Notes: generated by a model from the sequence alone, not told the origin. A stretch of 64,000 bases of DNA from an uncultured virus (IMG/VR IMGVR_UViG_3300023292_000006) (IMGVR_UViG_3300023292_000006); one strand, 5' to 3'. Counted from the first letter of the stretch, positions 1 through 64,000 are shown. Numbers and translations: made by a program.

Positions 1-8
1 TCAATGGG

Positions 9-827
9 ATGCATGTTATTTCGTTTTGTAATGGAGTCTTCCTCAGAAATCTCAAGTATATTAAACTTTATGCAAAGTCAACGACATTCATAAACTGTAT
101 GACATGGAATTTCAGAAATGAGATTCAATGTCAAAGAGCTGGTTTAATTGATTTTCATCTATACCAAACTGATCATGCTTTACAAATGGTCAGCAAGAAA
201 CTAAGGAGTTTAGGAAAACCATATCGACCTATACGGTTCGAACCATACTTCCGTCGCGAAGATTTCCCATTCCATGGTAATCGCCCAACTGATAAATTTA
301 GGTTTGGTAGAATATCCAGAGGTGATGGTCAAAAGTATAATCCAAAACAGTTATGGATATATAAGAATTTCAAATCAGAAAAACCAAAGGATGGGATAAT
401 TCTTGGATGGGATAAACGTTCAAAACGAAAGTTTGGTAATAATCCACAAATACCACCATATATAAAATGTTATGAAGAGGGGGGAATTACTCAACAAGAA
501 TTTTATAAACACACAGATGTATTGATACTTGCAGCAGATACGTTTGAAAATTTACCTCGGGTGGGAATGGAAGCTATTTCATCAGGAAGCATTCTAGTTG
601 TTGATAATCGTGGTGGTTGGAAAAACCAAGTTGATAATGGTCGAACAGGATTCCTTTGTAATAATGAACATGAGTTTGTACAAAGGTCAGCTCTTCTGGC
701 TAATAATGATGTCATACGAGAAACAATGAGAAATGAAGCATTGAAGAAATTGAAAGGTCGGTGGGGGTTGGAATCTTCAATGAAGAGTTGGGATATAGTT
801 TTTGATAGATGGGAAAAATTGAAATGA
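9..827 (+). CDS. GT-B (GT4-like) glycosyltransferase, 5'-truncated by window edge
   Basis: ENLPRVGMEAISSG (E-x7-E) and VDNGRTGFL motifs; the frame stays open to the window start. Confidence 0.85.
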   Translation: MHVISFCNGVFLRNLKYIKLYAKSTTFINCMTWNFRNEIQCQRAGLIDFHLYQTDHALQMVSKKLRSLGKPYRPIRFEPYFRREDFPFHGNRPTDKFRFGRISRGDGQKYNPKQLWIYKNFKSEKPKDGIILGWDKRSKRKFGNNPQIPPYIKCYEEGGITQQEFYKHTDVLILAADTFENLPRVGMEAISSGSILVVDNRGGWKNQVDNGRTGFLCNNEHEFVQRSALLANNDVIRETMRNEALKKLKGRWGLESSMKSWDIVFDRWEKLK

Positions 828-1843
828 TTAAATGCAAAGTATGTGGTAGGGAGTTTGATTCATATAAGTCATTATCTTCCCATATACGAAAACATAAATT
901 GACAAAAAAAGATTATTATAATCTTTATATGAAAAAGGAAAATGAAGATATATGCCCTATATGTGGGAAAAGTAATATTTTTGATTATTTAACTACTGGT
1001 TATAGAAACCATTGTTCAGTTAAATGTTCAAGAAATGATAATGCTACAAAATTAAAACAAAAAAATACATGTATAGAGAGATACGGGTATGGTAGTTCAA
1101 ATCAATCGCCATCAGTAAAAAAGAAAAAAGAAATAACTTGTGTTAAAAAATATGGAGTTTCTAACCCAAGTAAAGTTGATGATGTTAAGAAGAGGAAGAA
1201 GTTGACCTGTCTTAAAAACTATGGAGTAGAAAATCCAAACCAATCAAAAGAGGTTCAATGTAGAACCAAAGAAACATATTTGAAAAAATATGGTGTTGAT
1301 CATTTTTCCAAAACTGATCAATTCAAAGAAAAATATAAATCAACATGTTTAGATAAATTTGGTGTAGATAATATTTTTAAACTTAATAGCGTGGTGAAAA
1401 AAATACAGAAAAAAAGAAAAATTACATGTTTAAAAAAATATGGTGTAGACAATTACGCTAAGACTGATGAATTCAGAGAACTATCAAGAGTCAATATTTT
1501 AAAACAAATCAGTAGACAAAGAAATAATGGTGAACCGATATATCCAATCATTGGTAAAAAAGAAAATGAATGTTTAAACATATTGGAAACGAGTCTGGAT
1601 AAAAAAATTAAACGCCAATATAATACTATTGGATATTACCTAGATGGTTATATATCAGATTTAAATATTGCTATAGAATTTGACGAACATGAACACCAGA
1701 ATCATATTAATAAAGATATAAAAAGAGAAAATGATATCCGTAGTGTGATAAATTGTAGATTTTTCCGAATTAAAGAAAAAGATTGGGACGAGAACAAAAA
1801 CAAAGTAATCAATGAATTTAAAAGGGTGATTGAAAATGTCTAA
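809..1843 (+). CDS. Putative homing endonuclease: C2H2/C4 Zn fingers, KYGV repeats, Vsr/DUF559-like PD-(D/E)XK domain
   Basis: CKVCGREF..HIRKH; repeated TCxxKYGVxN; C-terminal LDGY..IAIEFDEHEH. Confidence 0.75.
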   Translation: MGKIEMIKCKVCGREFDSYKSLSSHIRKHKLTKKDYYNLYMKKENEDICPICGKSNIFDYLTTGYRNHCSVKCSRNDNATKLKQKNTCIERYGYGSSNQSPSVKKKKEITCVKKYGVSNPSKVDDVKKRKKLTCLKNYGVENPNQSKEVQCRTKETYLKKYGVDHFSKTDQFKEKYKSTCLDKFGVDNIFKLNSVVKKIQKKRKITCLKKYGVDNYAKTDEFRELSRVNILKQISRQRNNGEPIYPIIGKKENECLNILETSLDKKIKRQYNTIGYYLDGYISDLNIAIEFDEHEHQNHINKDIKRENDIRSVINCRFFRIKEKDWDENKNKVINEFKRVIENV

Positions 1844-2747
1844 AAAATATGTTATGCGCATACTTTATGATATTCCGGGATGGGCGTACTATCATAGAGC
1901 ATGTGCACTCAAGAGATTAGCTCCACCAGATTTTGATGTATCTATTGGTTCAGATTATGGGACAGCCCTAAAATCCAAGAAACATGACCTTGTATTGCAA
2001 TTAGCTTATAGCTACGTTGGTGACCTCAAAAAACATTGTGATAGAGCTGGTCATAAATGCTGCATAGTTAGCTCATATAACGTTGGGTGGGGTTACGCGA
2101 ATAAGTGGTTGGCGGGAACCATGCGACCCTCCTATGCCACCATTATCAATAGTTATGATATGTGGGACAAGGCAGGAAGGTTACCAACTTCGTATTATAT
2201 ACCGAATGGGGTCGATAGACGGGTATTTAAACCTAAGATAAATATAGAGAAGAGACCAAACAAAGTATTATGGTGCGGATCAACTGGTCATCAAACAGTT
2301 AAAGGATATAGAGATATTTTAGTACCCCTACGAAATCTTCTTAAACGAAAAGGTATCGAACTAGATTTGAAACTAACCAATTCAATGAGACGGGATAAAC
2401 TTAACCACAAGCAAATGGCTGAATGGTACAATACTGGTAGAATATATGTTGTTGCTAGTAAAAATGAAGGCACGCCAAATCCAGCACTAGAGGCAGCATC
2501 ATGTGGGTGCCCGGTAGTATCCACTCGTGTTGGTAATATGCCAGAGCTAATTAAGGATGGGGTGAATGGTTATTTATGTGATAGAAGTGTCACATCATTG
2601 TACACAGCAATAATGAAAGCTAATCAGAATATAAAACCCATGTCTGATTCTATGTTAAAAGAAATTGCTCCGTGGGATTGGTCTATTCGAGCACCAGAAT
2701 TTTACGACTTATTTAGAAATTTGATAGATGAACGAAATCGAAGATGA
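1830..2747 (+). CDS. GT4-family glycosyltransferase
   Basis: IPNGVD, EGTPNPALEAASCGCPVVSTRVG, IKDGVNGYL. Confidence 0.9.
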   Translation: MKMSKKYVMRILYDIPGWAYYHRACALKRLAPPDFDVSIGSDYGTALKSKKHDLVLQLAYSYVGDLKKHCDRAGHKCCIVSSYNVGWGYANKWLAGTMRPSYATIINSYDMWDKAGRLPTSYYIPNGVDRRVFKPKINIEKRPNKVLWCGSTGHQTVKGYRDILVPLRNLLKRKGIELDLKLTNSMRRDKLNHKQMAEWYNTGRIYVVASKNEGTPNPALEAASCGCPVVSTRVGNMPELIKDGVNGYLCDRSVTSLYTAIMKANQNIKPMSDSMLKEIAPWDWSIRAPEFYDLFRNLIDERNRR

Positions 2748-3682
2748 GAATAATATGTCGGTTATGCAATAAAGAAATAAACAAATCATCTCTTCAAAAT
2801 CATGTTTCCCAGTTCCATAATGTTAAAACTCAAGATTATTTCGATATATATTTAAAAAAAGATATGGATGGTATATGTTTAAATTGTGGATTAGATACTA
2901 AATTTATCGGTATATCACAGGGATATAGAATATTCTGTAGTAGATTATGTCATGGGATTCAAATGAAAAATATTTTAAAAAATAAAAAAGTATGGGAATT
3001 TAATTATTTTTGTAAAATATGCAATAAGGGAACAAAAACAATTAACGGTTTATCCAAACATATAAGATATGTTCATAATATGTCCAGTGAATCATATTAC
3101 ACCAAGTATATTATGAAATCTGAAGGTGAATCTGTATGTAATGTGTGTGGGTCCCCTACTACATATAGGGGATTGGTATTAGGTTATTCGGATCACTGCG
3201 GTAACTCATGTGGATCGAAAGACCCAAAAGTACAAAAAAAATTAAAAAATACATGTATTGAGAGATACGGATATATTAATCATTCTAAAACAAGAGAATC
3301 AAGAAGAAAATCACGAGAAACCATGATCAAGTCTATAGAAATCCAAAGATTAAATGGGGAACCATTGGTTCCGTGTATAGGTTCATATGAGAGAAAATGT
3401 TTAGATATAATACAGAAGGAGACAACTTATATTATTTTAAGAAATCCTAATATTATTGGTTATTTTCCAGATGGTTATATACCAGAACTAAATATCATAA
3501 TTGAATTCGATGAACCCCATCATTTTATATCAGGGGAACTAACCTATCACGATAAACTTAGACAAAAAGAATTAGAATCTTATACCATGTCTAGATTTTT
3601 TAGAATTAAACAGAGTGAATGGTTAATGGATAGAGAAGTAATAATATCAAATTTCAGGAATTTAATAAAGGATAAACAATGA
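2744..3682 (+). CDS. Putative homing endonuclease (two Zn-finger modules + PD-(D/E)XK)
   Basis: Duplicated CxxC..H..H/CxxC module; FPDGYIPELNIIIEFDEPHH; paralogous to 809-1843. Confidence 0.75.
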   Translation: MRIICRLCNKEINKSSLQNHVSQFHNVKTQDYFDIYLKKDMDGICLNCGLDTKFIGISQGYRIFCSRLCHGIQMKNILKNKKVWEFNYFCKICNKGTKTINGLSKHIRYVHNMSSESYYTKYIMKSEGESVCNVCGSPTTYRGLVLGYSDHCGNSCGSKDPKVQKKLKNTCIERYGYINHSKTRESRRKSRETMIKSIEIQRLNGEPLVPCIGSYERKCLDIIQKETTYIILRNPNIIGYFPDGYIPELNIIIEFDEPHHFISGELTYHDKLRQKELESYTMSRFFRIKQSEWLMDREVIISNFRNLIKDKQ

Positions 3683-4647
3683 AAAACACAAATGGATCAT
3701 TCCACTTAAAAAAGAATTATGCATCCACCCCTCAAGCAAAGAATAGGAAAAGAATCAAAGATGCATTAAAACAGAGAGGGGAGGAACTAAAACAAAAGGA
3801 ATTAAAAAGAAAAACAAAAGAAAATGAGTTAAAGAGAAAACAAAAGGTATTAAGAGCAACTATTAAACCAACTCAGAAAGTTCATGGGACAAATGATTTT
3901 GAAAGATCTTTTGGATGTGAATATGAGATATTTGCATATTGTTCTGAGAATTATAAAGATGCCTATGATTTCGTTATTGGTTCATGGTTACGACCAAATG
4001 TGACAAAAGTAACTATGTATACAGATTTCGATTTTAAACCTAAAGATTCTAGAGTAGAAGTTATACCTATGTTCAAAGGTAATAAATCGAAACAATGGAT
4101 TGTCGGCACTGGGCGTCGCTTAGATATTATCAATGATTTTTCAAAACGAAATTATAATAGCAACAAGAATGTTCTATTCTTAGATATTGATTGTTACATA
4201 ACTGATGATATATCCCATGTATTTTCTAAACAGTTCGATATTGGTATAACCAGATTATTCTCTAATGAGAGTCATACATGTTCAACTGCAACAGCTGGAT
4301 TATGGTTTGCAAGAATGAATAAGGATTATCAAAAATTTATTGATGATTGGACCATAAAAGCAAATGAATACAAAAGAAAAAGAAGGGGTATCAGGGAGCA
4401 TCATATTTCTTATGTCCAATATTCATTTACCGATGTAGCAAGATTGGGACTCAAGACTAAAAAGTATGATATTCTTGCGATAGATGAGAATTTTTATAAT
4501 TCAGAACATTCATCTATTCCTAAGTGGCTACAAAAGATTAAGAAGTATCCCCCACTCATCTTACATTATAAGGGTAGAAGATTTAGGGATATACCATTGA
4601 TTAAGAAAACTTTAAATTTAGCAGGAGTCACTGATGCCAGATTTTGA
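3679..4647 (+). CDS. GT-A-fold nucleotide-diphospho-sugar transferase with basic N-terminal extension
   Basis: VLFLDIDC (DxD), TAGLWF, YN..ILHYKG. Confidence 0.7.
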   Translation: MKNTNGSFHLKKNYASTPQAKNRKRIKDALKQRGEELKQKELKRKTKENELKRKQKVLRATIKPTQKVHGTNDFERSFGCEYEIFAYCSENYKDAYDFVIGSWLRPNVTKVTMYTDFDFKPKDSRVEVIPMFKGNKSKQWIVGTGRRLDIINDFSKRNYNSNKNVLFLDIDCYITDDISHVFSKQFDIGITRLFSNESHTCSTATAGLWFARMNKDYQKFIDDWTIKANEYKRKRRGIREHHISYVQYSFTDVARLGLKTKKYDILAIDENFYNSEHSSIPKWLQKIKKYPPLILHYKGRRFRDIPLIKKTLNLAGVTDARF

Positions 4648-5359
4648 TATTGTTACTTATTGCTCTGGTTCATATATGGAAGCTTTTGATGCCCATATCC
4701 GATCATGGTTAAAACATACTAAAGCCAAAAATATCTATGTGTATAGTGATGAACCAGCAGAATCTTTTCATGTTAATAATTCCAGGGTAGTTATTAAACC
4801 ATTTTATAAGAAATGTGATAACTGGATAACAAATGTGGGTAGAAAAACAAAATGTATATTAGACTATCTTGAAAAAACAGATAGAAAATATTTTGCATTT
4901 ATTGAAATGGACTGTTTCATAGTATCAGATTTTAGTGAAGTATTTGATCCAGCGATTGATATATCAATAACCAGATTATTCAGTACTGAAAGTTATACTC
5001 ATGCAACAATAACTTGTGGGGTATGGTTCGCCCAAGTTACACCTAAATTACGGCAATTTATGAAACAATGGCATGCAGCGTCTAGATCTTATATGAAATC
5101 CAAAATTGGTATAACACCATCTCTAATTGCATATGATCAATTATCCTTTACTGATATGATTAGACCAGCATATGTTAATCAAACATTTAGGGTTAAAGCT
5201 ATAGACGAACATATTTATAACTGTGAACACACAAAATCTGAAGAATTATTAAAACAAATTGAAACTGAAACTCCAAAGATTATTCATTTTAAAGGTAAAC
5301 GTTTCAAAAATAAAAAACATATACAAGCAGTATTCAATGTTTTATATCCAAAAAAATGA
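4634..5359 (+). CDS. GT-A-fold transferase, paralog of 3679-4647
   Basis: Shares ITRLFS.ES.T..T.T.G.WFA, DQ, YN and IIHFKG; has EMD at the DxD position. Confidence 0.65.
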   Translation: MPDFDIVTYCSGSYMEAFDAHIRSWLKHTKAKNIYVYSDEPAESFHVNNSRVVIKPFYKKCDNWITNVGRKTKCILDYLEKTDRKYFAFIEMDCFIVSDFSEVFDPAIDISITRLFSTESYTHATITCGVWFAQVTPKLRQFMKQWHAASRSYMKSKIGITPSLIAYDQLSFTDMIRPAYVNQTFRVKAIDEHIYNCEHTKSEELLKQIETETPKIIHFKGKRFKNKKHIQAVFNVLYPKK

Positions 5360-6132
5360 ATATGAATAATATAGAATTTTCTTGTTTATTCACAACTGGT
5401 AGATCTGGTACTGCATTATTATCTCAAGTGTTTGGTGGAAACAAATGGGAAAAAAGAAAATATCATTATTCATCTAATAATTTAATATGTCATGAATGTT
5501 GGGATACTAAAAGATTTCGAATCGATGAATTAAAAGAAGAACCAAGTTTTACTTCTAATGAATCGTTACATATACAAAAAGGTTTAATCAATCAACAATT
5601 ATCAGATGCAATAACTGACTTTCATGGTATAAAAAAATATTTTGTATGTGATCATAGAGTTGGGAGATATTTTTCCAATTATATATCATCTCAATCAAAT
5701 TCAAAAATTATTTATATTGAAAGAAATATAAATCAAGTAATCGATTCTTATTGTAAAAAGTGGAATGACCGACTCAATCGGATTGGGGAAGATAATTTTA
5801 ATAGATTTGAAAAGCGAGCATGGTGCTTAAATCTGTATCAAGCCACTGATGGATTTTGTATAACTAAAATGACAGATAGTGAATGGAATAAGTTGAGTTT
5901 GAAAGAAAAACTCGAATGGTATTGTGTAGAATGCAAAAATCAATGGTTACATTTTAAAACTAGTAAACCTAAGGCTAATGTATATGAAATTAATTTTGCC
6001 GATATGGTTACATTTGAAGGAATGAATGATATGGCATTGTTTCTTGATCTTCCATTATACAAAGATTTTCTCTCAATAAAAGTAAATGATAGAAATGATA
6101 TTCTAAAGAGAGATGATAAAAATGAAATTTAA
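5356..6132 (+). CDS. Sulfotransferase-family (PAPS-binding) protein
   Basis: TTGRSGT 5'-PSB-like loop, KIIYIERN..V.DS 3'-PB-like motif, late YEINFADM. Confidence 0.65.
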   Translation: MNMNNIEFSCLFTTGRSGTALLSQVFGGNKWEKRKYHYSSNNLICHECWDTKRFRIDELKEEPSFTSNESLHIQKGLINQQLSDAITDFHGIKKYFVCDHRVGRYFSNYISSQSNSKIIYIERNINQVIDSYCKKWNDRLNRIGEDNFNRFEKRAWCLNLYQATDGFCITKMTDSEWNKLSLKEKLEWYCVECKNQWLHFKTSKPKANVYEINFADMVTFEGMNDMALFLDLPLYKDFLSIKVNDRNDILKRDDKNEI

Positions 6133-6745
6133 ATTAACAGATGAATATAGAAAAATTGCAGGATTACAAGTTTCTAAATCTGTGACAGATGTCAATAGTT
6201 ATTTGAAATTATGTGAATCAGAATATGAATGTTTTAAAGATCATATCATTGATCCCCAATCTATTTTAGAGTTGGGTTGTGGACTCGGTAGGATGTCAAT
6301 TTTTTTGAATGATAAATTACCAACGTCCGATAGAAATTTCATATTAGCAGACTCGACTAATATGCCTGAAAAGGTAACTTTTGGATGGAATCCATCATCA
6401 GGTTTTTATAACGATTTAAATTTAACATCTCAATTCTGCAATGACCATGGATTATCAAATCATACTATTTTAGACTTATCTACTGAATCGATTAATCAAT
6501 TGAAAAATATCGATTTAGTAATATCTTTTTTATCAGTCGGTTTTCATTACCCGATTGAAAACTATATTCCTCAGTTGTTAGATATTACTACGCCCGAGTG
6601 TCTGTTTATTTTCGGTGTTCGAGAAGATGTATATAATGAAAATTGTCTCAGTGATCATTTCGTAATTATTAAATTAATAGAACAAACTAATATAAATACT
6701 AAAGAAAATATATTGATTATGAAAAAGAAGGTTAATTCGAAATGA
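6113..6745 (+). CDS. Class I SAM-dependent methyltransferase
   Basis: ILELGCGLG motif I; DLVISFLSVGFHYP. Confidence 0.85.
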   Translation: MIKMKFKLTDEYRKIAGLQVSKSVTDVNSYLKLCESEYECFKDHIIDPQSILELGCGLGRMSIFLNDKLPTSDRNFILADSTNMPEKVTFGWNPSSGFYNDLNLTSQFCNDHGLSNHTILDLSTESINQLKNIDLVISFLSVGFHYPIENYIPQLLDITTPECLFIFGVREDVYNENCLSDHFVIIKLIEQTNINTKENILIMKKKVNSK

Positions 6746-7767
6746 AGATTAAGATAGTCGCAGGTGATCGAAATCATATCCAATTAGAACCTCTTAACAG
6801 GAAAAAAATTCGATCTAAATTAAAAGAAAAAGGTATAACTTTTGTAGAATCAAATCCAGATATGATTCTATATCATACATACAAAGCACCTAAACCATTG
6901 AAAATATCCGTGTTCGATTCTGGTATCCCTGTAATGATTCTTGAACGAGTTGCATCTGCACATATCAATTCAACAAAACCCATACAGTCGGATAATGTAG
7001 TTGGTGTTTTAAAAAGTACATCCTTTCGAGATTTAAATATAAATAATATACCATATCAAGTGATGGCTAAAAATGGCAAAAAGATGAAGAGTAAATATCA
7101 TAGCAAATTGATATACGAATCTTTATCTTGTGACATGGAATATACTGATCCACGAATGATTCCACCTGAGTTTTTTAATAAAGTTGAATTATGGTATAAT
7201 TTCGCGTGTTATAAAATGATGAATCCATATGTCCGAAGTGATAAATCATTAAATATGAATCGACCACTGGATTTGGGTTTCATTGGAACAACAAAATATG
7301 GTGATCACTCTAAATCTATTACGTTTCATAGAACAGATTGCATGAAGAAGATTAAAAAACTAAAAAATGTTAAAACTGAAATATACCCATCGAGAATTTC
7401 TGGAAAACAAAAATACATTAACAATATACTCAATTGTAAAATAGGAATTTCTCCGTGGGGATTGGGTGAAAAATGTTATAGAGATTTTGAGATCATATAT
7501 GGTGGCGGTATTTTATTGAAGCCAGATACTTCATTTGTGGTTGATTGGATTGATAGTTACAATTTGGATAATAATTACTATGTCCCATGTGAAATTAACT
7601 TTTCTGATCTTCAAAGTAAGGTAGATGATATTCTATCAAACTGGAAAAAATATAGTAAACAGGCATTATTAGCTAGAAAAAAATTAATATCGAAGTGTCG
7701 TGATGATAACGAAATTGCTAATCTTATATTTAATGTATTCACAAACTGCTCTAAGAGGATAATATGA
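6742..7767 (+). CDS. Glycosyltransferase-like protein (GT-B C-terminal domain)
   Basis: KIGISPWGLGEKCYRDFEIIYGG..LKPD..YYVPC; cluster context. Confidence 0.6.
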   Translation: MKIKIVAGDRNHIQLEPLNRKKIRSKLKEKGITFVESNPDMILYHTYKAPKPLKISVFDSGIPVMILERVASAHINSTKPIQSDNVVGVLKSTSFRDLNINNIPYQVMAKNGKKMKSKYHSKLIYESLSCDMEYTDPRMIPPEFFNKVELWYNFACYKMMNPYVRSDKSLNMNRPLDLGFIGTTKYGDHSKSITFHRTDCMKKIKKLKNVKTEIYPSRISGKQKYINNILNCKIGISPWGLGEKCYRDFEIIYGGGILLKPDTSFVVDWIDSYNLDNNYYVPCEINFSDLQSKVDDILSNWKKYSKQALLARKKLISKCRDDNEIANLIFNVFTNCSKRII

Positions 7768-8417
7768 CAAGTGCAATTTATACCAGTATTGTTGGGAATA
7801 AAGATTCTTTATTGACTCAAAATAAATTTGAAGGATTTTCGAATTATTTGTTTAGTGATGAAAAATATGAAAATGATAGCTACAATGTCATAGTAAACCC
7901 AAGAGAATTTGAAAATCCAAGAATGGAAGCAAAAAAATATAAACTATTTCCTGCTAAATATTTACCATCAGAATTTGATATATCTATATGGGTTGATGGT
8001 AATGTTAGAGTTATTAAAAATCCATCAAGTTTAATCGCTGATTATATTGTCGATCAGAATTATGATATTTTAACATTCAACCATCCTAGGAAAAAAAGAA
8101 CAATATATCAGGAAATTGAAACTTGTATCAAACAAAATGGTAGAAGAGGAAATGTTTCAAACCTCAATCGACAATATGAAGCTTATAAAGAATTAGGTAT
8201 CCCAGATTATTCTGTGACAATGTGTAGAGTTATTATCAGACGTCATTCTATTGTTTGTAATGATTTAATGAATAGCTGGTGGTCAGAAATTCAAAATTAT
8301 TCCATTCGAGACCAAGTTAGCTTTCCATATGTAATAACACAATCTGAATGTAAATGGAAGTCATTATCATATTCACAATTCGGTGTATTTTTTAAAAAAA
8401 CCAAACATAGGTCATAA
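7764..8417 (+). CDS. DUF616/TOD1-MUCI70-like glycosyltransferase
   Basis: AIYTSIVG.KD.L, KYKLFP, SIWVDGN, HP.K..IYQE, RDQVSFPY. Confidence 0.8.
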   Translation: MTSAIYTSIVGNKDSLLTQNKFEGFSNYLFSDEKYENDSYNVIVNPREFENPRMEAKKYKLFPAKYLPSEFDISIWVDGNVRVIKNPSSLIADYIVDQNYDILTFNHPRKKRTIYQEIETCIKQNGRRGNVSNLNRQYEAYKELGIPDYSVTMCRVIIRRHSIVCNDLMNSWWSEIQNYSIRDQVSFPYVITQSECKWKSLSYSQFGVFFKKTKHRS

Positions 8418-8418
8418 T

Positions 8419-9192
8419 ATGAAAGTAGCAATTTGTTTTTCAGGATTGTTGAGGAGTTTTCAAGATTGTTTCCCTAGTTATTATGAAAACATCATTAAAC
8501 ATTATGATTGTGATATTTTCATGTATGTTCCAGACGAGGATGATATTGATGATAAGCTATCTATTTTAGATATGTGTAGTGGTAAAAAAATCATTCAAAA
8601 ATTTAATGAATCCGATATTCCTGAGCAAGAATATCAAAAGCAACTAGGAAATTGTACTGTTCAACAGGTTCTTCGATTGATGACATATTTGAAAAAAGTT
8701 GAATCTATGAAACATGAATATGAAAAGAAACATAAATTTACATATGATTGGGTTTTTAGATGCAGATGTGATACTAGAGTTATTAAAGGGCCAGTAGAGA
8801 AGTTACATAATCTAAATCCTAATAAGATATATATCCCCAACCACGACCACTGGAGGGGAATCAATGATCGTTTTGCATTTGGAAGTTCAAAGTTAATGGA
8901 TCTTTATCATAACAGAATAGATTATCTAGATGAATATTTTGATAGTGGTGGAGTTTTACATGATGAAAGCTATCTAAGAGCATTTTTAGAAAAGTTTAAA
9001 ATACCAATTTGCAAAACTGCTATTCATGTTGAGATTTTGCGACCATCTGGTAAAACGAAATACAATATATATCAAAAAAACCATCAATTCCCAGAACTTA
9101 ATTATAATGATAAATGGAATCATTACCAATCTCATGTCGGTGGTACTAAAAGTCAAAGAAGGAAAAATGAATATTCATCAAAAATATGTTAG
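8419..9192 (+). CDS. Putative glycosyltransferase (KVAICFSG.LR family)
   Basis: MKVAICFSGLLRSF, YDWVFRCRCD, INDRFAFG; start moved to ATG 8419. Confidence 0.6.
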   Translation: MKVAICFSGLLRSFQDCFPSYYENIIKHYDCDIFMYVPDEDDIDDKLSILDMCSGKKIIQKFNESDIPEQEYQKQLGNCTVQQVLRLMTYLKKVESMKHEYEKKHKFTYDWVFRCRCDTRVIKGPVEKLHNLNPNKIYIPNHDHWRGINDRFAFGSSKLMDLYHNRIDYLDEYFDSGGVLHDESYLRAFLEKFKIPICKTAIHVEILRPSGKTKYNIYQKNHQFPELNYNDKWNHYQSHVGGTKSQRRKNEYSSKIC

Positions 9193-9718
9193 TTATTGTA
9201 AAAAGAAGTCAGATATCAATGAGCATTTACCAACGCTATTTAAATATGCTAAAGAATGTAAACATATCACTGAATTTGGTTCTAGAAAATTTGTTAGTAT
9301 ATGGGCATTCTTAAAATCTAATCCCGATCATTTAATTTCGTATGATATTGTTCAACATAAAAATCTAAATGAAGTTAAAAAACAATCGGAGTTAGCAGAA
9401 ATAGAATTTACATTCTATAAACAGGATGTTTTAGATGTAACAATTGAAGAAACTGATTTATTGTTTATAGACACCTGGCACATATATGATCAATTGATCC
9501 AAGAATTGAATATCCATTCTGGTAATGTTCGCAAATATATCATTCTTCATGATACTACAACATTTGGTGAAGTCGGGGAGAGTAAGAAATCAAAAAAGAC
9601 ATATAAAGGATTGAATTTAGCAGTTAACGAATTTTTAGATTCTAATTCAAATTGGCGGAAAAAAGAAATTTTTATAAATGATAATGGATTAACAATATTA
9701 GAGAGGATCGAGAAATGA
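9167..9718 (+). CDS. Class I SAM methyltransferase-like (Methyltransf_24-like)
   Basis: SDINEHLPTL, ITEFG, DLLFIDTWH.Y, YIILHDT, NGLTIL; start moved to ATG 9167. Confidence 0.7.
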   Translation: MNIHQKYVSYCKKKSDINEHLPTLFKYAKECKHITEFGSRKFVSIWAFLKSNPDHLISYDIVQHKNLNEVKKQSELAEIEFTFYKQDVLDVTIEETDLLFIDTWHIYDQLIQELNIHSGNVRKYIILHDTTTFGEVGESKKSKKTYKGLNLAVNEFLDSNSNWRKKEIFINDNGLTILERIEK

Positions 9719-10320
9719 CTAAAATAGGAAGACATGTCAGAGATAATCAAAAACATTTAGGCGGATATACGAAAGGCGGAAATATAACATCAATGTCTCC
9801 ACCTGTATGGGATAGTATAATTAAATTATTCAAACCATCGACTATGATTGATATTGGTTGTGGCGAAGGTCATGCTATGGAATACTTTTTAAAGAAAAAT
9901 ATTATATCTATTGGAGTTGATGGATGCAAAGAGACTTTAAAAGATTCAAATATACCCCATTTAATTAGTATATGGGATTTTTCAAAAGGTCCATTTGTAA
10001 CCGATCAATTATTTGATTTGGGTTGGTGCTGTGAATTTGTAGAACATGTCGAGGAACAATATACAGACAATTTCATTGAATTATTTAAAAAATGCAAAGT
10101 TGTTGCTATGACACATGCTATTCCTGGACAGACTGGGTTACATCATGTCAATTGTCAAAATTCAGATTATTGGATTGATAAAATGGAAGCTAATAATTTT
10201 GGATATGAAAAGGATTTATCTCTACATCTTCGATCATTGAATTCTAAAAGTAAAAAAGAAATTGGATTTTTAGTTGGTAGAACACTTATGTTATTTATAA
10301 ATAAAGAGTTGATAGTATGA
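9715..10320 (+). CDS. Class I SAM-dependent methyltransferase
   Basis: MIDIGCGEG, FDLGWCCEFVEHV, PGQTGLHHVNCQ. Confidence 0.85.
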   Translation: MTKIGRHVRDNQKHLGGYTKGGNITSMSPPVWDSIIKLFKPSTMIDIGCGEGHAMEYFLKKNIISIGVDGCKETLKDSNIPHLISIWDFSKGPFVTDQLFDLGWCCEFVEHVEEQYTDNFIELFKKCKVVAMTHAIPGQTGLHHVNCQNSDYWIDKMEANNFGYEKDLSLHLRSLNSKSKKEIGFLVGRTLMLFINKELIV

Positions 10321-11081
10321 AAAATTCAGAAGAAACATTATTCCTTCAACATAATTTAACAATATGTATCCCTACAAATTATGTAAAGTCGTCGCCTGGT
10401 ATTTCATTAATAAAAGAATCACTTTCTACATTGATATTAATGTATCCAGAAATTCAATATTGTAACATAATTATTTCATATGATCAACATAAAACGGACA
10501 AGGAATCTGCACAATATTTAGAAAATTTACAATCACTATCTGAAGAATATCATAATCTTGAAGTTGTGACTACTATGTCAAAGAATAAATTAGATGGTCA
10601 ACCTAAATCATTTATCAATATGACATCATTAGTAAAAACTCCATATTTACTATTCTTCGAACATGATTGGATTTTTAAGAAAACAGTTGATTTCTATAAA
10701 ATAATCAATACAATGATTGATAATCCATTTGTTGATTTTGTGTCATTCAACAAAAGACAAAATATAAAGAAAAAAGCTGACTACATTCTTCAGCCAGAAA
10801 CCAGAATATCTGAGATTTCATTATTAAAATCATCTCGTTATTCTAACAATCCACATATCGCAACATTGGCATTTTGGCACATCAAAATACCAAAGATACT
10901 AAAAGGAAATAACCAAGGTAAAGGATCCCATCCGATTGAAAGTGTGATATTTCCATATTATTCGAATCTAATTAAGAAAATTGGTTTCGATGAGGCGCAT
11001 GAGCAAATGGGAATATATTTATATGGTGAAATGAATGATCCATCAATATTAACCCATTTAGATGGAAAGAAATTTAAATGA
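10317..11081 (+). CDS. GT2-like (GT-A) glycosyltransferase
   Basis: TICIPT start, VKTPYLLFFEHDW, SNNPH, HLDG end. Confidence 0.65.
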   Translation: MKNSEETLFLQHNLTICIPTNYVKSSPGISLIKESLSTLILMYPEIQYCNIIISYDQHKTDKESAQYLENLQSLSEEYHNLEVVTTMSKNKLDGQPKSFINMTSLVKTPYLLFFEHDWIFKKTVDFYKIINTMIDNPFVDFVSFNKRQNIKKKADYILQPETRISEISLLKSSRYSNNPHIATLAFWHIKIPKILKGNNQGKGSHPIESVIFPYYSNLIKKIGFDEAHEQMGIYLYGEMNDPSILTHLDGKKFK

Positions 11082-11827
11082 AAAACATTACAATTAATGA
11101 TATCACATTTCAAATAACTGATGATTGCTATATGAAATATCAAAAGTTTTGGAATATCAATCAAAATGGAAATTGGGAACCTACTATATACAATGCAATG
11201 TCAAAATTCATTTCGTCTGATTCAGTGTATATTGACATGGGAACATGGATTGGACCATGTATTTTATATGCAGCTAATATAGCAGAGCGATGTATCGGAG
11301 TTGAACCAGATCCTGTAGCATTATCATTTCTAAAAGGCAATATGAAATGCAATAAACAATTTGAAATATTCGAAGGTGCAATTTCAGATAAACGAGGGGT
11401 ATTGAATTTATATGCAGCTGGAAAATTTCGAATGGGATCCAGTGGATCATCACTTTTGTTAAATGATCAATATATTGATGATTCTAAAATAGTAAAACAT
11501 TATAAGAATGTGAAGAATAGAGAATCTGAGAAAATCAAATCTATAACATTTTCTGATTTTGTATCCGACTTTAATATTACTAAATGTGATTTCATTAAAA
11601 TAGATGTCGAAGGCAGTGAAAAACTAATTGTGCCTCAGATGCTAGATTTTTTAATGGAATGTAAACCAGTCGTATATCTATCAATTCATAGTTGGTTTTT
11701 AGATGAATCAGATAAAGCAGGAATCATTAGTATCTTGCAACATTCTAAATCTATATTAAACAAAAATATGGAGATAATATCATTATCAAGTATTTTTAAA
11801 CATAAAGAAGTAATCATAATATTTTAG
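11078..11827 (+). CDS. FkbM-family methyltransferase
   Basis: YIDMGTWIG, VEPDP, FIKIDVEGSE. Confidence 0.9.
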   Translation: MKNITINDITFQITDDCYMKYQKFWNINQNGNWEPTIYNAMSKFISSDSVYIDMGTWIGPCILYAANIAERCIGVEPDPVALSFLKGNMKCNKQFEIFEGAISDKRGVLNLYAAGKFRMGSSGSSLLLNDQYIDDSKIVKHYKNVKNRESEKIKSITFSDFVSDFNITKCDFIKIDVEGSEKLIVPQMLDFLMECKPVVYLSIHSWFLDESDKAGIISILQHSKSILNKNMEIISLSSIFKHKEVIIIF

Positions 11828-11897
11828 TATAGATACATCTTTTTGATAGTTGTATAACTATAATATCTGATTGAATAATTTTACTTACATATTAACA

Positions 11898-11910
11898 GAA
11901 CAAATTAAAA
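11898..11910 (+). promoter_or_regulatory. Candidate late-promoter motif GAACAAAT (also at 20110-20117 and 21481-21488)
   Basis: The same octamer followed by an A-rich tract occurs in three intergenic gaps, 44-61 nt before + strand starts. Confidence 0.4.
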
Positions 11911-11941
11911 ATCGTATATAATAATCAGGAGATTTTGAAAC

Positions 11942-14287
11942 ATGTCAAATAGAAGAATATCAGCATCTAATTCATTAGCTCCTGTACAAGAATTGGCTGT
12001 ACAACCTTTTTCGACTTATAATTCGGATAGCGTCAACAAGATCACTCGAATAGTTACAGGGCTCCGAGATAAAGATATTGTGGTTGGTGGTCTAGATGTA
12101 CAGGGTAACCCAGACTCTTCAACAACACTATATGGTTCAACATTGATAGATGATGATTTTACTACCCTTAGTACAAATTGGTCATTGGTGGGCGGAGATT
12201 TTGTATATGATGTAATCAATGGAAATATACTGGCAACATCTCCCACGAGTGGATCGACTAATTTTGAAATGAGATATCAATCTAGAGTCGCTGATCCAAC
12301 AATTTATAAATGGTATGAGATCAAATTCACATTAGCTACCAAAAAAGATGCTATTGTGGGCAAAGGAACTCCTAGATATATTTATGTTTCATATGGTGGA
12401 CATACAGAAACATATAGTTATGCAGCTAGTGGAATTTATACATTGATGGTTCAGGCAGAAAATTCTACTGGTGAATTACGATTAACATTATCAATGGATT
12501 ATGATAATCCATTTAATCCTGATGAATGCACAATTGATGATGTATCGGTAAAAGAAGTAACCAGACAAGGTGGATATATTGAACCCATCATTGATCAAAC
12601 AGTTGACCAAGATTGTATTCATGCTGCTTGGTTGAGACCACATGAAAGTTGTAGGGTATCTGCTGGTGTTGCAATCAAAGATGATGCAATGATTAATATA
12701 ATGGGCATAGACCCAGAAAATAAACCAGTAGTTGAATTGGATTATGATACTGATGCTAACTGGATCAAAGGTCCAATGTCAACTGGTGGTTATGCCTCTG
12801 GTGCTTTTATAGATGCTGATTTTGTTGCACCAGACAAATCAGGGGCACCATGGAACCAAGCCGATGACGGTGATCCTGATAATGTATACTATTGTAATTT
12901 TCCTGATGTATCAACAGGTACGGATTATAAGTGGGCGTACATATGTGTATACTATTCTTATTTCAAGAATCCTATTCCGAACAACGCATATATTGGTTTC
13001 GCTAGAGATGAAGAAATCAATGATCCAATTTATGGAGAAGATTACCTACCATTAGCAAAACTCCGTTTTACAGAAAAAGGTGTTGTTGATGCAATCTTTT
13101 ATTATCCAATTAGAAATGATTGGGGTGTAATTGACGCAGCTAATACAACATATTTGCTACTTAATGATTTGCGTCATTGGGAAACCAGACCAACTAATGT
13201 ATCCATAGCATTAGATATTCTTGCTGCTAGGATGTATGCGATCAAAAGATTTGAAATAGATTGGTCGAATGGTAGTGAGATAAACTCTGATTCAGATTCA
13301 TCTAGTTCATCTGGCTCCGAACCGGCAATCCAAGATGGTGATTGGCCAGTAACGACAACAACAAAACCATCTGATTGGTATTGGTACGAAAAGACTCCCG
13401 CTCCACATTTAGCTAATGCTGAAAAGGTTGGTGAACAGAATGTAGAATTTACTGATCCTGGTACATTGGATGATACAGTTTATAACAACCTAGAAGAAGC
13501 TATACTGCAATGGCCTGAAGCTTATTACGTAGTATTGGGTACAGGATCTGGGGCTGGTACAACAGTCAATCCAAATTCAATGTATGGTAATGGTAAAGTT
13601 CCAGGCGCTAAGACATTAGATGTTAAATTAAATAAATTTCTTCGAGCTGATAATACATGGCAAAACGTATCACTTGATGAATTTGAATTATCATGGGATG
13701 ATCCATGGGATCCAATTGGAGAATCATGGACACAGGTTGGTACATTTGGTGATTTATTAGAAGATGCTAAATCAGTATGGCCTGATGAATATTGGAAAGT
13801 AATAAATACAGATGATCCATCATTACCATTTAGAAAAGTCAATCCATATAATCCATCTGGTAATGGGTTGGTTCCTGGTCCAATTAAATCTGAAGTACAA
13901 TCCAGTAGTTTCTTACGTTCTGATGGTACATGGAATGCAACGGATTCAGCTTATAGATACTATCTACATGGATGGCCCCAAGCTGGTATGATTACTGGTA
14001 AAATTATAGCAACCTCTACAAGAATAATTAAAAGGATTGAATGGCATGTTGATCATAATCCAGATACTAACCCATTAATTTTTCAAATATGGTATAATGG
14101 ATCAGCGGTTGGATCAACATATAGTATACCAATTGGTATAGTTACAAATAGTAATAGTGATAGTATTGATATGGATCCAGCTGATTATTTATCAGTATCT
14201 GATAAAGGACTTGTATCAATAGTAATTGTCTCAACTGGTACTTCGCCTAATGAAGGCGGAAATGATCTAACTATTTCATTATATTAA
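11942..14287 (+). CDS. Probable virion/tail-associated protein with an internal duplication and a poly-Ser tract
   Basis: Acidic and beta-rich; two GNGxVPG..FLRxDxTW repeats (tail-fibre-type motif); SDSDSSSSSGS. Confidence 0.6.
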   Translation: MSNRRISASNSLAPVQELAVQPFSTYNSDSVNKITRIVTGLRDKDIVVGGLDVQGNPDSSTTLYGSTLIDDDFTTLSTNWSLVGGDFVYDVINGNILATSPTSGSTNFEMRYQSRVADPTIYKWYEIKFTLATKKDAIVGKGTPRYIYVSYGGHTETYSYAASGIYTLMVQAENSTGELRLTLSMDYDNPFNPDECTIDDVSVKEVTRQGGYIEPIIDQTVDQDCIHAAWLRPHESCRVSAGVAIKDDAMINIMGIDPENKPVVELDYDTDANWIKGPMSTGGYASGAFIDADFVAPDKSGAPWNQADDGDPDNVYYCNFPDVSTGTDYKWAYICVYYSYFKNPIPNNAYIGFARDEEINDPIYGEDYLPLAKLRFTEKGVVDAIFYYPIRNDWGVIDAANTTYLLLNDLRHWETRPTNVSIALDILAARMYAIKRFEIDWSNGSEINSDSDSSSSSGSEPAIQDGDWPVTTTTKPSDWYWYEKTPAPHLANAEKVGEQNVEFTDPGTLDDTVYNNLEEAILQWPEAYYVVLGTGSGAGTTVNPNSMYGNGKVPGAKTLDVKLNKFLRADNTWQNVSLDEFELSWDDPWDPIGESWTQVGTFGDLLEDAKSVWPDEYWKVINTDDPSLPFRKVNPYNPSGNGLVPGPIKSEVQSSSFLRSDGTWNATDSAYRYYLHGWPQAGMITGKIIATSTRIIKRIEWHVDHNPDTNPLIFQIWYNGSAVGSTYSIPIGIVTNSNSDSIDMDPADYLSVSDKGLVSIVIVSTGTSPNEGGNDLTISLY

Positions 14288-14302
14288 AAATAGGAAATTA
14301 CA

Positions 14303-17300
14303 ATGGCTTTAGATACTCCAACATATAGATTATCCCATCCAGAGATTCCGATGGATGGATCATCTGTATTGTTTAATTCAGGATTAGATATCCCGGCAGG
14401 TATGTATCGATTAAGATATGATGGGGGTGCGTTATATTATCAAGATGATTATATGTCATCAGGAAGTAGTTCTTCTAGTTCTAATCCTCACTATCAAGTT
14501 AATTATATGTCACTAGAAGGTAGTTCATCTAGTTCTAATGATCCATATTATCAACCAGATCCAGATGAACATTTAGGATTTTTAATTTCATCTATTGATG
14601 CTGTTGTACCAACAAGTATTGTATGTCCTGGCGGATATTCATATTATGCATCTAAAGATGATTGTGAAGTTTCAGTATTGAATACTAATGAAGTTATTCC
14701 TGATGATTATGAAGAGCGTTCTGATTTTATTGATTTTTCACATCCGGGTGGCAGAATTTCTATATCATTATATATCTTGGATTATTCAATCGTTTCATCA
14801 GAAACTACTCAACTACCAAAATTTTCAATGACTAGGATTACTGATAATCAACTGGATGATGATTTGCATCATAACCAAATTATGTATGATTATAATTGTG
14901 ACGGAGTTGATCATACATTTTCGGGTACAACAAGAAATTTATTTTTCCCTCTTCATCGACGAACCGATAATGATGGTAATATTCTTAATAATATGAAATG
15001 TACTTTAACATTAACAGGAACGAATAAAACATTCGAAATATGGTACGGAGAATCTCTTAAATATACGCTCACACCAACACCTGGTCCAACTCCATATTCT
15101 TTAGATATAAATGGTGATAATGAATATGATCATATTATGATTAAAGTATATGATACAGTTATATCGAACCAGCCAGCAAATGGTCATGAATATACTATTA
15201 ACATGACGCAACCAACACTTGATTCACCTGATCCTAGAAGTGCAACCATTGTTAGCCCCACTGATGCAAGTGGCATTCAATTATCTCCAACCAGAATTGA
15301 ATTAGATTGGGATGAACATGTTGATCAAGATGATCAGTTAGAGGAGATTTTGGGTTGGGATATTTATTTAGCTAAATCAGATACCTCTTTTATTCCAACA
15401 GCTGATATTGATTATTATATCGGTTCAACTACTGGGAGTATTACAAGTTTTATTCTCCCAACACTGGAAAAAAATTCATCATATAAATGGTGGATTATTC
15501 CATATTCATCTTCATATAATGGAATAGGTATTAGTAATGATACAATTGTAATGTGGAGTTTTGAAACTAGTGATGATAGTGTTGATATTTATTCACGAGA
15601 TGATAGATCTACAAATATAAATCCACTCACATTTAATGTGGATTTAAATTGGAGTTTATTTGGTTTTCCTTTATCCATTGCGCCAGATAATCCCGTTGTA
15701 GGTGATCAATTTCTTGTATCGACATTACCATTACCAACAGGTGATTGGCTCGGTGAAGGTGGAAATATAGCATCATGGATCGATGATCCATTAAATCCGG
15801 GTATTGAAATATGGGAGTTCTCTTCTCCTGATACTGATCAATATAGTGATATTGTATCCTTTGGTGTTTATTATTCATTCAGTGCCAGGAATGGTGCGGA
15901 TAATTGGATTGCTGTGGATAATGTTGAAAAAACTATTGCTACTGAATATAACCTTCATATGGATCTTTTAACGGATTTACCAGATTGGCCATCAACTAGT
16001 TCTAGATATGAAGCTATTAAAGCATTTACTGGTAAATCAGATAATATTTTAAAATTTAAAGTAATTGCTTTTAACATTGGATTTTTAAGAAATGAATCAT
16101 GTTGTATTGCATTTGCTGTATCTAATGAACAATATATTAAACATTTTTCAACTAAGAAACAATTATATATTAATCTAGATGGAACATATATTGGAAATGG
16201 TGTTTTAGGTGTAACAAAATTTGAAAAATTTCATACATACGATGAATGTGAATTTGTATGGGATAGTGATGTTATGAATACATCATTTTCATTAGATGGT
16301 ACTGGATTGTGGGATCCATCTCGTATTACTATTGACAATAATAGACACACTACAAATAGACCACCATCAATATGGGCAGCATTTCGAGATAACAACAATT
16401 TACATAAAAAGGGGAATGGTGTTGCTAAATTTGATTATTACACTGGACTCGTAGATAAGTATTGGCAAGAAGACGGTCAACCGAATCACTCATTAATTCA
16501 TAATGGTGGTACTCGGGGTATCACTTTAAGTTCGAGTGATGGTGATGCTTATTGTGGGTCACCTGGTAATTATAATGTTAGTCACCTTCAGACTGATACG
16601 CAAGTTGATGCTATTGAAACACATCCACCGGGAAATCAAAGTAATTATGGTGCTACTCATGATCAATTTGACGGTATATGGTATATACGAGCAGATTTGA
16701 GTCATCCAGGAATTAGCCATTATAACCCCATTACTGGCGGTACAGCTTATTACGATTTTGCAACTGACTTTCCTGGAACTATTGATCATGGATATTGTGT
16801 TACTACAGACACTCGAGGTGGTATATGGGTGTCCGGATACGATAATACCCCATATATTAAATGTATAAGACTTATGCCTCAAGGTGATAACACTGTTATT
16901 AACACTAACTATATATCAATACCATTTAATACAACTCCTGCAGGACAATGTAGTGGAATAATATGTGATCTAGAAGACTCAAATGGATATTTTAATATAT
17001 GGATGTGTCAAAATCAGGTGAATTTAATTCATAAATTTTCTATGAAACATAACGCTGACGGAACTATAGATTTTTTGAGTCATATCTTTTTTAGTTGTAC
17101 TGATGTAGGTGCACCAATTGGATGGAGACCACATGGTATAGCAATAGATTCCGATAATAATATTTGGGTCGCTCCTATTGGACACGGAACAATTAAAATA
17201 TATCAAAAAACTGATTCAACTTTGTGGGGTGATGGAATGAAAACACAAGGGGGATATGTTAGATACTCAATGGATTATGAACACGAAGTTTATGATCAAT

Positions 17301-17665
17301 GGGATACTGGTATATATGATGATATATCTGGATATGACCTAATATCTGATCAGACAGATAGTAGTAGTCCATATCATGGTTTAATTATTGGTAACACTAT
17401 ATATAATCCTCCTTATAGATTTATAGCTTATGATCAATTATCAAATGAGAAATTATATCCCGGTTTTGATACTGCATCAGCTGCTGGATATACTGGTTAT
17501 AAAGCTAAATTCTTTTCTGAGTCTACAGGGTCTGGTAAGGAACCCATTTCGACAATGTATATGTATTCAGATTTTACTGGTCAAGTAATGAAATTATATT
17601 CATCACAAAGTCCTGTATTTGAGACTACTAACATATATGAACCAGTATGGAAAAGAACCAGTTAG
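14303..17665 (+). CDS. Large virion/tail-associated protein (Fn3-like, DUF2793-like and beta-propeller segments)
   Basis: LDW..WDIYL..LEKNSSYKWWI (Fn3-like); PVVGDQFLV..TGDWLG..IASW; GIAIDSDNNIWV / TTDTRGGIWV propeller blades; two poly-Ser tracts. Confidence 0.6.
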   Translation: MALDTPTYRLSHPEIPMDGSSVLFNSGLDIPAGMYRLRYDGGALYYQDDYMSSGSSSSSSNPHYQVNYMSLEGSSSSSNDPYYQPDPDEHLGFLISSIDAVVPTSIVCPGGYSYYASKDDCEVSVLNTNEVIPDDYEERSDFIDFSHPGGRISISLYILDYSIVSSETTQLPKFSMTRITDNQLDDDLHHNQIMYDYNCDGVDHTFSGTTRNLFFPLHRRTDNDGNILNNMKCTLTLTGTNKTFEIWYGESLKYTLTPTPGPTPYSLDINGDNEYDHIMIKVYDTVISNQPANGHEYTINMTQPTLDSPDPRSATIVSPTDASGIQLSPTRIELDWDEHVDQDDQLEEILGWDIYLAKSDTSFIPTADIDYYIGSTTGSITSFILPTLEKNSSYKWWIIPYSSSYNGIGISNDTIVMWSFETSDDSVDIYSRDDRSTNINPLTFNVDLNWSLFGFPLSIAPDNPVVGDQFLVSTLPLPTGDWLGEGGNIASWIDDPLNPGIEIWEFSSPDTDQYSDIVSFGVYYSFSARNGADNWIAVDNVEKTIATEYNLHMDLLTDLPDWPSTSSRYEAIKAFTGKSDNILKFKVIAFNIGFLRNESCCIAFAVSNEQYIKHFSTKKQLYINLDGTYIGNGVLGVTKFEKFHTYDECEFVWDSDVMNTSFSLDGTGLWDPSRITIDNNRHTTNRPPSIWAAFRDNNNLHKKGNGVAKFDYYTGLVDKYWQEDGQPNHSLIHNGGTRGITLSSSDGDAYCGSPGNYNVSHLQTDTQVDAIETHPPGNQSNYGATHDQFDGIWYIRADLSHPGISHYNPITGGTAYYDFATDFPGTIDHGYCVTTDTRGGIWVSGYDNTPYIKCIRLMPQGDNTVINTNYISIPFNTTPAGQCSGIICDLEDSNGYFNIWMCQNQVNLIHKFSMKHNADGTIDFLSHIFFSCTDVGAPIGWRPHGIAIDSDNNIWVAPIGHGTIKIYQKTDSTLWGDGMKTQGGYVRYSMDYEHEVYDQWDTGIYDDISGYDLISDQTDSSSPYHGLIIGNTIYNPPYRFIAYDQLSNEKLYPGFDTASAAGYTGYKAKFFSESTGSGKEPISTMYMYSDFTGQVMKLYSSQSPVFETTNIYEPVWKRTS

Positions 17666-17724
17666 TTGGTGAGAAAACTGAATAAATTTAAAATGGGGTT
17701 ACTTAATTAAAGGGAAATCGGAAC

Positions 17725-17970
17725 ATGAAACAAATGATTGAAACTATTATAAAGACAATTGCTACAAAACCTGAAGTGGTTACTATTAATGAAATAAAAG
17801 GTGATGATTCTTCTATCTTTGAAGTCACAGTCGATAAATCAGATTTAGGAAAAATGATTGGCAAGGCCGGAAAGAACGCTCAAGCTATCAGAACGTTAGT
17901 ATTTGCTGCTAGTTATAAATATGGTAATCGCCGATATCAAATAGAAGTTAAATCCCCACATGACGAATAA
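17725..17970 (+). CDS. khpA: KH-domain RNA-binding protein (KhpA/YlqC family)
   Basis: 81 aa; DLGKMIGKAGKNAQAIRTL with the GxxG loop. Confidence 0.9.
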   Translation: MKQMIETIIKTIATKPEVVTINEIKGDDSSIFEVTVDKSDLGKMIGKAGKNAQAIRTLVFAASYKYGNRRYQIEVKSPHDE

Positions 17971-18029
17971 ATAAATATAGGGTGGAGACAAGAAATTTAT
18001 AATAAATATAGTTTATCTTAGGAGAATAT

Positions 18030-19085
18030 ATGAGATGTCATATATGTAACCAAGATTTTGATATTAGTGATAGCAGAAAACATATTTATTTATTTCATAA
18101 ATGGAAAACTAAAGATTATTATGATCAATTTATAAAATCAAATTCTGAAGGGATTTGTGAGTTTTGTGGTAATCCTACGACATTTATTTCTTTAGAAAAG
18201 GGATATCGACAATCATGCAGCAACCATGCCCACCTACTAGCTGCGAGAACTATCGAAAGAAAATATGGTGTTGACAATATTAGTAAACTCGAATCAATAA
18301 AACAAAAGAAAATTGATACATGTATGAAAAACCATGGTGTTAGATCTCTGTTACATCATGAAGGAAGAGAACAGTTAGAAAATCATAATCTAAAAAATTT
18401 TGGTGTAAAAAATCTCGCTAGTTTAGACGAAACAAAAAAAACAATCAAGAAAACATTTAATCGCAAGTATGGTGTTGATTGTGCCCTACAAAATTCCGAT
18501 TCTATGTTGAAATTTAAAAATACATGTAAAGATAGATTTGGTGTTGATCATCCTATGCAAAACAAAGATGTATCTATGAGATCACAACAAACATGTCGTG
18601 ATAGATTGGGTATCTCTCCTCCGTTGAAGAATGAGAAATGCATACAAAAATCAAAAGAAACATGTCTCTTAAAATTTGGTGTCGATAACTATTCTAAAAC
18701 ATTTGAATCTAGGTTAAAATCTAGAGAGAGAATACTGGATAGAATCGAAGAACAAACTGGAGAAAAAGCTAGACCGATGGAAGGTTCTGGTGAAAAACCA
18801 TGCTTCGATGAATTAGAAAAACATATTCCGTACACGATAGTAATGGGTACTTCGAAAATTAGTTATTTTCCTGATGGTTTGATCGAGGAATTGAAATTAG
18901 TTATTGAGTTTGATGAGCCTGATCATGAACGGTTATGGTATCAAAAACATGATAAAAAAAGAGATGAAGATTTTTTACGAATTGGGTATTATACATTTAG
19001 AATAAAACAAACTGAATGGCTTGGAGATAAAGAAATGGTGGTTAGAAAATTGAAACAAGTGATAATGAAAAGGAAATTGATATGA
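18030..19085 (+). CDS. Putative homing endonuclease (Zn finger, K[Y/F]GV repeats, PD-(D/E)XK)
   Basis: CHIC..H...H; FPDGLIEELKLVIEFDEPDH. Confidence 0.75.
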   Translation: MRCHICNQDFDISDSRKHIYLFHKWKTKDYYDQFIKSNSEGICEFCGNPTTFISLEKGYRQSCSNHAHLLAARTIERKYGVDNISKLESIKQKKIDTCMKNHGVRSLLHHEGREQLENHNLKNFGVKNLASLDETKKTIKKTFNRKYGVDCALQNSDSMLKFKNTCKDRFGVDHPMQNKDVSMRSQQTCRDRLGISPPLKNEKCIQKSKETCLLKFGVDNYSKTFESRLKSRERILDRIEEQTGEKARPMEGSGEKPCFDELEKHIPYTIVMGTSKISYFPDGLIEELKLVIEFDEPDHERLWYQKHDKKRDEDFLRIGYYTFRIKQTEWLGDKEMVVRKLKQVIMKRKLI

Positions 19086-19216
19086 AAACATATGTAACAT
19101 CTGAGAATACGGAAATAAAGAAAAAGAAAAAGAAATCCAAAAAAGATAAGAAATCGGTGGTTACTAAAAAGGATTTCGGTCTTACTGAAAACGCTAGAAT
19201 TGTAATGGAATAGATA

Positions 19217-19504
19217 ATGGAAAAATTAGATTTTCTAAAAGGTATAATAGATCAAAACTTACTAGATGAATTTGTAAAGGCTTCAGAGAAAGATATTGTA
19301 TTAAAGAAGGCTATTGAAAAGTCAACTGATATCAAATCATTTGTAGATGCTCTACTCGCATCTATTATATGTGTTGTCGCAAGAGAGGAATATTTTGCGA
19401 AGGAGATTAGTACATTTGTAAATAGTCATCCTGATATTACACAAGCTATCATGTCAAAGAAATTCAAAGATTCTATGACTACAGAAAGTAATGGAAATGA
19501 TTAA
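19217..19504 (+). CDS. Hypothetical protein
   Basis: ORF in an operon-like arrangement. Confidence 0.5.
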   Translation: MEKLDFLKGIIDQNLLDEFVKASEKDIVLKKAIEKSTDIKSFVDALLASIICVVAREEYFAKEISTFVNSHPDITQAIMSKKFKDSMTTESNGND

Positions 19505-20108
19505 TTTTGTTTTTTGGAATAAGACCGGTCATTCGGATAATCGAAGCGAATCTGTTAGATTTATAGTAAAAAATATCCAACCAGATGATGTGTTGATATT
19601 TAATGACATGAAACATTGGTGTTCCTCCTCTAGCGATTTGATGCACAATATAGATAACCAGTGTGGTACGGGACTGGATAGTGAATTAACATATGTTGAA
19701 AAATCCAAAATAACAAAATCTTTATACACTGCTGAAAACTTTGACATGGAAGAATTACATTCTCGTAAACATATCCAAAACTTAGTATTATTAGGATTTG
19801 ATGATTATCCACCACAACTGTTATCCGCTATGATATGTAACTTTGCTACAAAGACTGAGATATTAGGGATTACTGATATATCGGATCATTTACTATCTGG
19901 TGTACTCAGTAGGGTAAAAATATTAAAACAAGGTGGTATGAGTAGAGACCAAACAAGAATCACTATGATACTTGAAGATAAGTACCATAATAAGATGATT
20001 GATCAAGCATTACTTAGTGCATATACCTCTTCTGAATATAATGTCACCCATATTCAATCCCTGGATATGATCAGTCATTTATGGTCTAACGGGATTAGTA
20101 AAAAATAG
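19491..20108 (+). CDS. Hypothetical protein
   Basis: 205-aa ORF overlapping the upstream stop. Confidence 0.5.
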   Translation: MEMINFVFWNKTGHSDNRSESVRFIVKNIQPDDVLIFNDMKHWCSSSSDLMHNIDNQCGTGLDSELTYVEKSKITKSLYTAENFDMEELHSRKHIQNLVLLGFDDYPPQLLSAMICNFATKTEILGITDISDHLLSGVLSRVKILKQGGMSRDQTRITMILEDKYHNKMIDQALLSAYTSSEYNVTHIQSLDMISHLWSNGISKK

Positions 20109-20170
20109 CGAACAAATCCTAAAAGGGATTTTTGTATGAAAATAATCAATATCAACAATAGGATTTCATA

Positions 20171-20635
20171 ATGTTTATAATCGAAAGGTATCTTAAAGAA
20201 GATAGAGATTTTTCAAAACAGGATTCCGTGAAGGCTCTTGTTTTCCGTGGTGACTATATTTTATTGTTACGCAGACAGCAGGGACAACCTGGTGAGGGAC
20301 AGTGGGACCTTCCTGGTGGGCATATCGAAAAAGGTGAAGATAAAGTTAAGGCACTGAAGAGAGAGACTTGGGAAGAAGCCGGTCTTAAAATTGAAAACGA
20401 GAAATCGGATTCAAACTTCACTTTAGAAATTCCAGAAGATGGTGTCGAGTCAACAATGTATATCTATACAGCTGATGCTAAGGATATTGATGTTGAATTG
20501 AAGCCAGCTGATTGGGAAGGTTCTGATGGAAAACCTGAACATAATGAGTACGCGTGGTTTCAATATAAGCATGAATTAAACAATCTACCAATGCTTCCTC
20601 AACTAAAAGAAATTGTTTTAAAACATTTAAAATGA
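20171..20635 (+). CDS. Nudix hydrolase
   Basis: WDLPGGHIEKGEDKVKALKRETWEEAGL is a Nudix box. Confidence 0.9.
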   Translation: MFIIERYLKEDRDFSKQDSVKALVFRGDYILLLRRQQGQPGEGQWDLPGGHIEKGEDKVKALKRETWEEAGLKIENEKSDSNFTLEIPEDGVESTMYIYTADAKDIDVELKPADWEGSDGKPEHNEYAWFQYKHELNNLPMLPQLKEIVLKHLK

Positions 20636-21456
20636 TCAAACTATGTGCGTGTGGATGTGGGACTAAATTGTTCAATCAACATAATACATATATCGTGGGT
20701 CATAATACTCTCGGTTCAAAACAATCAAAAGAAACAATTAAAAAAAGAAAACAAACACAATTAAAAAGGTATGGTGTTGAGCATTCTCAACAATCTGCAA
20801 ATATTAGACAAAAATCTAAACATACATTATTGAAAAATTTTGGAGTATCCCATCCGTTACAATCAAAAGTAATTAAAGAAAAGAGTAAATCTACAATTTT
20901 AAAAAATTACGGAGTAACGAACGCATCAAAATCACCAGAAATACAAGATAGGAAGATTCAGACGAGTTTAAAAAGATATGGAGTAACCAGCCCCAATCAA
21001 TGTGATTCAGTTAAAGAAAAAAAGAAATTATCATATCAAAAACATTTTAATGTAGATCATTGGTCAAAGTCTGTTGAAGGTAGACAAATACATAGAGAAT
21101 CCATGTTGAATAATATTCAACTGAACTATAAATCAAATCAACCACTAACACCAGTTACGGGAAAATACGAAAATGGATTTTTTAAAGAACTACAAAAATA
21201 TTCATGTTACACTATAGTTCGGCCAAATAAACATATCTGCGGATATTTTCCTGATGGATATATAGATGAACTCAAGTTAATAATAGAATTTGATGAGAAA
21301 CATCATAGATACACGAAACAAAAAGAACATGATATAAGAAGAGATATTTTTTTCAGAGGGAAGAATTATGTAACATTTAGAGTTAGTCAACATGACTGGT
21401 TTTATGAACAAGAAAAAGTTTTGAATGAATTCAAAACATTAACTAAAAGTATTTAA
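20632..21456 (+). CDS. Putative homing endonuclease (CACGCG knuckle, KYGV repeats, PD-(D/E)XK)
   Basis: LCACGCG..YIVGHN; FPDGYIDELKLIIEFDEKHH. Confidence 0.75.
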   Translation: MIKLCACGCGTKLFNQHNTYIVGHNTLGSKQSKETIKKRKQTQLKRYGVEHSQQSANIRQKSKHTLLKNFGVSHPLQSKVIKEKSKSTILKNYGVTNASKSPEIQDRKIQTSLKRYGVTSPNQCDSVKEKKKLSYQKHFNVDHWSKSVEGRQIHRESMLNNIQLNYKSNQPLTPVTGKYENGFFKELQKYSCYTIVRPNKHICGYFPDGYIDELKLIIEFDEKHHRYTKQKEHDIRRDIFFRGKNYVTFRVSQHDWFYEQEKVLNEFKTLTKSI

Positions 21457-21536
21457 TATACATCACTTAAATATAAGAAAGAACAAATAATAAATCTGAT
21501 TTTAAACAGGTATATGTTATTTGGAGGAAAGATACA

Positions 21537-22100
21537 ATGAGCGAACAAAAAGTACCGCAAATGAGTGGAATGAAGCAAGTAGTATGGCATCCTGGAACAC
21601 AGGTAGAAATACCTATTTCAGCAGAACGTGCACTTATTGACAACCAGATTACTATGAGTAAGAATCAAAAACTCAGAGGTGATCATACTGGAACGATCGA
21701 TCTTGAACGTGATCAAGGTCGCACCGAACGTGAGGTTGTATCAGTTACTGCAACACAGACTATCCTTGATACATATGGTATTGATAATAGACCATATATT
21801 AACGTTAGTTTCCCTATAGGATTAATTGGTCAAACAATTAAAGTCCCTGTTGATTCAGAAGTCTTAACAATGCCTCTTGGTGATCTTAAGCCAAATGAAC
21901 TTGATGGTAATGAGTGGGCAGATGGATCGTCTAGTTCAGCTAACGATACAGATCTAATTGAACCAACTCCAGCATTTGTTGCTGATTCAGCTCAACCCAT
22001 GTACAGTGACTTACCTGGCAAAATTGGTGGTCCAGTAATGAATGACGATAATTACCTCACATTCTCTGGTGCTGGTAAAGAGATTCCTGGCGATCTATAA
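21537..22100 (+). CDS. Probable virion protein, paralog of 22114-22491
   Basis: C-terminal YSDLPGKIGGPVMNDDNYLT; GSSSS tract; GGAGG RBS. Confidence 0.5.
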   Translation: MSEQKVPQMSGMKQVVWHPGTQVEIPISAERALIDNQITMSKNQKLRGDHTGTIDLERDQGRTEREVVSVTATQTILDTYGIDNRPYINVSFPIGLIGQTIKVPVDSEVLTMPLGDLKPNELDGNEWADGSSSSANDTDLIEPTPAFVADSAQPMYSDLPGKIGGPVMNDDNYLTFSGAGKEIPGDL

Positions 22101-22113
22101 GAGGTAATATAAG

Positions 22114-22491
22114 ATGGGTGCTCCAATAAATCATATACCTGATTACGAGGGAAGTCTCGTTCCTATACCCATTGATCTCATTAATATATGGGAAAATGAT
22201 ATCCGTATGGATAATCGTTTAAAACTTGGAGTCGAGTATGTCGGCTTAGTCGACATAAGTGATGGTGGAGGGGCCAGTTCTAGTTCAAGTGGTTCTGGAC
22301 CCCTACCTACTTACAATGGTGGTTACTATCACCCAATTGCATCAATAGAATTTATTGAACCTGAAACTATTTTTGAAACAAATCATAATCAAAACGTTTA
22401 TACAGAATTGCCAGGTCGCATGGGTGGTCCAGTAATGAATGAAAATAATTACTTGACTTATCCAGGAGCAAACGGGTACGTACCTGGTTAG
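22114..22491 (+). CDS. Probable virion protein, paralog of 21537-22100
   Basis: C-terminal YTELPGRMGGPVMNENNYLT; GASSSSSGSG tract. Confidence 0.5.
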   Translation: MGAPINHIPDYEGSLVPIPIDLINIWENDIRMDNRLKLGVEYVGLVDISDGGGASSSSSGSGPLPTYNGGYYHPIASIEFIEPETIFETNHNQNVYTELPGRMGGPVMNENNYLTYPGANGYVPG

Positions 22492-22524
22492 ACAAGAAGT
22501 CCAAGTTCTTCTTAAAGGAGCTTT

Positions 22525-22764
22525 ATGAGTTTAGTAGTTGATCTTATTGGTGGATTAGTCAAGTTAGGTGTTAACCTTACAGACGGCCAAACAAAAACTT
22601 TGAAATGGCGACTATCTAAAGCTGGTAGAAAGCATTATTCAGATAAAGAAAATAATGAGTTCTATGTTGCATTACAAGAAGGCAATACTGATATTATAGA
22701 TGTTACACGAAAAGAAAAGCAAATACGGATCAATGAATTAAAAAGAAAGTTAGGTAAGAAATGA
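22525..22764 (+). CDS. Small protein in the putative lysis cassette
   Basis: AAGGAG RBS; amphipathic N-terminus; basic tail. Confidence 0.45.
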   Translation: MSLVVDLIGGLVKLGVNLTDGQTKTLKWRLSKAGRKHYSDKENNEFYVALQEGNTDIIDVTRKEKQIRINELKRKLGKK

Positions 22765-23132
22765 AATATCTATTACTATGTATCACAATTCTACTTCTAT
22801 CCAGCTGTAGCAATATTCCCACCGAACGAATTAAATTAGATGCTTCCGCTTTAAAACAAGAAGATAAATCTTTTGTTGTCAACAAAGGCAAGATTCAATT
22901 ACCTGATGGATCAACTATAGATATTCAAAAAGATACTCCTGAACAAATTGGTAACTGGTATATTGTTCATGAAGATTACATAAAGGAACACAACACGAAC
23001 CAAGATGATTTAATTGATTCATATGGGGAACAGGTTCAATTGAATAAATTGAATAATATACTAAAGATTATATGTAGTTCTCTTGGTGCAGGGGTTTTGG
23101 TACTTCTAGTCTTGAGGAGAAAACATGTCTAA
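22761..23132 (+). CDS. Lipoprotein with C-terminal TM helix (unimolecular-spanin architecture)
   Basis: MKYLLLCITILLLSS-C lipobox; C-terminal IICSSLGAGVLVLLVL-RRK. Confidence 0.55.
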   Translation: MKYLLLCITILLLSSCSNIPTERIKLDASALKQEDKSFVVNKGKIQLPDGSTIDIQKDTPEQIGNWYIVHEDYIKEHNTNQDDLIDSYGEQVQLNKLNNILKIICSSLGAGVLVLLVLRRKHV

Positions 23133-23358
23133 TGTATTTAATAAGGCACTGAGTGGTAGGTTCTGGTTAACCATTGTTGCTGCTGCTTCATTTGTTATTC
23201 TCATTCGGACAATGTGTAAGATACTAATAGATAAATCTGCAGATATTGAAGTAGAGCATATAATTTTGTTAATCACAAATCTTGCATTAGTAATTCAAAA
23301 TGTGTTCACATCATATTTCAATAAGAAACGAGAACCTGATAATGGCAACGGAGATTGA
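23125..23358 (+). CDS. Two-TM holin-like membrane protein
   Basis: 77 aa; two hydrophobic helices; SGRFWLT..YF + charged tail. Confidence 0.5.
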   Translation: MSNVFNKALSGRFWLTIVAAASFVILIRTMCKILIDKSADIEVEHIILLITNLALVIQNVFTSYFNKKREPDNGNGD

Positions 23359-23947
23359 TCCTGACTTCCCTACAGATAAAGAATTAGAGGATATTCTTCT
23401 ATCTGACGATACCCCTACACGGCAAGTCAAAGACCCAACGAGTAATGAACCAACACTCGATCTAAAGCATTTATCTAAGAAAAAAGGCCCAACTAAGTTA
23501 AAACGGAATAAGTCTAAAGGAAAGAAGAAACAAGGTCGCCCTGTAATATGGACTCCTGAAAAGAAGGCAAAGGATTTAGCAGAAAGAAAAGTTAAATCAC
23601 AACAGAAACGAGAAAAGAAAAAACATCTCGAACAATTAACTAAATTATCTTTAAATCAAAGTTTTAATCCCGCTGAACGAAAAAGATTAACTAATGCTGT
23701 TCAAAAAAGCAAAGAAGATTTAGAAAATGATATATTACAACGAAGGGAAGAAGAAAAACGAATACAAGGAGTAACCGATTTTACTCCGATATGTAACCAT
23801 ATCGATAAATTTTCATATATTGATATGGCTGGATATTTTGTGTCAGCATGTATGTACTGTTCAAGAAGTAAAAAATGGGACCCGAAAAAATGGGATGTGT
23901 ATTGGTCAAAAACAAAAAAGGAACTGAAGCATGGCAACCGAAAATGA
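23342..23947 (+). CDS. Hypothetical basic protein with C-terminal Cys/His cluster
   Basis: Lys-rich; C.H..CMYC; start moved to ATG 23342. Confidence 0.5.
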   Translation: MATEIDPDFPTDKELEDILLSDDTPTRQVKDPTSNEPTLDLKHLSKKKGPTKLKRNKSKGKKKQGRPVIWTPEKKAKDLAERKVKSQQKREKKKHLEQLTKLSLNQSFNPAERKRLTNAVQKSKEDLENDILQRREEEKRIQGVTDFTPICNHIDKFSYIDMAGYFVSACMYCSRSKKWDPKKWDVYWSKTKKELKHGNRK

Positions 23948-24203
23948 TAAACCAATAATTGAAGGTGAAGTTGTTAACGAAGAGGAAGTGGTAGAAACAC
24001 CCGAGGAACCGGAGGGTTCAGTTAAGACGAATGAAGATGGTAATATTGTCATTGATGACTTAACAAAAACCCAGTCTGATGCCATTCTTAATCAGATGGA
24101 TGGTATGGTATTTAAAGTAGGAGATGCATTTTTTAAGGTTGTTTACCAAAATCTTGGTCAACGTCGATTTACCGCCTCTATGATCAACGACATTAAGGGA
24201 TAA
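23931..24203 (+). CDS. Hypothetical protein
   Basis: Last + strand ORF; acidic N-terminus. Confidence 0.5.
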   Translation: MATENDKPIIEGEVVNEEEVVETPEEPEGSVKTNEDGNIVIDDLTKTQSDAILNQMDGMVFKVGDAFFKVVYQNLGQRRFTASMINDIKG

Positions 24204-24255
24204 TATTACTTTTTAGTACGAAAAATATTACTTTACCCATATTTATATGTGGGGC

Positions 24256-24290
24256 AACGCCGTTTCTATATAATATATAGAAACGGCGTT
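24256..24290. terminator. Perfect 17-bp inverted repeat between convergent transcription blocks
   Basis: AACGCCGTTTCTATATA-A-TATATAGAAACGGCGTT followed by TT; lies in the 24204-24309 gap. Confidence 0.7.
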
Positions 24291-24309
24291 TTCTCCGTAC
24301 AAAAAAGTT

Positions 24310-24924
24310 TCAATCTAGTGATTTATATAACTCAATTACATCCTTCGCAGTATTGAATACATGTTCAGCATCTACGCTTTCAGTGTCGATCGTTACAACC
24401 TTAATACCTTTACTTGCTAAATATTCAGGGAGTTCATTTCTATAGATATCCATCAACTTGAACATTACTTTATTATCCTTAGTCCATGCACATTTTCCAT
24501 GTGATTCATTTTTTTCTCGTTCACTAGTTACACGGTCAAGCAGAACTTCATTTGGAGCATCCAAAAGAATAACTAGATCAATCTTTTCTTCTGGATGAAT
24601 AGTATGTTCCAGAGCATCAATAGGAATTCCTTGTAATACACATTGATAACAAAATGTAGATGTCCACCATCTGTCAGCTACAACAACTTCATCCTTGCCA
24701 TGTACACATCTGAGGTATTCATCCATTCTAGCCGCACTGAATAATAGGAACTGGACTACCTTATCAATATCTTCCCATGGTTCTGTTCCCCTACATGCTG
24801 GCCTGATCATTTTTGCTAGAGGTGTCCCGTTAGGACTTGATAATGTATCATAACCATCATTCTTCAGATTATTTATCAAAGTGGTTTTGCCTGCGCCGTT
24901 CGGTCCTTCAATTACTACAAACAT
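24310..24924 (-). CDS. tmk: Thymidylate kinase
   Basis: VIEGPNGAGKTT, LLFSAAR, VVADRWWTS..YQ. Confidence 0.9.
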   Translation of the reverse strand: MFVVIEGPNGAGKTTLINNLKNDGYDTLSSPNGTPLAKMIRPACRGTEPWEDIDKVVQFLLFSAARMDEYLRCVHGKDEVVVADRWWTSTFCYQCVLQGIPIDALEHTIHPEEKIDLVILLDAPNEVLLDRVTSEREKNESHGKCAWTKDNKVMFKLMDIYRNELPEYLASKGIKVVTIDTESVDAEHVFNTAKDVIELYKSLD

Positions 24925-26003
24925 GTTATCATCTCCTTGAATTTTTTAATTATTATATGTTTATCTGATTCCCAATCTTGTTCCTTAATAATAAAGAATC
25001 TGCAATTTAATTTTTTTGTTAAATACATTTCTCGATATATATCTCGTTCAATATAACAATTATTATTGTGCCATTTCTCATAGAATTCTATAATAATATT
25101 TAGTTCATGAATATAACCATCTGGGAAATACCCAAAAAATTTTTTTTGTTTTTGAATTTGATAACTTGTGTATTTCTGCAATTCTTTAATACATATTCGT
25201 TCAATATTCCCAACTCTTGGGCTTAATGGTTCACCGTTTAATTTTTGTTCCTCAATACGATTTATAAAGTTATTCCTAAATATCTCTTTAGCTTCATCTG
25301 TTTTAGAAAAATTATCAACTCCGAATCTCAATAAGTTAGTGGATTTGATTTTTTCACGGATACATTCTGATTGCATAGGAAAGTCTACACCATATTTTTT
25401 TCTTGATGTTTCTTTTGATTTTTCTTTTACAGAATCTAATTGAAATACATTATCAACTCCATATCGTTTATTACATGTGATTTTAATTTTTTCTTTAAAT
25501 TCATCTGATTCTTGATATCTATCTGTACCATAACGTTCATTGCATGTGGTTTTAATCTTTTCTTTTACTTTTGTATTTTGTAATGATGATTTTGTACCAT
25601 ATTTCTTTAAATTGGTATCTTCAATTTTTTGTTTTATTATTGGGGATTTGGATGGATTGTCAACCCCATATTTATTAATCCATGTCAATTTTTTCTTCTC
25701 TTGAAATATATCGGATTTGGATGGATTATCGACTCCGTGAGCCAGTATCATCGAAATTTTTCTTTTCTCTTTTATAGAATTGTTTGTAGCCATACATTTA
25801 GTATTACAGAACGTATAATAACCTTTTGTGAGACCTTTGAATGTTGTAGGTTCACCACATGTATTACATATCCCCTCACCTTCAGATTTCATATATTTAT
25901 CATAATATTCTTTGAGTGTGATGTGATGTGATGGCTTTATATGGATAGATAAACTTCTTACTGATTTAAATGTTCGATGGCAAACACCACATTCAACAGT
26001 TAT
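24915..26003 (-). CDS. Putative homing endonuclease (Zn finger, KYGV repeats, PD-(D/E)XK); probable ATA start
   Basis: The frame extends 37 codons above ATG 25892 through CGVC..HIKPSH; GGAG lies 7 nt before ATA at 26003; FPDGYIHELNIIIEF. Confidence 0.7.
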   Translation of the reverse strand: MTVECGVCHRTFKSVRSLSIHIKPSHHITLKEYYDKYMKSEGEGICNTCGEPTTFKGLTKGYYTFCNTKCMATNNSIKEKRKISMILAHGVDNPSKSDIFQEKKKLTWINKYGVDNPSKSPIIKQKIEDTNLKKYGTKSSLQNTKVKEKIKTTCNERYGTDRYQESDEFKEKIKITCNKRYGVDNVFQLDSVKEKSKETSRKKYGVDFPMQSECIREKIKSTNLLRFGVDNFSKTDEAKEIFRNNFINRIEEQKLNGEPLSPRVGNIERICIKELQKYTSYQIQKQKKFFGYFPDGYIHELNIIIEFYEKWHNNNCYIERDIYREMYLTKKLNCRFFIIKEQDWESDKHIIIKKFKEMITCL

Positions 26004-26130
26004 ATCTATTCTCCATTCTTTTCTTTTATACTTTCATTTACGGATTCGACCATTGTTTTATCACATTCTTTAAGGATTGCAGTCATAACATCATCTTGTA
26101 ATATACTAAGGATGGTTGGGGTTTTATTCA

Positions 26131-26676
26131 TTATTCTCCCTTTTGAATGGCTAATGGTTTATCTGATTCATTCAATATCTTAGTTCCTACTTTTCTCATG
26201 ATACCAACAATATTATCAATTACTCGAATTTTAACTCCTGCAGCATCGAATGTTTTCTTTGTTGGTCCCCATTCATAAGTACCACTCTCTGATATATCAC
26301 CTGGTGCAACAAATCCACATATCACTTCTTTGATACCAGCTTGTGCTATCCAAGTTGCGCATGGTCCACATGGGTAATAACCCTTCTCAGAATATAGGTA
26401 TAGTCTGCATCCATCTAAATGTCTTCCGGCATTCAAAATTGCATTTGGTTCTGAATGGATTACAAAGTTATATTTCTCCGGTCTTGTCCATGGAAAAGTT
26501 TCATCATTATCACCATCAATTCTGGGAAATCCATTATACCCCATAGATACAACACGATTCATATTATCAACGATAACTGAACCATTTTGTGTTGATGGGT
26601 CTTTGCTCCTAAACGAAATCATAGCTGCCATCATGATAAACGTTTCATCCCAACTATTATATTTTTCTCGTTTCAT
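26131..26676 (-). CDS. dCMP deaminase
   Basis: RSKDPSTQ.G, MGYNGFP, IHSEPNAI, PCGPC. Confidence 0.92.
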   Translation of the reverse strand: MKREKYNSWDETFIMMAAMISFRSKDPSTQNGSVIVDNMNRVVSMGYNGFPRIDGDNDETFPWTRPEKYNFVIHSEPNAILNAGRHLDGCRLYLYSEKGYYPCGPCATWIAQAGIKEVICGFVAPGDISESGTYEWGPTKKTFDAAGVKIRVIDNIVGIMRKVGTKILNESDKPLAIQKGE

Positions 26677-26678
26677 AT

Positions 26679-26942
26679 TTATTTAATTCCTTTTGATGCT
26701 GATATCAAGCTATTTATTATTTCATTATCAATATCATGCGTTATCTGATTAGCCATAGATTTAACCAATTCATCATAATCCAATGGTAATGGGTCATTTT
26801 CATGTTCCAATATATAAATAATTTCATCTAATAGATTATCAAATTTTGGTTTTTCTATAGTTTGTGTTGGGAATAGAAGATTTTCATCTATAGTCCAACT
26901 AGATTGAAGCTTGGGTATCAGATTCAAGGATGGAACGTTCAT
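26679..26942 (-). CDS. Small protein resembling fragments of a T4-type major capsid protein (gp23)
   Basis: KLQSSWTIDE and ELVKSMANQITHDIDNEIINSL resemble gp23 QLKAAYSIE..ELSGILATEIMLEINREVVDWI. Confidence 0.45.
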   Translation of the reverse strand: MNVPSLNLIPKLQSSWTIDENLLFPTQTIEKPKFDNLLDEIIYILEHENDPLPLDYDELVKSMANQITHDIDNEIINSLISASKGIK

Positions 26943-27483
26943 TTACTAAATCCCTATTCGTAGCAGTTTCCTTTGTCCATTTACCAGGATATCGAGCTTT
27001 TAGTTTTTTGATGTTGGTTAATTTTACCGATTCAATATCTGTATCACATACTTGACATATTGTACATATAGCCGAATGGATAGATTGGGCTAACAGTTTA
27101 TTATCCTTTTCGTTTAATTCGACACCATAGTAATGACACTTCTTTAAGCCATCAAGGAGTTTCCCTGCAGTAACGTTAATAAAATCTATACATGACGATA
27201 TTACTGTTTCCTGACCATCAGGTTTCTCTGAATCATCAAAAATATCCAAGTCACTGAATTCCCACTTATACCCAAAACATAGAATTGCTAGGTACCAACA
27301 CAAGTCCCCACATTCTTCTAATACATTGACAATATCCATATCAGTTTCTGGATCAGATAAAACGAGAGCTTCTAATAATTCAGATGCTTCTGTTGTCAAA
27401 CCTATGATACCATGTTCGATATCATGATCACATTCATAATAATTACCAGACCTAGTCCGCATCGATTCTTTGAAATAACTCAT
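26899..27483 (-). CDS. MazG-like all-alpha NTP pyrophosphohydrolase (duplicated domain)
   Basis: GLTTEASELLE..EECGDLCWY..NIKKLKARYP. Confidence 0.8.
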   Translation of the reverse strand: MSYFKESMRTRSGNYYECDHDIEHGIIGLTTEASELLEALVLSDPETDMDIVNVLEECGDLCWYLAILCFGYKWEFSDLDIFDDSEKPDGQETVISSCIDFINVTAGKLLDGLKKCHYYGVELNEKDNKLLAQSIHSAICTICQVCDTDIESVKLTNIKKLKARYPGKWTKETATNRDLVNERSILESDTQASI

Positions 27484-27951
27484 TTAAACTCCTTCGAATT
27501 CAACCAATTCCCACGGGAAAATTAACCACTCATTTTCTTTTGCTATTGATGACCAGAAACTAGGTCTAGTCGAATTTTCTCTTACCCATAAAGATGCTGT
27601 CATCATTCTCTTCGGGTCACTTCTCTTCACAATAGACATCACGGCTTCAAACGTATCACCAGTATCAAGAATATCATCAACAATCAAAACATTCATATCC
27701 CTAATAGAATAGTTAAATGGTTCAACAGTAGATCTTTTCTTTTTAATCATTCCATTATAGTTACTATATATGATAGGGTAGATGTGTTTAACATTTAACA
27801 AATCAGATAATAGTCCAGCTGGGTACATACCACCCCGAAGAATGGGAATAATTACATCAGGTTCAAATCCCCTCTCATTTACCTGGTTAGCTATCTCCTT
27901 AGTTTCTTTTACAATGGTATCCCAATTTAAATTCTTTTTAACATATTCCAT
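27484..27951 (-). CDS. Type I phosphoribosyltransferase (Gpt-like)
   Basis: IIPILRGG, VLIVDDILDTGDT, WLIFPWE. Confidence 0.9.
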   Translation of the reverse strand: MEYVKKNLNWDTIVKETKEIANQVNERGFEPDVIIPILRGGMYPAGLLSDLLNVKHIYPIIYSNYNGMIKKKRSTVEPFNYSIRDMNVLIVDDILDTGDTFEAVMSIVKRSDPKRMMTASLWVRENSTRPSFWSSIAKENEWLIFPWELVEFEGV

Positions 27952-29956
27952 TTGAACTTCCTTATCCCGTGTAAAATTGTAATAATATATTTGTCTTATA
28001 GAATTTTACGGTTGTTTTTCCATCTACGATTGTGATATTATTTGAATCTGTTATTGCTTTAGCATTGACTTTACTGATTCGTTTATATCTAACACCTGAT
28101 GGTGCTATAAAATCCCTACCAATAGGTACATCTGCGAATATTAATTCTCTACTCATCAGTTCGCTCCTGTCTATTTGTTTTTTTTCTAAAGAAGTCCTTG
28201 ACTATATCATCCCGCTCAGATTCATCTGGCACATCAGGTATATCTTTAGTTAATAGACCTTCATCTATTCGTCTACATAAATCACATGTCCCTACATGTC
28301 CATTTTTTACATATACTCCCAAACTTGAACATTTTGGGCATCTGATATCTTTAACGAATTTTCCGTACTTAGTTCCTTTTAAATCAGAAGGAACCTGACC
28401 TGGTTTCTCATTCGAGGCTGGTTTTGTATCTTTCTTTGTAGGTTCATGATCCTCTGATATCATATTGTCAATTTTATGTTGAGCTTGATAAAAGGCAATT
28501 TTACTATTCAGGTCTTCTTCTGATTCACATCTATTGATATATAAAATATTTCGTTTGTTGGGATCTATATTATCTGTTAGATCCACAACTATATTTCCTG
28601 TCATACTCAGTTGAAAGTCAGTTTCTTCACCAATTATTAGATGAATAACGTTAACTTCATCATGCTCTTCTTTAAATAGTATCATTGAATAAAAATTCTC
28701 CTTTTAATTTATTCTTGAAGGCAGTTTATATAACTTTAATTAAATTTACTAATCAATCTCGATAAATCTTCTGGGTTAATGCTATCTTCTAAAGACATAC
28801 TTATCTCATTTATTCCATTTTCTTTTATGAATTGTATGACTTTTTCTATTTTATCTTCTAAGGTATCATGATAACCAAGTCTAGCTAGTACGGACAGATC
28901 CCAAACTTCTGATAACAACCAATGGAATGTGTTGATTGTAGCTTGGTCAATATTTGGTTTCTCCATCGGTTGCTCCTTTTACTTTTTGTTCCAGTAATTT
29001 GGGCAACTTGGATTAATACACATATATGTTGGTTTCCACCACTTCCTTTTTATACTGCTTCCACACAAGGCACAAAACGGAGGATTGGTGTTTGTAATTA
29101 TAGATAGGTATTCTAGATCCTCTTTCTTTTCCTGACCCGAGATGTCCTTATAATCACCAGCCTCTACCTGAGATCCATGTATCGACACATCTGATTGATC
29201 AACTAGCAATGGTTTATTGACTGTGATAAACTCTAAGTCAATAATTGATATTCCGGGATCTTTCTTCATATCTAATATAGTATATATTGCTGGTTCATGA
29301 TATGTATTACTCACTGTAGTACATACTTGAGATTCAATATGTTCTTCTCTTTTGAATATACCAATTATATATAAATTTTTTGGAATGGTACTATGAAGGC
29401 TCCATCCATCATCACCAAGGTTAGATATGGGTGTCCATATACCAATAGCATCTTCTAATCTCTTTGGTTTATCTTGTTCATACGTATAGGTCAATCCATG
29501 TTCGGGTATAAATACTTCAAACTTTGGATCGAAGTTTTCTTCTACTATTCGCATATACGCTAATCTAGTTTCAATTTTCATACAGTTATCCTTGTCATAA
29601 ACCAATCTAACAATTTTCTCTTTTGTTTTAGTATGGTGGTAACTTCCTCTATATCATCAGTATATATAAAATCTTTATTCTTTTCTTTTGACATTGATAA
29701 TCTATTAACTACTTCTATATCTGAATCCATAAACAGATAGCTAGTATAGTAATGTTGTTTATGGTTACACGATCCAGTTGAACCTTTATCCAATTCATAT
29801 ACCGTAATCGAATCGTCCAATATATCTATGATGTATTTGAAGGGTTTCCTGATTATTTCAATATATGAATTGGTCTTATCTCTTACCACCTCATGAATCA
29901 TTAACAACATAATAACTAGAATTATAACTATACATCCCATTAATTCAACTGACATA

Positions 29957-30181
29957 TCAACCTATCCATTTGTATAACCCCCACAAGTTAATAGTTACAT
30001 AAACACAGTTAAGGACGACCATTGCCCATTCTCGCTTCTTTGTGAAGTATAACAAAAATCCCATATTACCCATCATGTAAAAAACCCAGCATAGATAATT
30101 TTTTTCTGCATTTAGAAATACTCCCACAATAGTCAATATAGTGGATATCCATAATACTACTTGATATTTAGCCGTAGACAT
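29957..30181 (-). CDS. Small three-TM membrane protein (PnuC-like half transporter)
   Basis: TIVGVFLNA.K..CW..GN..INLWGLYKW. Confidence 0.5.
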   Translation of the reverse strand: MSTAKYQVVLWISTILTIVGVFLNAEKNYLCWVFYMMGNMGFLLYFTKKREWAMVVLNCVYVTINLWGLYKWIG

Positions 30182-30603
30182 ATCTAGTAGTTACTCCATC
30201 TTTCAGAGTCTTGCCTTTTTTCTTTTTCGATACCCGCTTCGTCATATCTACATGATCATGGTTATCACAAAACCGCCGTAGATTAGCTACTCGATCATCA
30301 GATCCCTTACCAATTGTCCATTTTTCACCACTCATATCGTGTCACCCATATTAGTTCCATTATTCTTTTAGTCGCGAGAGTACAATCAAATGTTTCAATA
30401 TTTCTTTTAATTTCTGCTTCCATCTCTTTGCTTAGATCCTGATTAGACTTTCCCTCTATCTTATCCAGAAAGTTAGCATATATACTTCTTTTTTGTTTTT
30501 CAATTTTATCAGGGTGAATAATACCCCTTTGAATATTATCCAAATGATTCTTATTTTTTATAAATATTTGTTCAGATTGTTTTAGGTTTTTCTTCATCTC
30601 GAC

Positions 30604-32250
30604 CTAAAGCGGTTCAATCTCGTCTACTGCAATATCATCAAAGAATATAGGTAGTACATCAGCCATCTGGCCATACAAATCAATAGCTATTTCTCTCATC
30701 TGTGGATGTGCTGCCTTTGCTGTTCTCAGTTTGAAGAAATATCTCCATTCTCTCAAATTCATAGTCATAACGATTTCAGTTTTCAAACTGTTAGGGAGGA
30801 TGGAACGAGCCATTTGTGGTGTCCATCCATTTTCAAGAAGCGCCTTATATCTAGTTTCACAATCATCACAGTGAGATAACCATGTCCATGCAGGACTTTC
30901 ACTATCTAGACTATGTGAAAGATCCTCAGAGTCTCCCTCATCTGTTATAACCCATGGAGGGATGATAAATGTGACTCCACCCGAATAATTGCAATAACGA
31001 GTACTGTTATGAACAACAAAACCATTCGCAATATAATTGTTTAATGGGGATTGCATTGAAATATCATAGACATCTTCAATACCCATATCAGTAATACTAA
31101 TGATTTCATCAGAATGTGTCTTTGTACTAATATGCCATCCATGATGTAATTTTTCATGACAATTTATACATACTTTGAGGATATTTTCTCGATCGTTATT
31201 TAATGGATCTAAATCCTTATGATGAACTTGTACACCGTTTGAGTTGTTACATACTTCGCAAATACTGATATTCTCTAGTAGTATTCTCGCTTCGATATGC
31301 CCAGTTGGTCCACCTCCCCAATTACTGTTGTGTTCACCACCTTCATTGTTGTGGTGATGTTTTCTTAACGTCTCAGCTTGTATTTTAACTGATTCTGATA
31401 CACTTTCAGTTAACCCCTTATTCCATGCAGTTCTTTGATTTTTAAATTGTTCTTTGATGGTATTTTTCATTTTCTCATATGATATATCTGTATGATTTTT
31501 TTGATATTTTTCTTTATTTTTATCATTCATATGGTTTTGAAAAATATTTTGTTTTTGCAATCTGCCTAATACAGTTGTATATGGTACATGAAACTGATTG
31601 GATATTTCTGAGGGGGATAATTTATTCTCTAAATATAATGTGTTTAGTTGTTCATCAGAAATTTTTAATAGGCATGGTCTACCATTAACCATCAAAGAAT
31701 CTCCAACTTTTAATTTTTCTAGTTGTATGAAATCATTATTTGGCAACTGGTATTCATGATGTTTAGTACTTTTCATTTTATAACCATATTTAGTCACAAC
31801 TTGAAAAACTCTAGCTTTCCCTTTATAGAATACATCAATCATATGGTTAGGAACAATCTCTCCGTCTAAATTTGAACTTTTTAATGATATTGTTTTATTA
31901 TGAGTTTTCCCATAACAATTATTTTTCCTATTATATAACTCTTTAATAGTATAATTTTTAGTAACTTCTGTATCACCAGATATGCATTCTTGACTGTAAC
32001 TAGCGATTCGATGTCTCACTATTTCATGAGTAACTCCTCTATCACAAATTACTCTAGCTGAAATCTTTTCATGTTCAAGAACTGATTCATGACCCCGTTT
32101 AATAATCATACGTATAAACTTCTCGGATGAATCTGGTGTTATAGCTGACTCACTCTTATAACACGTCCTTCCACTTTCTTCTATGCGTCTAAGCATACCT
32201 TCTGTATCAAGTTCCTGAATAGTATTAGTTGGCCGTATGTACAATGCCAT
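30604..32250 (-). CDS. thyX: Flavin-dependent thymidylate synthase ThyX with intein
   Basis: GHESVLEH, RHRIASYSQE/STRY, ARSILPNSLKTE, NLREWR..LR..AHPQ. Confidence 0.95.
   Translation of the reverse strand: MALYIRPTNTIQELDTEGMLRRIEESGRTCYKSESAITPDSSEKFIRMIIKRGHESVLEHEKISARVICDRGVTHEIVRHRIASYSQECISGDTEVTKNYTIKELYNRKNNCYGKTHNKTISLKSSNLDGEIVPNHMIDVFYKGKARVFQVVTKYGYKMKSTKHHEYQLPNNDFIQLEKLKVGDSLMVNGRPCLLKISDEQLNTLYLENKLSPSEISNQFHVPYTTVLGRLQKQNIFQNHMNDKNKEKYQKNHTDISYEKMKNTIKEQFKNQRTAWNKGLTESVSESVKIQAETLRKHHHNNEGGEHNSNWGGGPTGHIEARILLENISICEVCNNSNGVQVHHKDLDPLNNDRENILKVCINCHEKLHHGWHISTKTHSDEIISITDMGIEDVYDISMQSPLNNYIANGFVVHNSTRYCNYSGGVTFIIPPWVITDEGDSEDLSHSLDSESPAWTWLSHCDDCETRYKALLENGWTPQMARSILPNSLKTEIVMTMNLREWRYFFKLRTAKAAHPQMREIAIDLYGQMADVLPIFFDDIAVDEIEPL
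31006..31986 (-). mobile_element. Intein (327 aa) with HNH endonuclease domain
   Basis: Starts CISGD, ends VYDISM..NYIANGFVVHN before Ser; CEVC..VHHKD..NN..N...C..CH. Confidence 0.93.
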
Positions 32251-32283
32251 TAGTTAATCTCCTTTACCTTTATTCATTATTAG

Positions 32284-32985
32284 TTATTTTAGTGCTAAAT
32301 AGTTATTTAGATATTTAGAATTCATATCTTTATTGATTTGTACAAATCTATCTGCTTCATCTGGGTCATTTTTTAATCCAGCAAAATATTCTTTTCGATA
32401 CATCTCTTTGTCTGCCATTTTAGTTTCAATTACACCCCAAGGAATTGGTCCACCCCAAACATCCCAGCCACAATCCATAGATAATACCCACGGGAGTTCT
32501 TCTCTTCTACCATGACAGTGCCCATGTAAGTGCCAGCTACCATGACTTGACGAGAACCAAGTTGAATATGGACAATGTGACAGCATCACCTGGTGTCCAT
32601 GTATCTTTGTGAAATATGAATATTGATAATGTGAATTTTCAATCTTTTTAAATAATGTGATGGCATCTTGTTTCATCTTATCATGATTGCCTTTAATAAA
32701 ATATTTCTTGCCATTCAATCTATGAATGTAATGTGCATGGTTCTTCCATGATAGGTCACCAAGAATCCATATAGTATCATTCTGTGTTACTTTACTATTC
32801 CAATCATCAATCACAAAATTATCATGTGCTTCTAAATGAACTTTCTTTGGATTATTATGTTTAAAGTGTTTTGGTATCGAAGGATCAAAATCTGGATTAT
32901 CATAGATAAATTGGTCTCGATTACAATGAAGCACCACATTATAATGATGCAAATGGGTATCAGCGACTACAAAAGTTTCATTCAT
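32284..32985 (-). CDS. Calcineurin-like metallophosphoesterase
   Basis: ADTH, LGD, GNHD, LSHCP, HLHGHCH. Confidence 0.9.
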   Translation of the reverse strand: MNETFVVADTHLHHYNVVLHCNRDQFIYDNPDFDPSIPKHFKHNNPKKVHLEAHDNFVIDDWNSKVTQNDTIWILGDLSWKNHAHYIHRLNGKKYFIKGNHDKMKQDAITLFKKIENSHYQYSYFTKIHGHQVMLSHCPYSTWFSSSHGSWHLHGHCHGRREELPWVLSMDCGWDVWGGPIPWGVIETKMADKEMYRKEYFAGLKNDPDEADRFVQINKDMNSKYLNNYLALK

Positions 32986-32997
32986 ATGATCTTCTTC

Positions 32998-33309
32998 TTA
33001 TTTAGCCAAAATAGTTCTGGCATCATATCCCATTCCGTTAAGATAATCCACCTCGGTCCCCTGATATATAGATAACTCGATAATATCACCTTCTTCTTTA
33101 TATGATCTTTTTGTGTATTCATGCCCACCATCTACTTTAATGGCTCCGCACGTACACTCTTTATAATCATGTCTATGATGACTAATGATAATATCCCCAC
33201 AATGGTTGCATTGTGCTTTGTTAAGAACTATTTGTAGTTCTTCCCAGAATGGTACGTACGGCTTATCATTACGGCAATCGATTATCATACTACTTTCTGA
33301 ACCAGCCAT
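32998..33309 (-). CDS. Conserved phage Zn-ribbon protein
   Basis: AQCNHCGDIIIS.HRHDYKECTCGAIKVDGG. Confidence 0.6.
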   Translation of the reverse strand: MAGSESSMIIDCRNDKPYVPFWEELQIVLNKAQCNHCGDIIISHHRHDYKECTCGAIKVDGGHEYTKRSYKEEGDIIELSIYQGTEVDYLNGMGYDARTILAK

Positions 33310-33832
33310 ATTTATTCATTTCATCTTCTGGTAGTTTATTAATCGATATTTCGTGCCTACAATTTATGACTAGTATATTTTTAGCCTTTTTAATCAAGGC
33401 ATCCCTCAAATTCTTAAATTCATTGTTTGTCAGAGTTTTCTCGCTGCTGATTAAAACCACATCATTATCATTTACCTCTAATGTATCTATATCGAAGATT
33501 GTCATAAATCCTCCTTTTCAATCATTATTGTCTCGTCTGATAATACTATCGTTAATCTCTCTTGTTCTAATTCTTTCAATAAGATTTTGGCTAGGTCTAT
33601 AGCTGTAATTTTAATTTTGCTACGTAAAGCTGGAAATCGTGGATAATTGATCAACCCAACAATTGTACCTGGTTCATTCCCGTTGGTATATATAAATTGT
33701 GTATCCGTGACAGTTAACCCCAATCCAACATCATCACAATATTTTTGACATATACTAGTTATTTTTTGTTTATTAGCTATTAGAAAGTTTTCATGGATAT
33801 CATTATATCCTGGTCGTGTACCCACATAAATA

Positions 33833-34240
33833 TTAGCTGTGTACGATTTTGATATTTCCATTTGGTTCCTTCATTTTGTATGCTTGTTTGAAAAATGCAG
33901 AGACCCCATTTGGCTTAGGCATGGGTTGAACAGTCACTAATTCGTTTGCAATCATTTTTGGGAATACTCGTCTAGATAAAGGCATAGCCATACTTGAGTA
34001 ATCTGGATCAGGATGACATTTCTTACAATGGGGTGTTATGGTATGCTTAGATAACTCAGATATAGGTAACCATTGGTGACAGTCATGACACTTGAATGTG
34101 TCGGGATCAACTTCACCAATGATATTATCTACTGGACTATTGGTATCAGGGATATTATGTTTCTCTGTCATAGAGTTGAGCAAATTGTTAGAAAGGATAG
34201 AGAATGCCAATGCATCCTGTAAATCATCCGATTTTTGCAT
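33833..34240 (-). CDS. DPD-leader Zn-finger family member fused to a gp23 Gol-peptide-like segment
   Basis: IIGEVDPD-TFK-CHDC..CKKC then RRVFPKMIANELVTVQPMPKPNG. Confidence 0.7.
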   Translation of the reverse strand: MQKSDDLQDALAFSILSNNLLNSMTEKHNIPDTNSPVDNIIGEVDPDTFKCHDCHQWLPISELSKHTITPHCKKCHPDPDYSSMAMPLSRRVFPKMIANELVTVQPMPKPNGVSAFFKQAYKMKEPNGNIKIVHS

Positions 34241-34758
34241 GTAATACCTTTGGTACTTCTCTTGACATATGACTATAGTTGTATGTTAAACATATCTGGT
34301 TATTGATACATTCTTTAGCTGGGCTTCTCTTATATACATGAAACTCATCCATGTTCATCTGAACTGTATATACTTGTATCGGTTTTAATTTGTTCACTGT
34401 TATCATTGTCCCGTTTCTGATCCCGCCCCTCAATATTGCTTGGATCTGTAGGTGTTGGGGTATCGGGTTCGGTATGTTTGATAACGGCTGGGGTTCTTGG
34501 TCTATCATACGGTGCCGGTCCTATCTCTACTTCGTTAGTTATATCTATACAACGACGTCTACTTTGTTGAGCTCTTGCTCTGAAAAGATCATCTAAACTT
34601 ATTCTCATTCGTTAATCCCTTTATCATCTAGTTTATGACCAGTGACATAAAACATAACTTGTATGGGTAAAAATTTTTACATTCAGAACATTGATCATAA
34701 CCACTGGTTAATGATTTAATTATATGATCTACTTTATTATATCTATCAACTAAAGATG

Positions 34759-35004
34759 TCATATTACTATTTTCTTTTCTTTTTTCTGTTTTAGTTTATT
34801 AGCTTTTATTTTTCTTAGTTTCTTCTTTTTTTCTTTCGATAGTTTATGCCCGACATGGAACCCCAAACAATATATGCATGGATACACTTCCATGTTCTTA
34901 GTTCCAGTGCCACCCTGTTTCAATTGAGCTAAATGCTCTTTGGCTGATCGTTTTGTTGCATGACGTATCTTTTTCTTGCAACTATACCATATACGACAAT
35001 TCAT
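34759..35004 (-). CDS. Small phage Zn-binding protein
   Basis: CKKK.R..T...A..YPCIYCLGFHVGH. Confidence 0.55.
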   Translation of the reverse strand: MNCRIWYSCKKKIRHATKRSAKEHLAQLKQGGTGTKNMEVYPCIYCLGFHVGHKLSKEKKKKLRKIKANKLKQKKEKKIVI

Positions 35005-35353
35005 TACATACCCTCTTTCTCCTTTTTCTTTGCACTAGCAAACATACGTTCTTTTCTCTTTTTATTTTTCTTGACCGTATTACCTGTAAGGTTTTTGGTT
35101 TGTTTCCCTTTAAACCCGAATGATATTGCGAAACCTGTTCTACTCATAATACAAATTTTCCTATTAATATTCCTACGATAAAAAATAAAACTGAAAATAT
35201 AACCAAAGCGATTTTAATTTTATCTGGTTGTTCTTTTCGATTGTCTAAAGCTAAATATGACAATGGTGCATTAATGTGTTTTTTCATACCATTCTTTCCT
35301 TGTGTACATGTTTTTCTTGTTATAACTATTTTTGTATGTCATAATGTATGATA

Positions 35354-35602
35354 CTATATGTCCTGGTCGTTCCCGTAACCGTCAAGCCCACAATTAGTTG
35401 AACATACATGGATATCACACATTTTACTATTTTTAGAGATTCTGTTTGTCGTTAAGTCGTCTCGATGTTTCCATCTGTTACATGCAAAGCATTGAAAATA
35501 ATCAGGATCAATTACACGGATTATATCATTTACCTTTATTCGTTTGAGATTCTCCTCCACACCAATACGACAAATTTCCTCTATATCAACTGGGTGTTTC
35601 AT
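35354..35602 (-). CDS. DPD-leader Zn-finger family
   Basis: DIIRVIDPDYFQCFAC..CSTNC. Confidence 0.7.
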   Translation of the reverse strand: MKHPVDIEEICRIGVEENLKRIKVNDIIRVIDPDYFQCFACNRWKHRDDLTTNRISKNSKMCDIHVCSTNCGLDGYGNDQDI

Positions 35603-36125
35603 CTTCTAACGAAGCCATCTTCCACCATTCTGGTTCATTTATAATTAGTTCTTCTTTTAGTTCATTCATCTTATTGGATGATTCCTCATCTGTAACTTCA
35701 ATTTTACCGATACATGAATGAGCAACTAACCGCAATACATCATATATGGTCAGTAGAGTGTGTCCATCTTTTATGTATTGATTAAATACATGCTTAATAG
35801 TCTTAGTTCGACCATCTAATGTTGAGCAAACTTCTATAGACTTATCAAATAACTTCTGATCTTCTTCTGTTATCTCGATCATATCCTTTTCTGGTATCTC
35901 TGTAGCCATTTCAATTTCCTTTCTCGAAACCACAATCACATATTTTGATTTCGGTGTGTCCTAAAGTTTCTAGTTTCTCCATTATACAACCGCCACATAA
36001 ATTTTGTTCTACACCTATGGACGCAATCTGTTTCCATAAACGGTCAGGTAATAATAGATCTACAGAATATTTATTCTTGCATTCACTACATATTGGCATC
36101 TTGACTCCTTATACATATTTCTGGG

Positions 36126-36497
36126 TTACACACATTCTATTATTTTGTTAACTTCTTTTTCTAGTTCATCTTGACGTTTTCTACAAATTGGACATTTGTC
36201 CATTAACACCTTTGATGATTCCATTCTATCAATCACAGATTTTCGCTGCTTATCATTTAATTTGGAAAAGTCAATATCAGGCAAATGAGATTTATGATTC
36301 ATCCCTCTTCTTAACATTTCATTTGATAATTCTTCATGTCTACAGCTGAGAGACTCAGGTTCGAGTAAATTGTTATCAATATAGCCTTGTATGGATGTAC
36401 CCTTATTAATGGTACCAACAAACATATGATGCTCGCAATGCTCGCCTAAAAGGTGTTGTCGACATAAGAATCTTGGGTTAACCATCCATTGTCTCAT
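36126..36497 (-). CDS. Pyrimidine-dimer DNA glycosylase (DenV/endonuclease V-like)
   Basis: MRQWMVNP..LCRQHLLGEH.E.H, RHEELSNEMLRRGMNH.S. Confidence 0.75.
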   Translation of the reverse strand: MRQWMVNPRFLCRQHLLGEHCEHHMFVGTINKGTSIQGYIDNNLLEPESLSCRHEELSNEMLRRGMNHKSHLPDIDFSKLNDKQRKSVIDRMESSKVLMDKCPICRKRQDELEKEVNKIIECV

Positions 36498-37038
36498 ATT
36501 ACACTTCCTCGATTGTCCATTCAGATTCAATTATGGGTATACTTGACCATCTACCAATTTTATATTTATTCGGGGGAGCGTCTTCCGGGTGCCGTATTGC
36601 CCCACCCATTTGTTTAAGATTGGGTTCACGAATATATGCTTTACCGTTTTTACTAAGGTTGCATTTAGAACCATGAATTGATGGTTTGTAATATAACCCA
36701 GATGGGATATGTCTCATCCGATATGCTTTTGGTAGTACAGCTGGCTTAACTATATTTGCATTGACTACTGTACCAATCATTCCACCATTCATACATTCTT
36801 CAAACTCAATAAATTTTGCTTCACCATTATGTCTAGTTTTATTGTATGCTTCTTCGCCTGTGAATATACCTATATTCCCACCTATACGATTTGTATAGCC
36901 TGAACACCCCACCCTCCAATATGCTTGATGGCACATTTCATCACTATAAATATATACTGCGGGCATAGCCTTTAACTTAGTAAGTTTCTTTGGGTCTTTT
37001 TTTGCTTGGTTTAGTGTAATTATTATTGGGGTTCTCAT

Positions 37039-37398
37039 TTAAACACTCCAATCAATACCACGTTTCTCCCATTCGTCCAACACCCGTGGAAATGATTTTC
37101 CTGAACCATATACTTCATTCTCTACAACGACAATCTTCTTGTAGTTTGAGAAAGCAACTCCCATATCAAAATGAGTACCTTGACTTTCCTTTGAATAGAA
37201 TATATGTACTTCATCACTAGTAACAATAGCTCGAGTGTTAATTTTGAGAATAGTTATACCATCAGCATTTTGGTCAGTATCCCTATGAGGCAAATGTACA
37301 TTATGATCTTCAGCCTCAAGTTTCTCAACATAAGTCTCAAGTTTTTGTTTATACTCTTCGCTTGCACCACGAACACTACATATTACAAATATTTTCAT
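37039..37398 (-). CDS. Nucleoside 2-deoxyribosyltransferase-like protein
   Basis: KIFVIC, VHLPHRD, SDEVH, SQGTHFDMGVA. Confidence 0.6.
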   Translation of the reverse strand: MKIFVICSVRGASEEYKQKLETYVEKLEAEDHNVHLPHRDTDQNADGITILKINTRAIVTSDEVHIFYSKESQGTHFDMGVAFSNYKKIVVVENEVYGSGKSFPRVLDEWEKRGIDWSV

Positions 37399-37643
37399 TT
37401 TAACTCCCTAGAATGTGAATGTTGGTTTACCTTCTTTAGTTTCCCACGTCAAATGGATCCATCCTGATGGAATGTAATGAGCTTCTCCGTTACAACCCTG
37501 TATCCTGTGCCCACCAGATTCTGAAACATTTATACATTGTGGATTGTCAATCCGTACTATGGATCCACAAGGAAATATGTATTGTCTGTATGATTCATCC
37601 AATATTGATTGGAACACCAAATCTTCGTTTTCCGTAACGTTTT

Positions 37644-38204
37644 TCATTTTAACTCCTTATTATGTGCTGCTACTATACAATCAGATATAAATTCCCAAGG
37701 TATGACCATAAACTGTGTAACCAATGACCCAGATCTGTAATTATGAATTACAACACCAGGTATGTTCTTATATCCACCAACATCGAAAAATTTATCTCTC
37801 AACTTGTTGTAGTCAATAAGAACCCAGTATAGGAGTTTGGTTACATGTTCCTTCTTATCAGCATTAGCATAGCCATACATAAAGAGATTGGCTTGACATT
37901 TATAATAGTCGCCCTCATACTTCTTACCGTTATCAGCGATTTTACCTATGTTTAAGACGATATCTCTTTTTCTTAGGAAGTACTTATATTTACCACCACG
38001 TCTACATTTGACTTGAACACTTTGAGTTGGAAAGTATTGCCTCTTGATTAACAGATCTAATGATACTCCTTGATCAAGAGCCTTATTGTCATATTTATCT
38101 GATCCTACTAAACATTTACTATTCGGGTATACAATGGTCTCTAAGGCATTTGTAAAATATGGAATAGTAGTTGCTTCAAATTTCCTATCTTCCTGGTATG
38201 ACAT
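37644..38204 (-). CDS. Possible PD-(D/E)XK-fold nuclease
   Basis: LDQ..LDLLI..SVQVKCR. Confidence 0.4.
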   Translation of the reverse strand: MSYQEDRKFEATTIPYFTNALETIVYPNSKCLVGSDKYDNKALDQGVSLDLLIKRQYFPTQSVQVKCRRGGKYKYFLRKRDIVLNIGKIADNGKKYEGDYYKCQANLFMYGYANADKKEHVTKLLYWVLIDYNKLRDKFFDVGGYKNIPGVVIHNYRSGSLVTQFMVIPWEFISDCIVAAHNKELK

Positions 38205-38454
38205 TTATCTCCTTCTTCCTCTTGGTTTGTTATGTCCCCACTTAGTTTGATGGAAATGATGTCTCTTCTGTATTTCCCGCCAATGTTCTCGTTCCAATTT
38301 TAATTCATCTTTGTCTATGTATTCTTCATCTTCACATTTCTGTGGTTCGTCATAATACGTATCAGTTGTCCATGTGCAGTCATGGTATGATGTATCTGGT
38401 GTTGTTTCATTCCCATAATATGTTGTAAGAGATTGTGTACCAGTATTCATAATC

Positions 38455-38691
38455 TTATTTTAGACAACATTTCTTAAACTTCTTACCACTACCACAAGGA
38501 CATATATCATTACGCCCAATCTTACCAGTCTTCAATTGACGAGGGGTAGGATCTAGTTTCATTGGTTTGATATGTTTTCTATCTTCTGGATCCATGTGTT
38601 TCATGATCTCTTTCATTTCATCAGGAAGAATTAGTTTTCTGGTTTCGGTATTCATGTTAAACTCCTTTATGGTATTTAATGATATGTTCAT
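38455..38691 (-). CDS. SEC-C motif protein
   Basis: [20 protein letters not shown]. Confidence 0.85.
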
Positions 38692-39177
38692 CTAGCTTTT
38701 TATCGATTAGTTTTTCAATCTTTGATCTATATGAGAGTCTCTAATTTAACTGACGTTTAATATTATATGCAGAAAATATAATCAATCCAATAATTAATAG
38801 TGAAACAATATATCCTATCAATTTCATTTAAGTTCCTTTTTTCTTGTAAGCATGAACATCTCGTCCAACTTCTGAACAAAATGTTTTAATCCAACGTTTC
38901 TTTTTAGTGAGTGTTCTTGTTAAGAGTTTACTGCACTTAGGACATTTATATATTTGAGGAGGTATCATTTATTTTTTCCATTTTACTTTTTTCTTTCTTT
39001 AAAGTAAACTCTCTTGAATAGAGCCATGCAGTCTTTCTATCTCCATTATTCCAATACGCAACTCTATATTGCTTACCATTGATGTCATATATCATAGAAT
39101 CAATGATTCCGGGTCTTTCTATCTCGGTTATAAAGACATTATCTTGTAAGTTAAACTCAAACTCGATGTTTACCATA

Positions 39178-39889
39178 TTAACTTCCTTTGATTACATCAG
39201 CTGCACTTTCAATTACATCATCTGTTGTATATGGTTTAATGTTATCATCACCCAACGATAACTGTGGGCATTCATTAGTAGTAACCATATTAAATTCTTC
39301 TATCTGCCACAATGCAGTTCTATGTGTTTTACATGGTGCACATTCTCCACAAGGTTTATTTTCAACCTTGTTAGGATTCTCACAGTACCAACACATATCA
39401 TATAAACCTCTATCTTTTAATTCCATTATGATATTGGCTTTAGACTTATACTCTAACGGATAAACTACTGACACTGTCTTATCCTGTACCGCACAGAACC
39501 CAGAAAATGATTTTTCAGCTTCATGTCGCCTAGCCCAAAAATCATCACCTTCATGATATCCCAGAAATATTGTATCTGTTTGATGACAATACATAGTAGA
39601 GATGGGGAGCCACATACATGGCTGAATTAGACCTGTTGCATTATATACTGCACCAATGGTATGTTTCATTTCTACTTCAATATATTGTACATGGTTCAAC
39701 TCTCTTTTTATAAATTCTTCCTTGATCTTTTCTCTGGCTTCTCTTTGCTGGTTCTGAGCTCCTACTTGGTCATGGCATATTGACAACGCTGTAAGTGTTC
39801 CACCTTCTAAATTCTTTTGTCGTTTCATCAACTCATTATATAAAACTAGGGTTGAGTCACACCCCCCCACTGAATAGTACCACTGACAT
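39178..39889 (-). pseudogene. queC: QueC-like PP-loop ATPase, frameshifted in a G7 homopolymer
   Basis: The RBS-supported ATG 39889 reads MSVVLFSGGV-stop; removing one G restores SGGCDST in frame with PL..K..I..WYCENP..PCGECAPC. Confidence 0.7.
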
Positions 39890-40054
39890 TTCATTCTCCG
39901 TTAGTATACTTGTATAAAATCCTTACAAGTATCAGTTCCATTTACTTTCTTGTTATGTGTATGACAATAACCATCTTTCTCAGTATTGTCAATCTTCTTA
40001 TCTACATTCTCGGTACAATGATCACAATTCTTACATATTTCAATTTTATCCATT

Positions 40055-40327
40055 TTACCAATCCATTGTATCTTCATCTATACACCCAACACCAAAAGCA
40101 CATATCTGCATGATATCCAATAGTTCATGACGAATTTCTTCAATTGGTCTATGGTCTTGAATTGCCTTTAGTAGTTCTCTTTGTTCACATACCATTATTC
40201 CCAGAAGTTCATGTCGTGATGCAAAAGTCTGTCGTCCATGTTTTTCTATGACTTTCTGTGTATGATCTCGTCCGGATACAAATGCATCATCAATTACGCT
40301 ATCACTTATTTGTGGTCGATTCATCAT
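40055..40327 (-). CDS. MazG-like small protein
   Basis: FASRHELLGIM..E..EL..AI..ELLDI.Q. Confidence 0.5.
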   Translation of the reverse strand: MMNRPQISDSVIDDAFVSGRDHTQKVIEKHGRQTFASRHELLGIMVCEQRELLKAIQDHRPIEEIRHELLDIMQICAFGVGCIDEDTMDW

Positions 40328-41100
40328 TATTGTCCTTTAACGTTATCAAGTATTAAATCTTCAACTGTCAATTTGCGGATAAAGTAAGCCTTATGGATAT
40401 AACCATGTTCTGTCTTTACCTTATTCCATGGACTCCATCCCCATATTGAAATCTCACCTTGTGAGGTTTTGAATGATTCATTCTTCTTATATCTATCATA
40501 TAGTACCCTTTTCTCTGGTCCCATGATAACTTGTCTATATTGATCATAAGAATCAGTCCATAATGTTAATTCAGTATCCATTATATAACCTCCATATCGT
40601 AATCTGCCGCTTTACGCAATACCTTAGATATTTCATAGAGACCTTCTGGGCCATGTTTAGATAGAAGACTATCAATACTCTTTGGGTCACTTGGATTAAA
40701 AGTTATTAACTTATTGGGTAAATGGCTAGTTTCAACTGTTAACTGAGAAATGTTTTTCATATAACGTTCGAAGTCACTATCGTGATCAAGTATTTTCACA
40801 TCTGGCTTACAATGGTAATTTGGTATATCGTCTGTCATGGTGTCTCCCCGATTCTATCACGGATAGTATATCCAGTTATCCGAGAGCTATCCAAACTATG
40901 GGACCATATCCATTCAACTTCCTGATTGGGATATAACCATACACCAGTAATTGCACTAGTATCGCTAGTATACATTCCATACGGGGGAGGCGCTTCCACC
41001 CATCTTTTTCCACCAGTATCATACTCTATACCAAATGTCATAATAAACTCCTTTACACAATTTTATTCATTATATACTAATTAAGATCTTTAACGTTATT

Positions 41101-41781
41101 TCAACATGGGTCAATATACTCAACAGGGATGTTCATTTCTTTAGCAATCGCGATTTCAGCTGCAACTCCTGTTGATTCTTTCCATCCGTCCTGTTTCACT
41201 ACTATCACTTTACAACAATGTTCTAGCATAATACGATCGTATGCTTCCCAGAATTCCCAGTTACCAGGAAGAGCTCCTTTTAACGCAATAGGATGGGTAT
41301 GACTGATAGGAGAAAAGATATGTAACCCTTTACCCATTAGAAAAGCAGATACCTTATTGACAACATTGAATCGTTCTTGTTTAACTGCTGGGTCAGGATC
41401 ACTATATGGTGTTGCTACATATACAAGCGATTTCGTTTCCCGATATCGTAACTCATCTTCTGCAAGTTCAGATGCTAACTCCTGTTCGCAATCCCAATCT
41501 TTCTGTGACATATCAGAAGGCTTATTACTTTGATTAATCTTTTCTCTTTCTTCTCTGTGCTTTTCACATTCTAGAATCCCACAGGCACATAAATGATTTT
41601 TACATGTATCAGTCTTGTTTACGTAGTCCTCTATAATGGTAGCTAAAGTATCACAAGACTCATCCATGTGTGGAACACCCTCTCGAATAAGTTTTGCAGT
41701 GTTTCGTATTCCCTTAACCCAAGAGCGTAAGAGAGTGTTTATACCGATATCTTTCATTCTATTTCCTTTTCTATAACCCAC
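41101..41781 (-). CDS. DUF1937/NDT-like domain protein with N-terminal extension
   Basis: VYVATPYS, FSPISHTHP, GWKESTGVAAEIAIA. Confidence 0.8.
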   Translation of the reverse strand: MGYRKGNRMKDIGINTLLRSWVKGIRNTAKLIREGVPHMDESCDTLATIIEDYVNKTDTCKNHLCACGILECEKHREEREKINQSNKPSDMSQKDWDCEQELASELAEDELRYRETKSLVYVATPYSDPDPAVKQERFNVVNKVSAFLMGKGLHIFSPISHTHPIALKGALPGNWEFWEAYDRIMLEHCCKVIVVKQDGWKESTGVAAEIAIAKEMNIPVEYIDPC

Positions 41782-42417
41782 GTTTTATTATATGATCTTC
41801 CATGCAGTCACCAATATGTACATTCACACAATTAATATGAAACCATAAATCTACCCGTTTATTAGAAATATGGACTTTTCTCATAACCATCGCTTCAGCG
41901 TTACGCTCAATTTCTTGATTACACAATCTACATACTCTCGGTCGATTAGATCCAATTATCTCAACTTTTTTTTTTCATCATGTAATTTTACCAAACTCAA
42001 TATTATATCGTCCACATACAATCCTATATGCGATAGTGGTATCATCAGGATATACTAGCTTACAAAAAGAAAGTTTAAGATAATGTTTAGTATCATTAGA
42101 ATCGGTTATCCACCATAATCCGTCACTTGATATATTTATTTTTACTAACCATCTTCTAAATATAAATTTCTTATCTCTCATTTAGAGCCTCGTTTCTTAC
42201 CTTTATTAAGTTTATAACTAAATAAATACAATAATGTAATAGGCCATATTATACCACTAATAATAGCAAACCATAATCCTCTGGTCTTACTAGTGAAATA
42301 TAATTGGCCAACCTCGAATATAGTAATGGATATTAAACATGCCATAAATGAATTCAAACCAATAACTGCGATTATAAATAAGATATCAGCTATCATATAT
42401 TTGTTCCTCCTTTATTT

Positions 42418-42615
42418 TTATTGGTCAACGATATAATGATAATCATTAGTAAGACCAACATTAGTACATGTGAATGAATTAAAAGATATATGTAGGTATA
42501 ATCTATGACATATGTTGCATGTTTTAGTTCTTTTAGATATCCATCCATTACACCTAATACTTAAACATCTAATCATATCAGGGTCGAGTTCATTAATGAT
42601 ATCTTCAGCTAACAC
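42418..42615 (-). CDS. DPD-leader Zn-finger family (GW subfamily)
   Basis: DIINELDPDMIRC..CNGW..CNIC. Confidence 0.8.
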   Translation of the reverse strand: MLAEDIINELDPDMIRCLSIRCNGWISKRTKTCNICHRLYLHISFNSFTCTNVGLTNDYHYIVDQ

Positions 42616-42805
42616 ACTTAACCTCCGTTAAACTGATGACATTAGTAACAATTGGTATATAACGTCCATATATAAACCTAGACTGTTCCCTACCGCAGGT
42701 AGCGCAAATATTAGTAGTTAGAGGCACCCATCCTACGCAACGCGTAAAGTTGCATTTTTTCAGAGTAGGATCCACGGTGTTAATAATTTCTTCAGCATTC
42801 ATCAA
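42605..42805 (-). CDS. DPD-leader Zn-finger family (GW subfamily)
   Basis: EIINTVDPTLKKC..CVGW..CATC. Confidence 0.8.
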   Translation of the reverse strand: MMNAEEIINTVDPTLKKCNFTRCVGWVPLTTNICATCGREQSRFIYGRYIPIVTNVISLTEVKCVS

Positions 42806-42989
42806 ACTTCAACTTTCTTAGTATCAACACAGCTTTAAGTGGGTCTGTGTTAACTGATAAATATCTACCGCATTCACTACAAAAAGTATAATTATTATAT
42901 TTACCCCTTATGATACTACCTATACATCCAGGTACTGGACAATCAGCTATATCAGGATCTATTTTATTAACAATCTCTTCAGCAGTCAT
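42792..42989 (-). CDS. DPD-leader Zn-finger family (GW subfamily)
   Basis: EIVNKIDPDIADC..CIG..CSEC. Confidence 0.8.
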   Translation of the reverse strand: MTAEEIVNKIDPDIADCPVPGCIGSIIRGKYNNYTFCSECGRYLSVNTDPLKAVLILRKLKFDEC

Positions 42990-43170
42990 TATATTCCTTA
43001 AAATGTGGAGTTGTTGCAGCTAATCTAACAATGTTATCTCGACCAACCCATTTAACAAAAACTGTGTGACATTTATTACATTCCATAGTATTTATCGATA
43101 CCCAACCATTACATTTTCTACAATGAAAGATAGTAGGATCTATTTCATTTATAAGATCTTTATTGGTCAT
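42979..43170 (-). CDS. DPD-leader Zn-finger family (GW subfamily)
   Basis: DLINEIDPTIFHCRKCNGW..CNKC. Confidence 0.8.
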   Translation of the reverse strand: MTNKDLINEIDPTIFHCRKCNGWVSINTMECNKCHTVFVKWVGRDNIVRLAATTPHFKEYNDC

Positions 43171-43400
43171 TATAGTATCCTTGCATTATTGGGATCAAGG
43201 TTTCCGATATAGAATTGCTTTTGCCCAACTTTATTAATCCATATAGAATATTGACGAAAACATTTATCACAGTGTAACGTATGGGTTGCTTCATCAATAA
43301 AAGTCTTATCTACATATCCAGAACAACCAGCATGGATACACTTAAAGAAATCCGGGTCCAATTCCTTTATGAGTTTTTTAACAATCATAACCACCACCAA
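43170..43400 (-). CDS. DPD-leader Zn-finger family (GW subfamily)
   Basis: KLIKELDPDFFKC..CSGY..CDKC. Confidence 0.8.
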   Translation of the reverse strand: MVVVMIVKKLIKELDPDFFKCIHAGCSGYVDKTFIDEATHTLHCDKCFRQYSIWINKVGQKQFYIGNLDPNNARIL

Positions 43401-43602
43401 ATCCTTTTATACCTTTCTTAGCCCAAGATAGATGCCTTACCCCGAATTGGTCTGTCCATTCATTAAATATTCGTTTACACCTATCACATACCATAGTTTC
43501 CCTATCTACCCAACCAGGATAACACTTACACTTAAAGATGGTAGGGTCGAGTTTCTTTTGTTCTTTCTTTAGACCTACGTATGTCATAAATTGCTTTAGC
43601 AT
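43378..43602 (-). CDS. DPD-leader Zn-finger family (GW subfamily)
   Basis: KKLDPTIFKCKCYPGW..CDRC. Confidence 0.75.
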   Translation of the reverse strand: MLKQFMTYVGLKKEQKKLDPTIFKCKCYPGWVDRETMVCDRCKRIFNEWTDQFGVRHLSWAKKGIKGFGGGYDC

Positions 43603-44353
43603 TTTTTATCCTCTCTCATACTTGGCGTCGTTTTCACAACCTCTACAAATCCCGCCCCTAGCCATATTTCTTTTGGCAACGTCTGCCTCGCAGATAGAAC
43701 ATTGTTGAGTAGTCTCCATTTTCTCATCCTCTTTTAATTCACCTTCTGTTGCTAACCCTTTGCATGTAATACAGAAACGTGAGTTGTTGTTATTAATCAC
43801 TTTAAAACATACCTTACAACGGTTCTTTCTCTTAGTAACCATCTCTCCCCCTTTTTCCCTTTTCAAATACCAAAAATACCAAAAAATTTATTTTTCATAT
43901 ACATCTCAAAAAAAGACCTTTCTCAAATCAAAAAAACATATATATCCCGCTCGGCCCCTAGGCGAACTCCTATTAGGGGTAGCCGTTACAAGCCATATGT
44001 TTCAAACTGGTAGGTTTATACCGTGCCCACATAAAACTATACAAAAAAAGAATCAATACTATCAACTACCCAAAGAAAGATGAGTATTTAATCTTCGTAT
44101 GCTTTTGATTCTTTGTTCTAGTACAATCTTTGATCCATCTGTCACAGTACCCACCCAACGGTTGCCTACCTATAACTCATGTTTACGTCACTAATAGCAC
44201 ATGATGTATAGTTTACTATGGTATTTATTCATTAGTACTACATTAACCATCTTTAACCTACCTCATAGATAGAACGAGGGATACACACAACCTATTGACT
44301 AGATCATGCATACCCCTCTACCTTTAACAATACTTCTGGGTTCTATCCCTTAA

Positions 44354-45655
44354 CTATGATGCATCTATCACCTCCGCGTTATGGGTTACTGTTTTATCTA
44401 TTAACATTTCCATTCCTACATATGGACCATTATGGCATGTATCTATATAATCTCTCACTAGACCAAAGACCCTATTAGAGTCTTCTAATGATTTAACGAG
44501 TTCTGAGATAGGTCGTCTTTCCCTACCACATGTTAAACATATAAGATTATCCTTTTTGAATTTAATAATTTCACTTTTTATTCTAGCTGCAGACCATACT
44601 AATCTATCTCTTTTAGTAGGAACATAATCAGGTGATATAGCAGCATAAGCCCAGTTATTAATAGTAGGGAAACAAAAATAACTATCATCTACTTTTAGTG
44701 CTGCATAATCTTTTTCATTAAAGGACCTATCACCAACTATATTTATAGCCTTATCAGATAATGATAAAGGACTAGTATCTTCTGGTCCCATATAATCACT
44801 AGGAATATGTCCTAATGTAGATACATCGTCTTTCTTAATATTTTTTAAATTTAGTATATGTTGAATTAGATCATCCCATTTATGCTTCATCCCATCTATG
44901 GTAATATCATCTATATCATCTAATACATCACCTATACCGGACCTGTCTGATATATCACTCATTATAGCAGAGATGATCATTTGACTGGTACCTAGCGTAG
45001 ACATAGCCTCTTTCTCAGTTATAAGAACTGTATGTCCTGATGGAGGATCCATAGAGTAAGGCATAATCCATCCACACTCTGGACACATTGGTACTGTATC
45101 AGAAGGAAGTATACTATGACATGATGGGCAAAACTCAGTCATTGATGGATGAGCCGATTCGTCGGCGACATCTTTGTTCTTATGTTCTGCAGTCTTTTTA
45201 ATCTTATTCTTAGTTAAGCTAGACACTTGTGATAGAATGTCCTCTGCATCTGATAATAGTTTCTTGAGTTTAATGACTTCCGCTGCTAGGTCATCCCGTT
45301 GTTTAATAACTGGGATTCTCTGAGTAATGTTACCCATAGCTCTATCACATAAGCCCCATATCTCATGGTTGGTAGTCAAGTTTTGTACCCGCTTAAACTC
45401 ATCCCTCATCAAGTCTACCATGTCAATAAGCTTTGAATGATTATCGTTGACTTCTTCTGGCTTCTTGAAAGATGATATCATCTCTATATAAATACTATCC
45501 ATTAACTTGAATTTGTTTTCGTTGTCTAGTCGTGAGATCAGAGTATTGATAGTGACTGTACCTCCCTCATTACTATCTAATATCTCTGTCGTTAATAGAT
45601 CATCTAATGTTAACGAATCTTTTGGTGGACGTGGTGTAACTATATCTTTTGTCAT
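44354..45655 (-). CDS. Hypothetical mosaic protein with coiled coil and Zn ribbon
   Basis: 433 aa; CPSC..CPECG. Confidence 0.5.
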   Translation of the reverse strand: MTKDIVTPRPPKDSLTLDDLLTTEILDSNEGGTVTINTLISRLDNENKFKLMDSIYIEMISSFKKPEEVNDNHSKLIDMVDLMRDEFKRVQNLTTNHEIWGLCDRAMGNITQRIPVIKQRDDLAAEVIKLKKLLSDAEDILSQVSSLTKNKIKKTAEHKNKDVADESAHPSMTEFCPSCHSILPSDTVPMCPECGWIMPYSMDPPSGHTVLITEKEAMSTLGTSQMIISAIMSDISDRSGIGDVLDDIDDITIDGMKHKWDDLIQHILNLKNIKKDDVSTLGHIPSDYMGPEDTSPLSLSDKAINIVGDRSFNEKDYAALKVDDSYFCFPTINNWAYAAISPDYVPTKRDRLVWSAARIKSEIIKFKKDNLICLTCGRERRPISELVKSLEDSNRVFGLVRDYIDTCHNGPYVGMEMLIDKTVTHNAEVIDAS

Positions 45656-45949
45656 TGTTTTTCCTTGTTGTTGTGAATTAAATCATGCTGGCCCTATGTA
45701 AAACCGTATCGTTCTTATGAAAAGTCATCCTTTACGTAAGATTTAGTCTTTATTTTGTAATCCGCCATTCTTTATTGTGTCACGTATGACATATATTGTA
45801 TACCATATCAGTAAAAGAAACACAATAATTGATAATACTGCCTCCACAGAACCAATATCTTCGTTAAAAAATTGTTTTGTCACGGCGCTAATGTTGGTTG
45901 TAGACAAAAACATTCGATTAAGTAATGTTGCGATCATCATACCCCTATA

Positions 45950-46830
45950 GTTTTATGTATTGTTAGTCAAAATCTGTTAGTGTATTGTTACCTTTATATA
46001 GAAACGGTTTAAGATCTGTTAGTGTTAATGGTAAGTAGACATGGATCTGTGCTAAGTTGTGATAGAACTGTGCTAAGTGATGAAAAGATGCTGCAAGGAA
46101 GGTTAAAGCATGATTAGTGATGGATTAGTGGTGAGTAGAGTATTTTAAAATAATTTTATTGTGTTAGTGCTAAGAAGGACCCGCTCCTACATCGTTACTT
46201 CTCACTTTCCACTACCTTCGAATGTTCATTAATAATTCTACCTTACCTCACCACCACATCTACCCATTCTTTAACTTACTATAAAGTAATCACCCACTTT
46301 AACCATCCTTTTATACCTCCTTAACCATCCGTTTTACACCAGCAAAAGATACTGCATCTTAATCTATACTTTACTTCCTTTCCAATAACTTACACTTATC
46401 TTTCTTTTTACATTTTCTACCATAACTCATACATGGTAGAATCTATCTCATTACAAAGTAATGACCTCCCAGACTAAGTTACACAGAATATATATACCCT
46501 AGTATACTATACTCTACACAACTTGCCTAGGAGTCTTACATTGGTCACTAATCTAATCATTAATACCTCTAAATTTGAGAACTGAAAAAATGAGATATGG
46601 TTTTAGTACCTTTAAGAGTTTTAGAACACAATGAACACTCATAATCAAACTCATTAAGAGAATCAGTAATCATCTCCTTTATCTCTATCTACAAAGGACC
46701 ATGAGTCTATCCCTAATCTTTGACACATCTCTAATGGAATTTGGATGCTTTCTTTTTTCACTTATCTTCCTTTCTAATAACCGGGTTTTTATAATTGAAT
46801 AGGTAGTAATTGTCCTATCATATCTTATAC
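45950..46830. other. Long non-coding region with abrupt G/T-rich to C-rich switch and short direct repeats (candidate origin or genome terminus)
   Basis: No ORF of 60 aa or more; ATCTGTTAGTGT x2, CTGTGCTAAGT x2, TTAACCATCC x2; switch near 46180. Confidence 0.45.
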
Positions 46831-46835
46831 TCTTT

Positions 46836-47051
46836 TCATTGTTTCCTCTTATTGCAATAATCTTCTAGTATCTTTTGTTTGGTTTGGTTCTCTAAGTCTA
46901 CATCTCTTCTATAACATTCCCAGCATTCATAAACCTTATGATAGTCCTTTACATCTATTTCCCTAGTATCTTTCTTATCCCAATATTTGTGACATCTATA
47001 GCATTTGACCCTATCTGGATCTAGTTGGTCTATGATATCTTGGTTATTCAT
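46836..47051 (-). CDS. DPD-leader Zn-finger family
   Basis: QDIIDQLDPDRVKCYRC..CWEC. Confidence 0.8.
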   Translation of the reverse strand: MNNQDIIDQLDPDRVKCYRCHKYWDKKDTREIDVKDYHKVYECWECYRRDVDLENQTKQKILEDYCNKRKQ

Positions 47052-47178
47052 ATCTTCTTTCTTTTGAACTTAGATCATTTTAAGAATTGGGAATTCATCT
47101 ATTCATTTGAATATGACTATTAGTAGTTAAGTAAGAAACTAACTCTGTCTCTTTACTTTCTGGTAACTGGGTTTTATA

Positions 47179-47376
47179 CTATCTATTCCCGTAATGATTA
47201 TCCCAGTACTCTTTTTCTCTCTTACTACTTGGTGTTTCATCTTCTACTTTACCTGTACCGTTACAATATGGGCAATCATAAGATGTTGGGTTATCATGTG
47301 GAATCCATATCCCATCACGATCATAATCACCATTATCCCATATTTTACCTTTTCCATGACACTCTGGACATTTCAT
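47179..47376 (-). CDS. DnaJ-type CxxCxGxG zinc-finger microprotein
   Basis: CPECHGKG and CPYCNGTG; AAGGAG RBS. Confidence 0.7.
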   Translation of the reverse strand: MKCPECHGKGKIWDNGDYDRDGIWIPHDNPTSYDCPYCNGTGKVEDETPSSKREKEYWDNHYGNR

Positions 47377-47392
47377 CTATTCTCCTTTAATT

Positions 47393-47407
47393 TGGTAACC
47401 GGGTTTT
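47393..47407 (-). promoter_or_regulatory. Repeated intergenic motif AAAACCCGGTTAYYA (other copies at 46775-46789, 47161-47175; degenerate near 48130-48145)
   Basis: Near-identical 15-mers in consecutive intergenic gaps. Confidence 0.45.
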
Positions 47408-48172
47408 TCTTTTAGAACTTATTCAATAACCATCCTATGTCTCTTAATAGGAATCTTAATCCTAAATATATCCAAGATACAACAATAATTATCTTTAGCT
47501 TCCTAGACATACTATCATAAATTGAAACTAACATGTCTCCTATTTTACTCATTATAATCTCCTTATTCTTTTCAACTCACTCATGTTTTATACATTTAAT
47601 ATGCCATATCGGTATTAGTAACAATCAAATCACCTTCTGTTACGACACCTTGGTTCCTTAACCAATTAACAATCCAATCAAAAGGAATTATTAAGTATTT
47701 TTTATTCTCATAGTCTTTCTTTTCTGAATTTCTTTGTATGAAATCTAGAGATATATTTTCTTCCCATATGTCAAAAGTTTCATCGGTTGAAACATAAATG
47801 ACATGATCTTTTTCATGTTCGAATGTATGCTCTGCATAATACTCTACTTCATATGTGGGCTTATCATTAAATACAGAATTCCATACTCTACCATTGGATC
47901 CATTCCATTTAGTCCTCTCGTTAAATTCCTTAAAAATATCATCCATTCTATAAGCAATTATCGTATTACCTTTAATCATATCTTAATCCTTTGATGGTTC
48001 ATACTCTCTAAAACGTTTATAATCTTTGATAGACATAATTTTAGTCATCTTCTTATCTTTTCTCATCCATCGTTGAGTTAATCTAAGCTTCTTTCTTTGA
48101 TTCCTTGTCATTTCTTAATCTCCTTTACTTTCTAATCTCCGGTTTGTTATTGATGGAACATATAGTATAAAA

Positions 48173-48365
48173 ATGGGGATTCTATTCCGAGCAGCCGATC
48201 AAGTATATAGAATCCCCATCTGGTTATCATGAGTCGTTACGTTGTACTACCTAACCAGGAAGTGTACTGGAAGGACATGCTATCGTAGCATGATACACAC
48301 AGAGAGGCACAACTCATCTACACCTCGAGCAGAAAATAACGTCTTCATCCAATGGATGGCTTGAA
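48173..48365 (-). ncRNA. Candidate structured RNA with several hairpins, a kissing-loop pair and an intrinsic terminator
   Basis: 13-bp stem 48173-48185/48207-48219 + U-tract; stems CTGGTTA/TAACCAG, CATGCTA/TAGCATG, GAGGU/GCCUC; complementary loops. Confidence 0.45.
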
Positions 48366-49626
48366 TCTTTTCATACCACTATCTTCATCCCCCAATCATC
48401 AGATGATTTGATTGATAGTACTTTAGTCATGACTTCTTCCCAGAAGTATTGTTTGTCATGTTCTTCACTATCTAAAGAGTCATTGAACTCTTCTATACAT
48501 GATGGGTGTAACTTATCAAATATGGCAATCTTTTCTGTATTCGTATACTTATCTAATGATTTCATATTTTTACTTGATTCCTTAGATATTTCCGTACATT
48601 CTTTTCATGGTTGATACTTTATCAGTTCCCTTCTCTAATGCTTCTACTTGCTTGTGAATGGATTTAAAACAATTAGTTGCTAATTCAACATCATCATTCT
48701 CTACTCCCTTTGTGAAGTATATACCATCTAAGAGTAGATATAGATCAGTTGGACCTAGCTCTAAGTTATCATCTTTTAACTCTATACGATGAGCTACCTC
48801 GTAAATAGGACATGTTATCCATAGACTTGCTAGGACCTTATCTCTCCTAGTGAACTTCTTTGTCTTGGATGCTAATTTTAATGCTTCCATCCAGTACATC
48901 TTTACTTAACTCCTTTTAAGCTTCCTTCTTCTTAACAAGATTTTCTATGAATTGTTTCTTAATATCCTCAGGTGCATCTTTACCCAGTCGACCATCAGTG
49001 ACTTTAGACTTAACTGTTTTTAGAGCTTCTATTCCAATATCTGGTGATAAAATACCATCGCCTATCGCATCTTCAATTTTTTTAACTGATCGCTCCACCA
49101 TGACCAAATCCATCAACCCATCAATCTCGTCTATCACTGATTGTTTTGGTGTGTTTGGACAATCTCCTATGTATCTACTGTGGCTCATTTAACCTCCTTG
49201 TGTGTCATAAATCCATCCCTCATACCCATTAGATTACTTGCCGCCTTATGAAGTCGGCGTATACGACTTTGATAATTTTTACATTGATCTTTGTATTTAT
49301 CTCTATCTTTAATGAGTGCTTCTATCTCAGTATCAGTCATTTCATTCTTTCTATGTTGGTTGAACCTCTAGAGGTTTAGTTAAGATTTCCTCTCGCTCCT
49401 CTTGATCTTCACTAGACAATGGTTTTATTGCCTTATCTTCTTGAGGTAGTTTCGTCCAACTAACTGCTAACTTGCCCCGTTTCGAATCAGTCAATACAAA
49501 ATGACCGTCTACTGTTATAGGTTCCCTTACAAATGTAGCATCCCCATCTATACAGAAAGCTTCTTTGAGGAACTTACATATATCTTCTACCATTTCTTTA
49601 TCATCCATTATCTTTCTATCTTTCTT

Positions 49627-49812
49627 TTAAGGAGAATCTTCATTAATCAATACATTACTACACTCAAACCCATTAAGACATATATAAAATAATCTCTCAT
49701 CTACATTATCTTTGAGGTATGAACTCAACTTATATAATGGGTAATATTGGTTACATGCCATACATTTTGCTTTATCAGGATCTAATTCGTTTATAAGATC
49801 TTGTGTATCCAT
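49627..49812 (-). CDS. DPD-leader Zn-finger family
   Basis: QDLINELDPDKAKCMAC..C.....C. Confidence 0.8.
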   Translation of the reverse strand: MDTQDLINELDPDKAKCMACNQYYPLYKLSSYLKDNVDERLFYICLNGFECSNVLINEDSP

Positions 49813-50118
49813 TAGTTAGTAACATTCCTGAAATAGATCAGACTCGAATAGTTCATCACACCGTGGGTCATCCCATGTATCAAATTGTCCACAACAATCA
49901 GTTAGGAATGGCTCAGCATTTAGATTGGGTTCTCGACGTACCTCTGTTAGTACATGTACTATTTCTAAACTTGTCATTTCTTTTAGGCGCTTTACAATGC
50001 TGTTAATATCCATGATTTCACCTGCACCTTTGTCACGGTATGTATATGTTCCAAATTGTTTTAACGCTAACTTGATCTCTGTAATTATCTCGGTTGCTGT
50101 TATCATAATACGTTTCCT

Positions 50119-50274
50119 TTAATCGGTTATTATATCTACAAATGCATCTATACATAATTTGCATAAACATACATCAGTAAAGATATCTATCTTATCTTTT
50201 GTGAATTGTTTATGACAATCACTACATTCATATATGTCTGGATCTAGTATGTCTATTATGTCTTGTTTATCCAT
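50119..50274 (-). CDS. DPD-leader Zn-finger family (51 aa, not in the ORF track)
   Basis: Hand translation MDKQDIIDILDPDIYECSDC..CKLC. Confidence 0.8.
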   Translation of the reverse strand: MDKQDIIDILDPDIYECSDCHKQFTKDKIDIFTDVCLCKLCIDAFVDIITD

Positions 50275-50440
50275 TAGGTAACCCATTTACCCAGTTCTCA
50301 TGACAATTGATACAAGTAGGCTTACTCTTATCGGGAGCTACATATATCAATAGTGCATCATTTATATGAATGTATTCCTTGCATATATAACATATTACCA
50401 TATCTGGATCTAGCTCATCTATGAGAGTTTGTTTATTCAA
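50267..50440 (-). CDS. DPD-leader Zn-finger family (57 aa, TTG start, not in the ORF track)
   Basis: Hand translation MNKQTLIDELDPDMVICYIC..CINC. Confidence 0.75.
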   Translation of the reverse strand: MNKQTLIDELDPDMVICYICKEYIHINDALLIYVAPDKSKPTCINCHENWVNGLPNG

Positions 50441-52412
50441 AGGGAGGAGCCTTGGGAAGTTTCATCCAATGAGTTATCTTTTCCGGCTCTAAAGCATAAC
50501 GCATTCCCTTTGCTACCCATCCATTACCCTTATAAGTAGCAATCTGATTGCCATAACGCCCGTATGTCATGACAAACACCCCTATCACCGGAGTTTCATC
50601 ATTGACCGATATCCAAGTATCCATACTACCTCCTATTGTTTCTGCGAGCTTTCCTTTTATCACTACGCTTCTTCTTATCAGCCTTTTGTTTCTTCATCCT
50701 ACCCATGGCCCGACTTCCCCCACCAAGATATGCACTGATACAAGTCTTCCATCCACTTTTTTTCTTTAATGCTTTATTCATCTCACTCTCCTATTAGATC
50801 TTTAAACTCACATGGTATGGTCCAGCTAGTCCATGATTGAGTTTTAGTAGACCATCCGCTACTTTTATGTTGTCCATTATGTGAAGATATCCATCGTTTA
50901 ATATCTCCAATAGCTTCTGCTTGATCATAGTGGGATGTCCCACTATAGAATATAATCTCCGTGGTATGGAAACATGATCTTACTCCTGCTCCACTGAATA
51001 GCCCATCCTCATTCACGAGGATATGATTATTATGCTCATTCTTGAATACACTTAGCATATTATTTAAACCTTCCCTTCATATATCAATTGCCATAGACCA
51101 GCAGATACTTCATATTCAGTTTTAAATAGAATCTTATTTGGGTAGATTCTCTGAAGTTTCTTTCCTATTAGCCAGCAATCATATTTAGGATTATGCCAAT
51201 TCATTGAAGTATTGATCATTCGTCTAAGAATTGGTGATGGATCGTCTACATCGCCGAGGGGTGTACCTTTTAGTGATACACCGAACTCTTTTTTAATTTC
51301 TTTAACTAGTATCTTTAGGTTTTTATCTTTCATTGATCTTCCTCACCAATCTATATTAATTACGTAATCACCTGATTCAATCAATCCTCTACTATGTAGA
51401 TCATTGGCTATCATTTGAATATCTGGATAGAAATTCCTTTCCCACCACATATTTATTGTCCATGTATCATTATCTTCACCACTTAATAGTTGCTTAGGAT
51501 CTCTAGCCAACCACGCTTTAAAGCTGACTTGCATATCTGGATCGTTCACCCTCTCAGGTACAACATCCTTTTCAATATCATCACACTCTTCTGGTATTGT
51601 AATTGAATAGTGTCCGCGTTCTTTACAGTCATCCTGTTGTTGAAACGAGTAAGGTCTATCGTAAGTATCCTCTACTAGTTTATCCCAATCTGAGACTTCT
51701 ATCATATTCACATTATGTGTCGTTATCATTTTATCTCCCTTATGCTACTTTTAATTCATTTCTAATTAGGTCTGGTGCCAGGTCTATTCTTACTTCATCT
51801 AAAAGTACATCAAGATGGTGGGATTTAATAAACCATAGTAACTCTGCAACTTGACTTGTTTTCTTATAATAACTAGTCAGGAATCTTTTATTCTTGACAT
51901 AAGGTGCTCTACCTTTAGGTTTACATATCGTTGTCGGCCATGTAGCAACAGGTTGACCATCAATAATAAGACCATATTCCTGTAATGCTTTAATATCAAG
52001 AACCGCCAATTCAATAATCGAATAGATCAATGAATTGAATGGATCATATGCTTTAGTATTAGAACTACTAAGACATTCTTTCATTCCACTCCTTCTGTAT
52101 ATCTTTTCCGGTGGTGTACGTAGTTATGTTTGTATTTCCTTTTACCTATTCTGATGCTGGCGTGTCTCGGACATCCTACTTCACATCTTAGTGGTTTATC
52201 AGTCTTGGTTTCTATGACTGCAATGGGACAAGTCTATTACCTTCGGACCAAACTTTTTTTTAATGCATCTTCTACTGCCAATTTAAGTTCATCTAAAAGA
52301 TCCGAAGATGATACTTTAGTGTTCATATGTCCCACTTGAAAATGGTACTCTGTTCCAACTTTATAATTGGTTGGGTGACTACCGACCTTTAGTTGTATTG
52401 CTATGTTAGCCA

Positions 52413-52589
52413 TTATTTATCCCTTTTGGATAGGTGATTCGTATGATATAACACCCAATTTTCATTACATCTGGTGCATTCATTATCAAGTCTTCCCTCG
52501 AGTGGATCCAATCGGGAGAAGTACTTCTTACAGAATATACATTGAATCATATCTGGATCCAACTCGCCTATGATGTCTTGCTTATTCAT
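52413..52589 (-). CDS. DPD-leader Zn-finger family (58 aa, not in the ORF track)
   Basis: Hand translation MNKQDIIGELDPDMIQCIFC..CTRC. Confidence 0.8.
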   Translation of the reverse strand: MNKQDIIGELDPDMIQCIFCKKYFSRLDPLEGRLDNECTRCNENWVLYHTNHLSKRDK

Positions 52590-52984
52590 GCATCATTCTT
52601 GAATTTCTCTATAACATAATCCAATACCAATCTACTAGCAATCTCATAAGCCGATCTATGCTCTCTTGCACTAATATGTATGTCACCCATCCTATCAGCA
52701 ACTAATAGATGTTCCTCTGTTACTCGTAGGTTAGCGATAGCATTCTTTAACTCCGCGGTTGAGTTAAATCCCACAATCCTACCACAATCCTTTTCTTTCA
52801 TGAAAGCTATAAGTAATTTCTTGTTGCTGGGTGATGGAATACTTCTCCCACATTCCCATCTACTGATCGTCTTCTTACTCACCTTCAAATGTCTGCCCAA
52901 ATCTATTTGAGTTATTCCGTTAGCGCTTCTGAATATTACTAAATCTAAACCGTTAATTGACATCTCTGACTCCCATTTATCCAT
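52586..52984 (-). CDS. XRE-family HTH DNA-binding protein
   Basis: R...GITQIDLGRHLKVSKKTISRWECGRSIP. Confidence 0.85.
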   Translation of the reverse strand: MDKWESEMSINGLDLVIFRSANGITQIDLGRHLKVSKKTISRWECGRSIPSPSNKKLLIAFMKEKDCGRIVGFNSTAELKNAIANLRVTEEHLLVADRMGDIHISAREHRSAYEIASRLVLDYVIEKFKNDA

Positions 52985-53208
52985 TTTTAACTTTTCCGTT
53001 ATTAAAGAATGGTAATTTCTCCATCTCTATATCATCATACACTAATTTGGCAGAGCACATGGTTCCTGGTCTAAGAACTAATCCTCTACCATGCTCTTCT
53101 TTTAAGATTAGTAAGGCTTCTTTACTGGTCTTTTTCTTATTTGTCCCTACACATATTGCTTCTAGACCCCTCGGCCATATCATTGATGCTAACCATAAAT
53201 GTTTCATA

Positions 53209-53436
53209 TTAATAATCCTTCGGTGTCGTTACTATACTCTCAGTATGCCCAACTTTTACTTGGCATGATGCACATATATTAATGTGTCCATTTGAGTCAG
53301 CATACCCTGATAAACCAAATATCTTCTCTGCATCTATTGTATACATACCAGACTTGGGTCGATATAGTTTACATCTAGTACATTGAAACTTATCTGGGTC
53401 TAACATATCTATGAATCGTTGCTTATCCATCTCCAC
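53209..53436 (-). CDS. DPD-leader Zn-finger family
   Basis: RFIDMLDPDKFQCTRC..CASC. Confidence 0.8.
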   Translation of the reverse strand: MEMDKQRFIDMLDPDKFQCTRCKLYRPKSGMYTIDAEKIFGLSGYADSNGHINICASCQVKVGHTESIVTTPKDY

Positions 53437-53662
53437 CTCTATACGACATATCCAACCTCATCTTTGCCTTTTGGTCATCCTTACATACAACACACGTATG
53501 TCTATCATATACATAAAATTCATGTTTAATAGATTTGAATAGTTTACATCTTTTACATCTAGTCTTGGTTGGGTCCAACTCATCTATTAGATCTTGTTGA
53601 TCCACATTTAAACCTCCTTTTAGTTTAAGAAACTCCCTTTTGAGTTTCTTAGTTGTTATCAA
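53423..53662 (-). CDS. DPD-leader Zn-finger family
   Basis: QDLIDELDPTKTRCKRC..CVVC. Confidence 0.8.
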   Translation of the reverse strand: MITTKKLKREFLKLKGGLNVDQQDLIDELDPTKTRCKRCKLFKSIKHEFYVYDRHTCVVCKDDQKAKMRLDMSYRGGDG

Positions 53663-53766
53663 CCAATTCTACATGGACCCTCAACCTCTTTCCATCTAAT
53701 TCTTCACTCACTATTTCATCACAAACAAATTCACATGTATTCCCATCTATAATTGTTATACCATCT

Positions 53767-53958
53767 TCAACCTGTCCATAATCCTGCATTCTTTAACCTT
53801 CGATGTTCTTCTAAACATTCAGGGGCCAATTTTGGTATACATATTGTGGACACCACAGATCTTTGATAAATAGTATCCTTAGAGTCCATATATCTTAAAC
53901 ATATATCACACTTGATCTTGTCAGGATCCAGTTCACCAATTATCTGGTTTGTGTCCAC
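53767..53958 (-). CDS. DPD-leader Zn-finger family
   Basis: QIIGELDPDKIKCDIC..C. Confidence 0.8.
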   Translation of the reverse strand: MDTNQIIGELDPDKIKCDICLRYMDSKDTIYQRSVVSTICIPKLAPECLEEHRRLKNAGLWTG

Positions 53959-54142
53959 TTTGTACCTTCTCTCGTTCTATGCCCAGGCATTCGGAACATA
54001 CTGGTAGTTTACCAAATAGACTCAACTTTAACTCATCTATTGGGTAATACTTGAAACAGTATCTGCATTCTACCATGTCAGGATCTAACTCATTTATTAT
54101 CTTTTGTTTGTCCATTGTTACACCGTATATGTGTTGAGGCAT
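53933..54142 (-). CDS. DPD-leader Zn-finger family
   Basis: KIINELDPDMVECRYC..CSEC. Confidence 0.8.
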   Translation of the reverse strand: MPQHIYGVTMDKQKIINELDPDMVECRYCFKYYPIDELKLSLFGKLPVCSECLGIEREKVQSGHKPDNW

Positions 54143-54288
54143 TTATCACATTGTGTACAGACTATCATCTCACCAAGATATGTAGATGTTAGCTCATTTT
54201 TTGGAAAATACTTATGACAGTCTGTACACTTATCTTTATCTGGGTCTATCTCATCTATTCACCTTTTCTCATTTATTGGTTCACCCAT
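54118..54288 (-). pseudogene. DPD-leader Zn-finger family member with an in-frame TGA
   Basis: MGEPINEKR*IDEIDPDKDKCTDC..CTQC; TGA at 54259-54261. Confidence 0.6.
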
Positions 54289-54595
54289 TGGGATTTATGA
54301 ATAATTATCTACTCATCCACATCATCCAATTGGATAGTTGGGAGAAGACGATTGTTGAAGTATCGACAGATCCTATCAAGCATATACAGAGATACACCAT
54401 TATTAGCTATTGCCCTATCCACCAGTTCACCCAAGAATTGTGATGAGTTATTCTTTGGTATCTCATGAAGAACTTCTTCTATAGCTATCCAGTCTTCTGT
54501 ATCCTGATGAGGATCCAGATCAAGAAGAGTTTCTATTTCATTGACATAATTCATAATATCTATGAGATGTTTTGCTCTCGTTTGGGGGTTTCGTA

Positions 54596-54814
54596 TTACT
54601 GGCATGATTTAACTCCTTCGGATTTTCGTATTGAATTTTTACTATTTATCATTGCTTCTCGCATTATCGACTCATAAAAATACTCACCACATTGTCCGCA
54701 TAGTTTCATCCCTTCACTCATACAATTAGATTCATCACTAGTAAATGAACCACCACAATCCTCACATTTATGTATTGTCGGATCCAACTTTTTGATGATG
54801 TCTTCTGCTGTCAT
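54596..54814 (-). CDS. DPD-leader Zn-finger family
   Basis: EDIIKKLDPTIHKCEDC..CGQC. Confidence 0.8.
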   Translation of the reverse strand: MTAEDIIKKLDPTIHKCEDCGGSFTSDESNCMSEGMKLCGQCGEYFYESIMREAMINSKNSIRKSEGVKSCQ

Positions 54815-55615
54815 ACTCTTTCCATATACTATTGACTTCTACCCCCGCATCTATAACATAGTCAGTACCAAGTACATCAACATTTTTGGTTATGAATTTT
54901 TTAACTCTACCTACAGAATTTTGGATGAGTTCGTCTTGTTCCCCATATTCACTCATGGACTTAACAAGATCTATCATCTTAGCTATATGATTCTTCGCTT
55001 TCTTTAGGTGGTCGTTTTGTTTTGATTTTTTCATGTATTTCATTTCCGCAGTTGAAGCATTCTAAATATATTATTCCATCACCATGTTGCTCATACATTA
55101 ATGAATTACATTTCTTACATTTGGTTGATGATTCTACAGGTTCACACCCATCACAACCCACTCTACCACAGTTAACACAATATTCTCTACTCATTGGTCA
55201 CATTCCTTATTATCCGATTTGGATAATTTCGTAATTTGTTTAATTTCACGAGCACAAAATTGCATTACACGGTTCATGACAAATAGAATTATTACATGTA
55301 TTACAATAAAGAACCCACGTCGGTCAACCACAAGCTCACTGGAATCATTATCCTGCATCAGATGTTCCTTGTTATAGTTAGACTATCAAATGTACTGGTT
55401 GTAAGAAACATTCTGGTGGTACATCCTGTACATTTATATCTATACTTTTGTTTTGGATTAACATCCTCACTGAATTTTCATCTGTTGATTTATCATCTTC
55501 TACTATGATATCATATGTATCCCCACACGCACCACAAGATATTCTCAACAATTGCTTATTCTTGTTAAGGATTATCTCAATCGGTTCGCTGTAGAACTCT
55601 TTCTTAACATCTGGT

Positions 55616-56002
55616 TTATCCATCTTTATCCTCCACTACTATTAATTCCAAATCCTTGAATGGGATTGTTTCCATATATCTATAGTATCCCCCACAATGA
55701 GGATCTTCTACCATTGATAAAGGATCTAATTTCATAGACTCCACTTTAAATGTGATGATATCTTCCATGTCCATGTCTGTTATTGTGCATGTGTTAAACT
55801 TAAATGAGTTAACCATAGTTAAGTTTACCTCACAGCACCTTACAAAAGAGACCGATTCACCTGCGCGGTCTGATAAATATATTCCTTCAGTTGACCACGC
55901 ATACATCTTTATAAGAGAGTTTGTTATCAATCCCTTCTCTTTAATTGAAGGTAAAAACTTCCTTATCGTTGAATGATATAGTATAGCTGGTATAACCATC
56001 AT
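55616..56002 (-). CDS. Tpt1/KptA-like (ADP-ribosyltransferase-fold) protein
   Basis: LYHST....PSIKEKGL..IYLS..IP. Confidence 0.5.
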   Translation of the reverse strand: MMVIPAILYHSTIRKFLPSIKEKGLITNSLIKMYAWSTEGIYLSDRAGESVSFVRCCEVNLTMVNSFKFNTCTITDMDMEDIITFKVESMKLDPLSMVEDPHCGGYYRYMETIPFKDLELIVVEDKDG

Positions 56003-56544
56003 GTTTCCTTTTCAATTAGGTCGTACACCTTATCAAGTTCTTCCTGTGTATGTACAACACCTCCTGAGTTTAGTTGTAGATACCATTCCATCACATCCTT
56101 ACGAGTTTTGAGATTATTAACTTTAAACTCAAAGGATGCTTGTGATGATCTTAACAAACGTTTGGGATCATCAAAGTCATCAAGTAAATTACCATTAAAG
56201 ATAGGTAACTCGTTATGAATGAATTTCATAACTGCCTCAAGTCTTTGTTTCCCATCAACAAGTACCATCAATCCTTTATATGATCCTTGCCATCCCGGAT
56301 GGTTAAATAATAATGTTCTTGATGATTGCCCACCCTTTAAACAGAATTCAACAAATGCAATCTGTTTGTCTTCAGTCCAAACGTGACCTCTCTGAAAGTC
56401 TGGATTAAGATCTAATCCCAGATTTCCATCAATTTCATCACTTCGCCCATCCCACCTATCTAATGTACGTTCAAGGTGATTCCATCCAGAAGTGACACAA
56501 TAATTCGGAGGTCTAAAAAATTTAGGTATATCAACTACTTTCAT
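55999..56544 (-). CDS. DUF262 (ParB/Srx-like, GmrS-type) domain protein
   Basis: LNPDFQRGHVW, LVDGKQRL, LNSGG. Confidence 0.85.
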   Translation of the reverse strand: MKVVDIPKFFRPPNYCVTSGWNHLERTLDRWDGRSDEIDGNLGLDLNPDFQRGHVWTEDKQIAFVEFCLKGGQSSRTLLFNHPGWQGSYKGLMVLVDGKQRLEAVMKFIHNELPIFNGNLLDDFDDPKRLLRSSQASFEFKVNNLKTRKDVMEWYLQLNSGGVVHTQEELDKVYDLIEKET

Positions 56545-57290
56545 TTCATATTCCTTAAGATTTGTTTTACTTCACTTTTTAAATCTATTACGTCGTAACT
56601 CTTACTTTTCTTAAATCCTCCGTATGGATGAATATTGATTATTCTACATATTACCGGTATAGTTGGATCCAAGTAGCCTTCTCGTTTTAGTAAATTGGCA
56701 TATATTAAAAGCTGCAATGAATAATGTACATGGTTGCAATTATCCAGGTGGGAAAGGATTCCGAATCCCTTAGAATGATATGGATCAAACATTTCTATTG
56801 TCTTACTTGTTTTCCAATCTATGATTATATACTGGTTATTAATCGAGTCATAGAAAACACAATCCACTGTACCAGCTATCTTTAAATCAGGCGAGAATAA
56901 GACCTTCTCACTATAAATCAACTCGAGTGATTTCTTTTGAATGGCATTTAGTATATTTTCAATGCTGCGTTTATAATACTTATCTATTTTTGGCAAATTG
57001 GGTAGGTTGGTTAATCGGGCATGCATATAATCATGAACCCTAGACCCATTCTCCCCAGCATCATCACATATCTTTTTCCATTTATCCAATAAGGATTGTT
57101 TAGTAACCCCACGTTTGATAGCACACTCGGTTGCCATTTCTTCTGTATTGAATTCAGGGAAATACTTTCCATATAATGTAGTGACTGGTATATAATCACT
57201 ATCTAGATTGTCAGTATATGTATGATCAACATCATTAAAATATAATGTGTTGTTACTAGTTGGGTGTTTGATCATTATGATGGAAGCCAC
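56541..57290 (-). CDS. PD-(D/E)XK exonuclease (Cas4/RecB-like)
   Basis: GSRVH, SE, IAGTVDC, IIDWKT, HYSLQL..Y. Confidence 0.85.
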   Translation of the reverse strand: MASIIMIKHPTSNNTLYFNDVDHTYTDNLDSDYIPVTTLYGKYFPEFNTEEMATECAIKRGVTKQSLLDKWKKICDDAGENGSRVHDYMHARLTNLPNLPKIDKYYKRSIENILNAIQKKSLELIYSEKVLFSPDLKIAGTVDCVFYDSINNQYIIIDWKTSKTIEMFDPYHSKGFGILSHLDNCNHVHYSLQLLIYANLLKREGYLDPTIPVICRIINIHPYGGFKKSKSYDVIDLKSEVKQILRNMK

Positions 57291-57798
57291 TAGAGAAGAA
57301 TAAGACTCCTCTAGTGACCTTTATTCCAATTATCCGTGGAACATCCCACAGTCAGGACACATCCCCTCAATTTGTTCTCGTAGGGTCATATGTCGTATTT
57401 CAGACAGTATGTCTTCGATATTAATAGACGGTGGATCAACATGTCCAATAGTAGCTACAATTCTAGATGAACATACTGGACATTCAAATAATATTCCAAC
57501 TTCAGTCCCGCGTTCCACAAGCTCTCCATCGTCCTCAGTTAGTTCTATTGTGGATTTACAATGTGAGCACCTAACTTTGTATTTCTTCAACTCTTGTGGC
57601 GGTTCTTTTCGGTCTAGTACTTTGATAGCCATTTGGCATATCCTCTCTTTGTGTTACGGAATCAGTTATTGATTCTAAATAGGTTTACTCATAACGATAA
57701 CATTACTCATCCCATAAGTCATATCCTTCTAGTGTTATTTTTCGTATAAATTCTTTCTTGTAGTTTTGTGGTTGGTGGTTTATCTTTATATACCATAA

Positions 57799-58488
57799 TT
57801 AATCATCCCAATACATGAGCGGATTCTCCCACTCTGGTTTATTATCTTTCATCCATTGTTTAACAACTGTCTCATTCTCATCTGATTGCTTTATCCATAG
57901 TAGACGTGCTTTTTCATTTTCATCTGAACCTTTAACTCCAACACTCCTAACAATAATATCAGTTCGGAATATATCCTTACCAGTAGCTGAATCAACAACA
58001 CAATCAGCCTCAAATAAGTCATTGGGTCGTTTGATATCATAATTATATTCTTTGAGACCATGCCGATCCATGTATAATTTACTATCCATATGATACCTGT
58101 TATGGATATTAGTAAACGCATCCCTATCATAGAACGCGGCTTTATAGAAGATGCTTAGGCGTTTACGGCCCTGATCATCAACAACATCAGACCACATATC
58201 ATGATCAGTTGCTACTTTCTTCCATCCTTTTGGCATAGTTACATCACGAAACAATTCATCACCGACAGCTTTATCTCCCCACACGAAACCTAATGCTTCA
58301 AGAACTCTTTCACCATTTGGGTGATGATTGAACTTGATAGGGAGTTGATCACTATTTACCAAACTATTCTGACCTCTAGACTCTTGGTCAGTAATGGATT
58401 TACTTGGATCAACGGGAAATCCCGCTAGTGCCATTCTCATATCCATCAGTATAGGTGCATCGCCTTCATTCAATACTCGTTGTGTCAT
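57799..58488 (-). CDS. Conserved phage hypothetical protein
   Basis: P.GW...TDH.MWS...D..GR.R..IFYKAAFYDR.A motif. Confidence 0.55.
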   Translation of the reverse strand: MTQRVLNEGDAPILMDMRMALAGFPVDPSKSITDQESRGQNSLVNSDQLPIKFNHHPNGERVLEALGFVWGDKAVGDELFRDVTMPKGWKKVATDHDMWSDVVDDQGRKRLSIFYKAAFYDRDAFTNIHNRYHMDSKLYMDRHGLKEYNYDIKRPNDLFEADCVVDSATGKDIFRTDIIVRSVGVKGSDENEKARLLWIKQSDENETVVKQWMKDNKPEWENPLMYWDD

Positions 58489-58504
58489 TTATTCCTCGTT
58501 CGGT

Positions 58505-58696
58505 TTATAACATTTCCTGATCTTTGGATAACATATCATCTATACATTTTGGGCATACATGAACCATGCCGCCTCCACCATTTTTTAATGATACATGAAC
58601 AAGTTTGGCTTCTTCTATATCAAAATACTTCTTACATAGAAAACATGGGTGTTGATCCGGATCTAGCTCTGCTATAATAATATCTAGTTTATTCAT
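58505..58696 (-). CDS. DPD-leader Zn-finger family
   Basis: IIIAELDPDQHPCFLC..CPKC. Confidence 0.8.
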   Translation of the reverse strand: MNKLDIIIAELDPDQHPCFLCKKYFDIEEAKLVHVSLKNGGGGMVHVCPKCIDDMLSKDQEML

Positions 58697-59740
58697 CCAT
58701 AACTTCTAAGTGATACCCACTGGTTGCACGTATTTGATAACCATCATCAAATTCAACACTAACATAAGAAAAATCCTTATGATCATCACCTCTGACATTA
58801 ATACATGAGACTGTAGCTATCTTATTCTCATGAGACATGAGTTCATCAAATTCTTCTTGTGACAACCCCCAATCATCAGCATTACATATATCTATATTGG
58901 TAAATTTTACCCTCTGCCCCTTTATTAAGTTATGGCTGTGTTGGTTCTTTAAGATGGTATTTGCGTATCGTGTTATGATATCTATACCATATTCGCTAGA
59001 TTTACAATCTGGATAGTGACCCCATATTTCCATTCCGAAATGAGGATGTGGCCCATCTATCTCTGCATGACCAAGAATTCTTATCCTATCTGATGATAAC
59101 ATAGCATCCCACAAATCTGCCTTGACTTTGAGTTTTGCATTCACTTGCTCAAGTAGCACATACCTTTTCAGTAACTCAGTATGGGATGCGATATCCTTTA
59201 ATTCTTCATCTAAGCTCATCGTGTTTCCTTCGGTTTAGTTTTGGGAAAGAATTGTTTGGCAAATGGATTGCATAGTAATTTACAAACCATCCTTCTCTTA
59301 TGGTAATCCCACAGGTACAAAGATCTTTTCTCATTATCTGGATCAAACCCATAATGTAGTTTGAATCTCATTTCATTAATCTCTCTGCAAATTTGGTCTG
59401 TATATCTCTGGCCATTTGACCCATAAGTTCAAGAGATTCAATATTGAATCCGGTTATATGAATATACCCAGTTTCAGCAAATGGATCTCTTAAATGGAAT
59501 TTGACAGCTGCAATATATCTTTTACCGTCTTCTGGTTGATCCCAATTGATCCCGCAGTCAGGAAAGAATATTCCATGAGTAGAATTTACTGATGTTCTAT
59601 TTGTAGTTATATGAATTCCTGACTTGGTTTTATATGGAAGTAACTGTTGGAAGAACTTTTCAAAATGATAGTTGTATGCATCATATTGTCTTCTAGTCAT
59701 ATTGGTAAAATCCCATCCAGTAACTTCATCCTTTTTTATA

Positions 59741-59998
59741 TCACATACACTCATTTCTTTTGATCCTTCTATTTACTATGGGATTTTTATCTTTCTTATT
59801 CCAACTCTGTTTAAATTTTATACATTGACTACAAATTGGCCTACCATGAGCACCAGGTAATTCATAATCCTCATAGATATCTTCTCCATCTATATGGTAA
59901 TATTTCTTACATTCATGACATTGTATTTGATCTGGATCTAATACGTTAATTATTTCTTGTACAGCTGTCATATATACATGTCTCCACTTTGGAATCAA
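59741..59998 (-). CDS. DPD-leader Zn-finger family
   Basis: EIINVLDPDQIQCHEC..CSQC. Confidence 0.8.
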   Translation of the reverse strand: MIPKWRHVYMTAVQEIINVLDPDQIQCHECKKYYHIDGEDIYEDYELPGAHGRPICSQCIKFKQSWNKKDKNPIVNRRIKRNECM

Positions 59999-60143
59999 CT
60001 GAAAAATTGATAATAGTCACATCCCTCATGCCATAGTATTTCTTACATATACTACATAATCTTTTACCATCATTTCTGACTTCATCAATTATTGTATTGA
60101 TTTGATCCTGTTTGAAGTCATGGATCACCACGATCCACCCCAC
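59946..60143 (-). CDS. Divergent DPD-leader Zn-finger family member
   Basis: TIIDEVRNDGKRLCSICKKYY..C....C; the DP dipeptide is lost. Confidence 0.5.
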   Translation of the reverse strand: MGWIVVIHDFKQDQINTIIDEVRNDGKRLCSICKKYYGMRDVTIINFSVDSKVETCIYDSCTRNN

Positions 60144-60328
60144 AAACGTGGCCGCATTGCTCCAACATCTTTTCTAAAGTATTCATTACATTTACCTTTC
60201 TTACAAATAGAAAATTTAGTTTCTTTAACCGTGTAATGATACATCTTATCTTTATGTTTATGTCTACAACATTCCCAACACTGTGTTTGGTCTGGGTCTA
60301 GTTTAGATATTAGTTTTTCTGCATTCAT
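60125..60328 (-). CDS. DPD-leader Zn-finger family
   Basis: KLISKLDPDQTQCWEC..C....C. Confidence 0.8.
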   Translation of the reverse strand: MNAEKLISKLDPDQTQCWECCRHKHKDKMYHYTVKETKFSICKKGKCNEYFRKDVGAMRPRLWGGSW

Positions 60329-60375
60329 AATAAGGGTGGAGCCAGAGCTCTTTGTGAGTTAGCTCCCTTCTAATC

Positions 60376-60864
60376 TTATATGATTGGGTTACATGGTGGG
60401 TGACCAGCAGGGCTTGGATTTTTCTTCATGCTTGCTTTCGTCTGGCCAACTGTCAACCGTGGCACCTTTCGCCCTGATAGTCTACGAACATCGAAGTCAT
60501 AGGGTTCTATTAGTTCACCAGTCTTTTTAAGAGTTCCCTTTGGTTGGAGGAGTGCATGTATACAACCGTTGATGTGTAGAGTAATTGCTATCACGGTTCC
60601 TTTGAATCCACTTGCTTTATCTGTAGCAACAGTTCCCATCATCTCTAATGGTAGCTTAGTATCAGCTCTCTTCCCATGGATTACTCGCTCAGCAGTAATC
60701 CATATTGATTTAGTGGGATGTCCAGTTTCAGGGTTGAGACCCTTTGGCTGGAACAAGTAATGCTTAGTATCCTCCGTTATTTGGAAATGGGTCAGCATTC
60801 CTTCTGATCCACTTGCTTTATCTTGTACCTTTGTATTAAGTTCTATTAGGTTTAGTGTTTTCAT
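60376..60864 (-). CDS. Phage protein made of a tandem-duplicated DKASGxxG..QP domain
   Basis: 17-bp DNA repeat at 60606-60622 and 60807-60823 (201 bp = 67 codons apart). Confidence 0.6.
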   Translation of the reverse strand: MKTLNLIELNTKVQDKASGSEGMLTHFQITEDTKHYLFQPKGLNPETGHPTKSIWITAERVIHGKRADTKLPLEMMGTVATDKASGFKGTVIAITLHINGCIHALLQPKGTLKKTGELIEPYDFDVRRLSGRKVPRLTVGQTKASMKKNPSPAGHPPCNPII

Positions 60865-61102
60865 ATTTTTCCTTTGTATTGTTAATACTACTTCTAATTC
60901 TGATAGCTAATTCTGACACGCATTCGGGACAACTATCTTCTAGGAATCCTCCACCAGTGTAAACTTCCATTGGTTTAAATGTTTTGCATTGTCCACATTT
61001 TCTTTGACCAGGATCCAATTCTCCAATTATCTCATTTACTCCATATTTTTCTTTCATTAGTTGACCTTGATAACTGGATGTTCTTTTAAGTTTTTCTTGC
61101 AT
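60836..61102 (-). CDS. DPD-leader Zn-finger family
   Basis: EIIGELDPGQRKCGQC..CPEC. Confidence 0.8.
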   Translation of the reverse strand: MQEKLKRTSSYQGQLMKEKYGVNEIIGELDPGQRKCGQCKTFKPMEVYTGGGFLEDSCPECVSELAIRIRSSINNTKEKYENTKPNRT

Positions 61103-61383
61103 TTTTCATCATCCATACATTTATTCCAGTTAGGATGAGCATCTTTCTTATCTATGTATTTAAAACAAGTATAGCATTGGACCCTAGCAGGATCAAGACG
61201 ATTAATGATATCTTCTACACCCATCCATTCATCTGGTTCTAACTCTATGAATGATCCATCTGTTGGGGGATTATCTGCATTAAGAACACCCCAATCTGTC
61301 CGATCTTGTTGTTCTGCTTTCTTTATTGTCTCTTCTATATCTGGATGCGGTTTTTCCTTCTTGCGTCTTTTGAATATATTCAT
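61057..61383 (-). CDS. DPD-leader Zn-finger family (internal motif)
   Basis: DIINRLDPARVQCYTC..C.....C. Confidence 0.75.
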   Translation of the reverse strand: MNIFKRRKKEKPHPDIEETIKKAEQQDRTDWGVLNADNPPTDGSFIELEPDEWMGVEDIINRLDPARVQCYTCFKYIDKKDAHPNWNKCMDDEKCKKNLKEHPVIKVN

Positions 61384-61386
61384 ATC

Positions 61387-61872
61387 TCATTCTTTACTTT
61401 TTTGATAATCATCCACAAACCCACGGAGACGATTACCTGTAGGCAGCACACCTGAAAGAGATTTAATTTCCCACTGATGATGAGTTTTAAGCCATAGCAA
61501 GAAATCAAGAATGTCCATAGTATTATCCGGCATTTCTTCAATATGGGTTCTGAATCTGGTGTTGCTATTCATATGTCGCTCAGTACCAAACACCAATTCA
61601 TCAAGATCCTTGTTAGTGACTCTCTCATCATTTGAACCAATTGTCATCTTATAATTTTTTTGTACGTTAGCTAACACTGTCAACTCCTTGTTGTAACAAT
61701 CTAGACAATCACTATAAAAATGTTTAGCATCTTTAAATAATTCTATATCTTTATATTCGCCACATTCTGCACATAGAACCTTAGTAGGATCGAGTACACC
61801 AATTATCCTATGCACAGAGTTGTTTATCATGTTCATCTGCCTTATCTTGTAGTATTTCTGCACACCCCTCAC
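61387..61872 (-). CDS. DPD-leader Zn-finger family with C-terminal extra domain
   Basis: RIIGVLDPTKVLCAEC..CLDC. Confidence 0.75.
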   Translation of the reverse strand: MRGVQKYYKIRQMNMINNSVHRIIGVLDPTKVLCAECGEYKDIELFKDAKHFYSDCLDCYNKELTVLANVQKNYKMTIGSNDERVTNKDLDELVFGTERHMNSNTRFRTHIEEMPDNTMDILDFLLWLKTHHQWEIKSLSGVLPTGNRLRGFVDDYQKSKE

Positions 61873-62206
61873 AGAACCAACTACATTCTATATGGGACAT
61901 GTAAATAAGAATACTTGGTGGTCCAGTCATGAGCCATATGTTTTTTCTCTCTTCCCATTCTTCATCAAATGGTTTATATTTCTCGCATATATCACAAAAT
62001 CGTTGATCAGGATCTAACTCACCAATTATGAAATCAGCATGTTCGTCCTTCTTCAGGTCAATAGAGCATAAACCACAAATTAAAACATCTCTACCATCAT
62101 CTAGCATTACAGTGTTTGCAGATCTTAATTGACTGAATTCATGGCATTCATAACATTTAAATAAATTTGGATCTAAGTAGTCTATAATGTCTTGTGCTGT
62201 TATCAT
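61808..62206 (-). CDS. DPD-leader Zn-finger family, two fused units
   Basis: DIIDYLDPNLFKCYEC..CGLC and FIIGELDPDQRFCDIC..CEGC. Confidence 0.8.
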   Translation of the reverse strand: MITAQDIIDYLDPNLFKCYECHEFSQLRSANTVMLDDGRDVLICGLCSIDLKKDEHADFIIGELDPDQRFCDICEKYKPFDEEWEERKNIWLMTGPPSILIYMSHIECSWFCEGCAEILQDKADEHDKQLCA

Positions 62207-62447
62207 TTGTATTCATCTCCTTTCCTGTATAACCAATTCCTGGACTCTCTACGGCATTGTGGATGTCCAGCATAATCTTATCTTCTATCCGTCCCTTAAC
62301 CAGGCAGGGATAGCATGTGAACGTTAAATCAGCCGTTATCTCATCTTCTGGAATGAGTGTGCGGCATGGCTTCTTACATCTCCAACATATTACAATATGA
62401 GGGTCAATTTTATTAATGATATCAATGGTGTCCATATTCTCCCTCAC
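62157..62447 (-). CDS. DPD-leader Zn-finger family
   Basis: DIINKIDPHIVICWRC..CYPC. Confidence 0.8.
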   Translation of the reverse strand: MRENMDTIDIINKIDPHIVICWRCKKPCRTLIPEDEITADLTFTCYPCLVKGRIEDKIMLDIHNAVESPGIGYTGKEMNTNDNSTRHYRLLRSKFI

Positions 62448-62962
62448 TTGTTCATATGTTTTCGTTTCTTCTCATAGTAACCTTGTAGTCCCGCGCTTCC
62501 TTGCTCAATCTTAAAAATACAATACTTACAGAGATATTCTATATCTCTCTGATTACAATACTTACTGATCATTATTGAACATCTTATTTGTTCTTTGAAG
62601 AAATCAATATCTGATTGAATCCTGTCGAACCCGCAGTCACAATGATTACATATGATCCTATCCGGATCAATACGATCTATTAAGTCTTGTGCATCAGACT
62701 CGGTTTGTGAATCTCTACCACGGGCATCTCTCGCCTTTTTCTGTTGTGTAGTATATTCACCAATCTGACATTCCTCACATATCATTGTTTCTAGAGGGGA
62801 TATCTTCGATGACTCATGCACCATCAAATTAACATGTTTGTATTGTTGACACAATAAACAAAACCTTTGATCCGGATCGAGTTGTCCAATGATAAAATCA
62901 ATCCTCGAGATCTTCTTGGGTTGATATGTCATCTCCAATCCTTTCAATAATTTCATCCGCAT
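62444..62962 (-). CDS. DPD-leader Zn-finger family, two fused units
   Basis: FIIGQLDPDQRFCLLC..CEEC and DLIDRIDPDRIICNHC..CKYC. Confidence 0.8.
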   Translation of the reverse strand: MRMKLLKGLEMTYQPKKISRIDFIIGQLDPDQRFCLLCQQYKHVNLMVHESSKISPLETMICEECQIGEYTTQQKKARDARGRDSQTESDAQDLIDRIDPDRIICNHCDCGFDRIQSDIDFFKEQIRCSIMISKYCNQRDIEYLCKYCIFKIEQGSAGLQGYYEKKRKHMNK

Positions 62963-63202
62963 GCAAAGATGTGATAAACTCTTTTCGTTCCTCTGATGGA
63001 ACCATTTGAACTACTTGTCTAGTAAAATCTAGTAGTGAATCGAAATCGTGTCCCTCATCACAACCCTCATATAGATTCCCAATGAAACCAACTATGTCCT
63101 CCAATGTATTACTATGATTCGTCATAATCATTTCAGCCAATACACTAGCTTCAATATTCATACTGACATCATTCTCTAGATCCAAAAATAACTTAGACAT
63201 AT

Positions 63203-63394
63203 CTACCCCTTATATTCATGATCATCTGCACAATGGTTACACATTCTAACTATTATTATGTCTGGTTTCATTTGAATTATTATGTTATCACAATTCGTTA
63301 TATGACACCAATCCTTACATACTCCACATTTCTCCATATCTGGATCAATTGCTGATACAATATTATTGACGATCTTTGTATTCTTCACATTCAT
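63203..63394 (-). CDS. DPD-leader Zn-finger family
   Basis: NIVSAIDPDMEKCGVC..CNHC. Confidence 0.8.
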   Translation of the reverse strand: MNVKNTKIVNNIVSAIDPDMEKCGVCKDWCHITNCDNIIIQMKPDIIIVRMCNHCADDHEYKG

Positions 63395-63575
63395 TTATAT
63401 TCCTACATAATACCGTCCCCCAAGGATCCGTGTCCAAGAATTTCTTATCTATACTCCGTCCACATTCTTCACATATAAGAGTATCAGGATCTATCTTATC
63501 GATTATTTCACTAGCGGTAATATTTTTGCAAAATTTTGTATCTGTGACATTTTTGATAATTGTATTTGATGACAT
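63363..63575 (-). CDS. DPD-leader Zn-finger family
   Basis: EIIDKIDPDTLICEEC..CRNINEC. Confidence 0.8.
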   Translation of the reverse strand: MSSNTIIKNVTDTKFCKNITASEIIDKIDPDTLICEECGRSIDKKFLDTDPWGTVLCRNINECEEYKDRQ

Positions 63576-63775
63576 TCTCTCCTATTAATACATTTATAAA
63601 GTGTTGTATACCTTACCATAATTAGTTTATCTTTATGGATTTTTCGTTTACATTCGTTACATTCAAATAGATCAGGATCGATCTCTTCAATAATATCTAT
63701 AGCTGATTTTGAATTTGGTGAAAACTTCTCACTTATGCTTAACTGGGTTTTTAAGGTCACATGTGTACAATTCAT
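63503..63775 (-). CDS. DPD-leader Zn-finger family
   Basis: DIIEEIDPDLFECNEC..CINRREC. Confidence 0.8.
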   Translation of the reverse strand: MNCTHVTLKTQLSISEKFSPNSKSAIDIIEEIDPDLFECNECKRKIHKDKLIMVRYTTLYKCINRRECHQIQLSKMSQIQNFAKILPLVK

Positions 63776-63998
63776 AATCTACTCCCATGTTCATACCTAT
63801 AAAATTGATAAAGTCGACGAGGATAGCTTCAATATGTCTTTGTTGAACCCGTTCCCCTTCTTCGATATCATTCATATGTCTATTCCTTTCCAATGATGGT
63901 TGAGCATCATTTTGATAATGAATAGCATATTCCCTACACATACTCAACAAATCTGATCTGGTAGAGATAGTGGTTGGATCAAGTCTATCAATAATTTG
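63729..63998 (-). CDS. Protein with DPD leader but no Zn finger (5'-truncated by window edge)
   Basis: The frame extends to the edge as QIIDRLDPTTISTRSDLLSMCREY.. Confidence 0.6.
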   Translation of the reverse strand, partial: QIIDRLDPTTISTRSDLLSMCREYAIHYQNDAQPSLERNRHMNDIEEGERVQQRHIEAILVDFINFIGMNMGVDYELYTCDLKNPVKHK

Positions 63999-64000
63999 TG

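What the first reader, a model, noticed from the sequence alone, without database searches (positions are those of the whole stretch)
33833..64000. About 33-gene family of microproteins: constant IIxxLDPD leader + hypervariable C4 zinc finger
Seen: I count about 33 minus-strand ORFs (about 35 motif copies) with the layout [D/E/K][I/L]Ixx[L/I/V]DP[D/T]-x3-C-x1-4-C-(variable)-C-x2-7-C. Three are intact sub-60-aa ORFs absent from the ORF track (50119, 50267, 52413). The DP-to-first-Cys spacing is nearly invariant, while the sequence between and after the Cys pairs is mostly unalignable. Codons under the motif vary synonymously (GAT/GAC, CCA/CCT/CCG), which points to selection on protein rather than a DNA repeat. 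Members occur as tandem arrays, singletons, double-unit fusions and a pseudogene. Inference: this is a constant-docking, variable-warhead repertoire. The leader might bind one common partner (a capsid-packaging signal like the T4 internal-protein CTS, or a host protease/RNAP adaptor site), while the fingers diversify against host targets or defence proteins. I do not recognise this as a described family.
Basis: partly seen in the sequence, partly recalled or inferred. Interest (0 to 1): 0.92.

Follow-up and report, generated by a model that had tools for sequence, protein, structure and literature searches.

The report
Expanded phage family of small zinc-finger proteins
An uncultivated large phage carries about 33 divergent copies of a previously undescribed small zinc-binding protein whose conserved start is most likely the first helix of the fold rather than a detachable address tag, and what the proteins do is unknown.

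Summary
A profile built from the family finds 32 units in the window, all on the minus strand between 33836 and 63778. One of them is a pseudogene. A regex adds one further unit, and two ORFs are degenerate. The layout is M-x3-[DE]-[IL]-I-x2-[LI]-D-P-[DT]-x3-C-x2-C ... C-x2-5-C. D11, P12 and the four Cys are invariant. Third codon positions vary freely, so selection acts on the protein. No Pfam, PHROG, NCBIfam or PADLOC family matches. Five large-phage records tested with the profile lack the family. More than 100 metagenomic relatives exist, often in tandem arrays.

The "docking leader plus hypervariable warhead" reading is only partly supported:
- The Pro-to-Cys spacing is fixed in 126 of 127 units.
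- The leader is always attached to the finger and recurs internally in double-unit proteins.
- AlphaFold models it as a confident helix ahead of a treble-clef-like zinc site.
- Paralogs are anciently diverged (about 30-48% identity), while orthologs in related phages keep their fingers.

My best reading is one small domain with a constant scaffold and variable binding surfaces, encoded in a T4-like accessory region. A T4 capsid-targeting role stays possible, because the leader resembles the T4 sequence MKTYQEFIAE. Function is untested.

The parts
33833..34240 (-). 135-aa member: N-terminal extension, then leader and C4 finger (33836-34138), then a C-terminal motif like the N-arm of a T4-type major capsid protein
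   Evidence: HMM E 2.4e-13. Pfam Gp23 positions 6-41 of 376, 28 bits against a cut-off of 24.4. Conserved subfamily in alignment A3.
34628..34762 (-). degenerate member (44 aa), leader-like 'VDHIIKSL' without DP, followed by CxxC
   Evidence: weak HMM hit E 0.0036; sequence
35354..35602 (-). member, 82 aa, leader at residues 27-34
   Evidence: HMM E 8.2e-14
42418..42615 (-). member 1 of a six-gene tandem array (short-loop subtype, CxxC-x-G-W)
   Evidence: HMM E 6.8e-9
42605..42805 (-). array member 2 (likely start ATG 42802)
   Evidence: HMM E 4.9e-6
42792..42989 (-). array member 3
   Evidence: HMM E 3e-5; sub-threshold IBR hit E 5.6e-4
42979..43170 (-). array member 4
   Evidence: HMM E 3.4e-12
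43170..43400 (-). array member 5 (likely start ATG 43388)
   Evidence: HMM E 5.3e-11
43378..43602 (-). array member 6, leader eroded (KKLDPT), Cx1C first knuckle
   Evidence: regex match; HMM only E 0.052
46836..47051 (-). singleton member, 71 aa
   Evidence: HMM E 1.2e-17
49627..49812 (-). singleton member, 61 aa
   Evidence: HMM E 9.9e-15
50119..50286 (-). member, 55 aa (51 aa from ATG 50274)
   Evidence: HMM E 7e-13
50267..50440 (-). member, 57 aa, TTG start
   Evidence: HMM E 6.1e-15. A metagenomic protein (P0025) joins the N-terminal region and leader of 53423-53662 to this finger.
52413..52589 (-). member, 58 aa; the protein modelled
   Evidence: HMM E 9.1e-16; AF2 pLDDT 77.6
53209..53436 (-). 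member (likely start ATG 53430)
   Evidence: HMM E 8.3e-16
53423..53662 (-). member (leader begins at GTG 53605)
   Evidence: HMM E 1.6e-14
53767..53958 (-). member, 63 aa, GTG start
   Evidence: HMM E 1.6e-15
53933..54142 (-). member (likely start ATG 54115, 60 aa)
   Evidence: HMM E 6.5e-18, the best in the window
54118..54287 (-). pseudogene: in-frame TGA at leader position 6; leader remainder and all four Cys still readable
   Evidence: translation, DNA, HMM E 4.5e-11 on the part after the stop
54596..54814 (-). singleton member, 72 aa
   Evidence: HMM E 4e-15
58505..58696 (-). singleton member, 63 aa
   Evidence: HMM E 2.2e-16; orthologs at 100% (L030) and 87% (L018) identity
59741..59998 (-). 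member (likely start ATG 59971); lies in a strain-variable block
   Evidence: HMM E 7.5e-18. All 45 differences between L030 and the window fall in 59700-60081.
59946..60143 (-). degenerate member: 'IIDEVRNDGKRLCSIC', DP lost
   Evidence: sequence; HMM E 0.28, leader region aligned
60125..60328 (-). member, 67 aa
   Evidence: HMM E 5.5e-17
60836..61102 (-). member, 88 aa, leader at residues 25-32
   Evidence: HMM E 6.4e-13
61057..61383 (-). member, 108 aa, leader at residues 59-66 after a long N-terminal extension
   Evidence: HMM E 9.4e-10
61387..61872 (-). member, 161 aa, unit near the N-terminus plus a roughly 90-aa C-terminal extension
   Evidence: HMM E 3.1e-13
61808..62206 (-). double-unit protein, 132 aa (units at residues 1-53 and 54-131)
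   Evidence: two HMM domains, E 1.2e-11 and 3e-8; AF2 pLDDT 89.6, pTM 0.54
62157..62447 (-). member (likely start ATG 62435, 92 aa)
   Evidence: HMM E 6e-8
62444..62962 (-). double-unit protein, 172 aa
   Evidence: two HMM domains, E 5.6e-14 and 1.1e-5
63203..63394 (-). member, 63 aa
   Evidence: HMM E 4e-11
63363..63575 (-). member, 70 aa
   Evidence: HMM E 3.9e-9
63503..63775 (-). member, 90 aa; the array may continue past the window end
   Evidence: HMM E 1.6e-11

Best explanation
These ORFs encode a previously undescribed, phage-restricted family of single-domain zinc proteins of about 50-90 aa.

**Shown or modelled.** The "leader" is not a detachable tag. It is the first, amphipathic and acidic helix of the domain, with I6, I7 and L10 on one face. 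An invariant Asp-Pro turn follows, then a zinc knuckle (CxxC) in a beta-hairpin. A second Cys pair sits at the start of a C-terminal helix. This layout is a treble-clef-like C4 site. The helix, the turn, the two knuckles and an aromatic residue after the first knuckle form the constant scaffold. The inter-knuckle loop (10-37 aa) and the C-terminal helix or tail (7-48 aa) are the variable parts.

**Inferred.** The variable parts are the binding surfaces. Each paralog binds a different host or phage macromolecule, as small early "host-takeover" or counter-defence proteins of T4-like phages do. The family grew by old tandem duplications, and its paralogs are kept as distinct orthologs across related phages. 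Zinc binding, expression and targets are not shown.
For: **The family is real and under protein-level selection.**
- 32 HMM hits, all on one strand.
- D11, P12 and four Cys are invariant.
- Third codon positions are free and the upstream DNA is not conserved.

**The leader is coupled to the finger.**
- The Pro-to-Cys spacing is 4 residues in 126 of 127 units from small homologs.
- 31 of 34 leader-regex matches on the minus strand have Cys at that spacing.
- The leader recurs internally in two double-unit proteins and after N-terminal extensions of up to 58 residues.

**Structure models.**
- Single unit: helix 3-10, strands 14-16 and 23-25, helix 39-56; pLDDT 77.6.
- Double unit: pLDDT 89.6, with 86 for residues 1-10 and 93 for residues 11-20. 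The same element order appears in unit 1. Unit 2 models extra helices.
- The nearest folds are weak: ClpX zinc-binding domain Z 3.2, ZAD domains Z 3.0-3.1, CsfB Z 3.0.

**The diversification is old.**
- Best paralog identity is mostly 30-48%.
- 24 of 30 ORFs have a closer protein from another source than any paralog.
- 12 of those matches are at 64% identity or more.

**Relatives.**
- 113 of 116 small proteins among the top 150 profile hits carry the leader; 14 of the 116 are the window's own.
- 23 of 41 metagenome loci hold members. One locus has 12 genes in tandem.

**Context.** The members lie among DenV-like, QueC-like, exonuclease, GmrSD_N-like and HTH genes, on one strand of short, closely packed genes.
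Against: - No function is shown. There are no RNA or protein data.
- I could not read the model coordinates, so packing of the helix on the finger is inferred from pLDDT and sequence coupling, not from contacts.
- All structural matches are weak: Foldseek E > 2 against PDB, best E 1.2e-3 against viral models, and VIA Z <= 3.2.
- A conserved acidic helix could still be a shared interaction surface.
- The leader resembles the T4 capsid-targeting sequence.
- In the one ortholog pair with DNA, dN/dS is higher outside the leader (0.66 versus 0.26). This also fits a variable "warhead".
Confidence: 0.5

Rival explanations
1. T4-style internal proteins. In this reading the leader is a capsid-targeting propeptide. 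It docks the proteins onto the prohead scaffold, and the prohead protease removes it after Glu in some members. The fingers are then injected with the DNA as a repertoire against host defences.
For: - T4 IPII and IPIII share only the 10-residue MKTYQEFIAE, which resembles MNKQDIIGE or MDKQKIINE here.
- T4 gp21 cuts after L/I-x-E, and targeting does not need cleavage (PMC9026906, passages read).
- T-even internal proteins are described as diverse defence proteins sharing only the targeting sequence (PMC3012670, passages read).
- I7-x-E9 is present in 14 of 32 window units and 69 of 127 homolog units.
- The leader starts at the start codon in about 20 of 32 units.
- One conserved subfamily carries a capsid-protein N-arm motif.
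- In T4, ipII and ipIII sit next to denV. A DenV-like gene lies at 36126-36530.
Against: - The most conserved residues (D11, P12) and the fixed spacing to Cys lie after the would-be cleavage site.
- The leader is never found on an unrelated body. Only one non-finger ORF, 49816-50106, has a loosely similar start.
- Glu9 is absent in about half of the units.
- The proteins are on average slightly acidic: net charge -1.2, pI 4.1-9.3.
- The window holds no virion or protease genes, so this cannot be tested here.
Confidence: 0.2
2. Nucleic-acid-binding regulators. In this reading each paralog is a small zinc-finger protein that recognises a different DNA or RNA site and tunes phage or host gene expression.
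For: - C4 zinc modules commonly bind nucleic acids (general knowledge).
- Some members have basic tails and pI 8.4-9.3.
- The members are encoded among nucleotide-metabolism and repair genes.
Against: - Mean net charge is -1.2 and many members have pI 4.1-5.7.
- No known DNA-binding zinc family matches above threshold.
- The profile hits to C2H2 arrays in the PDB cover only the Cys part and span two fingers.
Confidence: 0.15
3. The conserved helix is a homo- or hetero-dimerisation element, so that paralogs pair combinatorially. The double-unit proteins would be fused dimers.
For: - Double-unit proteins recur: 2 in the window, and by my reading of the sequences about 10 of the 116 small proteins among the hits.
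- The weak structural neighbours (ClpX zinc-binding domain, ZAD, CsfB) are domains that I recall as dimeric (dimer status is from recall).
Against: In the double-unit model pTM is only 0.54 despite pLDDT 89.6, and pLDDT dips to 64 in the linker. The two units are therefore not placed confidently against each other.
Confidence: 0.1

Closest known systems
T4 internal proteins IPI/IPII/IPIII with the capsid targeting sequence
   Same: - A short conserved N-terminal stretch on otherwise divergent small proteins of a T4-like phage.
- A similar residue pattern: Q-[DE]-hydrophobic-I-x-E.
- Encoded in an accessory region near denV in T4.
   Different: - Here the conserved part runs on through an invariant Asp-Pro and a fixed spacer into a zinc knuckle.
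- The bodies all share one fold class.
- Glu9 is present in only about half of the units.
- There are about 33 copies rather than 3.
- Packaging and cleavage are untested.
Treble-clef C4 zinc domains followed by a helix (ClpX zinc-binding domain 2ds5, Drosophila ZAD domains 1pzw/6fp5, B. subtilis CsfB 5n7y)
   Same: - A CxxC knuckle in a hairpin.
- A second CxxC at the start of a helix.
- Small size.
- These domains are, from recall, protein-binding modules.
   Different: - Similarity is weak only (Z 3.0-3.2).
- No sequence family match.
- None of them has the N-terminal II-x2-L-D-P-D helix.
IBR (in-between-RING) half-RING domain, PF01485
   Same: Sub-threshold matches that include the stretch before the first Cys: E 5.6e-4 at 20.4 bits, E 0.011 and E 0.024 for three members.
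   Different: - All are below the 24.3-bit cut-off.
- IBR binds two zinc ions with more ligands.
- There is no RBR ligase context.
Multigene families in accessory regions of large viruses
   Same: Many divergent paralogs in tandem arrays, and mosaic differences between strains.
   Different: About a third of the genes over 30 kb of a phage genome belong to one micro-protein family (30 of 98 called ORFs). My three literature searches found no description of such a family.

Membership tests
T4-type capsid-targeting-sequence proteins | Short propeptide at the extreme N-terminus (first 10 residues suffice in IPIII; PMC9026906 passages) | tested here: inconclusive
   The leader begins at or next to the start codon in about 20 of 32 units. 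It is internal in two double-unit proteins and follows N-terminal extensions of 15-58 residues in others.
T4-type capsid-targeting-sequence proteins | Ends in the prohead-protease site L/I-x-E | tested here: inconclusive
   I7-x-E9 is present in 14 of 32 window units and 69 of 127 homolog units. The protease of this phage and its specificity are unknown.
T4-type capsid-targeting-sequence proteins | The same leader on unrelated mature proteins | tested here: not met
   T4 IPII and IPIII share only the first 10-11 residues. Here 31 of 34 leader matches are followed by the zinc knuckle at fixed spacing. Only one non-finger ORF has a loosely similar start.
T4-type capsid-targeting-sequence proteins | Present in virions, processed, injected | not testable with these tools
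   The phage is uncultivated and no proteome is available. The window holds no head genes.
Treble-clef C4 zinc finger class | First ligand pair on a beta-hairpin knuckle, second pair at the N-terminus of a helix | tested here: met
   In the AF2 models C17 and C20 lie between strands 14-16 and 23-25, and C38 and C41 lie at the start of helix 39-56. The same element order appears in unit 1 of the double-unit model, with C44 and C47 at the start of helix 45-64. These are models, not measurements.
Treble-clef C4 zinc finger class | Clear structural match to solved members | tested here: inconclusive
   Foldseek PDB best E 2.2. VIA-align best Z 3.2. BFVD best E 1.2e-3 with TM 0.26.
Any curated zinc-finger or phage family (Pfam, PHROGs, NCBIfam, PADLOC) | Score at or above the family cut-off | tested here: not met
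   16 members against Pfam: the only family at or above its cut-off is Gp23, on the tail of 33833-34240. PHROGs: best finger match E 4.8e-4. NCBIfam and PADLOC, 32 units each: one chance-level hit each.
HNH / beta-beta-alpha-Me nucleases | Invariant catalytic His (and Asn/His) in the finger | tested here: not met
   The only invariant residues are D11, P12 and four Cys. HNH-like rows in BFVD have E >= 0.014.
Major capsid protein Gp23 (PF07068), for ORF 33833-34240 only | Full HK97-like capsid domain | tested here: not met
   Only profile positions 6-41 of 376 match. In LR756508 the same motif lies in a 544-aa capsid protein. A search for longer fused forms found none.

The most novel reading that the evidence does not exclude
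The conserved helix is a common docking surface. A T4-like phage lineage would use it to load some thirty different zinc mini-proteins onto one hub, either the prohead scaffold (for co-injection with the DNA) or a single host machine. That would make the family a combinatorial, pre-packaged effector repertoire, a large-scale version of the T4 internal-protein system. The capsid-N-arm fusion would be a capsid-anchored member.
Probability: 0.15. Interest if true: 0.85.

Novelty: new variant of a known kind. Interest (0 to 1): 0.58.

Why it matters
About one third of the genes in a 30-kb accessory region of a large phage belong to one uncharacterised micro-protein family. The family has no entry in four family libraries and no member in the sequenced large phages tested here.

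If the variable loops bind different host or phage targets, the family would be a natural library of very small zinc-stabilised binders. It would also be a new source of host-takeover or counter-defence factors.

If the helix is a capsid-targeting signal, the T4 internal-protein principle would extend to a much larger, structurally uniform repertoire. Either outcome can be tested with a few recombinant proteins.

Tried and rejected
**Alternative explanations rejected**
- DNA repeat or translation-signal explanation: rejected, because third codon positions vary and upstream DNA is not conserved.
- Rapid in-situ diversification or a diversity-generating retroelement target: not supported. There are no recent paralogs. 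Strain differences form mosaic blocks that also hit non-family genes at 56.3-57.7 kb, and the substitution spectrum is not adenine-specific. I did not search specifically for a reverse transcriptase. None appeared among the ORFs scanned.

**Searches that found no family members or no useful context**
- IMG/VR pattern scan: 0 matches.
The 433-aa neighbour found nothing. One member gave only a 13-residue match on a contig of 61% GC.
- tblastn of one member and of a double-unit relative against 50,697 phage records: nothing, or chance hits at E about 0.5.
- Profile search of Aeromonas phage 65, Vibrio phage Va1, Pseudomonas phage UNO-G1W1 and the huge phages LR756508 and LR756501: only weak matches to the Cys part, with no leader.
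- Pattern scan of GTDB genomes: 18 loci, none with a family member. Nine to ten are one conserved, out-of-frame site in Bacteroidota MAGs, mostly Saprospiraceae.
- Word-index homolog search: only 11 proteins.
- Search for longer fused forms of 33833-34240: none.
- ESM Atlas: nothing named.
- PDB profile search: only Cys-part matches to tandem C2H2 fingers.
- The 34 long proteins among the top 150 profile hits carry no leader. The three I inspected are Cys-rich repeat proteins, two of them with CxxCH repeats.
- Literature searches found no description of the family.

**Tests without a usable answer**
- Promoter and terminator scan: not above shuffles, 90 versus 100.9.
- tRNA and Rfam scans: none.
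- Two-copy complex prediction: no verdict, score 0.00.
- Sequencing runs: 24 DNA holders, labelled by the tool as salt lake metagenome, and no RNA holder listed. Expression is therefore untested.
- No whole genome is held.
- An earlier-findings look-up returned nothing.

Full report

Yes. In six-frame translations the leader regex occurs 33 times in minus-strand frames and once in plus-strand frames. DP-x2-6-C-x1-5-C occurs 34 times versus once. A back-translated DNA pattern for IIxxLDPDx3Cx2C matches 9 times, with 0.00 expected in 100 shuffles.

The 34 regex matches on the minus strand resolve into 32 real units, one unit with a stop codon in the leader, and one spurious second match. A local HMM built from 78 family sequences gives 32 domain hits with i-E <= 3e-5. 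All lie on the minus strand between 33836 and 63778, and the pseudogene is among them. Weaker hits fall on the eroded unit 43381-43578 and on two degenerate ORFs, 34628-34762 and 59946-60143.

In a simple gene call, 30 of 98 minus-strand ORFs between 33.3 and 64 kb carry the strict motif.

**2. Anatomy**

The alignment of 32 units has D11, P12, C17, C20, C38 and C41 invariant, and I7 above 90%. In about 20 units the motif starts at the start codon: M-[ND]-x-[QE]-[DE]-[IL]-I-x-x-[LI]-D-P-[DT]-x3-C-x2-C.

Codon analysis shows selection on the protein:
- P12 uses CCT 16, CCA 10, CCG 5 and CCC 1.
- L10 uses at least six codons.
- I6 and I7 use ATA, ATT and ATC.
- The 30 nt upstream carry no information.

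The inter-knuckle loop is 10-37 residues (median 19) and the tail after the last Cys is 7-48 residues. The proteins are on average slightly acidic, with mean net charge -1.2 and pI 4.1-9.3. The leader has mean charge -2.

**3. Relatives**

A profile search of 1.84 billion representative proteins gave 484 hits at E <= 1e-3 and 23 at E <= 1e-10. Of the best 150:
- 116 are shorter than 200 aa. Of these, 113 carry the leader followed by the knuckle, and 14 are the window's own proteins.
- 34 are long. None has a leader, and the three I inspected are Cys-rich repeat proteins.

The family is absent from the curated libraries. No family reaches its cut-off in Pfam except Gp23 on one tail. PHROGs, NCBIfam and PADLOC give nothing meaningful.

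It was not found in 50,697 phage records by tblastn with two queries. It was not found in five large phages tested with the profile. The pattern scan of IMG/VR gave 0 matches. None of the 18 pattern matches in GTDB genomes is a family member.

In metagenome contigs the pattern found 41 distinct loci. 23 of them hold family members by HMM, and 22 of these have 29-41% GC. Most are short contigs with several members side by side. L007 has 12 consecutive family genes in about 2.1 kb.

**4. What kind of phage**

The window has about 33% GC. It encodes:
- glycosyl- and methyltransferases;
- five homing-endonuclease-like genes;
- nucleotide-metabolism genes, including a ThyX with an intein;
- around the family, a DenV-like glycosylase, QueC-like and deoxyribosyltransferase-like proteins, a PD-(D/E)XK exonuclease, a GmrSD_N-like protein and an HTH protein.

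One neighbour gene is shared with Aeromonas phage 65, Vibrio and Pseudomonas large phages, and huge uncultured phages. No head genes are in the window, and no whole genome is held.

**5. Leader: separate module or part of the fold?**

Four results point to one folding unit.
- (a) The spacing from Pro to the first Cys is 4 residues in 126 of 127 units from small homologs and in all 32 window units.
- (b) The leader is not portable. 31 of 34 leader matches on the minus strand are followed by Cys at that spacing. Only one non-finger ORF, 49816-50106, begins with a loosely similar sequence.
- (c) The leader recurs inside proteins. It is the second unit of 61808-62206 and 62444-62962, and it follows N-terminal extensions of up to 58 residues.
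- (d) AlphaFold2 models it as a helix. The single unit has helix 3-10, strands 14-16 and 23-25 around the first knuckle, and the second Cys pair at the start of helix 39-56. Its pLDDT is 77.6 and pTM 0.53. The double-unit protein has pLDDT 89.6, with 86 for residues 1-10 and 93 for residues 11-20. The helix after the first unit's second knuckle runs straight into the second unit's leader.

The layout is treble-clef-like. I could not read coordinates, so direct helix-to-finger contacts are not shown.

Structural neighbours are weak and generic. Foldseek against the PDB gives best E 2.2. VIA-align gives best Z 3.2, with a Rab-effector zinc domain, the ClpX zinc-binding domain, ZAD domains and CsfB. 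BFVD gives best E 1.2e-3 at TM 0.26.

**6. "Hypervariable"?**

Within the window no two members are close. Best paralog identity is mostly 30-48%, and the single 76% value covers only 21 leader residues. 24 of 30 ORFs match a protein from another source better than any paralog. 12 have such matches at 64% identity or more, and some of these probably come from the same phage population. The fingers therefore differ because the paralogs are old, and orthologs keep them.

Only one ortholog pair with DNA and real divergence was available, 59744-59971 versus L030. It gave dN 0.071 and dS 0.272 for the first 24 codons, and dN 0.152 and dS 0.231 for the rest. This suggests looser constraint outside the leader, but it is a single pair.

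All 45 differences between L030 and the window lie in 59700-60081, next to 1177 identical bases. This is a mosaic block. Contigs of four further runs show variant blocks both there and in non-family genes at 56.3-57.7 kb. Strain variation is therefore not specific to the family. A metagenomic protein (P0025) joins the upstream part and leader of 53423-53662 to the finger of 50267-50440. This suggests recombination between paralog leaders that deleted about 3 kb. The two leaders share only short runs of identical DNA.

**7. The capsid-targeting analogy**

T4 IPII and IPIII share MKTYQEFIAE and nothing else. Reviews state three points:
- The first 10 residues of IPIII suffice for packaging.
- gp21 cuts after L/I-x-E.
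- T-even internal proteins are diverse defence proteins that share only this sequence (PMC9026906 and PMC3012670, passages read).

The family leader, for example MNKQDIIGE-LDPD, has the same Q-acidic-hydrophobic-I-x-E pattern at nearly the same distance from Met. In T4, ipII and ipIII sit beside denV.

One conserved subfamily also points to the capsid. It comprises 33833-34240 and seven metagenomic relatives. These proteins end in a motif that in other phages is the N-arm of the major capsid protein.

Against the analogy: Glu9 is present in only 14 of 32 and 69 of 127 units. The invariant residues lie after the would-be cut. The leader is never on another fold. I keep this as the main rival (0.2) and as the novel case.

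**8. Verdict**

The family is real and undescribed in the libraries and literature searched. It is unusually expanded.

The most likely reading (0.5) is a single small zinc domain with a constant helix-turn-knuckle scaffold and variable loop and tail. I infer that it serves as a set of distinct small binders encoded in a T4-like accessory region.

Zinc binding, expression, targets and virion location are all untested. No RNA run is listed, and the two-copy complex job gave no verdict.

Noticed in passing
window 33833-34240: A conserved subfamily (this ORF plus 7 metagenomic proteins at 30-84% identity) fuses the leader-finger to a roughly 35-residue motif. In the 484-kb phage LR756508 the same motif is the N-arm of the real 544-aa major capsid protein. 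It could be a capsid-associated member or a capsid-assembly mimic.
   Followed up: partly
window 30604-32250: The ThyX thymidylate synthase gene is interrupted by an intein (Thy1 E 6e-44 plus Intein_splicing E 6e-10).
   Followed up: no
window 809-1843, 2744-3682, 18030-19085, 20632-21456, 24915-25892: Five paralogous DUF7487 genes. Four have a Vsr/DUF559-like nuclease C-terminus and two have C2H2 or zinc-finger N-termini. They are scattered among glycosyltransferase and nucleotide-metabolism genes and are probably homing endonucleases.
   Followed up: no
window 1-11827: A plus-strand cluster of at least 7 glycosyltransferase-like and 2 methyltransferase genes, followed by two large proteins of 781 and 1120 aa with no family match.
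   Followed up: no
window 50267-50440 and 53423-53662 (protein P0025): A metagenomic protein is a chimera of these two paralogs joined within the leader. This implies a deletion of about 3 kb by recombination between leaders in a related phage.
   Followed up: partly
window 59700-60081 versus L030: All 45 differences to a 97%-identical contig are packed into 382 bases covering two family genes, next to 1177 identical bases. The same variant form is seen in contigs of three further runs.
   Followed up: partly
window 35911-36099, 38828-38968, 39901-40077, 43606-43866, 47179-47376, 54979-55194, 57330-57632: Several further small Cys-rich (CxxC) ORFs without the leader. The region is generally rich in small putative zinc proteins.
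   Followed up: no
window 45940-46836 and 43866-44354: Two stretches without ORFs of 35 aa or more. The first holds several short direct repeats. The second holds a terminator-like hairpin with a 19-pair stem at 44276-44318 (minus strand). No Rfam match.
   Followed up: partly
window 40819-41971 versus L042: A related contig at about 92% identity lacks the 226-aa gene 41101-41781 (DUF1937/deoxyribosyltransferase-like). This is a presence/absence difference between strains.
   Followed up: no
window 49816-50106: A 96-aa non-finger ORF starts MITATEIITEI, loosely like the family leader but without Asp-Pro or the zinc knuckle. It is the only such case in the window.
   Followed up: partly
L007 1373-3498: Twelve consecutive family genes in about 2.1 kb share an array-specific leader variant (EIIKEIDPDY). 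This suggests local amplification or concerted evolution in that relative.
   Followed up: no
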